From Pirellulales bacterium (GTDB lineage Bacteria > Planctomycetota > Planctomycetia > Pirellulales > JBFWUW01), in the NCBI GenBank assembly GCA_050247075.1, contig JBFWUW010000006.1, positions 37,492 to 101,491 on the forward strand: 64,000 bases of DNA. The letters are read 5' to 3'. Made by a program: the position numbers and the translations under genes. Below the pieces are notes generated by a model. The model saw only the letters and a program-made list of their open reading frames with translations, was not told the DNA's origin and made no database searches. Shown piece by piece: positions 1 to 64,000 of the stretch; within the stretch, counting starts at the first letter, position 1; each line of letters opens with the position of its first letter.

Positions 1-2134
1 CCGGCAAGACTTCCTTGCCATTGATCGTTACGTCGGCGACGTCGAAGAAGGTGTAACGGAAAACCGGTTTGCCGTCCTTTACGTATAGCGACCAACCGGC
101 GGAGAAGGAACCAACGCAAGTGACGACACCTTCCGCCCCCCCTTGGGGAACTATTAACTCGGCCGTGATAGTGTGGCTCCGCGGAAATGTGTGCGGACCG
201 ATTGGTTCGGGCAGCCACACGTTGTTGCCAAAATAGGTCCAACTGGTTTTCGGCTTACCGGAAACTCGAAAGCTTGGGTCGAATCGTTCGCTAAAGCGCG
301 GGTCGAGCGGAAAGACGTCGTACTTCCTGCCCTCCTCGACAAATCTGGCCTGTAGCTCCTTAAGCTTTTCCGGCATCTTCGCCGCCAGGTCATCGGCCTG
401 GCTGAAGTCTTCATCAATGTTGTAAAGTTCCCAAGGGGCCTTCTCAAAGTCCATGTTCCGCCCTAAGGTCACCCAAGGCAATCCGTAACGGCTGCACGCC
501 ATCCAGCCGTTGTGATAGATCGCCCGGTTCGTCGCTAACTCGAAGTACTGGGTCGTTCGTCGGCTCTGAGCCTTCGCGTCGTCGAACGAATAAGCCATAC
601 TGACCCCTTCAATCGGCTTTTGCGGAATGCCGTTCACAACCTTCGGTTCTGAAATATTGCACGCCTCCAAGATCGTTGGCACCACGTCGATGACATGGTG
701 GAACTGCGTACGCAGCTCGCCCTTTGCCTTGATGCCTTTTGGCCAGTGGACAATGAGCGGGTTGCGGGTGCCGCCAAAATGGCTGGCGACTTGCTTCGTC
801 CACTGGAACGGCGTGTCCATGGCCCAGGCCCAACCGACGGGAACGTGCGGCTCGCTCGTCGGACCGCCGATTTCGTCGATCCTCTTAATCGTGCTTTCCA
901 GCCCCAACTGCACTCCCAAAAGGCTGGCGATCTCGCTGAATGTCCCTTCCAATCCTCCCTCGGCACTGGCCCCGTTGTCACCGACGACATACATGACTAG
1001 CGTGTTGTCCAGTTCCCCGGACACACGGAGGCTGTCGATTAAACGGCCGACTTCGTAGTCGGTATACGCCATGTACGCGGCATAGTTCTCCATCAGCCGG
1101 AGATAGACTTTTTTTGCATTTGCGGGCTGGTCATCCCATGCCGGGATCTCCGCCGGCCGCGGAGTTAGTTTGGTGCCTTTGGGGACAATGCCCATCTTGA
1201 GTTGCAGGGCGTGGGTCAAATGCCGTTGCTCGTCCCACCCGTGGTCGAACTTTCCCTTGTACTTTTCCCGCCACTCCTTCGGGGCATGGTGGGGGGCGTG
1301 GACACCCGACGTGCTGAAGTAGTTGAACCACGGCTTGTCCGGGTTCGCCGCACGGACATTGCATGTCCACGCGATCGCTTCATCCGTCATGTCCGCGGTG
1401 AAGTGGTAACCTTGCTCTGGCGTTTTCGGCTGGGGCACCCACGTTGTGTTTCGGTAGATCGTTGGATAATACTGGTTCGTCTCACCTTGGTTGAAGCCGT
1501 AAAAGTAATCGAATCCCAACCCCGTGGGCCAACGGTCGAACGGGCCGGCTGGGCTGATGTCCGGCTCCGCCGTATTGTGCCATTTGCCGAATATGCCCGT
1601 GGCATACCCGTTGTCCCTCAAGGTCTGGCTCACCAAGGCGGTGCTCTCTGGGATAATGCCAGTGTAGCCCGGGTATCCAAAGCCCATTTCAATGATGACG
1701 CCAGTGCCGCAACTATGGTGGTTGCGTCCCGTGAGAACGGCCGCCCGCGTCGGTGAACACAAAGCCGTCGTGTGGAAGCGGGTGTACCTCAGCCCATTGT
1801 CCGCCAATCGATCCATGTGTGGGGTCGGCACTGGCCCGCCGAATGTGGAACACATGCCGAATCCGACGTCGTCCAGCATGATGAGCAGTACATTCGGGCT
1901 GCCCTTGGCCGCCTTCACTGGTTGCGGGTAGTCGGGTGTCGAGTCTTTGTAGTTTTCGCCGATCTTTCCCTTAAAAGCTGGGTCGGGCTTGGGCAGTTGT
2001 GTCCCATCCGAGGGGACCAGGATCGCCGTTTTGTCCTGGGCGAACGAGTCGGGCAACCGACCGAATCCGGCCAGCCAACCGAGTGAGGTAACCAGCGCCA
2101 ACACGAAAACAAAGATCAGATATCGCACGCGCAT
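1..2134 (-). CDS. Arylsulfatase (formylglycine-dependent), C-terminus cut by the left window edge
   Basis: Absent from the supplied ORF track because the frame runs off the edge. My manual translation from the ATG (complement of 2132..2134) is uninterrupted to position 2. It has a signal-like N-terminus MRVRYLIFVFVLALV, PNVLLIMLDDVGFG, the sulfatase signature LCSPTRAAVLTGR (C-x-P-x-R) and GKWH. Confidence 0.85.
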   Translation of the reverse strand, partial: MRVRYLIFVFVLALVTSLGWLAGFGRLPDSFAQDKTAILVPSDGTQLPKPDPAFKGKIGENYKDSTPDYPQPVKAAKGSPNVLLIMLDDVGFGMCSTFGGPVPTPHMDRLADNGLRYTRFHTTALCSPTRAAVLTGRNHHSCGTGVIIEMGFGYPGYTGIIPESTALVSQTLRDNGYATGIFGKWHNTAEPDISPAGPFDRWPTGLGFDYFYGFNQGETNQYYPTIYRNTTWVPQPKTPEQGYHFTADMTDEAIAWTCNVRAANPDKPWFNYFSTSGVHAPHHAPKEWREKYKGKFDHGWDEQRHLTHALQLKMGIVPKGTKLTPRPAEIPAWDDQPANAKKVYLRLMENYAAYMAYTDYEVGRLIDSLRVSGELDNTLVMYVVGDNGASAEGGLEGTFSEIASLLGVQLGLESTIKRIDEIGGPTSEPHVPVGWAWAMDTPFQWTKQVASHFGGTRNPLIVHWPKGIKAKGELRTQFHHVIDVVPTILEACNISEPKVVNGIPQKPIEGVSMAYSFDDAKAQSRRTTQYFELATNRAIYHNGWMACSRYGLPWVTLGRNMDFEKAPWELYNIDEDFSQADDLAAKMPEKLKELQARFVEEGRKYDVFPLDPRFSERFDPSFRVSGKPKTSWTYFGNNVWLPEPIGPHTFPRSHTITAELIVPQGGAEGVVTCVGSFSAGWSLYVKDGKPVFRYTFFDVADVTINGKEVLP

Positions 2135-2304
2135 GGCGATTCTCGCTAAGCAAGGACGTTTTTGAAATCAAGATCAAGCAAGAAACAAGCGAACCGGAAA
2201 AGGCCCGATGATCCCGAGTATTTTAAGAGGAGGAATCCACAAGTAAATGTTCGAAGCGAATGAATACTTTATGTGCCGAGTACCACAACCATCTCGATAT
2301 TTTT

Positions 2305-2344
2305 AGCAAGTTGTCGCCAAAATTTTGAGCAAGTTGTCGCCAAA
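2305..2344. repeat. Exact 17-nt direct repeat AGCAAGTTGTCGCCAAA x2 (2305..2321 and 2328..2344), 23 nt start-to-start
   Basis: Read directly. It lies in the AT-richer 327-nt spacer, about 170-210 nt upstream of the sulfatase ATG and downstream of the kinase stop. Possible regulator-binding direct repeat. Confidence 0.6.
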
Positions 2345-2460
2345 TCGCAAATTCCTCACTAGCTGAATCTAGGTCGCCACCGTTTCAAGCAAGAATCTTC
2401 TCGGGGGAGTTTGAACAGGACGAACGCGGTATCCGAGTTGCCAACCTGCGCCTGTCCGAC

Positions 2461-4746
2461 CTACCAATTGCGGCTTGAACGCACCGTGTCGGTGGTGCTT
2501 CCCAGGCCAAAACTGGCGTCGGGCGGGGAGGCCGCCGAGGCCAGGGTTTCCAGGTCGCGCTGAATGGTCTGATTCAAGCGGTACGCCAGGATGAAAGCGA
2601 TCATGCCCAGCGCTCCGGCCATCACGAAGAATAGCTGCACATCGGGGATAAGCACGAGCAACGTCATGGCGGGGAAAAAAACCGCCACCGAGGCGAAGAA
2701 GAACCGATTGGAACGCAGTGACAGCCGGTGCAGTTGGATCGCCACTTCGGCATCGCCCGACCCCAATGGCACAATCGCCGGGTACAACACCCGCAGGGCA
2801 AAGAACGTCACGCAAAAAAACGTCAGCGTGGAACCGATCAGCCCGCATAAGAACTGGGCCGACATGAAGTGCAAATAGACTGTCCCCGATGCCTGTCCGG
2901 TACGCAACTGCATCAATAAGGGAAAGGCCAGGCCCGCCACGATCCACAAGGCTCCGCCAATCCAGGCGACAAAGTCTCCTAAGAACAAGCAACGACCGGC
3001 CAACCGGGCATCCGGCGAGACTGCCTCGCCCCGTCTTTGCTGGCTTAAAGCAACAAACAGGGGTCGGGCAAACCACAGCAGCACGCCAATCCCCAATGGA
3101 AACAACAGAAAATTCACGATCGGCACCAGCACGTCGGTAAAGTACGCGACGGCTCCTTCCACATTGCCGTAATTTCGCGCGACCAGCGATTGCAGATTGA
3201 ACACGATATTGACCATGCTCATCACGCTGTTAGGCGGCAAGCCCATCAGCAACATGGCCAGAATCGGCCAACGCCGCGCCCAGGCCCGCCAGCCACCCGG
3301 CCGAGACCGTAGCAGGCTCTGCGCACGAGGGTGCAGACATAAATCCAACTGGCGGGCCAATTCGCCGGCCGTGGCGTAACGGTCTTTGGCGTTCGGCTGC
3401 AAGCAGCGCAGCAAGACCAAATCCAATCCAGGTGGGCAATCGGCCGGCAGCCGGGCCAGCATTTGCGAGGAAACGCCTTGTTCTCGCCGCTTGCGCATCT
3501 CGGCCAGGGTGGCCGCAAAACCAGCACCCGACATGCGATCGTCAAATGGCCGGCTGCCGGTGAGCATTTCCCACAGCACAATCCCTAGCGAATAGATATC
3601 GCTGCGGCCGTCCAGGTCTTCGGCGCCCGCCTTGGCCGACTGGCAAGCGGCGATCTGTTCGGGCGACATATAAGCCAGGCTGCCGCCAAAGTAGGCCGCC
3701 GCGGAAACCCCCTCCAACTCCGAGCAAAAGCTGACGTTGAAATCAACCAGTTTGGGGTGGCCCTCGGCATCGAGCAGGATGTTGGCAGGCTTGATGTCGC
3801 GGTGCAGTACATTGCGGCGATGCGCATAGTCCAATGCCGCCGCCAATCGCGCACCCAGGCGGCAGGCGGTCTCGGACCAGCCTGTCACCGACAGCCGCTT
3901 GCGGGCCGCGGAATCCAAGGGGGGGCTTTCGCCCCGCAAATCGAGCGCTTGATCGACCGCTTGCAGCAATGTCTGGCCGCTGCGCGCGGCTGGCGGCAGC
4001 GTGGCGGCGTGTTCAATGGCCGATTGCAGCGTTCCGCCCGGCACATACTGCATATACAACAGCCGGGTCTTGCGCTCTGGCAGCAGCCGTTGATCGTATA
4101 CGCGCACGATATGGTCGTGCTCCAGCTTGGCCATTGTCTCGGGCTCAACCCCTTGGTCATTCGAGATTTTCAGGGCCACCAGTCGCTTCATGGAGAGCTG
4201 GCGGGCCTTCCAGACCGTGGCAAAAGCCCCTTTGCCCAGTTGGCTGAGCAGTTCAAAGTCGTCGATGCGCTCGCCGTTGCCGCACTCGGCGGGCCGGTCG
4301 CTGGTGACAAGCGTGGTGGTTAAATGCGGTGCCTCCACCCCCAGCAGCCGGCCCAAGACCTCGGCCTGCTGAGGGAAGCGGTCGAAGTATTGCTGCACGT
4401 TGACGGCATCGCCCGACTGCTTGCGGATGTGATATTCCTCGTAAATTAGATCGCAAGGAATTTCGCCCGCCACGGTGATTTCCGGAAATTCCTGGACGTA
4501 AGTTTCCAGCAGCCGGGGGGCGCGTTGCCCGCGCCAGCGCTGTTCCAGATCGACCTTGATCAACTCTACCAGCACCAGGCAGCGGACATGCCTGGGATCA
4601 GCCGGCACATGTTTTCCCAGATCTGGCGGATCGTCGCCGCTTTTCCAAGAGGCCAGGAACCCGTCGACGCAGTCCGCTAAGACGTTCCAGTCTTGCGTTG
4701 AGGAATCTGGCTGCAGCGTGACATCTTCCATCGACGGAAATCGCAA
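2461..4746 (-). CDS. Hanks-type Ser/Thr protein kinase with a polytopic C-terminal membrane domain
   Basis: 761 aa ORF. Motifs are GKGAFATVWKA...VALKI, HRDIKPANILL, YMSPEQ. The C-terminal ~260 aa contain several long hydrophobic segments. Confidence 0.9.
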   Translation of the reverse strand: MRFPSMEDVTLQPDSSTQDWNVLADCVDGFLASWKSGDDPPDLGKHVPADPRHVRCLVLVELIKVDLEQRWRGQRAPRLLETYVQEFPEITVAGEIPCDLIYEEYHIRKQSGDAVNVQQYFDRFPQQAEVLGRLLGVEAPHLTTTLVTSDRPAECGNGERIDDFELLSQLGKGAFATVWKARQLSMKRLVALKISNDQGVEPETMAKLEHDHIVRVYDQRLLPERKTRLLYMQYVPGGTLQSAIEHAATLPPAARSGQTLLQAVDQALDLRGESPPLDSAARKRLSVTGWSETACRLGARLAAALDYAHRRNVLHRDIKPANILLDAEGHPKLVDFNVSFCSELEGVSAAAYFGGSLAYMSPEQIAACQSAKAGAEDLDGRSDIYSLGIVLWEMLTGSRPFDDRMSGAGFAATLAEMRKRREQGVSSQMLARLPADCPPGLDLVLLRCLQPNAKDRYATAGELARQLDLCLHPRAQSLLRSRPGGWRAWARRWPILAMLLMGLPPNSVMSMVNIVFNLQSLVARNYGNVEGAVAYFTDVLVPIVNFLLFPLGIGVLLWFARPLFVALSQQRRGEAVSPDARLAGRCLFLGDFVAWIGGALWIVAGLAFPLLMQLRTGQASGTVYLHFMSAQFLCGLIGSTLTFFCVTFFALRVLYPAIVPLGSGDAEVAIQLHRLSLRSNRFFFASVAVFFPAMTLLVLIPDVQLFFVMAGALGMIAFILAYRLNQTIQRDLETLASAASPPDASFGLGSTTDTVRSSRNW

Positions 4747-4869
4747 TCTTTATGTTGACCCGGCGGCAGCCCAAGAATGTGGCCGCACTATCGCAGCACC
4801 GGCCGCCTTCAATGTACAATGCCGGCCGGCACTTTGTCATGCGTCTATCATTGCCTTTGGAACCGCCGC

Positions 4870-5481
4870 ATGTCCCACGATGAGCAGGAACTGGTCAAAC
4901 GGGTGCGACTAAAGGACGCCACGGCCTTGGCTGAACTAGTCGAGCTGCGACGGCCCGCGTTGCTGGCGTTCGTCGAAAGGCAGCTTAGCTCAGCCATGAA
5001 ACGCAAGGTCGAGGCCGAGGACATCGTGCAAGAGGCCAGTGCCGAAGCTGTGCGGGCACTGCCCAGTATGGATTTGACGGAGCGCGACCCTTTTGGCTGG
5101 CTTTGCCAGGTTGCCGAACGGCGAATTATCGACGCCCACCGCCGGCTGTTCGGAGCGCAGAAACGCGATGCCAGCCGCGAAGTAAGCCTGGCCGCCCCCA
5201 GTGACGACGGTGAGCGGACGCCTTTGGTCGACCTGCTAATCGCCAGCATGACAACGGCCAGCCAGGTGCTTAGCCGCAATCGCCGTGAATTGCAACTCAT
5301 GGCGGCCCTCTCCAGCCTGCCCGAGGAACAACGCGAGGCCCTGCGGCTGCGGTACATGGAAGGGCTGCCTTCTAAAGACATCGCCGAACGGCTAGGCAAG
5401 ACCGACGGCGCCATCCGTGTCATGCTCAGTCGTTCGTTGGTCAAGCTGCAAGAGATATTGGGGCCCGATGCGGCCCGATAG
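4870..5481 (+). CDS. ECF-type RNA polymerase sigma factor (sigma-70 regions 2 and 4)
   Basis: The track ORF 4777..5481 is trimmed to the ATG at 4870 (MSHDEQELVKRV...). Region-2-like DIVQEASAEAV...FGWLCQVAERRIIDAHRR and region-4 LPEEQREALRLRYMEGLPSKDIAERLGKTDGAIRVMLSRSL. Divergent from the kinase gene. Confidence 0.85.
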   Translation: MSHDEQELVKRVRLKDATALAELVELRRPALLAFVERQLSSAMKRKVEAEDIVQEASAEAVRALPSMDLTERDPFGWLCQVAERRIIDAHRRLFGAQKRDASREVSLAAPSDDGERTPLVDLLIASMTTASQVLSRNRRELQLMAALSSLPEEQREALRLRYMEGLPSKDIAERLGKTDGAIRVMLSRSLVKLQEILGPDAAR

Positions 5482-5484
5482 CGG

Positions 5485-5510
5485 CTGTAGGAGGCGATTC
5501 CATCGCCGAT
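5485..5510 (+). repeat. REP-like palindromic element, copy a (CTGTAGGAGGCGATTCCATCGCCGAT)
   Basis: Starts 4 nt after the sigma-factor stop. Contains the hairpin GGCGAT-TCC-ATCGCC. Same 24-26-mer as at 7601, 15312, 29648 and 62448. Confidence 0.85.
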
Positions 5511-5669
5511 GCCTTTGGGGCGGATGCAACGGCGACAATCCGCGTTCCGTGCAAGGGATCGCCAAATCGTCGCTGAAACCCGGTGGCTGGGCTATGATGA
5601 AATCGTGCATGCCGCGCGTGTGCATGCCGCGTGCCGGTTCGCGCGGCAACATGGCTATCATGTTGCGTC

Positions 5670-7598
5670 ATGCCTGCTCCCGTGGAGTCACCTCGCCGAT
5701 CTAAGTGGTTTTATGGGCTGGCCGTTGCGCTCGCATCGGGGTGCCTGGCTTTGGGCCTGTGGCGGTTCTGGCCCGACCGGAATGGCTCCGGCCGGCCGAC
5801 GCCAGATGGCCATTCCACCGCGACCCTTCCATCTGCGGCCCAGCCAGACCCAGACTACCTGGCCGACTTGCTGAAATCGCCGCCCCAAGTCGAGCCGCTT
5901 CCGCCCCAGACAGGCTTTGTGGGGAGCGCTGCCTGCGCCGAATGCCATGCCGAAATCTGTCAGTCGTACGCCGCCACGCCGATGGGCCGGGCCATGAGCC
6001 TGGCCAGCAGCGCCGCGGGCGGCGAACGCTACGACGGCCGCGCCGAGTTCACAACAGCCGGCGGCAGAAAGTATCTTGTCGAGCGGAAAAACGAAGGCGT
6101 ATGGCACCACGAAATGCAAATCGACGAGCAAGGCGAGGTGCTGTTTGACCAGGCGATGCCGGTGAAGTACTCGCTCGGTTCGGGCCATCATGGCTGTTCT
6201 TACCTGATTGAACGCGGCGGCTTGTTGTATCAATCTCCCATCGTCTGGATTGCCGGCGATGGCGGCCATTGGGAACTTTCGCCCGGTTACGCGCCGCTTC
6301 GCCATCCCCGTTTTTCGCGGCGAATCACGGCGGAGTGCCTGCTGTGCCACGCTGGCCGGATCGACACCGCCTCAGAACAGCCAGACAGGTTTTTGTCTCC
6401 GCCCGTGCCAGAACTCTTCATCGGCTGCGAGCGTTGCCACGGTCCCGGCCAGCAACATGTAGAACTGCGGCGGAACGCTACGGCCACTACTGATGAGGCC
6501 GACACGATCATTCAGCCCCGCGATCTGCCGGCACCCGAACGGGACAGCTTGTGCAACCAATGCCACCTGATTGGCGAACAGCGGGTGCCGCGTTACGGCC
6601 GGCGCTACCAGGACTTTCGCGCTGGCGATAATCAAGAAGACGTGTGGGTAGTGCTAGCCAAGGCCGGCAAATTGGACAGCGCCAATGTTTTTCAATCGGT
6701 CGGCCATGTCGAACAGATGCATGCCAGCCGTTGTTTTCTGGCAAGCGAAGGCGAATTGGCTTGCATCTCTTGCCATGATCCTCACCGGCAGCATGCGCCG
6801 GAAGAAGCCGCCGAGTTTTACCGCCTACGCTGCCTGAAATGCCATACAGGCCAGGGTTGTTCGCTGCCCGCCGCGCAGCGTGAATTGCCGCCGGTACACA
6901 ACTCTTGCATTGAGTGCCACATGCCCCGCGTAGGGACCAGTGACTCAGCCCACACCGCGCAGACGGACCATCGAATCCCGCGCGTGGCTAGTGTCGATCC
7001 GGGTATAGCCAGTTCGGCGGGCGGCGGCGGGCTACAGTTTTTTGACCACGCCGAACTCCGCCTGCCGCCGTGGGAAGCCGACCGCGCCTTGGGCATTGCC
7101 TTGGTCGGCCAGGCCGAACTCCAGCCGGGCAACCGCGACGAGTTGCTCGATCGGGCCGAGGACCTATTAACGCCGCTGACGCGGGCTTTACCCAATGATT
7201 TGCCGCTGTTCGAGGCACTGGCCACGGCCGCCTCGCAACGCCAGCGTGATTCCGCCGATGAGTACTGGCGAAAAGTCTTGCGCCTGCAGCCAAAACACGA
7301 GACCGCGCTGGACGCGCTCTGCTTTTTGGCTGAGCGCCAGGGCCAGGCCGAGCAGGCTATGTCGTACGCCAAGCGCCTGTTGGAAGTAAATCCTGGCAGC
7401 AGCCGAAACCAAGCCCGCGCCGCCAAGGCACTGGCGTTGTCGGGCCGATGGCGAGAAGCCGCCGAAGCCGGTGAAAAAGCCGTGGACCTTGATCCCACGG
7501 ATGCCCCGTTTCGCGCTTGGCTGGTGGAGACGTGCCGCACGGCTGGTGATTTTGCCGCCGCGCGGCGGCACGCTGAATTCTTGCGCCGCCTGCCATAA
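5670..7598 (+). CDS. Membrane-anchored multiheme c-type cytochrome (7 CxxCH) with C-terminal TPR repeats
   Basis: Track ORF 5631..7598; the ATG at 5670 gives MPAPVESPRRSKWFYGLAVALASGCLALGLW, a signal anchor. Heme motifs are CAECH, CLLCH, CERCH, CNQCH, CISCH, CLKCH, CIECH. The C-terminal ~170 aa have TPR-like helical repeats (YWRKVLRLQPKHETALDALCFLAERQGQAEQAMSYAKRLLEVNP...). Confidence 0.8.
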   Translation: MPAPVESPRRSKWFYGLAVALASGCLALGLWRFWPDRNGSGRPTPDGHSTATLPSAAQPDPDYLADLLKSPPQVEPLPPQTGFVGSAACAECHAEICQSYAATPMGRAMSLASSAAGGERYDGRAEFTTAGGRKYLVERKNEGVWHHEMQIDEQGEVLFDQAMPVKYSLGSGHHGCSYLIERGGLLYQSPIVWIAGDGGHWELSPGYAPLRHPRFSRRITAECLLCHAGRIDTASEQPDRFLSPPVPELFIGCERCHGPGQQHVELRRNATATTDEADTIIQPRDLPAPERDSLCNQCHLIGEQRVPRYGRRYQDFRAGDNQEDVWVVLAKAGKLDSANVFQSVGHVEQMHASRCFLASEGELACISCHDPHRQHAPEEAAEFYRLRCLKCHTGQGCSLPAAQRELPPVHNSCIECHMPRVGTSDSAHTAQTDHRIPRVASVDPGIASSAGGGGLQFFDHAELRLPPWEADRALGIALVGQAELQPGNRDELLDRAEDLLTPLTRALPNDLPLFEALATAASQRQRDSADEYWRKVLRLQPKHETALDALCFLAERQGQAEQAMSYAKRLLEVNPGSSRNQARAAKALALSGRWREAAEAGEKAVDLDPTDAPFRAWLVETCRTAGDFAAARRHAEFLRRLP

Positions 7599-7600
7599 AC

Positions 7601-7665
7601 ACTGTAGGAGGCGATTCCATCGCCGAATGCAACGCGTGGGGCATTTCCATCGGCGATGGAATTTC
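7601..7665. repeat. REP-like element pair, copy b (forward 7601..7626, inverted partial 7643..7665)
   Basis: CTGTAGGAGGCGATTCCATCGCCGAA followed by TTTCCATCGGCGATGGAATTTCC. Sits between convergent stops (7598 plus strand, 7681 minus strand). Confidence 0.85.
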
Positions 7666-7680
7666 CTTCCATGGCAAACG

Positions 7681-8274
7681 CTATGTGCCCAACGTCCCTT
7701 TCGTGCTGGGCACGCCGGGCATGCGCGGGTCAAACTCCACCGCCATCCGCAAGGCGCGGGCGGCCCCTTTGAAGATCGCCTCGCTGATATGGTGGCTGTT
7801 GCGTCCGTGATTCAGTACGACATGCAAGTTGCACAAGGCGTTGGCCGCCACGGCTTGCCAAAAGTCCTCCACCAGCTCGCTATCGAACTCGCCAATTTTG
7901 GGCGACGGAAATGGCGCGTTGAACACCAAAAAGTACCGGCCGGAAAAATCCAAGGCAATCGTCACCAGCGTCTCTTCCATCGGCAGCGTAAAGTGCCCGT
8001 AACGACGTATGCCCGCTTTGTCTCCCAAGGCTTGGCGCAGTGCCTGTCCCAGACAAATGCCTACATCCTCGACCGTGTGGTGCTGGTCAACGTGCAAGTC
8101 CCCCTCGGCACGGACCGTCAAATCAATCGCCGCATGCCTGGCCAGAAGCGTCAGCATGTGGTCGAAAAAACCAACGCCGGTGGCAATCTGCGACTGGCCC
8201 GAGCCATCCAGATTGAGCGACAACTCAATCTTGGTTTCAGCGGTTTGGCGAGAAATCGTAGCGGTGCGGGACAT
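7681..8274 (-). CDS. hisB: Imidazoleglycerol-phosphate dehydratase
   Basis: 197 aa. Contains [61 protein letters not shown]. Confidence 0.95.
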
Positions 8275-8275
8275 T

Positions 8276-8389
8276 GGAGTGTCGAGTGGGGAGTGTCGAA
8301 TTTCGAATGAGGAGTGTCGAGTGGGATGAACGCGGAAGACCGTCGAACAGCATTCTCATTCGACATTCAACGCTCGGCATTTGACACTT
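8276..8389. repeat. Structured hisC-hisB spacer with GAGTGTCGA repeats and inverted partial copies
   Basis: GGAGTGTCGAGTGGG is exact at 8276..8290 and 8311..8325, with GAGTGTCGAA at 8291..8300. Inverted relatives TTCGACATTC and TTGACACTTC lie near 8359..8390. Confidence 0.6.
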
Positions 8390-9439
8390 CTACATCATAC
8401 CTTTGAGCAGCGTTAACGCCGCGTCAATCTGTTCGTCGCTGCCGACGGAAATGCGCAGTCCGTCCCCCCAGCCGGCATAATTCATATATCTCACCAGGAT
8501 GCCGGCCTCTTTCAACTGCTCATAGAGGGGCCGGACGAGCACCGTGGGATGCGGGCACCAGACGAAGTTGGCTTGCGACTCAACCGCCGCAAAGCCCAAG
8601 CCCCGCATTTCCGCCGTTATCCTGGCCCGTGTGGCCACAATTTTGCCGCGCGTTTCGGCTAGCCATGCCTGGTCGTCAATGGCAGCCGTGGCCCCGGCAA
8701 TTGACAGCGCATCGCAATTATACGAATCCTTGAGCTTGTTCAGCCCGTGAATGATTTGCGGCTGGGCGATTAAATACCCAAACCGTAGCCCGGCCAGCCC
8801 ATAAGATTTGCTCAGCGATCGCGTGACTATTACCTTCTCGCATTGCTTGACGAGGTCGATGCAATGCGTGTCCGCGAAATCGACGTAGGCCTCATCGACG
8901 ATGATCGGGCAAGGCAGACGCTGGGCAATTTCCAGTACTCGTGCCGGCGGAATGATCGTGCCGGAAGGGCTGTTGGGGTTAGGCAGAAATACCAGCTTCA
9001 GGTCGTCATCCGCCGCACAGAAATCGTCGGGCAACGACCAATCGGCATTGAACCGCACCTCTTGGCTGTCGGCTCCCTGAATTTGGGCCAGCGTTTTGTA
9101 AAGAATGTAGCTGGGGTATGGCAGCCGCAAACGCTGCCCTTGGCCGACAAAGGCCCGCGTGGCCATCGTCAGGAGTTCGTCGCTGCCGTTGCCGCAGATG
9201 ATCCAATCGGGTTCCACGCCATGCAACGCGGCGGCCCGAGCGCGAAAAGCCGCGGCCGAAGGGTCTGGGTATTTCTGCAAACCCAGCTTAATCACCGTGC
9301 CAATCGCCCGTTGCACGGCCGGCGAACTAGGAAACGGGTTTTCGTTGGTATTCAGCTTGATGGCCTTACCCCCCTGCGGCTGTTCACCAGGGACATAGCC
9401 GTGCATCAAGTCAATTTCAGGACGAAAGAAAGAAGGCAT
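8390..9439 (-). CDS. hisC: Histidinol-phosphate aminotransferase
   Basis: The track ORF 8390..9532 is trimmed to the ATG at 9439 (MPSFFRPEIDLMHGYVPGEQP...). Contains KLNTNENPFP and the PLP-lysine region RSLSKSYGLAGLRFGY. The longer N-terminus would translate the repeat spacer. Confidence 0.92.
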   Translation of the reverse strand: MPSFFRPEIDLMHGYVPGEQPQGGKAIKLNTNENPFPSSPAVQRAIGTVIKLGLQKYPDPSAAAFRARAAALHGVEPDWIICGNGSDELLTMATRAFVGQGQRLRLPYPSYILYKTLAQIQGADSQEVRFNADWSLPDDFCAADDDLKLVFLPNPNSPSGTIIPPARVLEIAQRLPCPIIVDEAYVDFADTHCIDLVKQCEKVIVTRSLSKSYGLAGLRFGYLIAQPQIIHGLNKLKDSYNCDALSIAGATAAIDDQAWLAETRGKIVATRARITAEMRGLGFAAVESQANFVWCPHPTVLVRPLYEQLKEAGILVRYMNYAGWGDGLRISVGSDEQIDAALTLLKGMM

Positions 9440-9440
9440 T

Positions 9441-9549
9441 TTGGATTTTCGATTTTGGATTTTCGATTGAGGATTGATTGCATAATGGCGCGACCTTCGA
9501 TGATGGCGGCTATCAAGCCAATCCAAAATCAAAAATCCAAAAGCGAAAA
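9441..9549. repeat. Structured hisD-hisC spacer with an exact tandem 14-mer TTGGATTTTCGATT x2 and an imperfect inverted arm
   Basis: Tandem copies lie at 9441..9454 and 9455..9468. The right arm CAATCCAAAATCAAAAATCCAAAAGCGAAAATC (about 9519..9551) is the imperfect reverse complement, flanking a ~40-nt core. Confidence 0.65.
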
Positions 9550-10908
9550 TCAGGTAGTTCGGATGTTAACACTCGCCTTATGCGCCGTCAGCCCTTCTTT
9601 GTCCGCCAGCACGCGCACGTCCTCGGCTGCGTCTTGCAGCGCTTTAGGCGTATAGCGTATCACGCTGGTGCGGCGAAGAAAGTCGATCGCCGATAGGCCA
9701 TTCGCGAAGCGGGCCGTACCGCCGGTGGGTAACACGTGGGACGGCCCGGCTGTGTAGTCTCCCAGGGCCACGGGGCTATAGTTGCCTAGAAACGCCGCGC
9801 CGGCGCTGGGGATTCTCTTCAAGAGTTCCTCGGCGTTGTCGGTGGCGATATGCAAGTGTTCCGCGGCCAGGGACTCCGCCAGGGCACAAGCTTCGTCGGC
9901 GTCGCGAGCCAGGATCATCGCGCCGAAGTCTTGCAGGCTCTGCCGAGCCAGTTCGCCCCGCTCCAGTTTGGCGAGCTGCTGATTGATTTCGTGGGCGGTG
10001 GCCTTTAGCACCCGCTCGCTCCAGGTAATGAGAATGCTGGCACCGGGCGCGTGTTCGGCCTGGGCGATTAGGTCGGCGGCGGTAAAGTCGGGACGGGTGC
10101 TGTCGTCGGCGATGACCACGACTTCGCTCGGCCCGGCGATGGAGTCTATATCGACCTCGCCAAAGACATGCCGCTTGGCCAAGGCCACAAACAGATTGCC
10201 CGGCCCGACAATTTTATCGACGCGAGGCAATCCTTCGATACCGTAGGCCAGTGCCGCCACGGCCTGTGCGCCCCCCAGGCGATAGACTTCCGTCACGCCC
10301 AGTTCGTGGCAAGTGGCCAGCATGTCGCGGTTGTACGCGCCATGTTTAGTTGGCGGGGCCACCACCGCCAGTTCACGCACGCCGGCCGCTTGTGCGGGCA
10401 CGGCCGTCATCAGTACGGTAGAAGGATACGCCGCCGCCCCTCCTGGGACGCAAATGCCCACTCGGCGCAACGGCAAGTATCGCAAACCCAAGTACGCGCC
10501 ATGCGGGCGGTCCACCCGCGCGTCGGACGGCAAAATGGCCTGCTGATATTCCAGCACATTTTGACGGATCCGCCGCACGGCCGCCAGAAAAGCCGGCTCG
10601 GCGGCCGCGTGGGCCGCGGCCAAATCGGCCGCCGGCACGCGGATGGAACCGGCTGTAAGTTCCGCGCCATCGATGCGGGCCGAATAATCGAGGACGGCCG
10701 GCAGGCCCTTGTTCCGCACATCGTCGCAAATCCGCTCGACGACCTGCTGGGGCGACAATGGCTCGCCAAACACTTGCATCGTCTTCCGCCGGCCCGCCTC
10801 GCTGACGACATTCCCTCGCGGACTCAACCGCTCGCGCAGGGCCGCCAGCTCCGCGGCGGCATTGCCGGCGCGGGTATCGATCATGCGAAGTTGCAGGGGT
10901 GCGGGCAT
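9550..10908 (-). CDS. hisD: Histidinol dehydrogenase
   Basis: 452 aa. Contains VGICVPGGAAAYPSTVLMTAVPA, IAGPSEVVVIAD, AQAEHAP, NYSPVALGDYTAGPSHVLPTGGTARF. Confidence 0.93.
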   Translation of the reverse strand: MPAPLQLRMIDTRAGNAAAELAALRERLSPRGNVVSEAGRRKTMQVFGEPLSPQQVVERICDDVRNKGLPAVLDYSARIDGAELTAGSIRVPAADLAAAHAAAEPAFLAAVRRIRQNVLEYQQAILPSDARVDRPHGAYLGLRYLPLRRVGICVPGGAAAYPSTVLMTAVPAQAAGVRELAVVAPPTKHGAYNRDMLATCHELGVTEVYRLGGAQAVAALAYGIEGLPRVDKIVGPGNLFVALAKRHVFGEVDIDSIAGPSEVVVIADDSTRPDFTAADLIAQAEHAPGASILITWSERVLKATAHEINQQLAKLERGELARQSLQDFGAMILARDADEACALAESLAAEHLHIATDNAEELLKRIPSAGAAFLGNYSPVALGDYTAGPSHVLPTGGTARFANGLSAIDFLRRTSVIRYTPKALQDAAEDVRVLADKEGLTAHKASVNIRTT

Positions 10909-10999
10909 CTAAAGATTAATGCGGTTCCAGTTGGCCCTTCGTTCCTTCTGAACGATCAATTCTCATCGGCGGGCTGGCTCAGGAAAAGGGGCGATTCCC

Positions 11000-12040
11000 T
11001 CATTTCCACGTCGACTCTGGCACATCGTGGGCAATGCAGGCCACGCAATCGCCTTGGGCCACCAGGGCCGGTGCCCGCGTAGCCAGCAGCACACCCGCCG
11101 TGGGGGCGATGACTTGCACGGGGTCGCGGTCGGGCCGCTCGATAAAGTGAATCTGGCCCACCGGTTGCCCCGCGGCGACCTCTTGGCCCAAGGCAGCCAA
11201 ATTTTCGTACACGCCTGACTCTGGCGCAAAACGGTAATCTTGATAATCCAGCGATTGCACCCATCGCGTAGGCGGCAGACCGAGTTGTTCTCGCGTATGC
11301 ACCTCGCCGGCCAGCAGGCCAAAGTGGACCAGCACATTCCGCAGCCCGCTCTGTGTCAGTTTATGAACGGCCAACGGCACCGACTCGCTGCCGCCCATTT
11401 CGGTGGTGATGACAATTTTGCCTTGCTGTTCGGCCTCCACCGGCAGCAGCCCGCTGCCCGCGATATCGGCGTAGAGAAAGGCAAAGTCGCTCCCCCAGGC
11501 CAGCGTGCCGTCTCGCATTTTCCGGCGCTGTTCAAGATCGGGCACCAGGTGCATGTGGGCGCAAGGATAGAAATCAACGCTCCGCCCGCCGGTGTGAATG
11601 TCGATAACGATATCGGCTAGCGGAAACAGCACCGTCGTCAAATAGTGGGCGATCATTTCGGTTGGTGATCCGTCGGCCTTGCCGGGAAAAGAGCGGTTCA
11701 TATTGCGGCCATCCAAGGGCGAGAGCCGCGTTGAAACCTTGCAAGCCGGCAAATTCAGGCAGGGCAATAGGATCAGCCGCCCGCGAACATCTCGCGGTTC
11801 AATCTCGCGCATCAGTTTGAGAATGGCCACCTGCCCTGGGTATTCATCGCCGTGGTTGCCGGCCATGGCCAAGGCGGTGGGGCCTTCGCCATTATTGATG
11901 ACCGTCACCGGCAACAATAAATTGGCCCACCCCCCCAAATTGTAAGAATACGGCACGCACAAATGCCCGTGCTGTTTGCCAGGCTTTTCGAAATCAACCG
12001 TAGCCCTAAGTTGAGAGCGTTCCATATGGCGAGTTTCCAA
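11000..12040 (-). CDS. Succinylglutamate desuccinylase/aspartoacylase-family zinc deacylase
   Basis: 346 aa. Contains AMAGNHGDEYPGQ (H-x-x-E zinc motif), NMNRSFPGK, DIHTGG. Confidence 0.75.
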   Translation of the reverse strand: METRHMERSQLRATVDFEKPGKQHGHLCVPYSYNLGGWANLLLPVTVINNGEGPTALAMAGNHGDEYPGQVAILKLMREIEPRDVRGRLILLPCLNLPACKVSTRLSPLDGRNMNRSFPGKADGSPTEMIAHYLTTVLFPLADIVIDIHTGGRSVDFYPCAHMHLVPDLEQRRKMRDGTLAWGSDFAFLYADIAGSGLLPVEAEQQGKIVITTEMGGSESVPLAVHKLTQSGLRNVLVHFGLLAGEVHTREQLGLPPTRWVQSLDYQDYRFAPESGVYENLAALGQEVAAGQPVGQIHFIERPDRDPVQVIAPTAGVLLATRAPALVAQGDCVACIAHDVPESTWK

Positions 12041-12190
12041 GGAATTAATCTATAGTGAATGTTGGGACACTTGGTTAAGGCCACGCATTCTGCCGGTCGT
12101 GCCGCAGGCTGTAAAGGAGCAGTGGCCGGTCGGCTGCGCGCATGGCCGACTTGCTGAAACAGACTTCCGCTCGCTGGCGGGTCGTCAATT

Positions 12191-13837
12191 TTACTGTGGT
12201 TTCAGGGGCGGTTCCGGCGCTAGCCAGGCTTCCGCTTCGTCGGGCAGCGGCTGTCCGTTGAGGGGGCTGCTCGGTTGCCAGTAGATGGACAAATTTGCGG
12301 CAAAGGCGCCTTCAAAGATTTCCGCCCGCTTCTTGGCACCCCACAAATCGACCTCCGGCAAATCAACGGAAATCACCCGTAGGTCCACGCTTCGCTCGAC
12401 CGCCGAGCCGCTGATGTCGATTGCCACCGACTGCACCTGCTGCGTGTGGCTGCGGTCGAGCCCACCCGCTAACCGCAAAATGGCGGCCAGCCGCTTCACC
12501 CGGCGCTGATCGTCCTTGGACAACTGCCGGAAATTGTCGTGCTTTTTCTTGGGGGCGGCTCCCCGGTGGTATCGGGCAATGTTAGCCACCAGCTCCAAAT
12601 CACGCGGGCGAAAGCCGGGTAAACGGCTGTTGAGGATCAGATGGTAGCTGTGTTTGTGATGCTGGTCGTAGTTGATCAGGTAGCCTACGTCTTGCAGTCG
12701 TGCGGCGGTTTCCAGCAAGGACTGATCGTCGCTGGACAGGTCGAACGCTTCGCGCAGTTGGCTGAAGATCACGCCCGCCAGACGGGCCACCTGCCGGCTG
12801 TGGTAGGGGTCAACCTCGCAATTGGCGGCGAACCTTTCGACGGCCGCCTCGCGATCGTGCGGGTCTTCGCTCATTCGCCCGAGCGAAGAATCAATCATCG
12901 TCAACAGTAAGCCGTCGCGAACACCGCGGTCGTGGGCCTGCAGGACGTTTACGCGAAACCGCCGCATCAACGCATCGACCACCGCCAAGCCGGCCACGAT
13001 AATATCGGCCCGGTCGGGGGACAGCCCCGGCAGGTTGCGGCGCAGCTTGGCCGGCAGTTTTCGCAGCCGTTCCAGCAAGTGCCGCACGTCGGCCTGGGTG
13101 ACTTCATAGCCCCGCACCGGCAGCCCGGTCTGCTTCTTCATCGCCATGACCATCTCGGCCAGGCAGGTAAACGTACCACCCGACCCGATCAGAATGTGCG
13201 GCATCAGCACCGGTTTCTTGACGATCTTGCGAAGCTGCCGGTCAATCCGCCGCACCAACCGTTGAAACTCGTCAACGGCAAACGGCTGCTGGGGATCGGC
13301 GCATGTTTCACTCAGCCGCACGGCACCTAGCGATGTGGAATAGATGCCTTCGATCAGATTGCCCGACGACAGGATGATCTCGGTGCTGCCGCCGCCAATA
13401 TCGGCCACGGCCACGTTCTTGCCATCCAGGTCGAATGCCCGCTGCACGCTGTAAAAAGCCAGCCGGGCTTCTTGCTCGGAACTGATCACGTCTACCTCGA
13501 CGCCGATCTCGCTGGCACGGCGGCAGAACTCAGCGCCGTTCTCCGCCTCGCGTACGGCGCAGGTGGCAATGCAGCGCAACTCGCGAACTTGAAAACCGGC
13601 GGCGATCTGTTTCATGCGCCGCAGCGCCGCCAGGGCGTTGTCGATGGCCACCGTATCGAGCCGGTGGGTCGCGCCTAAATTGCGCCCCAGGCGGACGTTT
13701 TCGCGCTCTTCGTCCAGAATACGGTAGTTTCCCTCGCGCAGCGCCTCGGCAATGATCAGGCGAATGCTGTTCGAACCGATATCAATGGCCGCCAACCGGT
13801 GGGCCAGGTCGGGCGAGAGAAAAATCTGTTGGTCCAT
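12191..13837 (-). CDS. ppx: Ppx/GppA-family exopolyphosphatase with a C-terminal HD-like domain
   Basis: The track ORF 12191..13903 is trimmed to the ATG at 13837 (MDQQIFLSPDLAHRLAAIDIGSNSIRLII). Contains ADIGGGSTE and the C-terminal LQDVGYLINYDQHHKHSYHLI. Confidence 0.85.
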   Translation of the reverse strand: MDQQIFLSPDLAHRLAAIDIGSNSIRLIIAEALREGNYRILDEERENVRLGRNLGATHRLDTVAIDNALAALRRMKQIAAGFQVRELRCIATCAVREAENGAEFCRRASEIGVEVDVISSEQEARLAFYSVQRAFDLDGKNVAVADIGGGSTEIILSSGNLIEGIYSTSLGAVRLSETCADPQQPFAVDEFQRLVRRIDRQLRKIVKKPVLMPHILIGSGGTFTCLAEMVMAMKKQTGLPVRGYEVTQADVRHLLERLRKLPAKLRRNLPGLSPDRADIIVAGLAVVDALMRRFRVNVLQAHDRGVRDGLLLTMIDSSLGRMSEDPHDREAAVERFAANCEVDPYHSRQVARLAGVIFSQLREAFDLSSDDQSLLETAARLQDVGYLINYDQHHKHSYHLILNSRLPGFRPRDLELVANIARYHRGAAPKKKHDNFRQLSKDDQRRVKRLAAILRLAGGLDRSHTQQVQSVAIDISGSAVERSVDLRVISVDLPEVDLWGAKKRAEIFEGAFAANLSIYWQPSSPLNGQPLPDEAEAWLAPEPPLKPQ

Positions 13838-14105
13838 GCGGCAACGTGGCTGAGGCGTATCGTCGAAGGTTGGTTGTAAAACAAAGGATAGCACAACAAC
13901 CACGTAACCGCACGGCTCCCACAGTGCCGACTTGATGTGAAGTTGAATAGCCCATTTCGGGCAAGGCCGATTGGCATGGATAGCTGTACCCGATTCGAGC
14001 CATTATGGCAGGAGCCATGTGGCTACGTAGCTGCCCGCTGCTAAAATGTCGTCTTCCTCCATCCACCAAGATTAGATTGTCAGCTATCGAAAGAGCCAAC
14101 TCCCT

Positions 14106-15296
14106 ATGCAGATCATCGGACGACGGTACGACACCCGCGATGCCGTAAGGATTGAAATCGCCGGCGGGCGCATTGAGCGTATTCTTCCGCAAGCCGCGCG
14201 GGCCGAAGAGCAGCTTCCCTGGATTGCACCCGGTTTCGTCGATATTCAGGTGAATGGGTACAACGGCCAGGAGTTCAGTTCACCCGATCTTACACCGGCA
14301 GGCGTGGCCAAAATTGTTGAGCAACATTACGCTTTTGGCGTGACATCGTTCTGCCCCACCTTGACCACCGCGGCGCACGACATTTTGGCCCACGGCATGC
14401 GGGCGATTCACCAGGCGTGCGAAACGCAGCCGGAAATTGGCCGCCGTATTGCCGGCATTCATCAAGAGGGGCCGTATTTCTCGCCCGAGGACGGCCCGCG
14501 CGGGGCGCACCCCAAGGAGCATTGCCGCCGGCCCGACTGGGACCAGTTTCAACGCTTGCAAGAAGCGGCGGGGGGCCGCATCTGCTTGTTGACTATGTCT
14601 GTGGAATTTGATGAATCGGCCGAATTCATCGCCAAGGCCGTGGCCAGTGGTGTGCGGGTGGCCATTGGGCATACCTCGGCCGACGGCCCTCACATCAAGG
14701 CGGCGGTCGATGCCGGTGCCACGCTCAGCACGCACTTGGGCAACGGCGCGCACCGCATGTTGCGGCGGCATCCCAACTACATTTGGGACCAACTGGCCGA
14801 AGATCGGCTGACAGCCAGCCTGATCGTGGATGGGCACCACTTGCCGCCCGAAGTAGTCAAGTCGTTCGTGCGGGCCAAGACGCCGCGGCGGATCATCTTG
14901 GTCAGCGACGTGTCGGGTTTGGCGGGCCTGCCGGTCGGACGCCACACGGCCAGCGGCTGCGAGTTGGAAATACTGCCCGATGGCCGGCTGGTCATCGCCG
15001 GGCAAGACCAGCTTTTGGCCGGGGCATCGCTACCAATTGGCGTTAGCGTGGCCAACGTCATGCGGTTTGCCGGCGTCGATCTGCCCACGGCCGTCGATAT
15101 GGCGACGGCCCATCCCGCGGCCTTTCTGGGCCATTCGCCCGGCGGCCTGCGGCCCGGCGACGCGGCCAATCTGGTGCTGTTCGATCTGCACCATTCGGAG
15201 GCAGTTGGCCCGCCCGAGCGGTTAACAGTGCGCGGCACCGTGGCCGACGGCAAAATGGTTTACGAGTCAGGCGGCTTGAATGCCGCCGCCGGGTGA
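14106..15296 (+). CDS. nagA: N-acetylglucosamine-6-phosphate deacetylase (amidohydrolase)
   Basis: 396 aa. Contains PGFVDIQVNGYNG, IHQEGPYFS, AIGHTSA, THLGNG, LVSD. Confidence 0.85.
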   Translation: MQIIGRRYDTRDAVRIEIAGGRIERILPQAARAEEQLPWIAPGFVDIQVNGYNGQEFSSPDLTPAGVAKIVEQHYAFGVTSFCPTLTTAAHDILAHGMRAIHQACETQPEIGRRIAGIHQEGPYFSPEDGPRGAHPKEHCRRPDWDQFQRLQEAAGGRICLLTMSVEFDESAEFIAKAVASGVRVAIGHTSADGPHIKAAVDAGATLSTHLGNGAHRMLRRHPNYIWDQLAEDRLTASLIVDGHHLPPEVVKSFVRAKTPRRIILVSDVSGLAGLPVGRHTASGCELEILPDGRLVIAGQDQLLAGASLPIGVSVANVMRFAGVDLPTAVDMATAHPAAFLGHSPGGLRPGDAANLVLFDLHHSEAVGPPERLTVRGTVADGKMVYESGGLNAAAG

Positions 15297-15311
15297 CGCA
15301 GAATAGGTCGG

Positions 15312-15416
15312 CTGTAGGAGGCGAGTCCATCGCCGAACCACAATGTAAGAGGCGTTTCTAACGCCAATTGATTCACCAGGCACCGTTTCCATCGGCGATG
15401 GAATCGACTCCTACAG
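15312..15416. repeat. Composite REP-like cluster, copy c (forward 15312..15337, variant forward 15344..15367, inverted 15386..15416)
   Basis: CTGTAGGAGGCGAGTCCATCGCCGAA, then TGTAAGAGGCGTTTCTAACGCCAA, then TTTCCATCGGCGATGGAATCGACTCCTACAG. Lies between the nagA stop and the next start. Confidence 0.85.
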
Positions 15417-15460
15417 ACTCGTTTGACCGTGAACAACCCTCTACCTGGAGTAACTCGTTT

Positions 15461-16519
15461 ATGCATTATCAAAAAACTGCCTGCTTTGCCGCCTTGCTGA
15501 TAGTGGCCAGCGCGGCCCGCGCTTTCGCCGCCGGGGGAGAAGCCTTTACTGATGCGGAAAAGGCCGGCCCCGATTTCGCCATCCAGGGCGAGTACGTGGG
15601 CGAGATTTCGCACGAGAACGAAAAGCAGAAGCTGGGCGCACAGGTTATCGCCCTGGGCGATGGCAAGTTCCACGCCATTGTGTTTGAAGGGGGCCTGCCG
15701 GGTGAAGGTTACGAAGGCCGCTACGTGTTGGACAATACTCAAAAGATTTACCCCGGTTACGGACCCGCTCCGGCCGACTGGGCACGCGGCGGCAAGGTTC
15801 ATCAGGCGGCTGGCGAGACCAAAGACGGCATCACGCGGTTTGAGAACTCCGAGGGCAAGGCCGAAATCGCCGATGGCGTGATGACTCTTTTCAACACGGG
15901 GGGAGAAAAGCTGGGCGAATTGAAGCATACCGTTCGCAAAAGCCCAACCTTAGGCCAAAAGCCGCCAGAAGGGGCCGTCGTGCTGTTCGACGGCACTTCG
16001 GCGGACGCCTTCCAAAATGGCCAGATGACCGAGGATGGCCTGTTAATGGTGGGCGTGATGAGCAAGCAGGAGTTTCGTGACTTCAAGCTGCATCTGGAGT
16101 TTCGCACCCCCTTCATGCCTGGCGCGCGCGAGCAAGGCCGCGGCAATAGCGGCCTCTATTTTCAGAACCGCTACGAGTGCCAGATCCTGGACTCGTTTGG
16201 CCTGGAAGGCCGCGACAACGAAGCCAGCGGACTGTACCAGTTGGCTTCGCCCAAATTGAACATGTGCCTGCCGCCCCTCTCTTGGCAAACCTATGACGCC
16301 GAAATGACCGGCGCGCGGTTTGACGACTCAGGCAAGAAGACCAAGAATGCCGTGCTGACGTTGAAGTTCAACGGTGTCACCGTCTACGACCACTTGGAGC
16401 TAGACCACAAGACCCCAGGCGGTGCCGATACCGAAGCCCCGGGGGCCGGCCCCTTCCAGTTGCAGAACCACGGCAACCCGGTCCATTTCCGCAACATCTG
16501 GGTGGTGGAAACGAAATAG
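15461..16519 (+). CDS. Secreted DUF1080 (3-keto-disaccharide hydrolase-like, concanavalin-fold) protein
   Basis: The track ORF 15368..16519 is trimmed to the ATG at 15461, with GGAG 10 nt upstream. Signal peptide MHYQKTACFAALLIVASAARAFA. The C-terminal half has LHLEFR...GNSGLYFQNRYECQILDSFG...GLYQLASP...FQLQNHGNPVHFRNIWV. Confidence 0.8.
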   Translation: MHYQKTACFAALLIVASAARAFAAGGEAFTDAEKAGPDFAIQGEYVGEISHENEKQKLGAQVIALGDGKFHAIVFEGGLPGEGYEGRYVLDNTQKIYPGYGPAPADWARGGKVHQAAGETKDGITRFENSEGKAEIADGVMTLFNTGGEKLGELKHTVRKSPTLGQKPPEGAVVLFDGTSADAFQNGQMTEDGLLMVGVMSKQEFRDFKLHLEFRTPFMPGAREQGRGNSGLYFQNRYECQILDSFGLEGRDNEASGLYQLASPKLNMCLPPLSWQTYDAEMTGARFDDSGKKTKNAVLTLKFNGVTVYDHLELDHKTPGGADTEAPGAGPFQLQNHGNPVHFRNIWVVETK

Positions 16520-16546
16520 CATTAGCCAAACTGGCACCCTTCGTTC

Positions 16547-16585
16547 AACCGCCGCGGACAATTATTGTCCGCGGCGGTTTCTTTG
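16547..16585 (+). terminator. Rho-independent terminator after the DUF1080 gene
   Basis: Perfect 14-bp stem AACCGCCGCGGACA / TGTCCGCGGCGGTT with loop ATTAT, followed by TTTCTTTG. Confidence 0.8.
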
Positions 16586-16719
16586 CGCGTATCGCACGGA
16601 CCGCGGCGCACTTTATGAATTCTTGAAAATGCTTGCCAATTCAATGCCGCGGCGGTGATAATACCGCACATGTTGATTGCGTCATTCTCTAGGGGCCATT
16701 TACCCGCAAGGAGCAAACC

Positions 16720-17823
16720 ATGCGACACTTTCCGTGCATTGCCGTTCTGACGTTGGCGGTCGGGCTTTTGCCGGCCGCGGCCCGGGCTGATCACAAATGG
16801 GGATTGAACGAGGGAAACCCCGACTTGCAATCGGCCGGCCAGCTCACTTTTGGGCCGGATGGAATTCTGTTCGTGGGTGACGCCAAGGGCGCGGCGGTGT
16901 TCGCCATTGATACGGGCGACACCAAGTCGGAAACGGCCTCAGCCGCCCGCACCATCGCCAATTTGAACGAACGGTTTGAAGTCCTCTTGGGCAAGGGGAC
17001 CAAGATCGCCATCCACGACATGGCCGTCAACCCCCTGTCGGGCAATGTCTATTTGTCGATCAGCCACGGCGAAGACCCCAAGCCCGCCATCATGCGTGTG
17101 GCGGCTCCTGATGTGCTGACGGAAGTCAAGTTGGCCGATATTCCGTTCCTCAAGGCCGATATTCCCAATCCGCCCGAGGACAAGGTCACGGGCGAAGGCC
17201 CGCGGGCCAGAAACCGCCGCAACGAGGCCATCACCGATCTGGCTTATGTGGAAGGCAAGCTGCTGGTGTCTGGTTCGATCAATGCGGCCGCCTCTTCGAC
17301 CGTGTATCAAATTCCCTTCCCCTTTGCCGAGGTGCATGGGGGGACGAACATCGAGATTTACCACGGTGCCCACGGCAAGCTGGAGGATACGGCCACCATC
17401 CGCACGTTCGTGCCGTTCACCATCAATGGCGAGGCTTCGTTGCTGGCCGGCTTTACCTGTACGCCCCTGGTCCGATTTCCGCTCGACAGCCTGGAAGAGG
17501 GCGAAAAGGTTCGCGGCACCACCGTCGCCGAACTGGGCAACCGCAACGTGCCGCTCGATATGATTGTCTACAAGAAAGGTGGCGAGGAATTCGTCCTGAT
17601 GGCTAATAGCGTGCGGGGCGTGATGAAGATCAGCACACAGGACATTGGCCGCAAAGAGGGGATCGAGAAGCAAGTTGGCGGTGGTGGAACCGCTGGCCAG
17701 GAGTTCAAGACTCTGCAAGAGTTGGACGGTACGGTGCAGGTGGACCGCCTGGGCGATAGCCAGGCCGTGCTGATCGTGCAAAAGGACGGCAACTTGTCCC
17801 TAAAGACGATTCCGCTGCCGTAG
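16720..17823 (+). CDS. Secreted hypothetical protein (possibly beta-propeller-like)
   Basis: 367 aa. Signal peptide MRHFPCIAVLTLAVGLLPAAARA. I recognise no family motif. Coding status rests on length, the signal peptide and the non-Arg-rich composition compared with its antisense shadow ORF. Confidence 0.6.
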   Translation: MRHFPCIAVLTLAVGLLPAAARADHKWGLNEGNPDLQSAGQLTFGPDGILFVGDAKGAAVFAIDTGDTKSETASAARTIANLNERFEVLLGKGTKIAIHDMAVNPLSGNVYLSISHGEDPKPAIMRVAAPDVLTEVKLADIPFLKADIPNPPEDKVTGEGPRARNRRNEAITDLAYVEGKLLVSGSINAAASSTVYQIPFPFAEVHGGTNIEIYHGAHGKLEDTATIRTFVPFTINGEASLLAGFTCTPLVRFPLDSLEEGEKVRGTTVAELGNRNVPLDMIVYKKGGEEFVLMANSVRGVMKISTQDIGRKEGIEKQVGGGGTAGQEFKTLQELDGTVQVDRLGDSQAVLIVQKDGNLSLKTIPLP

Positions 17824-17858
17824 CCGCATGGCTCCCGCCATGGCGGTTTGATGTGAGC

Positions 17859-17892
17859 GCCGATCGGCCATTCCCGGCCAAGGCCGATCGGC
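17859..17892. terminator. 11-bp perfect hairpin between convergent genes (GCCGATCGGCC ... GGCCGATCGGC)
   Basis: Read directly; 12-nt loop and no U-tract on either strand, so terminator function is uncertain. Confidence 0.3.
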
Positions 17893-17939
17893 ATGGATTG
17901 TCGTGCGCGGTGCAAGCCAACAAGGCAGGAGCCTTGTGC

Positions 17940-19853
17940 CTACGGCAGTTCCGCCAAAATCCGCCGGGCGCGGGCGACCAGGTCGTCCGCCCACGGTTTT
18001 TCCGCAAACAGTTCAATCACGCCGTGGCAAATGCGGCGGGCCTGTTCCGGCTCGTCCGTTTGCAAGTCCTCGGCCCGGTCGAGCCGTTGCTCCAGAAGGG
18101 TGATTTGCCCACTCGACAGTTCATCAACTTGCCGCTGCAAACGAATCACGCGGCGTTGCGCCAGTACCAGGCAACGCCGCGTTTCGTCACTCACATTGCT
18201 GTCCTGATAGAGGTCGATCAAGGCTTGCAGCCGGGCCAAGGCTTGTTCCGGATTGGTGTCGGCGCGGGAGATCGCCTCGGTGTAGGCTTGTTCCACGGGG
18301 GCCAGTTCCGCGTCTTTGTTGCGCTGCCTAGATCGCCGCTCTAGCCGGCGCTCTAGCTGCGCCAGAGTGATGTCTTCCCGGTAGCCTTCCAGCTCGCGGG
18401 TCCGCGGATCGGTCGGATAGTATTCCAGAAACAGGTTGATGTCTTGCTCCACATCCACCAACCGCTCCGGCCGGCCGTTCGTCGCGGAAATGCGGTCGTA
18501 CAGCGATTCCGCCGACGGCTTGTGCAGCCACTTCCACCACACGCCGCCGGCAATCGCCAGCACGATCGCCAACGCCCATATTGTGGCGGGTGAGATCACA
18601 CTGCCATCGGGATTGCTCCAGGACATTAGCCGGTCGCGGGCCAACTCGTCATCTTCCCGCACGCGCGTAAATTGGGTAGCAGGTGCTGCGCGTTCCGGTG
18701 GCGGCACAACCACCGACCGCGGCGGGCCAATTCGGCCTTCGGCATCGTCGGACACTTCTGTCGACATCGTCTCGCTAAAGTGGGCCTCGCGAGGGTGAAT
18801 TTCGGCCGGCGGCGCGACGTTGCGCGTGCTGACTTGGGTAGCGTCGGCGGTGGGAGGGACATCGGCCTCGCCCGGTTTGCGCGACGGTTGATTGGCCAAG
18901 GTCGAACCGTTGGCGGCCACGCGTTCGGCCCGGCGGGCCAGCCCATGCTCCATCGCCTCCAGGCGGCGGCCAAGAATCATGGCGCTGCGGATGCGCTTGT
19001 TGGGATCCTTGGCCAACAGTTCCGCGATGATCCCCTCCAATTCCTCGGGCGTGTCGGGCGCATAGCGTCGCACGGGGTCGGGTATGGCCGAGCGCTGCTT
19101 GTCCAACATCTCCACGATATTGCGGGCGACGAAAGGGGGCCGTTGCGCCAGCAGGGCGTACATCAGGCCACCCAGGCTATACAGATCGGTACGCGAGGTC
19201 GTGGGTCGGCCGTCGGCTTGTTCCGGGGCCATGTATTCGGCGGTGCCGACCACGCCGCCGGTTGCCGTCAGGCCGGTTGAACCAAACAGCTTGGCGATGC
19301 CAAAGTCCGAAAGCTTGACCTCGCCGTTGTTGGAGAGCAGCAGATTGGCGGGCTTGATATCGCGATGGATCACGCCGTGGTCGTGGGCATGCTTGAGTGC
19401 CCGGCACATGCGGATTCCAATGCGCGTGACCTCTTGCCAGTCAAACTTGCGGCCGGCCCGCAGTTCTTCCTCAAGACTGGCGCCTTCGACAAGCTCCATG
19501 GCGTAATAGCGGTACCCTTCCTGCTCGCCGTAGGCGAACAGCCGCACGATGTTGGGGTGCCGTAACTTTTTGAGGGTCTCTACCTCGGCGGCAAATCGCT
19601 CTCGAAAACCCTCCGCATCGGCCAAATGGACCGACAGGACCTTTACGGCCACCGGTTGTTCGGACTCGGAATCGATCCCTTCATAGACCGCCCCCATGCC
19701 GCCGCGCCCCAGCAGGCGTCCCAAGCGATAGGGGCCGAGTTGTTCAACATTCGACGGCACGATACGGCAATTCCGCGGCGAGGCAAAAATAGAAGAACCG
19801 TTGTCCAGCCAGCGGTACAAGCCCGCCGCCAACCGGCAACTCCACGATAGCAT
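17940..19853 (-). CDS. Hanks-type Ser/Thr protein kinase, single-pass membrane, helical C-terminal domain
   Basis: 637 aa. Contains LGRGGMGAVYEG...VAVKVL, HRDIKPANLLL, DFGIAK, YMAPEQ. One TM segment (IWALAIVLAIAGGVWWKW), then a helical repeat region. Confidence 0.9.
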   Translation of the reverse strand: MLSWSCRLAAGLYRWLDNGSSIFASPRNCRIVPSNVEQLGPYRLGRLLGRGGMGAVYEGIDSESEQPVAVKVLSVHLADAEGFRERFAAEVETLKKLRHPNIVRLFAYGEQEGYRYYAMELVEGASLEEELRAGRKFDWQEVTRIGIRMCRALKHAHDHGVIHRDIKPANLLLSNNGEVKLSDFGIAKLFGSTGLTATGGVVGTAEYMAPEQADGRPTTSRTDLYSLGGLMYALLAQRPPFVARNIVEMLDKQRSAIPDPVRRYAPDTPEELEGIIAELLAKDPNKRIRSAMILGRRLEAMEHGLARRAERVAANGSTLANQPSRKPGEADVPPTADATQVSTRNVAPPAEIHPREAHFSETMSTEVSDDAEGRIGPPRSVVVPPPERAAPATQFTRVREDDELARDRLMSWSNPDGSVISPATIWALAIVLAIAGGVWWKWLHKPSAESLYDRISATNGRPERLVDVEQDINLFLEYYPTDPRTRELEGYREDITLAQLERRLERRSRQRNKDAELAPVEQAYTEAISRADTNPEQALARLQALIDLYQDSNVSDETRRCLVLAQRRVIRLQRQVDELSSGQITLLEQRLDRAEDLQTDEPEQARRICHGVIELFAEKPWADDLVARARRILAELP

Positions 19854-19897
19854 GTCGTTGCCGCAAAGGCACGTTTATCGTGCTGGCATCCGCCAAC

Positions 19898-22027
19898 TCA
19901 GAATCCCCACGAAGCCATGAGCTGTCGTACCATGCCGGGGCCATCGATGGCCAGGATGACTGCTACGCCCATCAGAGATTCGCCGGCAATCAGCCCACTG
20001 GAAGCGGCGATGGTATGTTTCTCGGCAAATTCCGGCCGCGATTTGGCCAGCAGCCAGGCCCCCAAAGCCCCCAGGAACATCGATACCGAGTTAAACGCCG
20101 GGATCACGCCGGCCAGACCCAACCCAGTGGCCGAGGGAATGTACTTGCGATATTCCCTGGGCACGAATTCCTCACACAGGGTAATGATGATGCCCAACAC
20201 TCCTCCGATAGCCATCCCTAAGACGGCTCCCTGGGGCAGATTGTCGATCCCTTCCTTGAGAAGTTCCGCCACGCTCTTCCAGACCTGCGCGGAAGGGGCG
20301 GGCAAATCCTTCGTCCCCAGCTTATTGGGATCGGCCACGGCCATGTAGACAGGTACGCAGACGATCGTTCCGGCCAACACGCCAAACAGTTGCGAGATTG
20401 TCTGCATCCGGGGGGTGCCCCCCAGCAGATGCCCGCTCTTTAGATCGGTCAGCAGATCGGCCGAGTGCGAAGCGGCACCCGCCGTGATGGAAGCCGTCAT
20501 CAGATTGGTCGTGACGTTCGACGGAGAAATCACGCCGAAGGTCAACTGCGTGATCTTGCCCATCGCTCCGATGGGTGTGATATCGGTCTCGCCCGTGGCG
20601 CGGGCGGCGACGATCGACAAGACAAACGTTAGCAGCACGGCAATGATCCCCATCCACCAAGAGATTTCAAACAGAAAGTGCCCCAGCAACACGCAGGCCA
20701 AACCCGACAGTCCCGCTCCGATCAGAAACCAAGAACCGGGAACTTCGATGCCCGCCAAGGGATCGTCTTGAGACGGCTTGCCCCCCAGCAGCTTTCCCAA
20801 CCCACTGAAGGCCCTCAACACGGTGCGCCACTTCATGCCAAAAGCCAGCAAGCCCGATGTGACCATCATGGCGGTGGCGGGCCACAGCGTCCAAGAAACG
20901 ATATGCCGATAGCCACCGTCCGGATGGATGATGGCACGATTCATGAGAACCGGAGCCAAGATGCCGTAGTAGGCGAAGGCCCCAACCAAGAGCGAGATGC
21001 CGACGCGGATACCCATGATGGCACCCGCCGCGATCATGATCATCGACCCCTCGAAGCCCAACGTATAGCGGCCCATCAGCGTGCCGCCTCCCATGACACC
21101 GGGAAACAACCGGTGGATGGCCTCGGGATAAAAAGGAATCTCCCCTGGCATGGCCCACCGGCCCAAGGCTTCGCCCAGTTTCTCGCGGCCAGGAAACTTA
21201 CCGACCCAGCCCCAGAAAGCGGGCCAGCCGTCGCGCCAGAGCGCCACGAAGGCCCCCAAGAATGCCGCCCGCAGCAACGTCTTGGCCTTTTGCATGGCCT
21301 CTACGCCCGACGAGTGCATGCTGCGCAGCGTTTCGGCCGTGGCAATGCCCGTGGGAAAGGGCAATTTGTCGATGTTGATCAATTGGCGCTTGAGCGGGAT
21401 GGCCATGAACACCCCCAGCAACGAAACGGCGGCCAGCCACGGCATGATCTCCCACCAAGCGAGCTCCCGTTTGGTCAACATGACGAGCGCTGGAATGGCC
21501 GACACCAAGCCGGCGGAAGCCATGTAGCCGGCCGCGCTGGCCGCGCTCGACATAGTGTAGTTCTCAAGAATCGTGAAGTGGTTGTCGCGATAGGCTGGCA
21601 CGACTTTTTGCAACACGTTGAACACGGCATAGGCAATAATGCAGGCCGTGATGGTCACTCCCAGGCCCCAGCCGGTTTTCAGGCCCACGTACAGGTTGGA
21701 GATCGACATCACCCCGCCGATCAACATGCCGGTGACGATCGACCGTGGCGATAGTTGACGAATGTGGTCCCCTTGGTAGACATTGGCCAACCAGTCGCGG
21801 GCTTCCTGGTCGTGATCGACGGGCAGTTCCGGCAAGGCCGGTTCGCCGGCCGGTGATGGATAGGGTGACGGGCGAGGCGAATCGGCCGGTTGAGAATCGT
21901 CGGGTACGTAATCGTGATTCACGCGAGCAAGCTCCTCGGCGCGGCGGGCAGTCGATGAAATGATTCGTAGTGTAGCGTAGCCAGCGCGCGGCGGCACTAG
22001 CAGCCTAAGGCCAAGTATCAATCGCAT
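19898..22027 (-). CDS. OPT-family oligopeptide transporter
   Basis: 709 aa polytopic protein. Contains LSPRSIVTGMLIGGVMSISNLYVGLKTGWGLGVTITA, the typical OPT N-terminal core. The start codon is uncertain. Confidence 0.75.
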   Translation of the reverse strand: MRLILGLRLLVPPRAGYATLRIISSTARRAEELARVNHDYVPDDSQPADSPRPSPYPSPAGEPALPELPVDHDQEARDWLANVYQGDHIRQLSPRSIVTGMLIGGVMSISNLYVGLKTGWGLGVTITACIIAYAVFNVLQKVVPAYRDNHFTILENYTMSSAASAAGYMASAGLVSAIPALVMLTKRELAWWEIMPWLAAVSLLGVFMAIPLKRQLINIDKLPFPTGIATAETLRSMHSSGVEAMQKAKTLLRAAFLGAFVALWRDGWPAFWGWVGKFPGREKLGEALGRWAMPGEIPFYPEAIHRLFPGVMGGGTLMGRYTLGFEGSMIMIAAGAIMGIRVGISLLVGAFAYYGILAPVLMNRAIIHPDGGYRHIVSWTLWPATAMMVTSGLLAFGMKWRTVLRAFSGLGKLLGGKPSQDDPLAGIEVPGSWFLIGAGLSGLACVLLGHFLFEISWWMGIIAVLLTFVLSIVAARATGETDITPIGAMGKITQLTFGVISPSNVTTNLMTASITAGAASHSADLLTDLKSGHLLGGTPRMQTISQLFGVLAGTIVCVPVYMAVADPNKLGTKDLPAPSAQVWKSVAELLKEGIDNLPQGAVLGMAIGGVLGIIITLCEEFVPREYRKYIPSATGLGLAGVIPAFNSVSMFLGALGAWLLAKSRPEFAEKHTIAASSGLIAGESLMGVAVILAIDGPGMVRQLMASWGF

Positions 22028-22080
22028 TTCAAACCGACAGTATATCTACCGTTCTTCATAAGGCTGACAGGCTGCCCCCC

Positions 22081-23544
22081 ATGCACCCCATCGCCGCCAT
22101 TTCATGGGAAGACTTTCTGGCGATCTGGTCGCCCGTGGCGACGGCGGCCCACATTGCCTTGGCGACGTTTGCCTCGGCCCATGTCGTGCTGCGCAAACGC
22201 GACACGCGGGCGGCCATTGGCTGGGCCGGCCTGATCTGGTTCTCACCGCTTTTCGGAGCGGCCCTGTATTGGGGCTTTGGCATCAATCGAATTCGCCGCA
22301 AGGCCCATTTGCTGCGGGGGCAGCCTTATGGAAAGTTGCAGGCCGGCACCTTGGTCGGCACGGCATCCAGCTACCGTCAGGGGGTCGAAAAGATATCGCT
22401 GCTGCCGTTGGCCACACTGGTGGGGCACGTTACGCAATTGCCGTTGTTGGAAGGGAACCGGATTGAACTGCTGACCCAGGACGACGATCCGCACGGCCAG
22501 ATGCTGGCAGCAATCGACGCGGCCGAAAAGTCGGTGGCTTTGGCGACGTACATCTTTGATAACGACGCCACGGGCCAGCGGTTCGTGGAATCCTTGGGCC
22601 AGGCCGTGGCCCGCGGCGTACAGGTCCGAGTGCTGATCGACGGCATTGGCATGCGGTATTCCCGCCCTAACATCCTCCGCCGGCTGAGGGAACGGAACGT
22701 ACCGGTTGAACGGTTTCTTTACAGCATGATTCCATTCTGGTCGCCCTACTCTAACTTGCGCAACCACCGCAAGATTATGGTGGCCGATGGCAAACTTGGT
22801 TTCACCGGCGGCATGAACATCCGCCGGGCAAAATCGCCCGATGCGAAGGAATCAGACGGCGTACACGACGCGCATTTCCGCGTGGAGGGGCCGGTCGTGA
22901 GCCACTTGCGGCAGACTTTTGCCGACGATTGGCTATTTTGCAAAGAGGAAACACTGGCTGGCGAGGCGTGGTTTCCGCCGCTTGCGCCCCTGGGCCAGGT
23001 CGAGGCCCGCGGCATCCCCGACGGTCCCGACGAAAACGTCGATAAACTCCATCTGGCGATTATGGGGGCGTTGGCCTGCGCGCAGTCTTCGGTCTATATC
23101 GTCACGCCCTATTTTTTGCCCGACGCGGCGTTGATCTCGGCACTCAACGTGGCCGCGCTGCGCGGCGTGGCCGTGAATATCGTGCTGCCCAAGGTCAACA
23201 ATCTGGCCCTGGTGCAATGGGCCGCGACCGCCCAATTTTGGCAAGTCTTGCAACGCGGTTGCCGCGTCTGGCTTTCTCCACCGCCGTTCGACCACTCCAA
23301 ACTGATGGTGGTCGATCGAGCCTGGTCCCTGGTTGGATCGGGCAATTGGGACCCGCGCAGCTTGCGGCTGAATTTTGAATTCAATCTGGAATGTTACGAT
23401 TCCCAGCTCGCCGGGCAAATTGTACGGTTGATTGAGTCGAAGCTCCGCCGAGCGGAAGAGATCACCCTGGCGGAAGTCGATGGCCGCAGCCTGCCCATCC
23501 GCCTGCGCGACGGCCTGGCTCGGCTGCTTTCGCCCTATTTGTGA
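22081..23544 (+). CDS. cls: Cardiolipin synthase (phospholipase D family, two HKD motifs)
   Basis: 487 aa. N-terminal TM helices, then HRKIMVADGKLGFTGGMN and HSKLMVVDRAWSLVGSGNWD. Confidence 0.88.
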   Translation: MHPIAAISWEDFLAIWSPVATAAHIALATFASAHVVLRKRDTRAAIGWAGLIWFSPLFGAALYWGFGINRIRRKAHLLRGQPYGKLQAGTLVGTASSYRQGVEKISLLPLATLVGHVTQLPLLEGNRIELLTQDDDPHGQMLAAIDAAEKSVALATYIFDNDATGQRFVESLGQAVARGVQVRVLIDGIGMRYSRPNILRRLRERNVPVERFLYSMIPFWSPYSNLRNHRKIMVADGKLGFTGGMNIRRAKSPDAKESDGVHDAHFRVEGPVVSHLRQTFADDWLFCKEETLAGEAWFPPLAPLGQVEARGIPDGPDENVDKLHLAIMGALACAQSSVYIVTPYFLPDAALISALNVAALRGVAVNIVLPKVNNLALVQWAATAQFWQVLQRGCRVWLSPPPFDHSKLMVVDRAWSLVGSGNWDPRSLRLNFEFNLECYDSQLAGQIVRLIESKLRRAEEITLAEVDGRSLPIRLRDGLARLLSPYL

Positions 23545-23582
23545 GGCTGCGATGAATTCACTTCCTACAGCCCGCAGTTTGC

Positions 23583-26561
23583 TTGACAGCATGGCAGGCC
23601 GGGTTAGAGTCAAGCTCTCAGGGCTACAACCTCAAGGAATTGCTCGTGGCGCTTCGTTGCCCCTACTGCCAACACAGCCTGGCATTCAAGGATGCCAAGC
23701 CGGGCCGTTATGGACCTAAATGCCCCAAATGCGCCAAAAAGTTTGTGCTAGTGGTGCCGGCGGAAAAGGGGGCCGAACCAGTTGCCAGTCCGTTGCCAGG
23801 CGAGACGCCTGACGCCGCGCCCGCTTCCGGCAAAACGGCCGGCACGGTAGCCGACCGTCCCGCCGCCCAGCCAACCAACAGGGCGACTGTTGCGTCAACG
23901 AAGGCACCTTCAAATCCGCCGGCCATTACGCCCGCGCCAACATCGCCCGATGCCACGGGTGCCTGGAGCAATTCCCCCCCGGCCGACCCCAACGCCACCG
24001 GGGCATTCACCCCCACTACCGCCGCGACGGCCGCCCAACCGGCTGCCCCGGACCCCAACTCCACCGGTGCTTGGGCCACCCAAGCCGCCGGCGTCGACCA
24101 GACCATGGCGCATCAGCCGGGCCAGGCGACGGTGGAAGTGCGCTCGGGCAATAAGACAGACGCCGCCCGCGCGCACGGTGCGACGGTCGCCGGGGAAGCT
24201 TCTGCCTTGCCGGCGGACGTGCCCGCACAGCTTGGCGGTTATAAGATTGTCAAAGAGCTGGGGCGCGGCGGCATGGGTTCTGTCTATTTGGCCAAGCAGT
24301 TGTCTTTGGACCGCAATGTGGCGCTCAAAGTCATGCAGCCGCAATGGTCCCGCGATCCGGCCTTTGTGGCCCGCTTTACGCGAGAGGCGTACGCCGCGGC
24401 GCAGTTGGTGCATCACAACGTGGTGCAGATTTACGACATTGGGGCCGAGCGCGATACGAACTATTTCAGCATGGAGTTTGTCGAGGGACAGTCGATCTCG
24501 GACCTGGTCAAGAGAGAGGGCAAGCTCGATCCCGAGGTTGCCGTGGGCTACATCTTGCAAGCCGCCCGCGGGCTGAAGTTTGCCCACGATCAAGGGATGA
24601 TCCACCGCGATATCAAGCCCGACAATTTGATGCTCAACAAGCTGGGCATCGTCAAGGTCGCCGACTTGGGGCTGGTCAAAACGCCTACCGCCAAGGACGC
24701 CGCGGGCCAACCGTTGGACGAGGCCGCGCGGTCGAAGCTGCTGTCGCAAATTGGCAGCGACATGACCGTGGCCAACGTGGCTATGGGCACGCCCGCCTAT
24801 ATGTCGCCCGAACAAGGGACCGACGCGGCCCACGTCGACCAGCGGGCCGACATTTACTCGTTGGGTTGCACGTTGTACGTCATGGTAACCGGCCGGCCCC
24901 CTTATGAGGGCCGCACGGCATTGGAGGTCATGACCAAACACAAGACCGAGCCGATGGTCCGGCCCGAACTGTTGGTCAAGCGCCTGCCCAAGGAACTGGG
25001 GGACATCATCATGCAGATGACGTCCAAGCAGCTCGACAGCCGCTACGCCAGCCTGGACGAAGTCATTCTGGCCCTGGAGGGCTTTCTGGGCGTGCAAAAC
25101 GCCGGGCCGTTCACGCCCAAGGAAGAGCATGTGCAGGTACTGGAAGAGAGCGTCAAGGCGTTCAATGCCTCGCCCGCCGCGCGGCTCAAACCCAAGCTGG
25201 TCGCCGCCTTTCTGGGGCTTTGCGTATTGTTGTTTTTGATCCTGGCCGCCTTCAAGCTTAGCCTAGCGATCGGTGTAATCGGGCTGGTGGGCATGACCGC
25301 AGCGACCTATTTTTTGGCCAGCGGCGTCAAAGAACGGACGTTTCTGTTTGGCAAGGTTCGCGAACTCGTGCTGGGGAGCTCCTGGTCGGACTGGGCCACC
25401 TGGATTGTGGCGGGCCTGCTGTTTCTCACGGCGCTCTATGTACTCAATTGGCTGACGATTTGGGTCGCCTTTGGCATCGCCGCCGTAGGGCTTGGCAGCG
25501 CCTTCTACTTCATGTTTGACCGCCAAATACAAGTTCAACGGGCCGAGCCGGTCGAGCGGACCGAACAGTTGTTGAAGTCGCTGCGCGTTAAAGGACTGGA
25601 TGAACTGGCTCTGCGGCAATTTGTGTGCAAATACAGCGGCGACCGTTGGGAGGAATTCTTCGAAGCCCTGTTTGGCTACGAGGCGAAGCTTTCGGCCCGC
25701 GAATGGTCGCGGGGAGAACGGGGCAAGGCCCGCGAGAAGTTCCGCGCTTGGCGCGATCCGCTAATCACCTGGATCGACGGCAAGCAGCGGGCACGCCGCG
25801 AGGCCAAGGAAACAAAGCACTTACGGAAGGTCGAGGAGCAAGGCCTCAAATCACAAGGCATGACCATCGCCGAGGCACGTCAGCGGGCCGAGCGCACGGC
25901 CGAGGCCTTGGTGGGCCAGGCCGCCCAGATTCGAGAGACCGTTGTGGCCACCATTCCCGGCAAAGCGGTCGATCCGCAGCAAAAGCGGGCCGCCATTCGT
26001 GCCATGTTGGAAGCGGCCCACGACACCGAACTGGCCCCCAAGAAAAGCCCGCTGGCGGCCCTGATGTTGCCGTTATCGGTGGCGTTTGGCGCGCGGACAC
26101 GCTTTCTGTTGGGCGGCCTGTTGTTGGCGGGCTGCCTGCTGTGGGTAAGGCAGAATGGCCACGTCTTCAACGCCGAACAGTTGCAGAGCATCGCCGCCGA
26201 AGCCAAGCAATCGACCGAGAGCGCGATCGCAGCGGACGATGCGGCTATCGCCGCCGAGCAAGTCAAGGAACGCGTGGCCGCAATGTCCAACCAGCCGACC
26301 AGGCCGTTGGCCCTTCCGCTGTTTGGCGGCCTGTTCAACTCGTTCAACGCCGGCCTGGCGGGGCTCTGCCTGATCTGTTCCGCGATCTTTCCTGGGCTGC
26401 GGATTGCCCTGTTTGCTTTTCCCGCCGCGGCCTTGGCCTTGGTCGGCCATGCCTGGTTTGGCATACCGGAGTACACGCTCTTGTACACCGATTTGCCCAG
26501 CGCGGGCATCGGTTGCGGCATCATGCTGGCCGGCCTATTTCTGGGCCGGTCGCGGGCGTAG
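23583..26561 (+). CDS. Hanks-type Ser/Thr protein kinase with an N-terminal zinc ribbon, a Pro/Ala/Thr-rich linker and a C-terminal membrane domain
   Basis: 992 aa. Contains CPYCQH...CPKCAKKF, LGRGGMGSVYLAK...VALKVM, HRDIKPDNLML, YMSPEQ, and multiple C-terminal TM segments. The track start is TTG, so the true start is uncertain. Confidence 0.88.
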   Translation: MTAWQAGLESSSQGYNLKELLVALRCPYCQHSLAFKDAKPGRYGPKCPKCAKKFVLVVPAEKGAEPVASPLPGETPDAAPASGKTAGTVADRPAAQPTNRATVASTKAPSNPPAITPAPTSPDATGAWSNSPPADPNATGAFTPTTAATAAQPAAPDPNSTGAWATQAAGVDQTMAHQPGQATVEVRSGNKTDAARAHGATVAGEASALPADVPAQLGGYKIVKELGRGGMGSVYLAKQLSLDRNVALKVMQPQWSRDPAFVARFTREAYAAAQLVHHNVVQIYDIGAERDTNYFSMEFVEGQSISDLVKREGKLDPEVAVGYILQAARGLKFAHDQGMIHRDIKPDNLMLNKLGIVKVADLGLVKTPTAKDAAGQPLDEAARSKLLSQIGSDMTVANVAMGTPAYMSPEQGTDAAHVDQRADIYSLGCTLYVMVTGRPPYEGRTALEVMTKHKTEPMVRPELLVKRLPKELGDIIMQMTSKQLDSRYASLDEVILALEGFLGVQNAGPFTPKEEHVQVLEESVKAFNASPAARLKPKLVAAFLGLCVLLFLILAAFKLSLAIGVIGLVGMTAATYFLASGVKERTFLFGKVRELVLGSSWSDWATWIVAGLLFLTALYVLNWLTIWVAFGIAAVGLGSAFYFMFDRQIQVQRAEPVERTEQLLKSLRVKGLDELALRQFVCKYSGDRWEEFFEALFGYEAKLSAREWSRGERGKAREKFRAWRDPLITWIDGKQRARREAKETKHLRKVEEQGLKSQGMTIAEARQRAERTAEALVGQAAQIRETVVATIPGKAVDPQQKRAAIRAMLEAAHDTELAPKKSPLAALMLPLSVAFGARTRFLLGGLLLAGCLLWVRQNGHVFNAEQLQSIAAEAKQSTESAIAADDAAIAAEQVKERVAAMSNQPTRPLALPLFGGLFNSFNAGLAGLCLICSAIFPGLRIALFAFPAAALALVGHAWFGIPEYTLLYTDLPSAGIGCGIMLAGLFLGRSRA

Positions 26562-26592
26562 CCGAGGGCGGCTTGTTTGCTAAGATAGCCGC

Positions 26593-27279
26593 ATGCCTTC
26601 CATGATCGACGTTTTGTACGAAGACAACCATTTGCTCGTGGTCAACAAGCCGGTAGGGCTGCCGACAATGGGCGTTGCCGCCGATAAGCCCAGTTTGTGG
26701 GTGGCCGCCAAGGCGTACCTCAAGGAAAAGTATCAGAAGCCGGGCAATGTTTATTTGGGGACGGTCAGCCGGCTCGACTCCACGGTCTCTGGAGTTTTAC
26801 TGTTCGCCAAGACCAGCAAGGCCGCTGCCCGCGTGAGCGAGCAGATTCGTCACCGGCACGTCGAAAAGCTGTACTGGGCGTTGGTGCAAAGCCGCATTAA
26901 ACCGGCCGCTGGCGAGTGCGAGGACTGGCTCCGCGAGGACGACCGGCACCGTTGCGTGCGGTTGGTGCCCGAAGGCACGCCCGACTCCCGTTTCTGCCGC
27001 CTGTCCTATCGCACGCTCAACGCGACCGACCGCGTCTCTCACCTGGAGGTCTCGTTGGAGACTGGCCGCAAACACCAAATCCGCATTCAGCTCTCGAAGC
27101 GGGGGCACGCGATTTTGGGCGACCGCAAGTACGCCTCCAAACGGCCCTTTCCGGCCGGCATTGCCCTGCACGCCCGCACCTTGCGGCTGTTGCATCCGAT
27201 TGGCGATGTGCCGCTAGAACTGACCGCGCCGCCCCCTGGTTCGTGGAAGTCGTTCTTGGGGACGATGGAGAAGGGGTGA
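26593..27279 (+). CDS. RluA-family pseudouridine synthase
   Basis: 228 aa. Contains LLVVNKPVGLPT, VSRLDSTVSGVLLFAKT, GRKHQIRIQL. Confidence 0.85.
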   Translation: MPSMIDVLYEDNHLLVVNKPVGLPTMGVAADKPSLWVAAKAYLKEKYQKPGNVYLGTVSRLDSTVSGVLLFAKTSKAAARVSEQIRHRHVEKLYWALVQSRIKPAAGECEDWLREDDRHRCVRLVPEGTPDSRFCRLSYRTLNATDRVSHLEVSLETGRKHQIRIQLSKRGHAILGDRKYASKRPFPAGIALHARTLRLLHPIGDVPLELTAPPPGSWKSFLGTMEKG

Positions 27280-27288
27280 GCGTGGCTC

Positions 27289-28167
27289 CTAAAACACCAA
27301 CCGGGCCGCATCGAAGATGGGCCCCTCGACACAGGTCCGGCGATAGTCCCATGTGCCTTGATCGTCTCGGACGCGGGCCACGCAACTAAAGCAGATGCCT
27401 ATCCCGCAGGCCATTGGCGTTTCCAGCGACACTTCGCACGGCACTTGCCGATTTGCCGCCAGGCTTGCCACGGCCGCCATCATTTTCTCTGGGCCGCAAC
27501 AAACGATGCGGATGTCGGGCTGTTCGCCTGAGACATCTTCGTCCAAGACAGTTTGCAACAGGTCGGTGACAAGGCCGTGATGCCCAGCCGAGCCGTCATC
27601 GGTGCTGATGCGAACATCAACGCCCGCCGCTCGAAAATCTTCCACGCCGGCCAGTAGATCGGCCGCACGGGCCCCGTAGCACAGCGTGACGCGCGAAGCC
27701 AGCGGCGATTCGCGCAGGCCGTACCGGCGTTGGCCCAGGAACTCGCGAGCCAACGCCAAGAACGGTGTCTGGCCAATTCCACCCGCAACCATGACGACAT
27801 GGCCCGTCTCATGGAGCGGAAAGCCGTTTCCCAGCGGTCCCCAAACTTCCAACCGTTGGCCCGCGATGCAATGGGCCAAGCGACCCGTCATCTTGCCGAC
27901 GACCAGATAGACGACATCGATGGCCGCTGGCTGGCCCGCTTCGTCGTCGATCGTTTCGTACATGGCCAAGGGGCGCGCCAACAGGGGATCGTCGCAACCA
28001 GCCAGCCGCAGCATGATGAATTGGCCCGGTACTATGCGGCGGGCGATTTCCGGCGCGGCCAGCCGAACGCGGTACGTGTCGCGGGCCAGTCGCGTGTTTT
28101 CAAGAATTGGCACGCTGCCGTGCCAGGCTCGGTCGGCGTAGCAGGCGGCCGTTGTACTGGTACTCAT
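27289..28167 (-). CDS. pyrK: PyrK-like FAD/NAD(P)-binding electron-transfer subunit with a C-terminal [2Fe-2S] motif
   Basis: 292 aa. Contains PGQFIMLR, MVAGGIGQTP, and the C-terminal MACGIGICFSC...C. No pyrD lies adjacent. Confidence 0.75.
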   Translation of the reverse strand: MSTSTTAACYADRAWHGSVPILENTRLARDTYRVRLAAPEIARRIVPGQFIMLRLAGCDDPLLARPLAMYETIDDEAGQPAAIDVVYLVVGKMTGRLAHCIAGQRLEVWGPLGNGFPLHETGHVVMVAGGIGQTPFLALAREFLGQRRYGLRESPLASRVTLCYGARAADLLAGVEDFRAAGVDVRISTDDGSAGHHGLVTDLLQTVLDEDVSGEQPDIRIVCCGPEKMMAAVASLAANRQVPCEVSLETPMACGIGICFSCVARVRDDQGTWDYRRTCVEGPIFDAARLVF

Positions 28168-29474
28168 GGACGGCGCCCCTTCTTGCGCAGCGGCTTGGGC
28201 TTGCGGCTCTTGGCGGGTCCACCACCGCCCATTTCGCCCGTGCTGCGTGTCTCAGCCCGTGCTTTGCCCCCTCGCGGTTTTCCGGGGCGAACTCCCTGTT
28301 TGTCCTGGCCGTCAGCCATCGAGCTGGTGGTGCTAGCGCCCGCCCCAGTTCCCGTGAATTTGCTCTTGGGCTTCTTGCCGGGACGCGGTCTTGCCGTGCG
28401 ATGCTTGCCCGATACAACCGGCCGCGATACCTGGCCGTCACCGTCGGCTGGTGGCGGACTGCCTAGAATCGTACGCCGCTGCGGCCGTTTTGCCGCGGCG
28501 GCGGCGCTCATGCGAAAGCGCTTATCGACATCGGCCCTGGCGGTCGCGTCGCCCGTATCGGCTGCGGCCGTGGCCGGGCTGTCAGGTGCTTTGCCGGACG
28601 CGGCCTTGACGGGCGCGGCTTTGGCCGGCCTGGCCTTTTTGCCGGCGGCAGGCGCATGGCGAGTTTGCGCGGGACGGCGGCGCGAAGCCAAGGCCGATGC
28701 CCGCAGCGAGCGGAGTTCGTCGGGCCGCATCTTGCGGTACTCGCCCGTCGCCAGATCGGCCAGTTTGACATCGCCGATAGCAACGCGTTTGAGCTTCAGC
28801 ACCTTGTGTCCCACGCGGGCCAACAGCCGACGAATTTCACGGTTGCGGCCTTCGTCCAGGACAATCTCCATCAGCGTGCCGCGTTTGGTTTGCGACTTCA
28901 CGGTCAGCCGCACGACCTTGGCAAACCCCTCCGCCAGAAACACACCCTTCTTTAACCGTTCCATCTCGTCGAATGTCACCTGGCCCGCCACCAACACCTG
29001 GTAGGTTTTTTCCACGCCGTACCGCGGATGGGTCAACAGATTGGCCAGTTCACCATCGTTGGTGATGATAATCAGCCCCTCGCTCGACATGTCGAGCCGG
29101 CCGACGGGAAAAATATGGTCGTGGTCTTGCGGCACCATGTCGATGACGCGCTCGCGGCCCGACGGGTCGTTGTTGGTGGCCAGCACCCCCATCGGCTTGT
29201 TCAGCAGATAATGCACCACACGCGGCTTCTTGAGGGCGATGCCATCCACGCGGATCTGCTGGCGGCCGGGCATGACCTTCGTGCCCAGTTCCAGCGTAAT
29301 CTGGCCATCGACTTCGACGCGACCGGTCAGGATCAGTTCCTCGCACTGCCGCCGGCTGCCCAAGCCCGAAGCCGCCAGCACCTTTTGCAGCCGTTGGCCC
29401 GCAGGGCTGTCACCGACTGGTTCGCCAGGGCCACCGCGGAGAGGGGACTTTTTACGAGTGGGACGGCCAGGCAT
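28164..29474 (-). CDS. rluB: RsuA/RluB-family pseudouridine synthase (S4 domain) with a ~200-aa Lys/Arg/Ala/Pro-rich tail
   Basis: 436 aa. Contains RLQKVLAASGLGSRRQCEELI (S4), PVGRLDMSSEGLIIITNDG, GRNREIRR. The stop overlaps the pyrK ATG (ATGA). Confidence 0.85.
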   Translation of the reverse strand: MPGRPTRKKSPLRGGPGEPVGDSPAGQRLQKVLAASGLGSRRQCEELILTGRVEVDGQITLELGTKVMPGRQQIRVDGIALKKPRVVHYLLNKPMGVLATNNDPSGRERVIDMVPQDHDHIFPVGRLDMSSEGLIIITNDGELANLLTHPRYGVEKTYQVLVAGQVTFDEMERLKKGVFLAEGFAKVVRLTVKSQTKRGTLMEIVLDEGRNREIRRLLARVGHKVLKLKRVAIGDVKLADLATGEYRKMRPDELRSLRASALASRRRPAQTRHAPAAGKKARPAKAAPVKAASGKAPDSPATAAADTGDATARADVDKRFRMSAAAAAKRPQRRTILGSPPPADGDGQVSRPVVSGKHRTARPRPGKKPKSKFTGTGAGASTTSSMADGQDKQGVRPGKPRGGKARAETRSTGEMGGGGPAKSRKPKPLRKKGRRP

Positions 29475-29647
29475 GCAACACCGCTGAAACGAGAAGCCGG
29501 CAAATCGCTGTCACCGCCACGTTTGGCCAGGCTCATCTTCGTGCCCTACTTTAGCCGGCAGCGCGCGGTGCGCTGGGCCTCATCATACCTGAGCGGCCAG
29601 ACGCGACACAGGGGCGCACAGCCGCCGGCTGCGCATCCCGACCAGCG

Positions 29648-29675
29648 CTGTAGGAGGCGATTCCATCGCCGATGG
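29648..29675 (+). repeat. REP-like palindromic element, copy d (CTGTAGGAGGCGATTCCATCGCCGATGG)
   Basis: Lies between the stop of the DUF1553 gene (29689, minus strand) and the rluB start (29474). Confidence 0.85.
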
Positions 29676-29688
29676 CTTGTACCAAGAC

Positions 29689-32600
29689 TTAGCGGATTGT
29701 GACAAAGTCGTTGTGGTTGAGCAGCACATGGACCAGGTTTTCTCGGGCGCGCTGCCGGGGATCGGCCGATGGCGGAATGGCGTTGGGCGTGCCAGCGGTG
29801 AAAGGGCTGAGCTGTTCCTTGGCGGCCAGTTGTTGCGTTTGCCGCTCCAAGAAGGCTAGACACTCCGCCCGTTCCGCGTCGCTGGGCTGCCGGGTCAGAA
29901 CTTGCTCAAAGGCCGCCGCCACAAATGCCGCATCGGTCTCTGGAGATGCGGGCGTTCCCGACTCGCCCGCCAGAAGGCCAGCTAGCAGACGGGCCTGGCC
30001 CAGCGAGAGTGAACTGTTGGCCAAGGCCAAGGCCTGCTGTGGAACGACACTTTCGTTGCGGCGATAGCACTCGGTCACGCCCGCCGCGTCAAACAACTGC
30101 AGAAAGGTCATCTGTTTTTCGTTGGCATGGCGGAAATAAATGCTGCGGCGGCGGTTGGTCAGGCCTTCGTTGTAGTCGATATCGGGCCCGCCCGCGGCCA
30201 GGTCTAATTGTCCAGCGACTTGCAACACGCTATCGCGAACCAGTTCGGCTTCCAAACGCCTGGTGCGCATCCGCCACAAGTATTTATTGTCCCGGTCAAT
30301 AGCAAGATTAGGATCGTCTGCCGCGGCGGTCGATTCCATACGATAGGTGTTCGATGTGACCATCAAGCGGTGCAAGTGCTTCATGCTCCAGCCTTGGTCC
30401 ATGAATTCCACGGCCAGCCAGTCCAACAGTTGTGGGTGCGTTGGCGGTTTGCCATTCAGGCCAAAGTCGAAAACGGTCGGCACCAGCGGGTCGCCAAAAT
30501 GCCGCAGCCATATATGGTTGACGGCCACGCGGGCCACCAGTGGGTTGCGGCGGTCGGCTATCCACCGGGCCAAGGCCAGCCGCCGCCCGCTGCTGGTGGT
30601 GGGGTAGATGGGGCCCAGCGGCGTGTAGGTGGCGGGCGGCGCGGCAGCCGCTTGTTGGGCCGCGGCAAGTTTGGCCGTGGCCTCGGTGACTTTCGCTTCC
30701 GCGGCAGTCACTGCTTGCTTGGTCTTTTCGTCGGTCTCCACCACGGCTTTTTTTGCCGTAGCCACGGCCTGTTCCGCCAAGATAAAATCCGATTCCGCCT
30801 TGAGCAGGCCCAGCGCAGCTTCCGCCGCGCCGGCCGCTTTGGCCAGTTCCTCGATATTGGCTGCTGGTGGCGCGGCGTACTTTGCCCGATCCGCCGCGAT
30901 GCGTGCTTGCGTGGCTGTTACGTTGCCTTCCGCCACGGCTAACTGCTTGCCTTGCACGGCCAAAGCCGCCTCGGCCAAGGCGATTTCGGCGTCGATATCG
31001 ACCGGCATGGCTGGCACAGCCGTTCCGTCAATCTTTTCCACCAACGCGGCGCTTTCGGCCAACGCATTCACCTGTAACGACATGAACTCGGCGGTTGAAT
31101 CGAACGACCACAGGGCAAACTTGCCCGCCATCCGCTCGTGAGGCAGCCGATAGGCCAGCAGCAATTGGCCATCTACCCACACGTTCAGCAGACGGTCGCG
31201 GATATCGACCCGCAACGTGATATCCTTGTTCATCTCCACGGCCAGCGGTTTCATCCCCTCGCCCGGATAGCTGGCTCCGCTGCGGTGCAGATAGACTTGC
31301 ACCTTGGAACCCCCCTCGACGGCGCTAAGGTATACCGCGTCGAAGTCTTGCAAGTCGTCGCGGTCGAATGACAGCCCGACCGATTTCCACATCTGTCCGC
31401 CCGTGATGCGGAATCTTACCGTGGCCGAGAAATCTCGCGGGTGTTCCGCCTTGCTGAGCAGCGCGGCCTCGGTGCTGGCAATGGCCGTTTGCCGCAAACG
31501 GCCGTCGGCGTATTCCCACTTACCGCCTGCTTGTTCCCAGACATCGGGCCGGTCGGCGGAAAAGTCATCGGTAATGAACGTGTCGCCGGAATCCGCGGGC
31601 TTGTCGGCTGGCGGCGACAACTTGCGTTGTTGCAGTTCGGCCAGCTTTTTCTCGCTGGCGGCCAGGGCTTGTTGGGCCGTGGCCAGTTCGGCCTGGGCCG
31701 CGGCCAGCGTTTCTTGTTGAACGAAATCGCGGACAGCCGGATAGTACGACTCCACCGGCAAATCCACCGGCTGAATCTCTGGCGCGGGAACCGACCGCGT
31801 TAGAATCGCCGGAAAGCCAGGGTCTAGCGGATTGTCCTTGTTGGGGCTTTTTTCGTCGCCGCGAACAAACAAATAAGTCGGCGCGGCGGCGTTGGCATCG
31901 AACACGCGCGACAGCCCGTCGAGCTCCACATTGGCCTGGCCGGGCAAGCGGTCGGTGCGAATGTCATAAGGCTCGAAGAAGGCCCGAAAGCGGTAATACT
32001 CGTGCTGCGCCAACGGATCGTACATGTGGTCGTGGCAACGGGCACAATTCAAAGTCATCCCCATGAACGCCTTGGAAGTATGCTCAATGGCGTTGTCGAG
32101 CCAGACGTTGCGATTGAACTTGTACCAGTTGCGGCCCAAGAAGCCGGTCGCCCGGATCGTTTGCGGGTCGTCCGGAGCCATCTCGTCTCCCGCCAGCATC
32201 TCCAAGATCATCTGGTTGTAAGGTTTGTCCTGGTTTTGGGACTCGACGATCCAATCTCGCCAGCGCCAAATATGCCGTTGGCTCTCGCGTATTTCGTTGC
32301 CGTAGCCGGCCCAATCGCTGTATCGCCACACGTCCATCCAATGCCGGCCCCAGCGCTCTCCGTAATGCGGGCTAGCCAACAACCGCTCCACGACACTGTC
32401 GTAGGCACCGTCAGAGTTGTCGGCCAAGAATTCGTGCAACTCTTGCCGCGTAGGGGGGAGGCCAATCAAGTCCAAGTAAACACGGCGTAGCAGTACTTGC
32501 TTCTCGGCTTCTGGCCGGGGCCGCAGGCCGCGCGCTTCGTGGTCGGCGGCGATGAACGCATCAATGGCATTGCGAACCCAAGCCGCGTTGGCTGGCTGCG

Positions 32601-33048
32601 GCAGGTCTGGCCGCTGGGGAGGTTGATACGACCAATGCTGCTGGGGATCGGCGGGGGGCTGCTCGTCGGGGGCGATGGCCCCTTGGTCGATCCAGGCGGA
32701 GACCAAGGCAATTTCGTCGGGCGAAAGCGGCTCGCCATCGACCGGCATTTGCGACACGCCCCCCGTCCCATTGAGGGCATGCACGATCAGGCTTTCACCG
32801 CTCTTGCCCGGCACGACCGCCGGCCCGCTCTCGCCCCCTTGCAGCAGCAGCGAGGCGGCGTCGACGCGCAACCCGGCTTGTTGCTTGAGATTTCCATGAC
32901 AGACAAAGCACTTTCGCTGCAGCAGCGGCTTAATCTGCCGCATATAGTCCACCGGCTCGGCGGCCCCAGCCGCGCCGCCAGCCCACAGCCATCCAGCCAT
33001 CAAGACAATCGCGGGCACCCCAGCGGGCGCGGCCAGCGGAGATTTCAT
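29689..33048 (-). CDS. PSCyt1 / DUF1549 (PSCyt2) / DUF1553 (PSD1) protein with a central coiled coil and a concanavalin/LamG-like insert
   Basis: The track ORF 29689..33120 is trimmed to MKSPLAAPAG... at 33048. Contains CFVCHG (PSCyt1), WVRNAIDAFI...RRVYLDLIGLPPT (DUF1549) and NHIWLRHFG...HPQLLDWLA (DUF1553). The middle part, TFITDDFS...WEYADGRL...FALWSF, looks LamG/DUF1080-like. Confidence 0.88.
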   Translation of the reverse strand: MKSPLAAPAGVPAIVLMAGWLWAGGAAGAAEPVDYMRQIKPLLQRKCFVCHGNLKQQAGLRVDAASLLLQGGESGPAVVPGKSGESLIVHALNGTGGVSQMPVDGEPLSPDEIALVSAWIDQGAIAPDEQPPADPQQHWSYQPPQRPDLPQPANAAWVRNAIDAFIAADHEARGLRPRPEAEKQVLLRRVYLDLIGLPPTRQELHEFLADNSDGAYDSVVERLLASPHYGERWGRHWMDVWRYSDWAGYGNEIRESQRHIWRWRDWIVESQNQDKPYNQMILEMLAGDEMAPDDPQTIRATGFLGRNWYKFNRNVWLDNAIEHTSKAFMGMTLNCARCHDHMYDPLAQHEYYRFRAFFEPYDIRTDRLPGQANVELDGLSRVFDANAAAPTYLFVRGDEKSPNKDNPLDPGFPAILTRSVPAPEIQPVDLPVESYYPAVRDFVQQETLAAAQAELATAQQALAASEKKLAELQQRKLSPPADKPADSGDTFITDDFSADRPDVWEQAGGKWEYADGRLRQTAIASTEAALLSKAEHPRDFSATVRFRITGGQMWKSVGLSFDRDDLQDFDAVYLSAVEGGSKVQVYLHRSGASYPGEGMKPLAVEMNKDITLRVDIRDRLLNVWVDGQLLLAYRLPHERMAGKFALWSFDSTAEFMSLQVNALAESAALVEKIDGTAVPAMPVDIDAEIALAEAALAVQGKQLAVAEGNVTATQARIAADRAKYAAPPAANIEELAKAAGAAEAALGLLKAESDFILAEQAVATAKKAVVETDEKTKQAVTAAEAKVTEATAKLAAAQQAAAAPPATYTPLGPIYPTTSSGRRLALARWIADRRNPLVARVAVNHIWLRHFGDPLVPTVFDFGLNGKPPTHPQLLDWLAVEFMDQGWSMKHLHRLMVTSNTYRMESTAAADDPNLAIDRDNKYLWRMRTRRLEAELVRDSVLQVAGQLDLAAGGPDIDYNEGLTNRRRSIYFRHANEKQMTFLQLFDAAGVTECYRRNESVVPQQALALANSSLSLGQARLLAGLLAGESGTPASPETDAAFVAAAFEQVLTRQPSDAERAECLAFLERQTQQLAAKEQLSPFTAGTPNAIPPSADPRQRARENLVHVLLNHNDFVTIR

Positions 33049-33355
33049 CGGCGAAATCCGTAAGGAAGGAACCCCATTGCCCACGGCTTCCATGATACCG
33101 CCGGGCGGCACTCGCATCAATCAAAGGCGATTCGATCTGGGTAGTAGAAGTTTGCTACTGGTTGAAACAGCGAAACTCTCCATACAGCCCCCGTCCTGAA
33201 ATAGGAAAGTCGGCTCTGTTGCAGGTGCGAATCAAACTGGAGGCGGCTTGCTCACTGGGTGCATGCCATTAGATCTCAAGCGAATTCAAGATCAAACCTG
33301 TTTCCGCGGCCGATGATGCTCACGCGCCGTCGGTATGATTTCGAATCTTGCTGCT

Positions 33356-34984
33356 TTAATTACCCGACATTACTTGCAGCACGCCCAGACTCAGGCCGAA
33401 GGCAGCGGTGCGGAGAATGCCTTCGTGGGCAGTCAACGAGAGTCGCAGATCTTGCTGGTCACGCCCTGCCACGATAAACACTCGATCGTCGGCCGATCGC
33501 AAATTGAGGACCAACAGTGGTGCCAAGGATTTCAATTGCTCACTGCCGATCCATTGCGACCATTGGCTCAGGCTGGTCCCGGCGTGCAGCGACAATTCCA
33601 AACGCGGCTTGTCATCGGCAGCGGCGAAAGCTCTTTGAAATGCCAAGTCGGCACGCGGTCCCCATCCGATCACCACGCGACCTTCGTCAGCGGCCAACCA
33701 AATTGCCTTGCCTTCGCCCAAATCGCGAGCCAGCGCTGGCGGCAGAGCAGCGGTGTCTACTCGCAAACTAACCGCGCCTGGCCAGGGAGGAATTTCCAGC
33801 TCCCGATTAGCCGCCGCAGGAGCGGGTGGCTGCTGTTTTCGCAGTTCATTCCAACTCGCGGCCACTCGTGCTACAGATGCCTTGTCGCGCAGGTCGAACC
33901 GCGCGGCCAACGAAACGGGCGGTCGCTCACCCACCGCCACCAGTTCTAGGCGGCAGTTGTCGGCAGCGACGGTCTCCGCGGCCAATTCCGCGAACCATGC
34001 GCCCAGCGACGGCTTAGCGCCGGCATCTGGCGGCGGGCCGGAAGCTTGCCGATAACGGTCCAGTCGTCCGCGCCACACGGCGCGTCCAGCGTCATCCATT
34101 GGCCAGTTTACATGCAAACGGCAGGCTTCATCGCGAGGCAATTCGGCCGCCTTGTCCGACACTTCCGCCAACTGGCCAACGGCCGCGTTCAAGGGCGTGC
34201 CCTCCAGCGGAGTTACTCTAAGATCAATATGAAGCGTCTTTTGAAGATGGTCGATTCGAACCGCCAAACGCGTTTCACCGGCCGAAGTCAGCCCTTCCTC
34301 GACCATCTGCAGCAACGCCAACGACTGTTCTTGCGACAGCAGGGACGACAGCCCGGCAGACGGCGGCGGCGAGATAGCTGCCGCAGTCATCTCCCGCAAC
34401 CGGTCAATGGCCATCCCGCGATAGGCCTCGGGCAGCCGCCTGATAAAAATAGTAATGGCTAGCAAAGCGTCGTCGTCGGCTTCCGCCAGCAGGGCCTGTG
34501 GATTGGGCAGATCCGCCAGGCGATCGGGCGACTGCGCAAGATACGCCCAACCATCATGCTCGCGGATATAGCCGGTGAAACTGCCACTGCCAATCTTGAA
34601 CAGCCCGTCTTCTGTTTTCTCCGCTTGGCCCAAGATCGGACGCAGCGATTGCAGCGAGAGAGGCAGATCGGCCACGGGCACCAAGACCAGCGGAGCAATG
34701 TCGATGCCGTCGGTGCGCAGCGCCACGGCCCAACGGCGCGTGCGATCGAGTCCATCCAGCCCCGTCACGCCCGACAGCTTCGAGAGTGCCTTGCCCGCGT
34801 TTTCGGCCATCCGTGCATTCTGTACGGTCTTCCCCAAGAACGACAGGTCAGCGGAGAACGCCTCGACGCTACTGCCCGTGACTATCGCCAGCGTCTGGTA
34901 TTCCGCAGCCAGCGACGATGACGCCAGGCAGCTAAACATCAGTCCCAGCAGCCAATGGGCGTAGCGATGTTTCACGGTGGCCAA
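33356..34984 (-). CDS. Secreted hypothetical protein
   Basis: 542 aa. Signal peptide ...LLGLMFSCLASSSLAAEY. No family recognised. Confidence 0.55.
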   Translation of the reverse strand: MATVKHRYAHWLLGLMFSCLASSSLAAEYQTLAIVTGSSVEAFSADLSFLGKTVQNARMAENAGKALSKLSGVTGLDGLDRTRRWAVALRTDGIDIAPLVLVPVADLPLSLQSLRPILGQAEKTEDGLFKIGSGSFTGYIREHDGWAYLAQSPDRLADLPNPQALLAEADDDALLAITIFIRRLPEAYRGMAIDRLREMTAAAISPPPSAGLSSLLSQEQSLALLQMVEEGLTSAGETRLAVRIDHLQKTLHIDLRVTPLEGTPLNAAVGQLAEVSDKAAELPRDEACRLHVNWPMDDAGRAVWRGRLDRYRQASGPPPDAGAKPSLGAWFAELAAETVAADNCRLELVAVGERPPVSLAARFDLRDKASVARVAASWNELRKQQPPAPAAANRELEIPPWPGAVSLRVDTAALPPALARDLGEGKAIWLAADEGRVVIGWGPRADLAFQRAFAAADDKPRLELSLHAGTSLSQWSQWIGSEQLKSLAPLLVLNLRSADDRVFIVAGRDQQDLRLSLTAHEGILRTAAFGLSLGVLQVMSGN

Positions 34985-35127
34985 CTCAACAAATAGAAAT
35001 GCATCGAACTGACAAAGCCGCCAGCCTTAGCCAGCCATTGTAGGTGGCACGGCGAGCGCCGCCTAGAATGGGTGCCAGTGGCCACAAAATTCTTGACCCT
35101 AACAGCGCACCAAAGAGCGAGTGACAT

Positions 35128-36027
35128 TCACGCCGCGCGATGAAGCTCGTTATCCGTCGGCAAGGATTTGGCCGCGCGGTCCTTGGCGGCGATCGCTGCC
35201 TCGTTAGGAGCGGGCTGTAATGCGGGTGCGCCCCGGGAGTAGCGGCGGTAAATGCCCGCCAGTTCGACGATGGCTTTCAAGAAGTCACTCCGCTTGAGCT
35301 TGGAGCCGGGAACTTCGTGCCATTGCTCCAGGGGAAGTTCGTAAGCCACGTCAACTAGATCGCCTTGCCCCGCTGCCCGATAGGCCGCCTTGAGCCGCGC
35401 GAGCAGTTCTACGTCGAAGATCCACCGCGAAGCAAAGGGTTGTTCTAGTGAAGATTGCAGTAGGGCATTGCGGCGAAATAGCTTGGCTCCACATTGTGTG
35501 TCTTGCAGCGGCAGGCCGATCACCCGCGATGCCGCCAAGGCGAACATTCTGCCCAACAGGCGGCGGAGGCGCTGCCGGCGGATGTCGCGCCCCAGCAGTC
35601 GCAGCCGAGAACCCAGCACGACTTGCACATGCGGCAATCGCCGCAAGACGTCAATGAATCGCGGCACCTCCTGCCAGGGCGTGGCCAGGTCCGCATCGAG
35701 AAAGCCGACAAAATCAGCTGCGGTCGAGCAAGCCGACAACATTCCTTGCCGCACGGCCTCGGCCTTGCCGCCGTTGGCCGGCAAATGCAGCACGCGAATG
35801 GAACGGCCGCTAGAGGCCAATCGGTCGAGCATCTCCCCCGTGCCATCCTGGCTGCCATCGTTGACCATCAGCAACCGCACGCCCGGCGCGGCCTGAACAA
35901 ACCGCTGCCAGGCGGCCAGGTCTAGCCGCTGGGCTTCGTTGTAGCAGGGGACGACGATGACACCGCTCAGCATGGCAGAACCGCTATTCATGGAAAGAAT
36001 CAAACTCGCTTGCCTTCCGGCGGTCAA
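35128..36027 (-). CDS. GT2 polyprenyl-phosphate glycosyltransferase (ArnC/GtrB/dolichyl-P-glucose synthase-like)
   Basis: 299 aa. Contains VVPCYNEAQRL, LMVNDGSQDGT, NGGKAEAVRQGM, FLDADLATP. Its start overlaps the upstream gene's stop by 4 nt. Confidence 0.8.
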   Translation of the reverse strand: MTAGRQASLILSMNSGSAMLSGVIVVPCYNEAQRLDLAAWQRFVQAAPGVRLLMVNDGSQDGTGEMLDRLASSGRSIRVLHLPANGGKAEAVRQGMLSACSTAADFVGFLDADLATPWQEVPRFIDVLRRLPHVQVVLGSRLRLLGRDIRRQRLRRLLGRMFALAASRVIGLPLQDTQCGAKLFRRNALLQSSLEQPFASRWIFDVELLARLKAAYRAAGQGDLVDVAYELPLEQWHEVPGSKLKRSDFLKAIVELAGIYRRYSRGAPALQPAPNEAAIAAKDRAAKSLPTDNELHRAA

Positions 36028-37421
36028 CCAGCGGCTCGCTGCAACAAACGCGAGGCATCGCGCCGCGGCAGCTCAGCCGATTCATCGAGGCTTTCTTGCA
36101 AAGCGGCCACGCCCGTCCCCTGCGGAAGCCTGATGACCAGCCAAACCACCGCCAATGCCGCCCAAGTAAGCAAGTGATACGATTGCAACAACAGCGAAAG
36201 TTCCTCGCCGACGATCGTTCGCCGCGTACCAAGGAATACCACGCCGCAACAGGCCATCAGCCACCATTGCCAACGGGTGATGGTGGCCCCCGCCAATATC
36301 CAACGGCTAAGCAGGTAGATGGCCGGAATGAGCAGGATCAGATGCTGTTTCCAACAGATCGGCGACATCAGCGCCGTGAAGATGCAGGCCACCGCCCAGT
36401 CTTTCAACAGGCCTTGCCGGGTGCTATCGGCGGCCCAACTGCGCCGCATCGTCCAGGCAATCGCCAGGCCCAACAGCAAGATGATGCCATTGACCGTTGG
36501 CTTAGCCCATTCGACCGGCAACGCACCAAACTGGAAGAACAAAGGATGCTTAAGATGCAACGGGTGCCCTGGCGGGTACGTTTCGACGAATCGAGCCAAG
36601 CCTGCTTTCAGGCTGGCATTTCGAATCTGAGGTGCCTCGATGCCGTGCGGAATCGACGGATAAGCCTCGGGCGTGTCACGCATGATTGATGCCGAATTGA
36701 CCAACCAGTATCGATGGCTGGCGATCGTGGTGTCCCAACCCAGGTAAACCGCGGGCAGCAAGTTCAGGCCAACCACGCACATCGCCAATGAAGCGGCCGA
36801 TTTCCATTCTCTCTTCCACAACAGCAACGGCAAGAAGAGCAAGGGAGTCGCCTTGTAGGTCACGGCCGCCGCCAGCCAAAAGCCCGACTGCCACTTGCCG
36901 CCGTGAAATTGTGCATGGGCCGCCAGCGTCAGCAACAGCAGCAAGAAGATCTGCAGTCCGCATTCATCCAGATCGCGGATGAGCAGCGGCAGCAACGCGG
37001 CCAGTGTCAACAAAACCGCTCCCCGGCGCTGCGGCAACCGGCCCGGAAACCAGGCATCGGCCATACGCCCCCACATCGCAAAAACGGCAAACAGTCCAGC
37101 CACCGCTAGCAAATAGCAGACGGCCCGGGTGGTAAAGTATTCGCCCAGTGGCAGCAGGCTGTCCAGCATCAGCCGCCCCAAGGGGTAGTAGTTGCCTTGG
37201 CTGCTGTAAGGGTTGCCCTGCAAAAAGTGCCGCCCAAACTCCAGATGGCAGTTGAAGTCATTGCCGCGCAAGAAGATCGCGTAGCCCCCTTCCACCACCG
37301 CCGCCACGGCTACCAGCCACAACCCAGCCTGTTGCCAGCGAGGGTTGAGATACCAAGGCGGCCGTTGCACGGTACCGCTGGCTGGTCCCCCATCGAAGCA
37401 AATCGTTTCTGGTGACGGCAT
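36024..37421 (-). CDS. Polytopic GT-C-type membrane glycosyltransferase (DUF2029/GT87-like)
   Basis: 465 aa with about 10 or more hydrophobic helices. The first loop has NDFNCHLEFGRHFLQGNPYS...YYPLG, resembling the DUF2029 D/E...YPP loop. Paired with a GT2 polyprenyl-P-sugar synthase. Confidence 0.55.
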   Translation of the reverse strand: MPSPETICFDGGPASGTVQRPPWYLNPRWQQAGLWLVAVAAVVEGGYAIFLRGNDFNCHLEFGRHFLQGNPYSSQGNYYPLGRLMLDSLLPLGEYFTTRAVCYLLAVAGLFAVFAMWGRMADAWFPGRLPQRRGAVLLTLAALLPLLIRDLDECGLQIFLLLLLTLAAHAQFHGGKWQSGFWLAAAVTYKATPLLFLPLLLWKREWKSAASLAMCVVGLNLLPAVYLGWDTTIASHRYWLVNSASIMRDTPEAYPSIPHGIEAPQIRNASLKAGLARFVETYPPGHPLHLKHPLFFQFGALPVEWAKPTVNGIILLLGLAIAWTMRRSWAADSTRQGLLKDWAVACIFTALMSPICWKQHLILLIPAIYLLSRWILAGATITRWQWWLMACCGVVFLGTRRTIVGEELSLLLQSYHLLTWAALAVVWLVIRLPQGTGVAALQESLDESAELPRRDASRLLQRAAG

Positions 37422-37464
37422 CGAACATCCATGTCACGAAGTGGTACGGAGTTTCAACGGGCAG

Positions 37465-39621
37465 TTACCCTGTCTGTCCAAATTGCAGATCGTGCAGCCG
37501 TGCGTATAGGTCGGAACTGCGCAACAATTGCTCGTGCGTGCCAATGGCTTGAATGTGGCCGCCGTTCATCACCACGATCCGGTCGGCCAGGGCCAAGGTC
37601 GAAAGCCGGTGCGTTACAATGATGGTCGTTCGATTGCGCCGAAACTGCTCCAGGACTTTATGGATCAACTGTTCGCTTTCCAAGTCGATTTGGCTGGTTG
37701 CCTCGTCCAACAGCAACAACGGAGGGTCTCGCAAAATGGCCCGCGCCAAAGCAATACGCTGCCGCTGCCCCCCCGACAGCAGATTTCCCCTTGGGCCTAC
37801 CAACGACTCGTACCCGTCCGACAGCTTGTCCAAGATAAAGCGATGGGCCTTGGCTTGTTCCGCTGCCTGTTCAACCTGCTCGCGGGTAGCCCTGGGCGTG
37901 CCGTAGCGAATGTTGTTCAAAACGGTGTCGTCAAACAGCAGCGTTTCTTGCGTGACCAGGCCAATCTGCTGGCGAAGGTCTTTCATGCGGATGTCGCGCA
38001 GATCGGTGCCATCCAGCGTGACCTTGCCGGCCGACGGATCGAAGAACCGAGGAATCAGGTTTAGCAGCGTACTCTTGCCGCAGCCATTGGGGCCAACCAG
38101 GGCGATCGTCTCACCGAAGGGAATCCGCAAGTTGATATCTTCCAGCACGGGAATGCTGGGCCGATACCGAAAGCCAACTTTTTCCAGCGTAAGAGTTTTA
38201 TGATGCCGCGGCAGGCGTAGCGGATTGACGGCTTCGCGAACCGAGGGCTCGCGGTCGAGCATGGCGTAGATGCGGTCGCTGGCAGCGGCGGCACGCTGCA
38301 AACGGTTGAAGATTTCAGACAGCTTGCGGGCTGGGTCGCTCGTGCCCGCCAGCAATCCGTAAAACATCAATAGCGATCCCAAGCTCAATGGGCGGTCGCA
38401 CATGCGGATGCCCAGCAAGTGCGTTTCGCCCTTCAGCACCAGGTAGGCACCGGCCAGCAGCGCCAGGCAAATGGTGAGAATGCCCATAAATTCAATCGTT
38501 GGGCGGCCGAGCGATTCGTACCGCACGATGCGCATCGACTTGTGGAAAAATTGCTTGCTGATCTGGTGAAAGCGCCGCCGCTCGGCCCGCTCCATGGTGA
38601 ATGCCTTGACGACTTTGATGCCCTGTAAGGTTTGTTCCAGAATGGAGTAGATTTGTGACATTTCCTCCATGGCGCGGCGGTTGGCCCGTTTCAACAGGCG
38701 TGCCAACCGGTCGATCACATAGGCGGCCAAGGGGACAATAATCAGCGACAACACCAGCAGCCGCCAACAGACAAAGGCCGCGCCGATGAGGCAGGCAATC
38801 ATCTTCAGCGGTTCGCGAATGGCCTTGCCAAACAGCGAATTCATCCCTTCCGCCACGCTCTCCATATCGTAGGTGAAACGGCTCATGAGCTCGCCCACAC
38901 CATCGTTGTTGAAGGTGGCCATGTCCATTTGAAGCGTGCGGCGGTAGAAGTCGGTGCGCAGATTGAATGTCACCAACAGCGCCAGCCGGCTGGCCAACAT
39001 GGAGTTGCCAATCATGAAGCCGCACTTGAGCAGCGTTCCCAACATCAACAGGCCCAGTACCCACACCAGGGTGGCAAACGGCTCGGTCGGCAAATAGCGT
39101 TGCGCATAGGGCAGCACACGGCGATACCAGCCCGCCGCGCGCTCTTCGCTCGCCAGACGTGTTTCCGCCAGCCGAAGCTCGGACGCCAGTTTTTCTCGTT
39201 GCACGTCGGCCGGTTGCTGGGCCAGCCATTGAGCTTCGGTCTCACGGCGGCGCAAACCTTCCACCAATTGCCGCGATGCAGATGTGCCATTTTTCGCCCG
39301 CTCGGCAGCAGCCAGCTCAAGGCGAACCGTATTGCGATCGGCAACCATTGCCGCGGAAAGTTGGCCGTCGTCTAGCGACTGCCATCCTTGAATCTGGTCT
39401 ACCCGCCCTCGAAACTCGCGGGCTTGATCGTCCGACCGTTCGATTTCGGCGGTAGCCCATTCTTGCAGCGACTGGCCTTTGAAGATGACTTCGACAAACG
39501 GGTAAACCGCGCTGATGTTGCCACCCCAAAGAATGGCCACCATCAAGGCGCAAGTCAGCGACCCGAGGAATGACCAGCGGTGGCGCAGCGCCAGTTTAAG
39601 CGCTCGGGCAAAGTTCTGCAT
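37465..39621 (-). CDS. MsbA-type ABC exporter (fused TMD-NBD) with a ~150-aa hydrophilic insertion between TM1 and TM2
   Basis: 718 aa. Contains Walker A GPNGCGKST, signature LSGGQRQR, Walker B LLLLDEATS. The insert is KGQSLQEWATAEIERSDDQAREF...ERAAGWYRRVLPYAQRY. Confidence 0.85.
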   Translation of the reverse strand: MQNFARALKLALRHRWSFLGSLTCALMVAILWGGNISAVYPFVEVIFKGQSLQEWATAEIERSDDQAREFRGRVDQIQGWQSLDDGQLSAAMVADRNTVRLELAAAERAKNGTSASRQLVEGLRRRETEAQWLAQQPADVQREKLASELRLAETRLASEERAAGWYRRVLPYAQRYLPTEPFATLVWVLGLLMLGTLLKCGFMIGNSMLASRLALLVTFNLRTDFYRRTLQMDMATFNNDGVGELMSRFTYDMESVAEGMNSLFGKAIREPLKMIACLIGAAFVCWRLLVLSLIIVPLAAYVIDRLARLLKRANRRAMEEMSQIYSILEQTLQGIKVVKAFTMERAERRRFHQISKQFFHKSMRIVRYESLGRPTIEFMGILTICLALLAGAYLVLKGETHLLGIRMCDRPLSLGSLLMFYGLLAGTSDPARKLSEIFNRLQRAAAASDRIYAMLDREPSVREAVNPLRLPRHHKTLTLEKVGFRYRPSIPVLEDINLRIPFGETIALVGPNGCGKSTLLNLIPRFFDPSAGKVTLDGTDLRDIRMKDLRQQIGLVTQETLLFDDTVLNNIRYGTPRATREQVEQAAEQAKAHRFILDKLSDGYESLVGPRGNLLSGGQRQRIALARAILRDPPLLLLDEATSQIDLESEQLIHKVLEQFRRNRTTIIVTHRLSTLALADRIVVMNGGHIQAIGTHEQLLRSSDLYARLHDLQFGQTG

Positions 39622-40053
39622 TCAGGCACCGTCCGTGGTGCGATCCGCGACGTTTTCCAGCCTGGCACACGACGCCGGCCGCTAACAGGGCAGCCTTGTA
39701 CCATAACTACCGCTCTGCAACCAAGCCCGACGGCAATCGAAGGCTGGCCAAGGGCTTCGGTAAGGCCGGATTTAATGATAGTGCCGGCATGTAGCATCAC
39801 CAATCATGATGCATGGCCAAGTTTAGGCCCCAAACGGTCGTTCTGGCGTCAGTTCGAGCGGTATCATCACGCACGGGGCCTCTTAAATTATCTATTCTTC
39901 TCACTCTTCTTGTATTAACATAGGAGATCAGGAAAGCTGCGGCAATGCACACCAAACGCTTGACGTGGCAGATAGTTAGATCAATGGATGGAGGGGCCAT
40001 TGGAACGGCTTAACATCAATGCGGTCGAATCTGAATAGCCCGTTGAAGAGACC
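39622..40053. promoter_or_regulatory. Divergent promoter region between the export operon and the biosynthetic operon
   Basis: A 432-nt non-coding spacer between two divergent starts. It includes a visibly AT-richer stretch (about 39880..40020). No specific promoter boxes can be assigned. Confidence 0.45.
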
Positions 40054-41460
40054 ATGACACAGCCCCTGCCGCTGACGCCGTTTGAGGAGTACATGCTCTG
40101 CGACGACCGGCCTGCGCACCCCATGACGGGCTTCTTTCGGCTCCGGTTTTCTGGGCGGTTGGAACGGCCCTCCTTGGAAGCCGCCCTTAGGCTGGCCGTA
40201 TCGCGGCATCCCTTGACGCATTGCAAAGTGCAATCCTGCGGCGGAAAACTAGCTTGGGTGCCTGATGACGGGTTTTCGCTGAAGCTAGAGTGTTGCACCG
40301 CCACTCCCGACCGGCAGTATCCCCGCGCCGGTGCCATGGACCTGACGGCAGCCGCCGGCACCCGGTGCTGGCTGGTCGAGCGCCCGGAGGGGCATGATCT
40401 GGTGGTGCAGATGCACCACTCGGTGACGGACGCCCTGGGAATGTGCCAATTCATCGAGGATGTTCTGCTGGAGTATGCCCGCTTGACAGGCACGGCTGAG
40501 GCGGGCCTTCAATTGCGCGAAATGGACGAAAGTAAGCTGCCTGGACGAAACAAGTTCGGCCTGACATGGGGCCAGTTGCTGCGATTACTGCCACGGCAGA
40601 TGATTGGTCTTTTGGGTGCGCGGCAGGCCCTCATGCGGCGGCCATCCCGCCTGTTGCCAGAGTGTGAAGACTCCTCGGATACCGCAAGGTCCCCTGGTGA
40701 AACCGCGGGCTGTTTTCCCTCGCCCCGTACATTCGTCTTTTCCCCCGGCGAAACCCGGGAGATATTGCAGGCGGCCAAACGGCGCAAAGTGACGGTAAAC
40801 GACCTGCTGGCCCGCGACCTGTTTCTGGCCGTAGGCGAACTGCGCAAGCGGGCGGCATGCGAAACTCCGCGAGACTGGCTGCGGTTCTCGGTCCCCATGA
40901 ATCTTCGCACGCCGGACGACGAGCGGCTGAGCGTGGCCAACGTCGTGAGCATGATTTTTCTCGACCGGCGGCCCGCTGACCTGGACGATGCCGACAAGCT
41001 GTTGCGGTCCATTCAGGATGAAATGCAACTCATCAAGCGTAACCGCCTATCGTTGACGTTCGTGCTGTCGCTGGCCGTGGCACGGCTGTTTCCTGGGGGG
41101 GTACGCAAAATGGTACCTGACAACCGCTGTTGGGCGACCGCCATTTTTTCCAACCTGGGGGTCATTTTCACCAACACTCCCTTACCGCGCCGCGACGGCA
41201 AGCTGTTGCTGGGCGACGTGACGTTGGACGAACTCGACTTTGTCACACCATTGCGTCCCCATACGGCCGCGGCCTGCTGCATCTACACCTATGCGGGCCG
41301 GTTGTTCGTGATGATGCATTGCGACCCGCGTTCGCTGTCGGACGGGCAAACTGACGAGTTGATGGCTGGCTACGTGGCACGGATCCGCGAAAGCATCCAC
41401 ACGGGTAGTGTTGCCCAGTCACCAAACGCCGAAATGTCAGCAGCTACGTGTCCCTCATGA
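40054..41460 (+). CDS. Stand-alone condensation/WS-DGAT/PapA-type acyltransferase (HHxxxD catalytic motif)
   Basis: 468 aa with the ATG preceded by GAAGAG. Contains LVVQMHHSVTDALGMCQFIED, the HHxxxD(G/A) motif of the CoA-dependent acyltransferase superfamily. The size matches a single C domain. Confidence 0.65.
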   Translation: MTQPLPLTPFEEYMLCDDRPAHPMTGFFRLRFSGRLERPSLEAALRLAVSRHPLTHCKVQSCGGKLAWVPDDGFSLKLECCTATPDRQYPRAGAMDLTAAAGTRCWLVERPEGHDLVVQMHHSVTDALGMCQFIEDVLLEYARLTGTAEAGLQLREMDESKLPGRNKFGLTWGQLLRLLPRQMIGLLGARQALMRRPSRLLPECEDSSDTARSPGETAGCFPSPRTFVFSPGETREILQAAKRRKVTVNDLLARDLFLAVGELRKRAACETPRDWLRFSVPMNLRTPDDERLSVANVVSMIFLDRRPADLDDADKLLRSIQDEMQLIKRNRLSLTFVLSLAVARLFPGGVRKMVPDNRCWATAIFSNLGVIFTNTPLPRRDGKLLLGDVTLDELDFVTPLRPHTAAACCIYTYAGRLFVMMHCDPRSLSDGQTDELMAGYVARIRESIHTGSVAQSPNAEMSAATCPS

Positions 41461-41486
41461 ATTCGTGCCAGTAGGAATTTACGCCT

Positions 41487-43073
41487 GTGAAAACCGCCGA
41501 TATTCCGCAGTATTACAACGCCGCCAGTATTTTGGAACGCAATCTTGGCCGGCGCGCTGACAAGACGGCGCTGTTCTCGGCTGAACGCGAGATGACCTTC
41601 GCGCAGGTCGTGGCGGAAGCCAACCGCGTGGGAAACGCATTACTGCGTCTGGGCGTCCGGCCGGGTGAAGCGGTGGGAATCCTGGCACCCGATTGCGCCG
41701 AGTGGGTGACATCGTTCTTTGGCATTCTTAAGGCGGGCGCGGTCGCCGTCAGCTTGAACACACTGCTCAAGCCGGCCGAACATGCCTACGTGGCGCAAGA
41801 TTCCCGGCTGCGGGTGCTGATTGTCCATCAGTCCCTGCTGCCGATGATTCAGCCGGTTCGTGACGGGCTGGCTGGCATCGAACGCGTTATCGTCATCGGC
41901 AACTCCTCGGCGGGTTCAGCCGCCGGGCGGGAAGATATTCGGTTTGAAGATTGGATCAGCCAAGAATCGGAGGAATTGACGGCCGCGCGGACACACCGGG
42001 AAGATATTTGCACATTGAACTACTCCAGCGGTACGACGGGCGGCCCCAAGGGGATTCCCCACGCCCACAAGGACTTGTTGCTGACAGCCCAGTTATGGGG
42101 CGTGGAGGTATTGGGCCTGCGGGAGAGCGACCGCACGTTCGCGGCGGCCAAGCTCTTCTTTACCTATGCCACAGGTGGCAATCTGCTGTTTCCGTGGCAC
42201 GTTGGCGCTAGCGTGGTGTTGATGTCGGCCCCCCCCAGGATCGCCACGAATGTCCTGGAGACAATTGCCCGTTTTCAGCCCACGATTCACTTCAACGCGC
42301 CGACTGGTTACGCCTCGATGTTGGCCGTGAACGATTTGGAACAGTTCGATCTTTCTTCGTTGCGGCTGTGCGTATCGGCCGGCGAAGCCTTGCCCGCACC
42401 GATCTGGCACGACTGGAAGGACCGCACCGGACTTGACATCATCGACGGCATCGGCTCGACGGAGGTCTATCACATATTCCTCTCGAACCGTCCCAACGAT
42501 ATTCGCCCCGGCAGCAGCGGCAAGCCAATGGCGGGCTATGATCTGCGGATCGTGGATGATGCCGGGCAAGATGTCCCCAAGGGCGAGGTCGGCAACTTGT
42601 GGGTGCGCGGCGAATCGACTTCGCTGAGCTACTGGCACAATGCCGAGCAGAGCCGGCGGACCTTCTTGGGGCCGTGGCTGGTGACGGGGGACAAGTACTT
42701 CCAGGACGAGGATGGCTACTTTTGGCATGCCGGCCGCGCGGACGACATGCTGAAAGTGGGCGGCATTTGGGTCTCGCCCACGGAAGTGGAAAGCACGTTG
42801 CTGGGCCATTCAGCCGTGCAAGAATGCGCCGTGGTGGGGCAGGTCGATCACTCGGACCTGATCAAGCCCAAGGCCTACGTCGTTCTCAAGGCCGGCCATG
42901 CCGCCGGCGACGATTTGATCTTGGAACTGATCGCCCACTGCAAAAGCAAGATGGCCGAGTACAAACGCCCGCGTTGGATCGAGTTTGTGTCGGAACTGCC
43001 CAAAACCGCAACCGGCAAAGTGCAGCGTTACAAGTTGCGGGCGGCCGCCGCGGCACTGGCCAGCCAAGTGTAG
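41487..43073 (+). CDS. Benzoate-CoA ligase-family aryl/acyl-CoA ligase (adenylate-forming)
   Basis: 528 aa with a GTG start and AGGAA upstream. Contains YNAASILERNL, LNYSSGTTGGPKGIPH, FAAAKLFFTYATGGNL, DGIGSTEVYHIFLSN, GDKYFQDEDGYFWHAGRADDMLKVGGIWVSP, PKTATGKVQRYKLR. It aligns closely, from memory, to BadA/HbaA-type ligases. Confidence 0.88.
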   Translation: MKTADIPQYYNAASILERNLGRRADKTALFSAEREMTFAQVVAEANRVGNALLRLGVRPGEAVGILAPDCAEWVTSFFGILKAGAVAVSLNTLLKPAEHAYVAQDSRLRVLIVHQSLLPMIQPVRDGLAGIERVIVIGNSSAGSAAGREDIRFEDWISQESEELTAARTHREDICTLNYSSGTTGGPKGIPHAHKDLLLTAQLWGVEVLGLRESDRTFAAAKLFFTYATGGNLLFPWHVGASVVLMSAPPRIATNVLETIARFQPTIHFNAPTGYASMLAVNDLEQFDLSSLRLCVSAGEALPAPIWHDWKDRTGLDIIDGIGSTEVYHIFLSNRPNDIRPGSSGKPMAGYDLRIVDDAGQDVPKGEVGNLWVRGESTSLSYWHNAEQSRRTFLGPWLVTGDKYFQDEDGYFWHAGRADDMLKVGGIWVSPTEVESTLLGHSAVQECAVVGQVDHSDLIKPKAYVVLKAGHAAGDDLILELIAHCKSKMAEYKRPRWIEFVSELPKTATGKVQRYKLRAAAAALASQV

Positions 43074-43132
43074 CCAGGCAATTGCCCGGCTGGGCAGGAT
43101 CGTAATTCCGTTTTCCCTCCGAAGATTCCGCC

Positions 43133-44188
43133 ATGTCCGCCGTTTCCGAAAACCCTCCCATGTCCGCCACAGATCGGCTACGGCCTCCACCACCGTTGGT
43201 TCCGCCGCCGCTGGATGACACCCCGCGGATTATCGGCATGTTGGCGCAGGTTTTGGATCTGCCTTACGAAACCGTGCGGAAGATTCTTTGGCAGAACGAA
43301 CATGATCATGGCAGCATCTTTCGCCAGGAGTTCGTGCAGGCCGGTCTAATGCCCTACGTTTGGAGCGATGCGCTGGAACGGTTTTACGCCGACACCGATT
43401 GCTATCTGCATGGGGCTGTGATGTGGAACCGCCGGCCGGCCAAACTGCAAATGCGCGGTTGGATCGGCGATTATCTTGCGCGAGACGGCCAGCCGCTGGA
43501 TGTATTGACGGTAGGCGACGGGCCGGGCTTCGACAGCCAATACCTGGCCGATTGGGGCCATCGCGTGACGTATTCTGAAATCTCTCCCAAGTGCATGCAA
43601 TTCGCCCGTCAAATGTTGGCCACCGCCGCGACGCCCGCGCGGATTGTTGAGGGCGTGGAATCGGTCGAGCCGGAGTCGCAAGACGTGGTACTCTGCTTGG
43701 ACGTGCTGGAGCATCTGCCTGACCCTGGCTGGATGGTCTCCAAGATCGTGCGTTGTTTGCGCCCCGGCGGACGGTTCATTGTCCATGCGCCTTTCTTTTT
43801 CGTGTCGCCCGCGAATCCGACGCATCTTGCGTCCAATCGCAAGTACAGCGGCGACTGGCGCAAACTTTATGGTAAGCATGGCCTGCGTCCCGTGGATGGC
43901 AGCCTGTTCTGGGATCCGCTGGTGCTGCTTAAGCAGATACCGAACGAACCCGCGCCTCGCGTACCGTGGCGAACCCGAGTGCGGCTAGCCTTCGGGCAAT
44001 GGCTGTTGACGATCGGACGCCACTGGAACGGCCCGCACAATTTCATCGCCCATCGGATGATGTTCGACCGCGACGACCGCTGGATCAATGAACTTTCCGC
44101 GCTGGCCGACGCCCACGATGTCAGAGGCGTTTCCATTGCCGAAGGCGGACAAGATAATTCCTCAACAAAAACTGACGGCCCGGCTTAA
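43133..44188 (+). CDS. Class I SAM-dependent methyltransferase
   Basis: 351 aa. Motif I VLTVGDGPGFDS, then VVLCLDVLEHLPDP...LRPGGRFIV. Confidence 0.8.
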   Translation: MSAVSENPPMSATDRLRPPPPLVPPPLDDTPRIIGMLAQVLDLPYETVRKILWQNEHDHGSIFRQEFVQAGLMPYVWSDALERFYADTDCYLHGAVMWNRRPAKLQMRGWIGDYLARDGQPLDVLTVGDGPGFDSQYLADWGHRVTYSEISPKCMQFARQMLATAATPARIVEGVESVEPESQDVVLCLDVLEHLPDPGWMVSKIVRCLRPGGRFIVHAPFFFVSPANPTHLASNRKYSGDWRKLYGKHGLRPVDGSLFWDPLVLLKQIPNEPAPRVPWRTRVRLAFGQWLLTIGRHWNGPHNFIAHRMMFDRDDRWINELSALADAHDVRGVSIAEGGQDNSSTKTDGPA

Positions 44189-44200
44189 TCACACACGACG

Positions 44201-45454
44201 TTGGAACTCCTCGCCAAAATCTCGATTGTCGTTCTAGCCGTGTTGGCCGTGGGCCAAACCGCGCTCGTTTGCGGCTTTGTCCGCAAGCTAGCGGGTTGGC
44301 GGCAGCCAAGGCTGCCCGACGAAAAGTGCCCGCCCGCGGTCGTTATTCTGTGCCTGCGAGGCACCGATCCTTTCCTGTCGCGTTGCATCGATGCCATTTT
44401 GGACCAGGATTACCCGCGATACGAATTGCGAATCATCGTCGATCACCCTGACGACCCCGCGCGGGCCGTGGCCGAGGCATCGTTGGCCAACCGGCCCCAC
44501 GCTCCCGCCCGGTTGGAATTCTTGCGGGAACGCCGCGAATCGTGCAGCCTTAAATGCAGCAGCGTGGTGCAAGCCATGCGGGGATTGGACCCCACGGTTG
44601 AGTTTGTAGCGCAGCTCGATGCCGACACGATTCCGCATCGCACCTGGCTGCGCGAACTAGCTGCCCCATTTCAAGACGGCAAAGTTGGCGCGGCCACGGG
44701 CAATCGCTGGTATATGCCAGAACAGCCTTCCTGGGGGGCGCTGGTTCGCTACGTCTGGAACGCCGCCGCCGTGGTGCAAATGTACTGGTATCGTATTGCC
44801 TGGGGGGGGACGCTGGCGGTGCGCGCCAGCATTTTGCGAGATTCCGACCTCTTGGAACGCTGGGGACAGGCGTTTTGCGAGGACACGATGCTGTTTCGCG
44901 TGCTGGGCCAGCAAGGGATGCGGGTGGAGTTTGTCCCTTCGTTGATGATGGTCAATCGCGAGAATTGCAGCCTGACGGGCTTTGTCCGCTGGATGCGGCG
45001 GCAACTTCTGACGGCCCGGCTGTATCATCCTCGCTGGCCAGCGGTCGTGGCCCACGGAATTGGCACCAGCCTGGCCTTGGCAGCCGCGCTGGTGGTGGCC
45101 GCGTGGGGGGCGCTGCAAGGCCAAATGCAAACCGCGGCTTGGCTGCTGGGGGCACTGGCCATTTACGAAGGCCTGATGATCGGCGCGGTGGTTTGGATTG
45201 AGCTTCGCATGCGTGCCATCGTGGCGGCGCGCGGCGAGCCTACCTCGTGGATCGACGGCAAGACCGGGCTGTACTGGCTATTGGCCTACCCCGTTCTGCA
45301 GTTCACCTATCCCTGGGTGCTGCTGGCGGCCATGCGTTTCCGCCAAGTTGAATGGCGCGGCGTGACGTATGCGGTCGATGGGCCGTGGCAAATTCGCCTG
45401 ACGAAATACGAACCGTTCGCGGCATCTCGCGAATCTACACTGACCTCGCTTTGA
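44201..45454 (+). CDS. Membrane GT2/GT21 (ceramide glucosyltransferase / HpnI-like) glycosyltransferase, paralog 1
   Basis: 417 aa with a TTG start in the track. N-terminal TM, then VVILCLRGTDPFLSRCIDAILDQDYPRYELRIIVD, QLDADT, GNRWY, a (Q/R)xxRW-like FVRWMRRQ, and C-terminal TM helices. Confidence 0.75.
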   Translation: MELLAKISIVVLAVLAVGQTALVCGFVRKLAGWRQPRLPDEKCPPAVVILCLRGTDPFLSRCIDAILDQDYPRYELRIIVDHPDDPARAVAEASLANRPHAPARLEFLRERRESCSLKCSSVVQAMRGLDPTVEFVAQLDADTIPHRTWLRELAAPFQDGKVGAATGNRWYMPEQPSWGALVRYVWNAAAVVQMYWYRIAWGGTLAVRASILRDSDLLERWGQAFCEDTMLFRVLGQQGMRVEFVPSLMMVNRENCSLTGFVRWMRRQLLTARLYHPRWPAVVAHGIGTSLALAAALVVAAWGALQGQMQTAAWLLGALAIYEGLMIGAVVWIELRMRAIVAARGEPTSWIDGKTGLYWLLAYPVLQFTYPWVLLAAMRFRQVEWRGVTYAVDGPWQIRLTKYEPFAASRESTLTSL

Positions 45455-45473
45455 TCACTAGAACCAACGAACC

Positions 45474-46742
45474 ATGCCCACCTTGCTTACATTCACGATT
45501 GCCATTTCCGCGGTCCTTATCGGCATGGCCCTGTTTCAGGGAGTGGCGGCCGCCGTGTTCGTGCGGCTGTTTTTTAAGTCCGCGCCGCCGCGCCAGCCCG
45601 ATGCTGAATTGCCGCGAGTTTCCATTTTGTTGTCCTTGCGCGGGGCCGATCCCCATTTAGCCCAGGGCTTGCAGAAGCTCATGTCGCAGGACTATCCCCA
45701 TTACGAGTTGCGAATCGTCGTCGATAGCCAGGAAGACCCTTCGTGCGGGGTCGTGCGGCAGGCGGTTGCCCGCACCGGCTTTCAGAAAGTGGCCGTCAGC
45801 CCCTTGCATAGCCGCAGCGACCGGTGCGGCCTGAAAAACGCCGCCTTGGTGCAAATGGCCGGCGATCTGCCGCCAGAGGCTGAAGTCGTGGTTCTGGCCG
45901 ACGCCGACCTGGTGTCGCACGCTGGCTGGCTGCGCGAACTGGTTGCGCCCTTGGCCGATCCCCGGGTTGGCGCTGCACATGGCAACCGCTGGTTTTGGCC
46001 CCGCCGCGCTTCGTTTGGCTCACTGGTGCGCTACTTGTGGAATTCCGCTGCCGTCGTGCCGATGTACGCCCTGGAAATCCCCTGGGGCGGGACTTTCGCC
46101 ATCCGGGCCGAAGTGCTGCGCGACTCGGGGCTGCTGGACAAGTGGAGCAAGTCGGTCGTGGAGGATGCGCCGGTGCGCACGGCACTGGCCGAGCGCGGGC
46201 TGCGGCTCAAGTTTGTCCCTTCCTTGATGATGGTCAATCGAGAGGAATGCAATCTGCCATTCAGCCTGGATTTCATCAAACGGCAGATGACCTGGACCAA
46301 GATCTACCATCCGCAATGGATCCAGGCCGCGGCCCACGCCGTGGCCACCTCATTGGTACTGGCCGGCGCATTCGTGATGCTCGCCGTGGGGCTGCTGACC
46401 GGACAAAACGAAATAGCCGCCTGGGCGGGCGGCGGGCTGGCGGCCTATGCGGCGGGCATGTTGCTGTTGTTGGCCTTGATTGAGACAGGCGTGCGCCGCG
46501 TGATTCGTACCCGCGGCGAGGCCGTGCATCAGTTCTCGCCAGGCGAATGGTTGAAAATCATCGCGGCCATCCCTTTGACGCAGGCCGTTTATCTGGCCGC
46601 CGTATTGCTGGCCATGTTTCGCAGCACGGTTGCCTGGCGGGGCGTGATCTATGAGATTCGCGGCCCGTGGGACATTCGCTTGATTCAATACCGCCCTTAC
46701 GAGCAAGCAACCCCCACGGCCAACGCCAATGTCTCTCTATGA
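45474..46742 (+). CDS. Membrane GT2/GT21-like glycosyltransferase, paralog 2
   Basis: 422 aa. Contains VSILLSLRGADPHLAQGLQKLMSQDYPHYELRIVVD, LADADL, GNRWF, PSLMMVNREEC. By eye it is about half identical to the preceding gene along its full length. Confidence 0.75.
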   Translation: MPTLLTFTIAISAVLIGMALFQGVAAAVFVRLFFKSAPPRQPDAELPRVSILLSLRGADPHLAQGLQKLMSQDYPHYELRIVVDSQEDPSCGVVRQAVARTGFQKVAVSPLHSRSDRCGLKNAALVQMAGDLPPEAEVVVLADADLVSHAGWLRELVAPLADPRVGAAHGNRWFWPRRASFGSLVRYLWNSAAVVPMYALEIPWGGTFAIRAEVLRDSGLLDKWSKSVVEDAPVRTALAERGLRLKFVPSLMMVNREECNLPFSLDFIKRQMTWTKIYHPQWIQAAAHAVATSLVLAGAFVMLAVGLLTGQNEIAAWAGGGLAAYAAGMLLLLALIETGVRRVIRTRGEAVHQFSPGEWLKIIAAIPLTQAVYLAAVLLAMFRSTVAWRGVIYEIRGPWDIRLIQYRPYEQATPTANANVSL

Positions 46743-47617
46743 CCGTCGAACTCTTATCCCATCAAAATGACATGGCTGGCCGCTTTCGCAATTATCGCTT
46801 GCCTAATGGGGTGGAAATTGCCCATTTCAGCAAAGCCGACACCGATCTGGTCTATCACGAGATTTTCGTCGAGGATGTCTACCGCCAGCATGGCGTTACC
46901 ATCGGCTCGGGCGACGTGATTGTGGATGTGGGTGCCAACGTCGGCTTGTTCGCCTTGTTTGTGAGCCAGATTTGTGACCAAGCCACGGTGGTATCGTGCG
47001 AGCCGGTACCGGCGATCTTTCGCGTCTTGATGGAAAACGCCGCCCGGCACAGCCAGATCGATCTAAGGTTGGTCAATGCGGGGCTGTCGCGGGCACCCGG
47101 CACGGTGGAGTTCTCCTACTACCCCAGGCTGTCATGCGCGTCAACCATGTATCCCGATGACTCGCCGGAAGAGCGTGAAAGGTCCACGGAATACGTACTC
47201 CAGCAGTTCAAGGAACTCCCCAGCAAGCCCCTAAAGGCCGCCATAGGCCTGATGCCAAGGCCTGCCCGCCACGCCTTGGCCAGGCTGGTGCGTCGCCATT
47301 ACACGCGCCGGCGCAAGGTTCTTTGCCGTCTGACGACGCTTTCGGATCTGATCGTGGAACAGCGACTGGAGAGAGTCGACATGCTTAAGCTGGATGCCGA
47401 GCGCAGCGAACTGGATGTCTTGTCCGGCATTCGCGATGAGCACTGGCCGCTGATTCGTCAAGCCGTGGTGGAAGCGCACGACCCGCCCGCCTCCGCCGCG
47501 CTGGAGCGAGTTCTGTCCTCGCGCGGCCTTCAAGTGACGGTAGAGCAAAATCCGCACTTTCCACATATCGCCATGCTGTATGCCACGCGAAAGCCGGACG
47601 AATCGCGGGCGGGTTAA
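46739..47617 (+). CDS. FkbM-family methyltransferase
   Basis: The track ORF 46667..47617 is trimmed to the ATG at 46739, which overlaps the upstream TGA (ATGA). Contains VIVDVGANVGLFALFVS, GTVEFSYY, MLKLDAERSELDVL. Confidence 0.78.
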   Translation: MTVELLSHQNDMAGRFRNYRLPNGVEIAHFSKADTDLVYHEIFVEDVYRQHGVTIGSGDVIVDVGANVGLFALFVSQICDQATVVSCEPVPAIFRVLMENAARHSQIDLRLVNAGLSRAPGTVEFSYYPRLSCASTMYPDDSPEERERSTEYVLQQFKELPSKPLKAAIGLMPRPARHALARLVRRHYTRRRKVLCRLTTLSDLIVEQRLERVDMLKLDAERSELDVLSGIRDEHWPLIRQAVVEAHDPPASAALERVLSSRGLQVTVEQNPHFPHIAMLYATRKPDESRAG

Positions 47618-47626
47618 GCTGCCCGC

Positions 47627-48364
47627 CTATTGCTCAACCTCGATCAGCTTCCGATCCGGATCTTTCTTGTGCCCACGCCCGGCGGGCCAGAAAAGGCGTC
47701 CCAAGAGTTTTCCACCGGCGTAATCTGGTGCGCGATAGAGTTCTTCGACGCTCTCCTCCGGAAAGGGGCAAATGTCACTGCGTACGAAGAAGGCGTTAAT
47801 GCCTCGGCTTTCGCAATAGGCCAGCGTATACCCCTTGCGCCGGCTAAGCCGCGCGAGCGCCAGCAGGCTGGCTCCAAAGTAGTCGGTGCCTCCCCAAGAG
47901 AAACTGGGGTCGTATTCGATCGTCCTGCTTTGAGTGGGGGGAACGGAGGCATTGTACTCCATGACCAGCACGCGAGGCCGATAGCGCGCATCAAGGGCTT
48001 TCCAAACCCAATAGTCGTTGCCATCAATGTCGATGGACAACAAATCGAACTCGTCTGGCACCTGGTGCCTGGCGAACACCTCGTTGATGCTCTCCGCGGT
48101 GATGTTCTCTTGGCGGATAAAGGGATGGTTCGGCTCAACGGCACAATCCATCAACAGCCCGGTCCAACCGTCTTGCTCGCGCAGGCGGCGCGTATTGCAT
48201 TGCCTGGCACCCGGACCCACGCCAAACTCGACACAAAACCGATTGGTGGTGCCAAGCACCTCAAACAAACGGTCAAGGACTCCATCCTCGCCGTTTTGCG
48301 AATAGGTGCGAGATTCGTGCTGCTTCGCCACGAATGGTGAAAGCGCCGCTTGCCCTCGGTCCAT
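47627..48364 (-). CDS. FkbM-like / SAM-methyltransferase-like protein (YSQNGEDG motif family)
   Basis: The track ORF 47627..48382 (TTG start) is trimmed to the ATG at 48364 (MDRGQAAL...). Contains YSQNGEDGVLDRLFEVLG..NRFCVEFGVG, LLSIDIDGNDYWVW. The family assignment is from memory only. Confidence 0.5.
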   Translation of the reverse strand: MDRGQAALSPFVAKQHESRTYSQNGEDGVLDRLFEVLGTTNRFCVEFGVGPGARQCNTRRLREQDGWTGLLMDCAVEPNHPFIRQENITAESINEVFARHQVPDEFDLLSIDIDGNDYWVWKALDARYRPRVLVMEYNASVPPTQSRTIEYDPSFSWGGTDYFGASLLALARLSRRKGYTLAYCESRGINAFFVRSDICPFPEESVEELYRAPDYAGGKLLGRLFWPAGRGHKKDPDRKLIEVEQ

Positions 48365-48520
48365 GCTAATCCCCTTCAACAATGCCGCGTTCCGCTAGGC
48401 TGTTCAAGAACTTACGAAATACACCCGTTGATTCCGCATTCTACGATAGATGATTGAAACGGTTCCATGCGAACATCGAGGCGTTAGAAGCGCTTGAAGC
48501 TTTGGATTGTCTTCTCGCCA

Positions 48521-49291
48521 TCATGCTCGTCGCAACACGAATACCGGCTGCGCGTATTGGCCGGCCGGCTGGTCGAACAGCGCCTCCTCAAACCCAAACG
48601 AGGCAACTTGTTCCCAGCCTCCCAGTAATTGCGGCAACCGCTGGCGACCATAGATACGGTGCGCATTCCAGACCAGCGCGTCGCGGCCCACGGGAACAGC
48701 CAAGAACAAGAGTCCATCCGGCTTGAGCAGCTCGCGCATGTCTTGCATGGCCCGCAAGTCGCCGCGTGGGTTGATGGGATCGCCGTAGCGTCCCAGGCCA
48801 TCGTGTTCAATCGACGAGATCGACAGTGCCGCGTCAAACTGGGTTGGCTGCCGCGCGAATTCCGCGGGCGTTACCACGTTCAGGCCCGGGATGCGGCAAT
48901 CGACATCGCGGTATTCGATCGTCGTCACACGGCCTCCATATTCCGTGCAGACGCACTCGTACCACGGCATCTCCGACCCGACGATCACCACGTTGCGCCC
49001 GCGTATGGGAAATTTTTCCAGGGCCGAATACACAAATGAATCGGTTGCTCCATAGTAGTGCCGCTTGCGGGCCCGCACGCGCGCCGGATTCCATCCCAGG
49101 GAGCGCTCCGTCCAGCGCAAGGGGTGGGTCTTGATATCGTTGACGTAGAGTTGCAACCGGGGAACCTGCCCGTCCTGCGTGAATTCGGCCTCCATTTCAG
49201 TGGGCACTTCCCGCGGCGGGAATTTTCCCGAACGCCAGCCGTTGAGCAGGCTATTTAGCTTGAGGTAGAGAAGCGTGGGGGAATTGAGCAT
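48521..49291 (-). CDS. DUF268-family putative methyltransferase
   Basis: The track ORF 48521..49300 (GTG start) is trimmed to the ATG at 49291. Contains VVIVGSEMPWYECVC...FDAALSISSIEHDGLGRYGDPINPRGDLRAM...GLLFLAVPVG.DALVWNAHRIYG, which matches my recollection of Pfam DUF268. Confidence 0.6.
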   Translation of the reverse strand: MLNSPTLLYLKLNSLLNGWRSGKFPPREVPTEMEAEFTQDGQVPRLQLYVNDIKTHPLRWTERSLGWNPARVRARKRHYYGATDSFVYSALEKFPIRGRNVVIVGSEMPWYECVCTEYGGRVTTIEYRDVDCRIPGLNVVTPAEFARQPTQFDAALSISSIEHDGLGRYGDPINPRGDLRAMQDMRELLKPDGLLFLAVPVGRDALVWNAHRIYGRQRLPQLLGGWEQVASFGFEEALFDQPAGQYAQPVFVLRRA

Positions 49292-49370
49292 GGCGCACAC
49301 ATGAAATGTCGATCACCAACCGGCCAGGGCTATCAGCGGTTAGGTGGCTATTTCGAGCCAAAGGCCGTGG

Positions 49371-50981
49371 TTAAATCTTGGCGGGCACCGGGTTGCGGCC
49401 GCCCACATCCGAGGTTTGCAGTAATGGCGGCAACAGGGCAGTCCTGGGGAAAAGCGACCGATAGAGGGATCGTGTTAAGTCCTCGGCGACTGGCTGGCCT
49501 TGCCAACTCAGGGCCCGCTGAAAACGGCCATACGCATTTGACTGCTCCTCTTGCGCCAAATTTGCCAGTTCTGGACAAGGCAGACTTGCCACATGAACGC
49601 AATTCTTGGCCAGTCCCTCGGACAAACTAACGGGGTGCCCATTGGATAAGGCGATGGTCCAACTGCCGCCGCCAGCGCCTGCCACATTCAGGCCAATAGC
49701 CTGCGTCCGATTGTCGAGGCCATTCGTACCGTTGCCATTTGCGGAATTTCCGTTCTTGCCATTGCCGTTTCCATTGGTTGCGTGGCCGTTGGCGCGGTGT
49801 ACCTGGTTTGTATCCACCAGCGTGCTGCGTAAGTACTCGCCCGCCCAAAAGGAGACTTCGACCTTTTTTGCCTTGCGCTTGCCCCAGCGGTCGGCCTCGC
49901 CAAATTCCAGGTAGCGGTGCAAGGCGGCCTGGTCAATCCGAGGGCAGGGAAGGTCGGCACAGAAACGGATCAAGTTCGTGGTATCAAAAGTTGGGTCGGT
50001 GTGATCGTAAGACTCGTAGGCCACCATGCGGTCGTAGACGCCCCGCTCAAAGTCGTTCATCAGTGAACGGTCTTTTTCGCCAGGCCCGCAATACTCCACA
50101 CCGTATGAGTTGAAATACTTGTAGGCAGCGTCGATGATCTGCCGCGGCGTGATGGGATCGACCGGAGCTAGGTGATAGGTGCCGCCGTGGGCAGTCGGCG
50201 TCAAGAACAGCCGACTCAGAACCTGCCCCACCCAATCGACCGGCACGATATTGCGAGGCTCGTCGCCCGACATGTGCAGCCGGATTGGCGTATGCCGCGC
50301 GCCATTGGCATCGGGATCTTGCCCACGAACCAGCACCGACATCATCTTCAAATACAAATACAGGCCATGATACGTGTTGGTGTATCCGGTGCGCGAATCC
50401 CCCGCGATCACCGCAGGGCGGTAGACGGTTCGCTGATCCAGGAAATCGGCCTCGCGGACCAGCTTTTCGGCCAGGAACTTGCAATGCTCGTAATCGTTGC
50501 GAAACGCCTGCCCGCAATCGAGTTCGTCCTCGTAAATCGTCCCCTGGCGCTGCCCGCAAACGTAGGCGGTGGAAACATAGTGTAGACGGGGCAACCGCAG
50601 GCCGTGGCAAAGCTCCAACACATGGCGGGTGCCGTCTAGATTGGTGGTCCAGGGCTCTTCGCGGCGGTCGCTGCCGTTGAAGACTAGCGAGGCGGCATTA
50701 TGAATGACCTGGTCGCAGTGCCCGGCCACCCACCGCCGGTCGGCCTGGCTTAGGCCCAAACCTTCTTGCTGCACATCGCCGGCCAGGCAGACGGGCCGCG
50801 GCAGTTCCATGGCCAACTCGCGTTCCCAGTGCTGCAGAATGGCCTCGCTCCGCTCGTAAACATTCTCGCGCTCGGAGGGGCGAATGACCAGCGCTAGCCG
50901 CTCACCTTCCAGCAACAAGTCGCGGACAAGATAGCGGCCAACCAGCCCCGTAGCCCCGGTCAATAGAATGTACGAATCCAC
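49371..50981 (-). CDS. Thioester-reductase / fatty-acyl-CoA-reductase-type SDR (NAD_binding_4) with an Asn/Gly-rich linker and an SCP2-like C-terminal domain
   Basis: 536 aa, GTG start. Contains ILLTGATGLVGRYL, HNAASL, YVSTAYV, and YEHCK (YxxxK). The linker is NGHATNGNGNGKNGNSANGNGTNG (DNA 49719..49790). The tail IGLNVAGAGGGSWTIALSNGHPV... resembles SCP2. Confidence 0.75.
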   Translation of the reverse strand: MDSYILLTGATGLVGRYLVRDLLLEGERLALVIRPSERENVYERSEAILQHWERELAMELPRPVCLAGDVQQEGLGLSQADRRWVAGHCDQVIHNAASLVFNGSDRREEPWTTNLDGTRHVLELCHGLRLPRLHYVSTAYVCGQRQGTIYEDELDCGQAFRNDYEHCKFLAEKLVREADFLDQRTVYRPAVIAGDSRTGYTNTYHGLYLYLKMMSVLVRGQDPDANGARHTPIRLHMSGDEPRNIVPVDWVGQVLSRLFLTPTAHGGTYHLAPVDPITPRQIIDAAYKYFNSYGVEYCGPGEKDRSLMNDFERGVYDRMVAYESYDHTDPTFDTTNLIRFCADLPCPRIDQAALHRYLEFGEADRWGKRKAKKVEVSFWAGEYLRSTLVDTNQVHRANGHATNGNGNGKNGNSANGNGTNGLDNRTQAIGLNVAGAGGGSWTIALSNGHPVSLSEGLAKNCVHVASLPCPELANLAQEEQSNAYGRFQRALSWQGQPVAEDLTRSLYRSLFPRTALLPPLLQTSDVGGRNPVPAKI

Positions 50982-51226
50982 GCGGCTTCTCTCCCAATAT
51001 CCATGCCGATAGGGCGTTTAACGCCCACCCCCAAACGGGGACGCAAAAGGGACATGATAAGAGAGGGTAAATGAAATGACAAGAACAAAACGGTAATCTG
51101 GGATATATAAGTGGAATTGATCGACTGCATGGCTAACGCAGCGCGCAATCTCATGTAGACGACAGTCAATATCTCTTTACCAGAAAACATGTTGCGTCTG
51201 ATTAATGAGCCCTGTTTGCCAAGCCG

Positions 51227-52474
51227 TCACTTCGCGGAAGAATAGACATGCACGTCGTAAGGCTTGAACTGGTCAATAAGCTTGCCATTTTTGACCTGTA
51301 CGGTGCGATCCTCGAACAGAACGGTGAGTTTGGCATCTTTCCAGGCTGACGGAAGAATTAGCTTGAACTGCCCTGCGGTGGGTGACGCGTTGATGGCCAA
51401 TGCATATAGGCGGTCGCCCGATTGTCTGGTGGAGACAGTGATGGCATTGGAGCCATCGGCAGGGGCCACGGAAACCGCAGTCGCCGGGTCGGCTTCGCGG
51501 AGCACGAATATCTTGGATGCCTGTTCCAGTTCCTTGAAGAACGGCCTGTGTTCCTTCCAAAACTTGCCGTTCAGCTCCAGGCACCGCTGAAACTCTCGCT
51601 CACGCACCGTGGGGTCTTCGGCCTGCGACCACAGAGCCGCGGCGCTGTTGGGCTTGGTGCAGCGGTATTGGCCGTAATACAGCAGGCCCTTGGCACCGTG
51701 CAGGACCGCCTGATATGCCATGAAGCGGCTTTCGGCCACCGTGGGATAGCCCCGCTCGCCGTACTTCAAAGGATCCCACGACCAGGCTTGCAGAACCAAC
51801 ATGCGGGGCTTGTCGCCGTGGGCTTCCCTCAATCGTTCCAGGTAGTCCCGCATCTGGGTGATGTCTTTGTTGGGCAACCGGCCGTAGCCCTTTTCTCGTG
51901 GAATTGGGTACAGATCGGTCATCACGATGTCCCCTAAGTCCTTCCACGACTCGAACCGGTCGGCGGCCCCCGGCCAATGGCAAACCAGAATCGGGTGATG
52001 GGGATCCTCGCGACGGACCAGGGCTTGGCCTCGGCGAGCCTGATCGACTGGCACCTGATTGAGGATTGGCTCGTCCTGAAACTCCCACATCAGCAAGCTG
52101 GGATGGTCGCGGTAGGTTCGCAACTGCTCGACAACCCGGCCTTCACCGGCATCGTCGGTAATGGCGAAACCATCCACGCCGCGATACCAGACCATTAAGC
52201 CGTTGTCGTGGGCCAAGTCCAATTCTTGTTTCCAGTCGGGGGAGTTCCAGCGGTAATACCCCATCGTATTGAACCCGGCCTCGCGCAACTCCTTCATGCC
52301 TTGGCCCGTTGGATCGTCCAATTCCTCCTGGCAGTAGTACAAGCCGATGGGAAAAAACGGTTCGCCGCGCACGAGAATGGTCTGGTCATCACGAAACGTC
52401 ACCCCCTGTGGCGGATCGGCCAGACAGGGAGCCGCCGACAGCAGGAAGGCGAACAAGATGAGGAATAGTTTCAT
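51227..52474 (-). CDS. Secreted TIM-barrel glycoside hydrolase-like protein (clan GH-A-like)
   Basis: The track ORF 51227..52546 is trimmed to MKLFLILFAFLLSAAPCLA at 52474. Contains FFPIGLYY, AGFNTMGYY, SLLMWEFQDEP (candidate acid/base Glu). The GH family is not assignable by eye. Confidence 0.5.
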   Translation of the reverse strand: MKLFLILFAFLLSAAPCLADPPQGVTFRDDQTILVRGEPFFPIGLYYCQEELDDPTGQGMKELREAGFNTMGYYRWNSPDWKQELDLAHDNGLMVWYRGVDGFAITDDAGEGRVVEQLRTYRDHPSLLMWEFQDEPILNQVPVDQARRGQALVRREDPHHPILVCHWPGAADRFESWKDLGDIVMTDLYPIPREKGYGRLPNKDITQMRDYLERLREAHGDKPRMLVLQAWSWDPLKYGERGYPTVAESRFMAYQAVLHGAKGLLYYGQYRCTKPNSAAALWSQAEDPTVREREFQRCLELNGKFWKEHRPFFKELEQASKIFVLREADPATAVSVAPADGSNAITVSTRQSGDRLYALAINASPTAGQFKLILPSAWKDAKLTVLFEDRTVQVKNGKLIDQFKPYDVHVYSSAK

Positions 52475-52718
52475 CAAAGCGGTATAGCCGTCAGCGGAGA
52501 AGCCATCAGCAATCCGCTTTGCGCACAAGATAAGGAATCGGTTCATGGAAGTATCAGCTAAAGGAATGGATCACCCGAGGGTTTTCTCTGTGGGACATAA
52601 TAACTGCTACCTCGGGGCGATGCGGGACCCGTTCCAACCTATTCACCGGCTCGGCAGCCTTCCTATCTACCGACAACTGGACCACTTTATCTCGGCAGCG
52701 GTGATCAATGGACCCTTG

Positions 52719-52815
52719 TAGGCTCTGCCCGCATAGGCACGCGCTGCCCAATTCTTAGGCAAGGCTCTGCCCTCGGCCCGCTAGCAGCGAGAGCGGGCGG
52801 CAAGATTCATCCGCC
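52719..52815 (+). promoter_or_regulatory. Candidate nas-operon leader/operator: three TAGGC-Nx-CTGCCC repeats plus two overlapping hairpins
   Basis: The repeat stretch reads gTAGGCtCTGCCCgcaTAGGCacgcgCTGCCCaattctTAGGCaaggctCTGCCC (52719..52772). The hairpins are GCCCGCT-agcagcgag-AGCGGGC and GGCGG-caagattcat-CCGCC, which share bases. The site is 150-245 nt upstream of the ATG at 52964. Confidence 0.25.
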
Positions 52816-52963
52816 GCATGTCTATTGTACATAGCGAATTAAAGAGGTTTCGGGCCGGTCAGTTGGAGGCTGTGAGCGGTATCGGCGCAGTACTTGCGTC
52901 GCCCGCCTCAAGGAACGGGGTACGCAAAGCACGGATGAATCGCCGCACGAGCCCTTATTACGT

Positions 52964-54706
52964 ATGTCCATTGCCCCCGCGATTGAGCCGACGGCCGCCC
53001 AAGAGCAGCCAGAAATAGCACGGCCTCTCGATTTGTTGGGCGAACTGCTGGCCGCGCAGCAATCGACCGCGGTCGAAAAATTCTCCCGTTGGCATGGTGC
53101 CAGTACCCATGAAACTCCCGCCGAGCCGTTGCAGGCCCGCTACTACCGCGACTTGATTCCACTCTCGCTGCCTAAGGCAGGCGAGCAATTCGCATTTGAA
53201 GTTGATCTGGATGGTTGTTCGGGCTGCAAGGCCTGTGTGGTCGCCTGCCATAATCTCAACGGACTGGAAGAGAGCGAGATGTGGCGCTCGGTCGGGCTGC
53301 TGCATGGCGGTTCCAGCGAACTGCCAGTCTTGCAGCACGTCACCACGGCCTGCCACCACTGCTTGGAGCCGGCCTGCCTGGATGGCTGTCCGGTCAATGC
53401 ATATGAGAAAGATTGCGTTACGGGCATCGTGCGGCATCTCGATGACCAATGTATCGGCTGCCAGTATTGCGTGCTGAAGTGCCCCTACGATGTTCCCAAA
53501 TACAGTGCTTCCAAGGGGATCGTCCGAAAGTGCGACATGTGTAGCGACCGTCTGGCGGTGGGCGAAGCCCCGGCCTGCGTGCAAGCTTGTCCTAACCAGG
53601 CGATCCGTATTACGGTCGTCAGCAAGCATGCGGCTGCGGAAAACGCCGAAGCAAACCTCTTCTTGCCCGGCGCGCCGGAACCCGGCTATACCCTGCCGAC
53701 AACCGTTTACAAGACAGCCCGGCCGCTGCCCGGCAACATGTTGCCGGCTGATTACTACTCGGCCTCGCCGCAACACGCGCATTGGCCGCTGGTGGTAATG
53801 CTGGTGCTGACGCAGATGTCGGTGGGGGCGTTTCTGGTCGATCAGATCGTAAGTGGCGTGTCTTTAGCCGCGGGGCTGGAAGCGGTCCCCGCTGAACGCA
53901 GCGTGCAACTGGCGGCAGCCTTTCTATTAGGCATGTTAGGGCTGGCCGCGGCAACGCTGCACTTGGGCCGGCCCCTGCTGGCATATCGGGCCATCATCGG
54001 CTGGCGAACCAGTTGGCTCAGCCGCGAAGTGCTGGCCTTTGGCGCATTCGCCGCGGCAGCCACGGCCTACGCGGCGATGCCCTGGCTGGAGGCCGCCGGA
54101 TTGCCCATTTCGGCCACCTGGGAACGCATCGCCGGTGCTACGGTTGCGGTGACGGGGCTGGCGGGCGTGGCCTGTTCCACCATGATCTACGCCAGCACGC
54201 GCCGCGCCTTTTGGAACCCAGCGTATACCGGCATCAAATTCTTGCTGACCTGCCTGGTGCTGGGAATTCCGGTTTCGCTATTGATGCGGTTGGGAGTCGC
54301 CGTCTGGTCGGCACGACCGTCGGGCGATTGGCAATGGCCTGCGCATACGAACGAACTCGTGCAGTGCCTGCTGGCCGCGGTGGCCGCCAAGCTGATGTTG
54401 GAAGGGGCTGTCTTTAGCTGGCTGCGGGCGCGTACCTTCACTCCGCTACGGCGCACCGCGATCTTAATGAGTGGATCCTTAGGCGGCGCCACATCGGCCC
54501 GGTTTATCGTGGGTACCGTCGGCGGGCTGCTGGTACCAGCGGTGCTGCTGGCTTGGATGGCACAGCCTGAAGCGGTGCAGAGCGTGCTAGTACTGGCCGC
54601 GGCCTTGTCGGTGTTGGCCCTGAACTTTGTGGGCGAACTGTTGGAACGATACTTGTTCTTTGCCGCCGTAGTGGCTCCCAAAATGCCGGGAGCACCCACC
54701 GCATGA
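52964..54706 (+). CDS. Fused DmsB-like 4x[4Fe-4S] ferredoxin and DmsC/NrfD-like polytopic membrane anchor
   Basis: 580 aa. Cys clusters are [41 protein letters not shown]...CVQACP. About 8 hydrophobic helices follow. No twin-arginine signal is visible. Confidence 0.8.
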
Positions 54707-56943
54707 GCAAGCTCGCTACCGCCATCAAGCAAGCCTGGCCTGGCTGGGACAACCTGTTGCACCAGCACCAAGGTCCGCTGACGGCCGACCTGTTGCGCAA
54801 CCCCGGCGGCTTCGGCCTGGGGCAGCTTCCGGTGCGGCACACGCCAGACGCTACCACCGCCATGACGTGCGGGTATTGCTCGACCGGCTGCTCACTCACG
54901 GTCCATCTGAAACAAGGCGAGGCGATTGGCCTGTCTCCCACTACCGAATATCCGGTGAACCTGGGCATGGCCTGTCCCAAAGGCTGGGAGGCTCTCCGTG
55001 TCCTCTCATCCGCCGATCGGGCCGTCACGCCCCTGTTGCGGGACGACGCCGGCCGCCAGCGTCCGATTGATTGGCCAACCGCGCTGGCCACGTTTTGCCA
55101 GCGGATGAAAGGGATTCAGGAGCGGCATGGCAACGATTCCGTCGCGTTCCTCAGCACGGGCCAGATCGCCACCGAGGAAATGGCCTTCCTAGGTGCCTTG
55201 GCCAAATTTGGCATGGGGATGGTGCATGGCGATGGCAACACGCGGCAATGCATGGCAACGGCCGTGGTGGCCTACAAGCAGGCTTTCGGTTTCGATGCCC
55301 CGCCCTACACCTACGACGACTTCGAACAGAGCGACGTCATCGTGTTGGTTGGCTCGAACTTGTGTATTGCCCACCCCATCATGTGGCAACGGGTCTGCCG
55401 CAACCCGCACTCGCCCGAGATTATTGTCGTCGATCCACGTAAGACCGAGACGGCAATGGCCGCCACACGGCATGTGTCGCTGGCTCCCAAGTCCGACCTG
55501 GCGCTATTCTACGGACTTGCGCACATTCTGATTCGCGAAGGCTGGATCGACGAAGAGTTTATCGCGGCCCACACCAGCGGCTTTGACGAATTCCGCCAAC
55601 ATGTCGCCGAGTTCACTCCGCAGCGAGTAGCAACGGCCACGGGTCTGGCCGAGAGCGAACTGCTCCGCATGGCCCGCTCCATCCATCAGGGTGAGCGAGT
55701 TTCGTTCTGGTGGACGATGGGCGTGAATCAGAGTTACGAAGGAGTCCGCACCGCGCAAAGCCTGATCAACCTGGCGTTGATGACCGGCAACATTGGCCGG
55801 CCCGGAACGGGTGCTAATTCCATCACCGGCCAATGCAACGCGATGGGCTCGCGGTTGTTCAGCAATACCACCGGCTTGCTGGGGGGCCGCGACTTCCAAA
55901 ACGCGGAGCATCGCCAGCATGTGGCGGGCATTCTGAACTTCGACCCGCGCTCAATTCCCGATCGGTCGAGTTGGGCCTATGACCAGATCATCGAAGGGAT
56001 TCTTCAAGAGAAGATCAAGGGGTTGTGGGTGATTGCCACCAACCCGTCCCATTCGTGGATCAACCAGCACATGTTGCGCGATGTGCTGTCTCGGCTCGAT
56101 TTCTTGGTAGTGCAAGACATGTACCACACCACCGAGACGTCCCGCCAGGCGCATCTGGTATTGCCCGCCGCTGGATGGGGTGAAAAGGACGGCACGCTGA
56201 TCAACTCGGAACGCCGCATCGGCACGATCAAAAAAGTAGCCCGCGCGCCGGGCCAGGCGCTGGCCGATTTTTCCATCTTCCGGCTGATCGCCAATGCCTG
56301 GGGCTGTGGAAAGATGTTCCAGCGTTGGACCGACCCGGCCGCCGTGTTTCAAATTCTCAAGGAACTCTCTCGCGGTCAACCGTGCGATATCAGCGGAATT
56401 GCTGACTACGCCATGCTCGATGAGCACGGCGGTATTCAGTGGCCGCATCCCGAAAATGCCCCGCTCCCACAGTCCGAAAGGCGACTGTTCGCCGATGGCA
56501 AGTTTTACCACGCGGACGGCAAGGCCCGGTTCATCTTCGACCAGCCGGCACCATTGCCAGAACCGGTCAATGAGAGTTTTCCCTTCATGCTGCTTACGGG
56601 CCGGGGAACGGCCTCGCAGTGGCATACGCAAACCCGCACATCCAAGTCGGCCGTGCTACGGCGGCTCTATCCGGCGGAAATCTACCTGGAAATCAATCCC
56701 AACGATGCGCGGCGTTTGGGGATCAAGCCCGACCAGCGGGTGGTGGTGGAATCTCAACGAGGTTCCCTGGTGGCTAAGGCCTTTGTGACCTATACGGTGC
56801 GGCCGGGCCAAGTCTTTCTGCCAATGCATTACGAAGCGACCAACCGCCTGACCTTGGCCCATTTTGATCCTCACTCGCGCCAGCCCTCGTACAAGAATTG
56901 CGCGGTACGCGTACGCGCGGCCGCGGTAGAAGACCAACCTTAA
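54703..56943 (+). CDS. nasA: Molybdopterin oxidoreductase, assimilatory nitrate reductase (NasA/NarB)-like catalytic subunit
   Basis: 746 aa. The ATG overlaps the upstream stop (ATGA). N-terminal [4Fe-4S] motif [10 protein letters not shown], then [31 protein letters not shown]. No Tat motif. Confidence 0.82.
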
Positions 56944-57012
56944 GCGACGGACGAGTCGCGCAGCGCGGAGCACGCGACGTTCGCCGGCCTAACTCGAGAA
57001 CACGACAGAACC

Positions 57013-60000
57013 ATGATCGCCAGCAACCACCACAAGAAAACCATCGTCGTCATCGGCAACGGCATGGTGGGGCACCGCTTCTGCGAGAAGCTGGTCGAAT
57101 TCGATACCGCGGGCGAATACCAAATCGTCACGTTCTGCGAGGAGCCGCGGGCGGCCTACGACCGGGTTGGATTGACTTCGTTCTTTGCCCATCGCGATGC
57201 TGAAAAGCTGATGCTGGCCCGGCTCGACTGGTACCGCGAACAAGGAATTGACCTGCATATCGGCGACCGGGCCGCCAACATCGACCGCAAGAAAAAGATC
57301 GTCCATTCCGAACGTGGCGTGGTGGTCCCCTATGACCATGTGGTGTTGGCCACCGGTTCGTTCCCCTTCGTGCCGCCGGTGCCGGGCATTAAAAATCGCG
57401 GCGTCTTCGTATACCGCACGATTGAGGACTTGGAACATATCATCGCCTATTCCCGTAACGCCAGACGGGCCGCGGTCATTGGCGGCGGACTGCTGGGGCT
57501 GGAAGCGGCCAAGGCTGCCTACGACTTGGGGATGGAAACCCATGTCGTGGAGTTCGCGCCCCGGCTCATGCCGCGGCAGATCGACGACGCCGGTTCGCGA
57601 ATCCTGGTGCAGAAGATCGAAAACCTGGGGGTCAAGGTCCATCTCAACAAGGGGACCAAACAAGTTCTTGGCGATAGCGAAGTAACCGGATTGTTGTTCA
57701 ATGATGATCAACAGCTTGACGTGGAAATGGTCATCGTTTCGGCGGGCATTCGCCCCCGTGATGATTTGGCCAAACAGTGCGGTTTGACCCTGGGCGAACG
57801 TGGCGGCGTGGCGGTCAATGATCGGCTACAAACCTCCGATCCCGATATTTTCGCCATTGGCGAGGTCGCGCTGCACAGCGGCATGATCTACGGGCTGGTC
57901 GCGCCGGGCTACACCATGGCCGAAACAGTGGCCGCCAATCTGGCGGGCCAAGACTGCGCGTTTCTAGGGGCCGATATGTCCACCAAGCTCAAGTTGATGG
58001 GCATCGACGTGGCCAGCTTTGGCGACTACGAGGCCAAGCCGGAAAAAGCCCGCCCCCTCTGCTTTGAAGATCCGTTTAGCGGCGTCTACAAAAAACTGCT
58101 CTTCAGCCACGACGGCCAGCGGTTGCTGGGGGGTGTGTTGGTGGGAGATGCCTCCGAATACTCCAATCTTCTCTTGCTCTCGAAAAGTGAAGATGTCCTT
58201 CCCTGCCCGCCCGGCGAATTAATCGTGGGGTCGAAGGATGGCCCGGCGGTCGTTCCTAAGCTGTCAGCAGAGACGCAAGTCTGCTCTTGCAACAACGTCA
58301 GCCACGGCGATATCTGCCAGGCCATCGAAGAACAAGGGATGACTACGCTGGGCCAGGTCAAGCAATGCACGCGGGCCGGCACCGGCTGCGGCGGCTGTTT
58401 GCCGCTTGTCACCAGTATTCTCAACGCCCAGTTGGCGGCGGCCGGCAAGCAGGTCAACAACCACCTGTGCGAGCACTTCGCCCACTCGCGACAAGAGCTG
58501 TTTCAGATTGTGCAGGTCAAGGAGATCAAGACGTTTGAGGAACTCATCGCCGCGCACGGCACGGGGCAAGGCTGCGAGACCTGCAAGCCGGCCGTCGCCT
58601 CTATTCTGGCCAGCTTGTGGAATGAAAACATCCTCGACCGTCCGCATCAATCGCTGCAAGACACCAACGATCGCTTCTTGGCCAACATGCAGCGCGGCGG
58701 CCTCTATTCGGTCGTGCCGCGCGTACCCGGCGGAGAGATCACACCCAATCAGCTCATCGCCCTGGGGCAGATCGCCAGCAAGTACGGACTGTACACCAAA
58801 ATCACCGGTGGGCAGCGCGTCGATCTGTTCGGTGCTCAGGTGCAGCAGCTTCCCGATATTTGGGAAGAGGTCGTGGCCGCGGGTATGGAGAGCGGCCACG
58901 CCTATGGCAAGGCGCTGCGGACGGTCAAAAGCTGCGTTGGCTCCACCTGGTGCCGTTACGGAGTTCAAGACTCGGTGGGTTTTGCTATTCAGGTCGAGCG
59001 GCGTTACCGGGGCGTTCGCGCGCCTCATAAGATTAAGGGAGGCGTCAGCGGCTGCATTCGCGAGTGTGCCGAGGCTCAGTCTAAGGACTTTGGCCTGATT
59101 GCCACGGAGAAAGGCTACAACCTGTACGTCTGCGGCAATGGCGGCTCCAAGCCGCGGCACGCCGACCTGCTGGCGGCCGACCTGGACGAAGCGACCGCCA
59201 TCAAGTATCTCGACCGCTTTTTGATCTTCTACATCCAAACGGCCGACCGCCTCACCCGCACCAGCGTTTGGCTGGAAAACATGGAAGGGGGAATCGAGCA
59301 TTTGCGCGATGTGATTATCCGCGACAAATTGGGCATCGCGGACGAACTTGAACGGCGCATGCAGCACCTGGTCGATACCTACAAATGCGAATGGACGGAG
59401 GTCATCAACGATCCGGCGCGAAGGAAGCAGTTTCAACAGTTCGTCAACAGCGAGGATACCCAGGCCGGCATCGAAATCATTACCGAGCGCGGCCAGAACC
59501 GGCCCGCCGACTGGCCCAAGGATGGCACTCCCGCCGGCTTGCAGCCGGAACAGGCGTTGGTGCAGCTTGCGCCGTTGGCGGAACAGCCGCGACCGAGCGG
59601 CAAGCCCAAGCCGCGTGAAGACGCGAAACCGCAGTGGGTGCCGGTCGGCAAGGCCAAGGACTTTCCGCAAGAAGGGGGCGCGGCGGTCAAGTACGGAAAA
59701 ACGCAGATCGCCGTGTTCCATTTCACCAGCCGGGGCGAATGGTACGCCAGCCAGAATATGTGCCCGCACAAGAGGGCCTTCGTCCTGTCGAGAGGCATCA
59801 TCGGCAGCCAGGGGGAGACGCCCAAGGTCGCCTGTCCGTTGCACAAAAAAACATTCTCGCTGGAGAGCGGCGAGTGCCTGTCCGGCGACGAACTGTCCGT
59901 CAAGGTCTTTCCGGTCAAAGTCATCGACGAACAGGTCTTGGTGCAGTTGCCGCCGGTCGATCAACTCGATGCCCTGTTGGCGACGGAACTGCATTGCATA

Positions 60001-60072
60001 ACTTCGTGCCAAACGCCGGCAGCATCCGGCAAGGCCAACCAACTGGCCCTGGCCGGCGCGGCCGGTGCCTAG
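57013..60072 (+). CDS. nirB: NAD(P)H nitrite reductase, NirB large subunit fused to a NirD Rieske-like small subunit
   Basis: 1019 aa. Contains VVIGNGMVGHRF, BFD-like CSCNNVSHGDICQAI, sirohaem/FeS motifs SCVGSTWCRYG and SGCIRECAEA. The C-terminal ~110 aa (WVPVGKAKDFP...MCPHKRAFVLSRG...CPLHKKTF) form the NirD part. Confidence 0.9.
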   Translation: MIASNHHKKTIVVIGNGMVGHRFCEKLVEFDTAGEYQIVTFCEEPRAAYDRVGLTSFFAHRDAEKLMLARLDWYREQGIDLHIGDRAANIDRKKKIVHSERGVVVPYDHVVLATGSFPFVPPVPGIKNRGVFVYRTIEDLEHIIAYSRNARRAAVIGGGLLGLEAAKAAYDLGMETHVVEFAPRLMPRQIDDAGSRILVQKIENLGVKVHLNKGTKQVLGDSEVTGLLFNDDQQLDVEMVIVSAGIRPRDDLAKQCGLTLGERGGVAVNDRLQTSDPDIFAIGEVALHSGMIYGLVAPGYTMAETVAANLAGQDCAFLGADMSTKLKLMGIDVASFGDYEAKPEKARPLCFEDPFSGVYKKLLFSHDGQRLLGGVLVGDASEYSNLLLLSKSEDVLPCPPGELIVGSKDGPAVVPKLSAETQVCSCNNVSHGDICQAIEEQGMTTLGQVKQCTRAGTGCGGCLPLVTSILNAQLAAAGKQVNNHLCEHFAHSRQELFQIVQVKEIKTFEELIAAHGTGQGCETCKPAVASILASLWNENILDRPHQSLQDTNDRFLANMQRGGLYSVVPRVPGGEITPNQLIALGQIASKYGLYTKITGGQRVDLFGAQVQQLPDIWEEVVAAGMESGHAYGKALRTVKSCVGSTWCRYGVQDSVGFAIQVERRYRGVRAPHKIKGGVSGCIRECAEAQSKDFGLIATEKGYNLYVCGNGGSKPRHADLLAADLDEATAIKYLDRFLIFYIQTADRLTRTSVWLENMEGGIEHLRDVIIRDKLGIADELERRMQHLVDTYKCEWTEVINDPARRKQFQQFVNSEDTQAGIEIITERGQNRPADWPKDGTPAGLQPEQALVQLAPLAEQPRPSGKPKPREDAKPQWVPVGKAKDFPQEGGAAVKYGKTQIAVFHFTSRGEWYASQNMCPHKRAFVLSRGIIGSQGETPKVACPLHKKTFSLESGECLSGDELSVKVFPVKVIDEQVLVQLPPVDQLDALLATELHCITSCQTPAASGKANQLALAGAAGA

Positions 60073-60080
60073 CACGGAAC

Positions 60081-60118
60081 TCTCCTACCTCCTATCTCCT
60101 CCTACCTCCAACCTTCCC
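60081..60118 (+). other. 38-nt G-free pyrimidine tract with CTCCTAC-type repeats immediately upstream of the narK ATG
   Basis: The sequence is TCTCCTACCTCCTATCTCCTCCTACCTCCAACCTTCCC, read directly. No purine-rich Shine-Dalgarno is present. Confidence 0.7.
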
Positions 60119-61495
60119 ATGACCACTTCCCCCTCGCCCACTTCCACCAGCGCTCGCAACCGCGTCATGTGGTTATCGACCATCGCCTTCACCGTGCTGT
60201 TTGCCGTCTGGCTGATGCTGGGCGTGTTGGGACTGAAGATCAAGGCCGATACTTCATTGATGCTTGGCATGGCTGCAGCTTCGATGAGTGAAGCCCAGAT
60301 CAAGGCGGCGGTGGAGTCGCGTTTCGAGTGGTTGCTGGCCATCTCGATCTTGTCGGGCGCATTGCTACGGCTCAATTTTGGCATCTGGGCCGATACTTAT
60401 GGCGGTCGTAACGTCATGGTCGCCTTGCTACTATTTTGCGCCATTCCCACGGCATTGCTCAGTTACGCCACGACATTCCCGCAGTTACTGGTTTGTGCCG
60501 CGTTGTTTGGGCTGGCGGGCAATTCTTTCACCGTCGGCATCGCCTGGAACTCGGCCTGGTTTCCCCCGGAAAAAAAGGGGACGGCCCTGGGAGTCTTCGG
60601 AGCGGGCAATGTAGGGGCTGCCGGCACCAAGTTGTTGGTAGTGTTGGTCCCCGGCATTCTGACTCTCGTTCCGCTGACAGGCTACCTGGGAGGTTGGATA
60701 CCCGGCGGTTGGAGGATCGTGCCGCTGATCTACGCAGGCGTGCTCGTCGTAATGGCGGCGGCCATCATGCTGATCTGTCCCAAGAAGGATCCCAAGCCGG
60801 GCAAAGGACGCCGCTTGCGGGATATGCTGTCGGCACTCAAGCAAGTGCAAGTCTGGCGGTTCAGCCTGTATTACGTTGTGGTCTTTGGCGCGTATGTGGC
60901 ACTGTCGGCCTGGCTGCCCAACTACTACGTCAACACCTACAAGGTCAGCCTCTCCACGGCATCGCTGTTGACAGCCCTGTTCATATTTCCAGCCAGCCTG
61001 TTGCGGCCGCTAGGGGGCTGGCTTTCCGACAAGTATGGGCCCCGTGCCGTAACTACGATCGTCTTCGTCGGAATGACGTTGGCGGCCTTGCCGCTCTGCC
61101 TGCCGCGCAGCGTGTTGCCATTGAATGTTGTCGGCTTCACGGCACTCGTTGTAGCCCTGGCCGTTGGCATGGGCATTGGCAAAGCCAGCGTTTACAAGTA
61201 CATCCCCAACTACTACCCGCACGATGTCGGCGCGGTGGGGGGCCTGGTGGGAATGTTGGGCGGCCTTGGCGGCTTTTTACTGCCCAAGATTTTCGGCTGG
61301 TTGGGGCGCGAGACGGGCTTTCCCCAAGCCGCCTTTCTGGCACTACTATTCTTGACCGTCGCCAGCCTTGTCTGGTTGCAACTAGCCATCCGCTCCATCA
61401 AGGCCCGCGCGGCTAAAGCCGAGCAGGGCACCGCATCGCCCATGCCCACACCAGAGCCATTGGCGCTACCGTCGCTAAGCACTGCGGAACATTGA
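60119..61495 (+). CDS. narK: MFS nitrate/nitrite transporter (NarK/NrtP type)
   Basis: The track ORF 60065..61495 is trimmed to the ATG at 60119 (MTTSPSP...). It has 12-TM-like hydrophobicity, with GIWADTYGGR and GAGNVGAAG motifs typical of NNP-family transporters. Confidence 0.85.
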   Translation: MTTSPSPTSTSARNRVMWLSTIAFTVLFAVWLMLGVLGLKIKADTSLMLGMAAASMSEAQIKAAVESRFEWLLAISILSGALLRLNFGIWADTYGGRNVMVALLLFCAIPTALLSYATTFPQLLVCAALFGLAGNSFTVGIAWNSAWFPPEKKGTALGVFGAGNVGAAGTKLLVVLVPGILTLVPLTGYLGGWIPGGWRIVPLIYAGVLVVMAAAIMLICPKKDPKPGKGRRLRDMLSALKQVQVWRFSLYYVVVFGAYVALSAWLPNYYVNTYKVSLSTASLLTALFIFPASLLRPLGGWLSDKYGPRAVTTIVFVGMTLAALPLCLPRSVLPLNVVGFTALVVALAVGMGIGKASVYKYIPNYYPHDVGAVGGLVGMLGGLGGFLLPKIFGWLGRETGFPQAAFLALLFLTVASLVWLQLAIRSIKARAAKAEQGTASPMPTPEPLALPSLSTAEH

Positions 61496-61700
61496 ATCGC
61501 CTCGCTACCGCACATGGCTAACCGACAGTCTCTCGACGGCAAATGCGGATCCTTTTGATAGTCACCGCCAGAAACAAGCCTTTGCGTTGCGGGAATTAGA
61601 CTGCGGCGGCCTGTTGTTTGATGCCACGGGAGAGTGCTTGCTAAAGTGCCAGCCTTTCCATAAATTGCGCGGCCTCTTGATGGTCTCTGCCTAGGCCCGC

Positions 61701-62447
61701 ATGAATACGCAACACGATCCAGGGTATCGCGACGATCTGGCTTATATCCACCATGTCGGATTTACCAGCTTTGCCACGCTGGCCGCGCCGTGGATCATTG
61801 AAACATTGCGCCAACGCGGTTCGAAAAGTGGCAGGGTGATCGAGTTGGGTTGCGGCAGCGGCGTGCTGGCTGAAGGACTGGCCGCCGCCGGATTTAACGT
61901 AACGGGCTATGACTTGTCGGTCGCCATGATTGACATGGCCCGGGCGCGCGTGCCGCAAGCCTGTTTTCATGTCGGATCGTTCCTCGATGTGAAGTTGTCG
62001 CCCTGCGCGGCCGTCATTGCCCAGGGCGAAGTGCTGAACTATTTGTTCGACCGACGCAACAAAAAGTCGCCGTTGCCGCGGCTGTTTCGCCAGGTATACG
62101 CCGCCTTGCAGCCCGGCGGGTTGTTTCTGTTCGATATTGCCGAGCCGGGGCGGGCGGGCAAGTCCGGCATCTCGCGCGGATACGGCGAAGGGCCCGATTG
62201 GGCCTGCCTGTTTACCGCCGAGGAGGACCGCCAGGGACAACTGCTCACCCGCACAATTACGTCGTTCCGCCGATTGGGCGATCACTACCGCCGCGACGAA
62301 GAAATCCACCGCTTGCGATTGCTGCCACGCAGACGCGTGTTGGAACAATTGCGCGCCGCCGGCTTCACAGCCCGCGCCGTTCGACAATACGGAGCATGGC
62401 GATTTCCGAAGGGGTGGGTGGGTGTGCTGGCGCGAAAGCCCGGCTAG
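61701..62447 (+). CDS. Class I SAM-dependent methyltransferase
   Basis: 248 aa. Motif I VIELGCGSGVLA, then LQPGGLFLFD. Confidence 0.8.
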   Translation: MNTQHDPGYRDDLAYIHHVGFTSFATLAAPWIIETLRQRGSKSGRVIELGCGSGVLAEGLAAAGFNVTGYDLSVAMIDMARARVPQACFHVGSFLDVKLSPCAAVIAQGEVLNYLFDRRNKKSPLPRLFRQVYAALQPGGLFLFDIAEPGRAGKSGISRGYGEGPDWACLFTAEEDRQGQLLTRTITSFRRLGDHYRRDEEIHRLRLLPRRRVLEQLRAAGFTARAVRQYGAWRFPKGWVGVLARKPG

Positions 62448-62517
62448 TCGGAGGCGATTCTAACGCCGATGGTTGCGTATGGCACCGTGGCAAATGGCGA
62501 TGGAATCGCCTCCTACA
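62448..62517. repeat. REP-like element pair, copy e (variant forward 62448..62472, inverted 62496..62517)
   Basis: GTCGGAGGCGATTCTAACGCCGATG ... GGCGATGGAATCGCCTCCTACA. Lies between convergent genes. The inverted copy supplies the TAG stop (complement of 62513..62515) of the HAD gene. Confidence 0.85.
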
Positions 62518-63214
62518 ATCCCAGGGCCTGGTACAGCCGCGGGTCGCGCAGCGTGTCGATGACCAGCGAGGCCCGCGAAAAATCGTGATGGCGGCTGGGC
62601 TCGCCGGGGACGGCCACGGTAAACATGCCGGCGGCAGCGGCGGCCGTGCAGCCGTTATGGCTGTCCTCCAGCACCAGCACATCCGCCGGATCCAACCCCA
62701 GTCGCGCGGCCGCCTTCAAATAGATCTCGGGATGCGGTTTGCCCTCGACCACATCCTCGGCGGTCAGGATAAACTGAAACCGTGGCTCCAATTGGAACCG
62801 CGACATAACATTGCGGACAAACCCTATTCCACTGCTGGTGGCAACGGCTTTGGGCAATCCGGCGGATTCCAGCGCGGCCAGCAACTCCGTCAATCCGGGC
62901 ATCATTTCCAGCCGGCTGGCCAGAATCTCCTCAAAGATCAACTCCGACTCGGCCATCAATTCCTCGGCCGTCTCTAGCAACCCGTGCCGGTCGATCATGA
63001 CCTTTAGCGCCACCCGACCCGGCCGGCCCATCATGGCGTTCTTGAGTTCGGCGTCAAAAATATATCCCCTGCGCTGGAGCAGTTCGCTTCCCACATCGGT
63101 GTGCAGCGCCTCGGTATTGAACATCAGGCCATCCATGTCAAAGACAACGGCCCGCGGCAGTCGGTGTGGCGGCATGAGGATAATCGTGTGGTGAAAGTGC
63201 GTTAGAGTTTCCAT
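62513..63214 (-). CDS. HAD-superfamily hydrolase (beta-phosphoglucomutase/phosphatase-like)
   Basis: 233 aa. Contains VVFDMDGLMFNTE (DxDG motif I), ATSS, LVLEDSHNG. An alternative start at 63175 is possible. Confidence 0.82.
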   Translation of the reverse strand: METLTHFHHTIILMPPHRLPRAVVFDMDGLMFNTEALHTDVGSELLQRRGYIFDAELKNAMMGRPGRVALKVMIDRHGLLETAEELMAESELIFEEILASRLEMMPGLTELLAALESAGLPKAVATSSGIGFVRNVMSRFQLEPRFQFILTAEDVVEGKPHPEIYLKAAARLGLDPADVLVLEDSHNGCTAAAAAGMFTVAVPGEPSRHHDFSRASLVIDTLRDPRLYQALGL

Positions 63215-63234
63215 GCCGTCCGTGAACAGCTACA

Positions 63235-63900
63235 TCACCCGCCAACGTCGCGAGCCTGGAATTCTCTCACGATCCCCACGTATTGCCGGGCCAGCGACTC
63301 GATGCGTTCAAAATCGCCCTGCTCCACGGTCTTGGCTTCTACCAGCGATCCGCCAATGCCCAATGCGCAGGCACCGGCCCGCAAAAAATCGCCGGCTGTT
63401 TGCAAGTTGACGCCGCCGGTGGGCATGAGCTTGATTTGCGGCAACGGCCCGTGCAAGGCTTTCAGGTAGCTCGGCCCGGTCAGTTCCGAGGGAAAAATCT
63501 TGACGATATCGGCCCCTGCTTCCCACGCGGTGAGCACCTCGGTGGGAGTCAGCGCGCCGGGCATGATGAGCTTGTCGTATCGCTGGGCCAGGCCAATGAC
63601 GTTCACATTGACCGTGGGCGAAACCAAGAACTGGGCACCCGACAAGAAAGCCATGCGGGCGGTTTCGGTATCGAGAACCGTGCCCGCCCCCAACAAGATT
63701 CTATCCCCCAGACGGTCGGCGACCTTCTCCAGAACCTTGTGCGCTTGCGGGACGGTGAAGGTAATCTCCATGACCTCCACGCCGCCGGCCAGCAGCGCGG
63801 CGGCCACATCAGCCAGCAATTCGCCGCTCTTGGCCCGCACGACAGCGACAATGCCTGAGTCGAGGACGCGTTTCAGGTCGGTTTCCTTGGGCATCGGCAT
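63235..63900 (-). CDS. eda: KDPG/KHG aldolase
   Basis: 221 aa. Contains GIVAVVR, GGVEVMEITF, GAGTVLD, PGALTPTEV, ADIVKIFP, LMPTGGV. Confidence 0.88.
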   Translation of the reverse strand: MPMPKETDLKRVLDSGIVAVVRAKSGELLADVAAALLAGGVEVMEITFTVPQAHKVLEKVADRLGDRILLGAGTVLDTETARMAFLSGAQFLVSPTVNVNVIGLAQRYDKLIMPGALTPTEVLTAWEAGADIVKIFPSELTGPSYLKALHGPLPQIKLMPTGGVNLQTAGDFLRAGACALGIGGSLVEAKTVEQGDFERIESLARQYVGIVREFQARDVGG

Positions 63901-64000
63901 TCCTGCAATTTGGCGAACTGAATTGGTCTAGGGCTGGCTAATTTTGCCCCCATGATAACCGCGGAGTTTCCAGACGTCAGTAGGGTCAGGCGGCCGCCAT

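Follow-up and report, generated by a model that had tools for sequence, protein, structure and literature searches.

A candidate glycolipid locus of a Pirellulales bacterium with a thioester reductase, a condensation-fold acyltransferase, GT21-like glycosyltransferases and an AuaEII-like ligase

A stretch of contig JBFWUW010000006.1 from a Pirellulales bacterium combines genes for aryl-acid activation, acyl transfer, thioester reduction, sugar transfer, methylation and export. Which of these genes form one system, and what would that system make? The region analysed covers positions 35128–52474 of a 64,000-nt stretch of the contig (the window). An ORF check of the window located 13 genes (G1–G13; Table 1) at the coordinates and on the strands described in an earlier, sequence-only reading, whose spacings were exact and most of whose family calls are significant by E-value. 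The plus-strand operon G4–G9 has intergenic gaps of 26, 59, 12, 19 and −4 nt, the last of which is a 4-nt overlap of the G9 start with the G8 stop. It converges on the minus-strand genes G10–G12 with 9 nt between the stops (47617/47627). A divergent 432-nt spacer (39622–40053) lies between G3 and G4, and G1 overlaps G2 by 4 nt, with translational coupling of G1 to G2. The phosphopantetheine-attachment motif is absent from every frame of positions 35000–52600, in agreement with the reported lack of a carrier-protein-like ORF; likewise, no PKS/NRPS or NDP-sugar gene is found among the scanned ORFs of the window. Anthranilate-supply genes are also absent from the window.

Table 1. Predicted genes of the analysed region, with window coordinates and principal family evidence
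Gene	Assignment	Position	Strand	Evidence
G1	GT2, polyprenyl-phosphate-sugar synthase type	35128..36027	-	PF00535 2.5e-21
G2	GT87-family GT-C membrane glycosyltransferase	36024..37421	-	PF09594 1.1e-15
G3	ABC exporter, half-transporter type	37465..39621	-	ABC_membrane + ABC_tran
G4	Free-standing condensation-fold acyltransferase	40054..41460	+	HHSVTD, WS_DGAT_C 1.4e-6, PapA_C 2.9e-5
G5	Aryl-CoA ligase, AuaEII-like	41487..43073	+	TIGR02262 574 bits
G6	Class I SAM methyltransferase	43133..44188	+	Methyltransf_11 3.4e-14
G7	Membrane GT2, GT21/ceramide-glucosyltransferase-like	44201..45454	+	PF13506 38.4
G8	G7 paralogue, lipid-type glycosyltransferase	45474..46742	+	PF13506 above cutoff
G9	FkbM-family methyltransferase	46739..47617	+	TIGR01444 91
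G10	251-aa weakly FkbM-like protein	47627..48382	-	PF05050 E = 1.6e-3
G11	DUF268 protein, class I SAM-methyltransferase fold	48521..49300	-	PF03269 9e-34
G12	NAD(P)H thioester reductase	49371..50981	-	NAD_binding_4 2.3e-45
G13	Family-less protein, signal-peptide-like N-terminus	51227..52474	-	No Pfam or NCBIfam family

Comparative genomics indicates that the nine genes G4–G12 (40054–50981) belong together. The predicted core comprises a free-standing acyltransferase of the condensation fold, membrane GT2 proteins that resemble ceramide glucosyltransferase, and a thioester reductase ending in an SCP2-like tail. Many Planctomycetota loci contain these core genes as a compact module, often accompanied by an MMPL exporter gene and by methyltransferase genes of various kinds. 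In 80 acyltransferase-anchored loci, the only recurrent neighbours are a GT21-like gene, the reductase, MMPL, an SDR and an epimerase-like gene. In 80 GT21-anchored metagenome loci, G4 homologues are present in 40, mostly directly upstream of the GT21-like gene on the same strand, and G12 homologues adjoin the GT21/acyltransferase genes in 39. An acyltransferase or reductase homologue is located within 3 kb of the GT21-like gene in 22 of the 23 such loci with at least 3 kb of flank on each side, and by this count the grouping exceeds chance. DUF268 homologues provide an independent route to the same module: four loci reached in this way (L164, L165, L167 and L173) contain the reductase and a GT21-like gene, three contain an acyltransferase homologue (L167 lacks one), and FkbM, G10-homologue, MMPL and CMAS-type lipid methyltransferase genes are also found there. 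Homologues of G4, G6–G8 and G9–G12 thus co-localise repeatedly in Planctomycetota loci, which supports the proposal that the plus-strand and convergent reductase operons are one unit for a lipid-linked glycoconjugate. The ligase is absent from most reductase/acyltransferase/GT21 modules. The family is not tied to a single scaffold, since relatives of the acyltransferase and the reductase accompany PKS genes in L001 and L076. We give about an even chance that G4–G12 represent an elaborated, lineage-specific version of a Planctomycetota-wide module; the window's copy would then be an unusually elaborate form of a widespread gene set for making and decorating an envelope glycolipid, to which an anthranilate-type aromatic acid would be attached here.

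The main new result is the AuaEII-like identity of the ligase G5. Its earlier placement in the benzoate-CoA ligase family holds (TIGR02262 cutoff 375) and is narrowed by 67% identity to the anthranilate-CoA ligase AuaEII (PDB 4WV3) over 519 residues, which span the full length (E 1.6e-239). The two proteins are of the same length, and six of the eight anthranilate-contact residues listed for AuaEII (PMC11253843) are kept in G5, T221 included; the Thr for amino-group binding is retained. The pocket differs at two residues (F222Y and C319S), and the G5 substrate may therefore be a substituted anthranilate or benzoate. Overall, G5 very probably acts as a CoA ligase for an anthranilate-type substrate. 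AuaEII, whose function has been described, supplies a type II PKS via the transferase AuaE and an ACP (PMC10295502), whereas the G5 locus lacks KS, ACP and AuaE, and the partner of G5 is the condensation-fold acyltransferase G4. G5 orthologues (73–74% identity) adjoin G4 orthologues in L001 and L081-83, where GT21 and reductase genes are missing. Among the closest relatives, the paired ligase and acyltransferase genes adjoin PKS-NRPS or flavin monooxygenase genes, as expected of a portable aryl-capping pair.

G4 carries its HHSVTD motif at residues 121–126; H121, H122 and D126 of this motif do not vary among 23 homologues. The AF2 model of G4 (pLDDT 89.5) has AzeD, SgcC5, NRPS C/E/Cy domains and PapA5 as its best Foldseek matches in the PDB, which predicts a free-standing NRPS-condensation-type enzyme by fold. 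The earlier call of an HHxxxD acyltransferase is retained for the motif and the weak WS_DGAT_C and PapA_C matches; membership of the PapA5 family (24 bits against a cutoff of 396) or the WS/DGAT family (52 bits against 310) fails by score. SgcC5, AzeD, CmnI and WS/DGAT enzymes have the same two-lobed condensation fold and HHxxxD catalytic motif as G4, but G4 is only 13–18% identical to the solved structures. SgcC5-type enzymes take carrier-protein-bound donors, whereas no carrier protein is encoded at the G4 locus. G4 is proposed to move an aryl/acyl group from CoA to the glycolipid. Many close G4 homologues are 'orphans' amid unrelated neighbours.

In G12, a low-complexity linker joins the reductase to a C-terminal domain that is SCP2-like but degenerate. 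Among PDB entries, G12 matches the MxaA terminal reductase best (2e-23, versus 2e-4 for fatty acyl-CoA reductase), and it is closer to PKS/NRPS terminal reductases than to fatty acyl-CoA reductases (FARs). As to the SCP2-like tail of the thioester-reductase SDR, no Pfam SCP2 match is obtained for the tail of this copy, but a profile of the family's reductase tails matches SCP2-fold PDB domains (3e-5), and one G12 homologue has a weak precomputed SCP2 match. We propose that G12 releases its product as a fatty aldehyde or alcohol.

G7 and G8 are two GT21-like paralogues, as described previously: both exceed the PF13506 cutoff (21.7), and they are 42% identical. Of the 80 GT21-anchored loci, 11 likewise have a second GT21-like paralogue. 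G7 has N- and C-terminal hydrophobic segments. The profile of the family aligns over nearly its full length with ceramide glucosyltransferase, its best PDB match, but the match is distant (3e-14). Related GT21 Pgt enzymes produce glycosyl-diacylglycerols in Agrobacterium and Mesorhizobium (PMC8231724). The ceramide glucosyltransferase, Pgt and HpnI systems differ from the module in having no counterpart to its constant thioester-reductase partnership. We infer that G7 transfers the first sugar onto a lipid hydroxyl.

The methyltransferase-type genes vary in strength of assignment. Of the four originally named, class I G6, FkbM G9 (TIGR01444 cutoff 37.7) and DUF268 G11 stand, and FkbM-like G10 falls below the Pfam cutoff. 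G6 has an N-terminal extension of ~100 aa, and its homologues (40–47% identity) are located beside a GT21/acyltransferase module in L034, L045 and nine metagenome loci. G9 homologues occur within the module in L087 (47%) and in L144 and L164 (37%), and the L173 module holds a Pfam FkbM gene that weakly matches the V. cholerae RfbT model. The G10 homologue in L165 (66% identical) adjoins DUF268 and reductase/acyltransferase/GT21 genes, and G10 is a putative partner of the DUF268 gene. The AF2 model of G11 (pLDDT 94.9) matches methyltransferase structures only distantly; G11 homologues (58–64% identity) are found inside the module in L164, L165, L167 and L173.

The flanking genes behave differently. 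An export operon of an MsbA-type exporter, a GT-C enzyme and an ArnC-like GT2 had been described; the ABC exporter, GT87 and GT2 genes are present, but G3, which has an N-terminal extension of ~180 aa, misses the MsbA cutoff (445 bits versus 602), and G1 matches the PpgS and ArnC models weakly. Homologues of G1, G2 and G13 are found near the module in none of ~170 loci, which leaves the suggested membership of this operon and of the 'GH-like' gene unsupported. G2 homologues (66%, 49% and 44% identity) sit in unrelated contexts, and the GT87-GT2 pair is kept elsewhere only in L171 (67% GT87 relative and a downstream GT2). The membership of G1 and G2 is doubtful. A G3 homologue (41%) is located ~6 kb from the acyltransferase gene in L072, the sole G3 synteny in the ~170 loci, and a role of G3 as product exporter is possible but unproven. 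G13 has a signal-peptide-like N-terminus if translation starts at 52474; the GH designation is not sustained, as its only matches are to GH2/GH158 barrels at E ~0.06. G13 is probably outside the system.

On the basis of gene families and linkage, we regard it as an evenly balanced proposition that G4–G12 make an exported glycolipid free of glycerol and phosphate. We infer an O-methylated, aryl-acylated glycoside of a fatty alcohol or diol as the product. G12 would act on the thioester of a fatty or hydroxy-fatty acid and reduce it to a primary alcohol or a diol, with the SCP2-like tail holding the lipid chain. On the inner side of the cytoplasmic membrane, G7 and G8 would attach one sugar and then another to this primary hydroxyl, and the glycoside would be methylated by G6, G9, G10 and G11. 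G4 would then esterify a free hydroxyl, using in this lineage the aryl-CoA made by G5. Because a plain wax ester would offer nothing to glycosylate, a diol or sugar hydroxyl must be assumed. The usual exporter beside the module elsewhere is an MMPL protein; because the window contains no MMPL gene, the ABC exporter G3 may, speculatively, stand in, and later decoration by G1/G2 is equally speculative. The step order and the G4 acceptor are guesses. The lipid character of the product is suggested by the MMPL neighbours, the SCP2-fold reductase tail and the membrane GT21-like proteins near ceramide glucosyltransferase.

The genes may instead not constitute one system. The 17-kb stretch would then divide into G1–G3 for general envelope glycan/lipid export, G4–G12 and G13, and within G4–G12 the acyltransferase-ligase pair would be an independent aryl-capping pair placed beside a glycolipid module by chance. 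The unrelated GT87 contexts, the recurrence of the GT87-GT2 pairing alone, the absence of G13 and G1–G3 from ~170 module loci (bar the distant G3 homologue), the pairs of L001 and L081-83 and a promoter-like site between G13 and G12 (10/12 matches, a consensus match only) all fit this division. It is nevertheless fairly unlikely: the gene found most often immediately upstream of the GT21-like gene encodes an acyltransferase of the same family, so an acyltransferase heading the G6–G9 operon is the expected layout and no accident, and the 26- and 59-nt gaps favour co-transcription. Alternatively, a soluble aryl glycoside would result if the anthraniloyl-CoA from G5 were reduced by G12 to 2-aminobenzaldehyde or 2-aminobenzyl alcohol, glycosylated by G7/G8 and tailored by the methyltransferases and G4. 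Such a route amounts to split carboxylic-acid-reductase logic. It draws on the AuaEII-like G5, on the proximity of G12 to PKS/NRPS terminal reductases and carboxylic acid reductase R domains rather than FARs, and on the secondary-metabolite genes that accompany the nearest ligase and acyltransferase relatives. However, most modules lack the ligase, the family reductase bears an SCP2-type lipid-binding tail, MMPL and CMAS-type lipid genes are frequent neighbours, and the glycosyltransferases are membrane-embedded and nearest to ceramide glucosyltransferase, which together make a soluble product unlikely.

A ceramide-like or N-acyl amine lipid is very improbable. Here, the G12 aldehyde would be converted to an amine by an aminotransferase encoded elsewhere and amidated by G4 in condensation-domain fashion, with G7/G8 as glucosylceramide synthases. 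The best solved GT21-family relative, the NRPS condensation fold of G4 and the gene order in L076 (reductase, class III aminotransferase, ligase, acyltransferase) are compatible with this route, but an aminotransferase is absent from the window's cluster and most module loci, and an amidated simple fatty amine leaves no hydroxyl for the glycosyltransferase. Tailoring of a hopanoid or isoprenoid alcohol, in which HpnI-like G7/G8 would act on a polyol side chain before methyl and acyl decoration, is scarcely probable. Among NCBIfam models, HpnI fits both proteins best, but its scores (70 for G7 and 102 for G8) are far under the cutoff of 310. MMPL/HpnN-type exporters are neighbours, and one DUF268/FkbM context includes polyprenyl synthase, IspH and GT1 genes; squalene, hopene and radical-SAM hopanoid genes, however, occur neither in the window nor among the recurrent neighbours, and the ever-present thioester reductase would be left without a role.

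The glycolipid proposed for G4–G12 has counterparts in logic, and literature searches yielded no characterised pathway that combines these genes, as the sequence-only reading had stated. In cyanobacterial heterocyte glycolipid islands (hgl/hgd), the long-chain alcohol or 1,3-diol freed by a thioester reductase receives a hexose on its primary hydroxyl from a glycosyltransferase, an epimerase/dehydratase-like gene is often present, and a dedicated exporter delivers the product to the envelope (PMC11804610). This reductase-transferase-exporter logic is shared. In contrast to the islands, the G4–G12 locus lacks PKS and ACP genes, and its glycosyltransferases belong to the GT21/ceramide-glucosyltransferase type. 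The module is usually accompanied by an MMPL exporter instead of DevBCA/HgdBC, and it has additional genes for a condensation-fold acyltransferase, an aryl-CoA ligase and as many as four methyltransferases. The mycobacterial PGL/p-HBAD, PDIM and GPL loci, with FadD22, PapA5/PapA3, glycosyltransferases, O-methyltransferases and MmpL, resemble the module in their aryl/acyl ligase and PapA-type HHxxxD fold, in O-methylation after sugar transfer and in MMPL-type surface-glycolipid export. The suggested p-HBAD/PGL analogy holds for this logic but not for homology: G5 scores 209 bits against the FadD22 cutoff of 1228, G4 misses that of PapA5, and G4–G12 include no polyketide synthases. Mycobacterial PGL-type glycosyltransferases are soluble GT1-type enzymes, whereas those encoded here are membrane GT2/GT21 proteins.

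The 13 ORFs (G1-G13) described in the sequence-only reading were all found on the strands claimed, and its spacings were reproduced: gaps of 26, 59, 12, 19 and -4 nt between successive genes of the plus-strand operon (G4-G9), 9 nt between the stops of the convergent operons and 432 nt in the divergent spacer. The G2 and G1 ORFs overlap by 4 nt. A promoter and terminator scan of positions 35000-53000 gave counts at or below shuffled expectation and therefore yielded no operon conclusions. The reported lack of a carrier protein agrees with a motif search, in which the phosphopantetheine-attachment motif was found in no frame of 35000-52600. The lack of PKS/NRPS and NDP-sugar genes extends to the remainder of the window.

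The genes that belong together were delimited by anchoring on individual families. An alignment of homologues of the acyltransferase G4, restricted to one genome per species, led to 80 loci, nearly all labelled Planctomycetota, whose neighbouring genes were identified by tblastn and de novo clustering. Few partners recur in these loci: 14 have a GT21-like gene and 13 the reductase, and the others are an MMPL transporter and two SDRs, one classical and one epimerase-like. Anchoring on the GT21-like gene in metagenome contigs gave 80 further loci. Half of them (40) contain an acyltransferase gene, as a rule immediately upstream and in the same orientation; the reductase is present in 39, a second GT21 paralogue in 11, a G6-type methyltransferase in 9 and a G9-type FkbM gene in 2. 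Many of these loci encode an MMPL protein of ~780 aa; methyltransferases (LCM-type or small class I) or a polysaccharide pyruvyl transferase occur in others. Of the 23 loci whose flanks reach 3 kb or more in both directions, 22 contain the acyltransferase or reductase gene no further than 3 kb from the GT21-like gene. Loci reached independently from DUF268 homologues converge on the same module. Because the same neighbours recur in the acyltransferase-, GT21- and DUF268-derived loci, G4 and G6-G12 form a single recurrent system. The proposal that the plus-strand operon and its convergent counterpart, the reductase operon, are one unit is borne out by the co-localization of their homologues across loci. 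Bythopirellula polymerisocia Pla144, the sole named cultured strain among the retrieved loci, has an acyltransferase gene accompanied by an MMPL gene. A literature search of incomplete coverage returned no characterization of a planctomycete glycolipid/reductase/MMPL module.

Coordinates and gene contents of features in the window and in retrieved homologous loci (L numbers)
Sequence	Position	Strand	Feature
Window	16720-17823	+	367-aa ORF without a Pfam family
Window	29689-33120		Flanking gene with PSCyt1, PSCyt2 and PSD1 domains
Window	33356-34984	-	542-aa ORF without a Pfam family, co-directional with G1 and immediately downstream of it
Window	37465-39621	-	G3, ABC exporter; N-terminal extension at residues 1-180
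Window	49371-50981	-	G12, thioester reductase; linker NGHATNGNGNGKNGNSANGNGTNG at residues ~395-430
Window	52964-61495	+	Nitrate/nitrite assimilation block: Fe-S/DmsC-like fusion, molybdopterin oxidoreductase, NirB-type nitrite reductase (1019 aa, fused Rieske domain), MFS transporter
Window	62198-62977	+	259-aa ORF without a Pfam family
L001			Acyltransferase (53% identical to G4), ligase (73% identical to G5), then hybrid PKS-NRPS
L001	13209-21335	+	Hybrid PKS-NRPS ORF, >2709 aa, KS-AT-DH-cMT-ER-KR-ACP-C, runs off contig
L076	1-11380	+	Co-directional PKS-like (KR, DH), PPTase, SDR, thioester reductase, class III aminotransferase, AMP-ligase, condensation-fold acyltransferase
L081-L083			Acyltransferase (58% identical to G4), ligase (74% identical to G5), then FAD_binding_3 monooxygenase
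L164, L173			Reductase / FkbM / 300-aa uncharacterized protein / DUF268 / GT21 / acyltransferase
L165			GT21 / acyltransferase / reductase / G10 homologue (66% identical) / DUF268
L167			MMPL / reductase / epimerase-like / Rieske oxygenase / DUF268 / GT21 / CMAS-type lipid methyltransferase
L164	9006-9917	-	Uncharacterized ~300-320-aa family beside DUF268 gene
L165	10819-11769	-	Same family, beside DUF268 gene
L166	10753-11712	+	Same family, beside DUF268 gene
L173	9016-9924	-	Same family, beside DUF268 gene

The acyltransferase G4 carries the motif HHSVTDA, in which H121, H122 and D126 are invariant across 23 homologues. A sequence search against the PDB gave no match for G4. An AlphaFold2 model, built from the alignment of the 23 homologues (pLDDT 89.5), matches AzeD, SgcC5 and C, E and Cy domains (Foldseek E 5e-22 to 1e-17, TM 0.6-0.7), as well as the free-standing condensation enzyme CmnI. 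At the fold level, the model falls into the NRPS condensation-domain superfamily, whose two-lobed CAT-like architecture has HHxxxD at the lobe interface. Since its model matches both free-standing condensation enzymes and NRPS C/E/Cy domains, G4 is predicted to be a stand-alone condensation-fold acyltransferase. The original designation as an HHxxxD acyltransferase holds for the motif, and the model refines it to the condensation fold; the scores for the WS/DGAT and PapA5 families are only marginal.

The neighbouring ligase G5 had been placed in the benzoate-CoA-ligase family, on whose model it scores 573.9 bits (TIGR02262, cutoff 375.25), but it is far more specific than that assignment stated. 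G5 shares 67% identity over 519 aligned residues (E 1.6e-239) with AuaEII (PDB 4WV3), the anthranilate-CoA ligase of aurachin biosynthesis, and the solved benzoate-CoA ligases reach only half of AuaEII's score against G5. The product of AuaEII is anthraniloyl-CoA (PMC10295502). Its anthranilate-contact residues have been reviewed as F220, T221, F222, A293, G318, C319, H324 and I325, with T221 hydrogen-bonding the amino group (PMC11253843). G5 is identical at six of the eight, including T221, and differs by F222Y and C319S. As judged from sequence, the substrate activated by G5 would be anthranilate or an ortho-substituted benzoate close to it. Anthranilate-synthesis genes were not found in the window.

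Pairing of the acyltransferase with the ligase is confined to the nearest relatives. In a rough neighbour-joining tree, G4 groups with the ligase-linked copies; the other clades of the family have GT21, reductase and MMPL genes as their linked neighbours. The closest acyltransferase-ligase pair, on a contig labelled Verrucomicrobia (L001), has the hybrid PKS-NRPS ORF directly downstream, pointing to a polyketide with an anthranilate-type cap in this organism. The gene layout of a more distant locus (L076) suggests a pathway from a fatty aldehyde through a fatty amine to an N-acyl amine. In our reading, the acyltransferase and the ligase are an aryl-capping pair, which here would fill the acyltransferase position of a glycolipid module. 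The pair looks portable, and the combination of a near-AuaEII ligase with a condensation-fold transferase suggests a movable 'aryl-capping' unit of interest for natural-product biosynthesis.

The thioester-reductase part of G12, as previously called, is recovered by PF07993 (NAD_binding_4; 155, cutoff 20.1); on TIGR01746, G12 scores 128.5, below the cutoff of 213.35. Among PDB entries, G12 most resembles MxaA, the terminal reductase of myxalamid synthesis (2e-23), with a fatty acyl-CoA reductase far weaker at 2e-4. The SCP2-like tail also proposed for G12 stands at the family level, and Pfam is blank for the window's copy at E <= 10. The pattern G-P-G-G-G-Q-W ... G-N is conserved across the G12 homologues, a profile of 13 tails retrieves only SCP2-fold domains from the PDB (alkylsulfatase C-terminus, 3e-5; MFE-2 SCP2, 0.01-0.03; SCP2 itself, 0.6), and the reductase homologue of L165 has a weak precomputed PF02036 match. 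The tail is predicted to be SCP2-like as a family and degenerate in the window's copy. An Asn/Gly-rich low-complexity linker separates the reductase domain from the tail in G12; in the homologues, it is absent or replaced by other linkers.

G7 and G8 are GT21-like paralogues as described, scoring 38.4 and 34.4 on PF13506 (gathering cutoff 21.7). Both contain membrane segments, and the best solved relative of their family profile is ceramide glucosyltransferase (3e-14). Of the four methyltransferase-type genes listed, the class I G6, the FkbM-type G9 (TIGR01444, 91, cutoff 37.7; PF05050, 48.2, cutoff 22.7) and the DUF268 gene G11 (PF03269, 117.2, cutoff 25) exceed their cutoffs; G10 falls below the FkbM cutoff (19 vs 22.7, E = 1.6e-3). 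One FkbM relative weakly matches a model of Vibrio cholerae RfbT. The G11 model (pLDDT 94.9) retrieves only class I SAM methyltransferases (Foldseek E ~1e-6, TM 0.4-0.5), so that G11 is predicted to adopt this fold with no close solved relative. A literature search for DUF268 yielded no characterization and only a mention of the domain in connection with glycosylation-gene clusters of nematodes. A DUF268 homologue with 62% identity (P0126) shares its contig with an FkbM gene, a GT1 (UDPGT), an LMF1-like membrane protein, a polyprenyl synthase fusion and IspH, which looks like an isoprenoid-glycoside context for the DUF268/FkbM pair. The ~300-320-aa family beside the DUF268 gene has no Pfam match and no copy in the window; the copies of L164, L165 and L166 are 42-54% identical to each other, and L166 lacks the glycolipid module.

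The divergent export operon (G1-G3) had been counted as part of the system, which the neighbourhoods do not support: homologues of G1 or G2 lie near the module in none of ~170 loci, and the sole G3 homologue by the module (41%, in L072) is ~6 kb away. The families themselves are as named for the GT-C membrane transferase G2 (PF09594, GT87, 58.5, cutoff 25; homologues named GT87 family proteins) and for the GT2 G1, which is above its curated cutoff. GT87 homologues of 66%, 49% and 44% identity have neighbourhoods unrelated to the module, and the GT87-GT2 pair is kept only in a 67% relative, where a peptidase follows. From these unrelated contexts and the absence from the ~170 module loci, G1-G2 is an independent two-gene unit of a polyprenyl-phosphate-sugar synthase type GT2 and a GT-C. 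With four GT87 homologue contexts unrelated to the module, we rejected counting G1-G3 as an established component of it, and G1-G2 and the ABC exporter are tied to the cluster by adjacency in this genome only. The MMPL, SDR and epimerase-like partner genes have no counterpart in the window; because an MMPL gene is missing, G3 is a reasonable candidate for a substitute exporter. G3 is an exporter-type ABC protein, but the MsbA-type label is not reached (TIGR02203, 445.5 bits, equivalog cutoff 602). The unusual N-terminal extension of G3, ahead of a standard six-helix exporter domain, comprises one hydrophobic segment and, after it, a charged Glu/Arg/Ala-rich stretch and is covered by no family model. 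G13, the supposed secreted GH-like gene, has no Pfam or NCBIfam match (including Pfam at E <= 10), best PDB sequence matches of E ~0.06 and no homologue near the module in ~170 loci.

The genes probably form a glycolipid or secondary-lipid biosynthetic cluster. The core idea of the sequence-only reading survives; its boundaries were too generous, its GH call failed and its SCP2 call applies to the family only. We infer the chemistry of every step from family knowledge and gene linkage. G12 would reduce the thioester of a fatty or hydroxy-fatty acid, yielding a primary alcohol or a diol, whose primary hydroxyl would be glycosylated by G7 and then G8. The product would be methylated by G6, G9, G10 and G11, a remaining hydroxyl would be esterified by G4 with the aryl-CoA from G5, and the product would be exported. 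In a variant route, a 1,3-diol would be mono-acylated first and glycosylated next to give a two-tailed glucosylceramide mimic, which would fit the common order reductase, acyltransferase, GT in other loci. We tentatively propose, as a possibility on the unlikely side, that Planctomycetota make a phylum-wide, undescribed class of glycerol-free glycolipids (alkanol or alkanediol glycosides) through a core of SCP2-tailed thioester reductase, condensation-fold acyltransferase and ceramide-glucosyltransferase-like GT with MMPL export; the product here would be poly-O-methylated, anthraniloyl-capped (hence fluorescent), ABC-exported and perhaps periplasmically extended by GT87/GT2.

Several characterized systems resemble parts of this gene set. 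Wax-ester synthesis would give G4 a WS/DGAT role, and its C-terminal half alone does match Pfam WS_DGAT_C (28.8 > 20.7), but the full-length score on TIGR02946 is 51.8 bits against a cutoff of 309.95. A hopanoid pathway would make G7 and G8 HpnI-type bacteriohopanetetrol glucosamine transferases; they score 70 and 102 bits on TIGR03472 against an equivalog cutoff of 310, and hopanoid genes were not found in the window. The wax-ester and hopanoid readings fail on both score and context. The mycobacterial PGL, PDIM and GPL loci resemble the module in having a ligase, a transferase of the PapA type, O-methylation after glycosylation, and export by MmpL. Unlike the window's cluster, they are PKS-based, and every membership score of the window's proteins fails; G4 as a PapA5-type enzyme scores 24 vs 396 on NF006787 and 24 vs 30 on PapA_C (PF16911), and PapA5 (1q9j) ranks only 31st among its Foldseek fold matches. 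The nearest characterized logic is that of the cyanobacterial heterocyte-glycolipid islands, with a thioester reductase, GT, epimerase-dehydratase and ABC exporter (PMC11804610). The hgl pathway (PKS and ACP, thioester reductase, HglT, Hgd/Dev exporters) depends on a PKS with ACP, whereas the window's cluster has neither PKS nor carrier protein; only the reductase-GT-exporter logic is common, a likeness of logic rather than a protein comparison, and the cluster does not qualify as an hgl pathway.

Planctomycete envelopes are unusual, and much of their lipid inventory lacks assigned genes. The compact core of reductase, acyltransferase and GT21-like gene, often with MMPL, recurs in many environmental Planctomycetota loci and offers lipid chemists and geneticists a concrete target; this conserved three-gene core is worth experimental work. 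A phosphate-free glycolipid product would bear on membrane remodelling and environmental lipid biomarkers, and an ordinary accessory glycolipid would make the assignment a useful annotation and no surprise.

Elsewhere, the window contains unrelated genes for a sulfatase, Ser/Thr kinases, histidine biosynthesis, a cardiolipin-synthase-like PLD and nitrate/nitrite assimilation. The 542-aa ORF has no NCBIfam match, and Pfam at E <= 10 is also empty. The locus is directly followed by the nitrate/nitrite assimilation block, and a 66% identical GT87 homologue (L168) is likewise located near glutamate synthase and nitrite/sulfite reductase genes.
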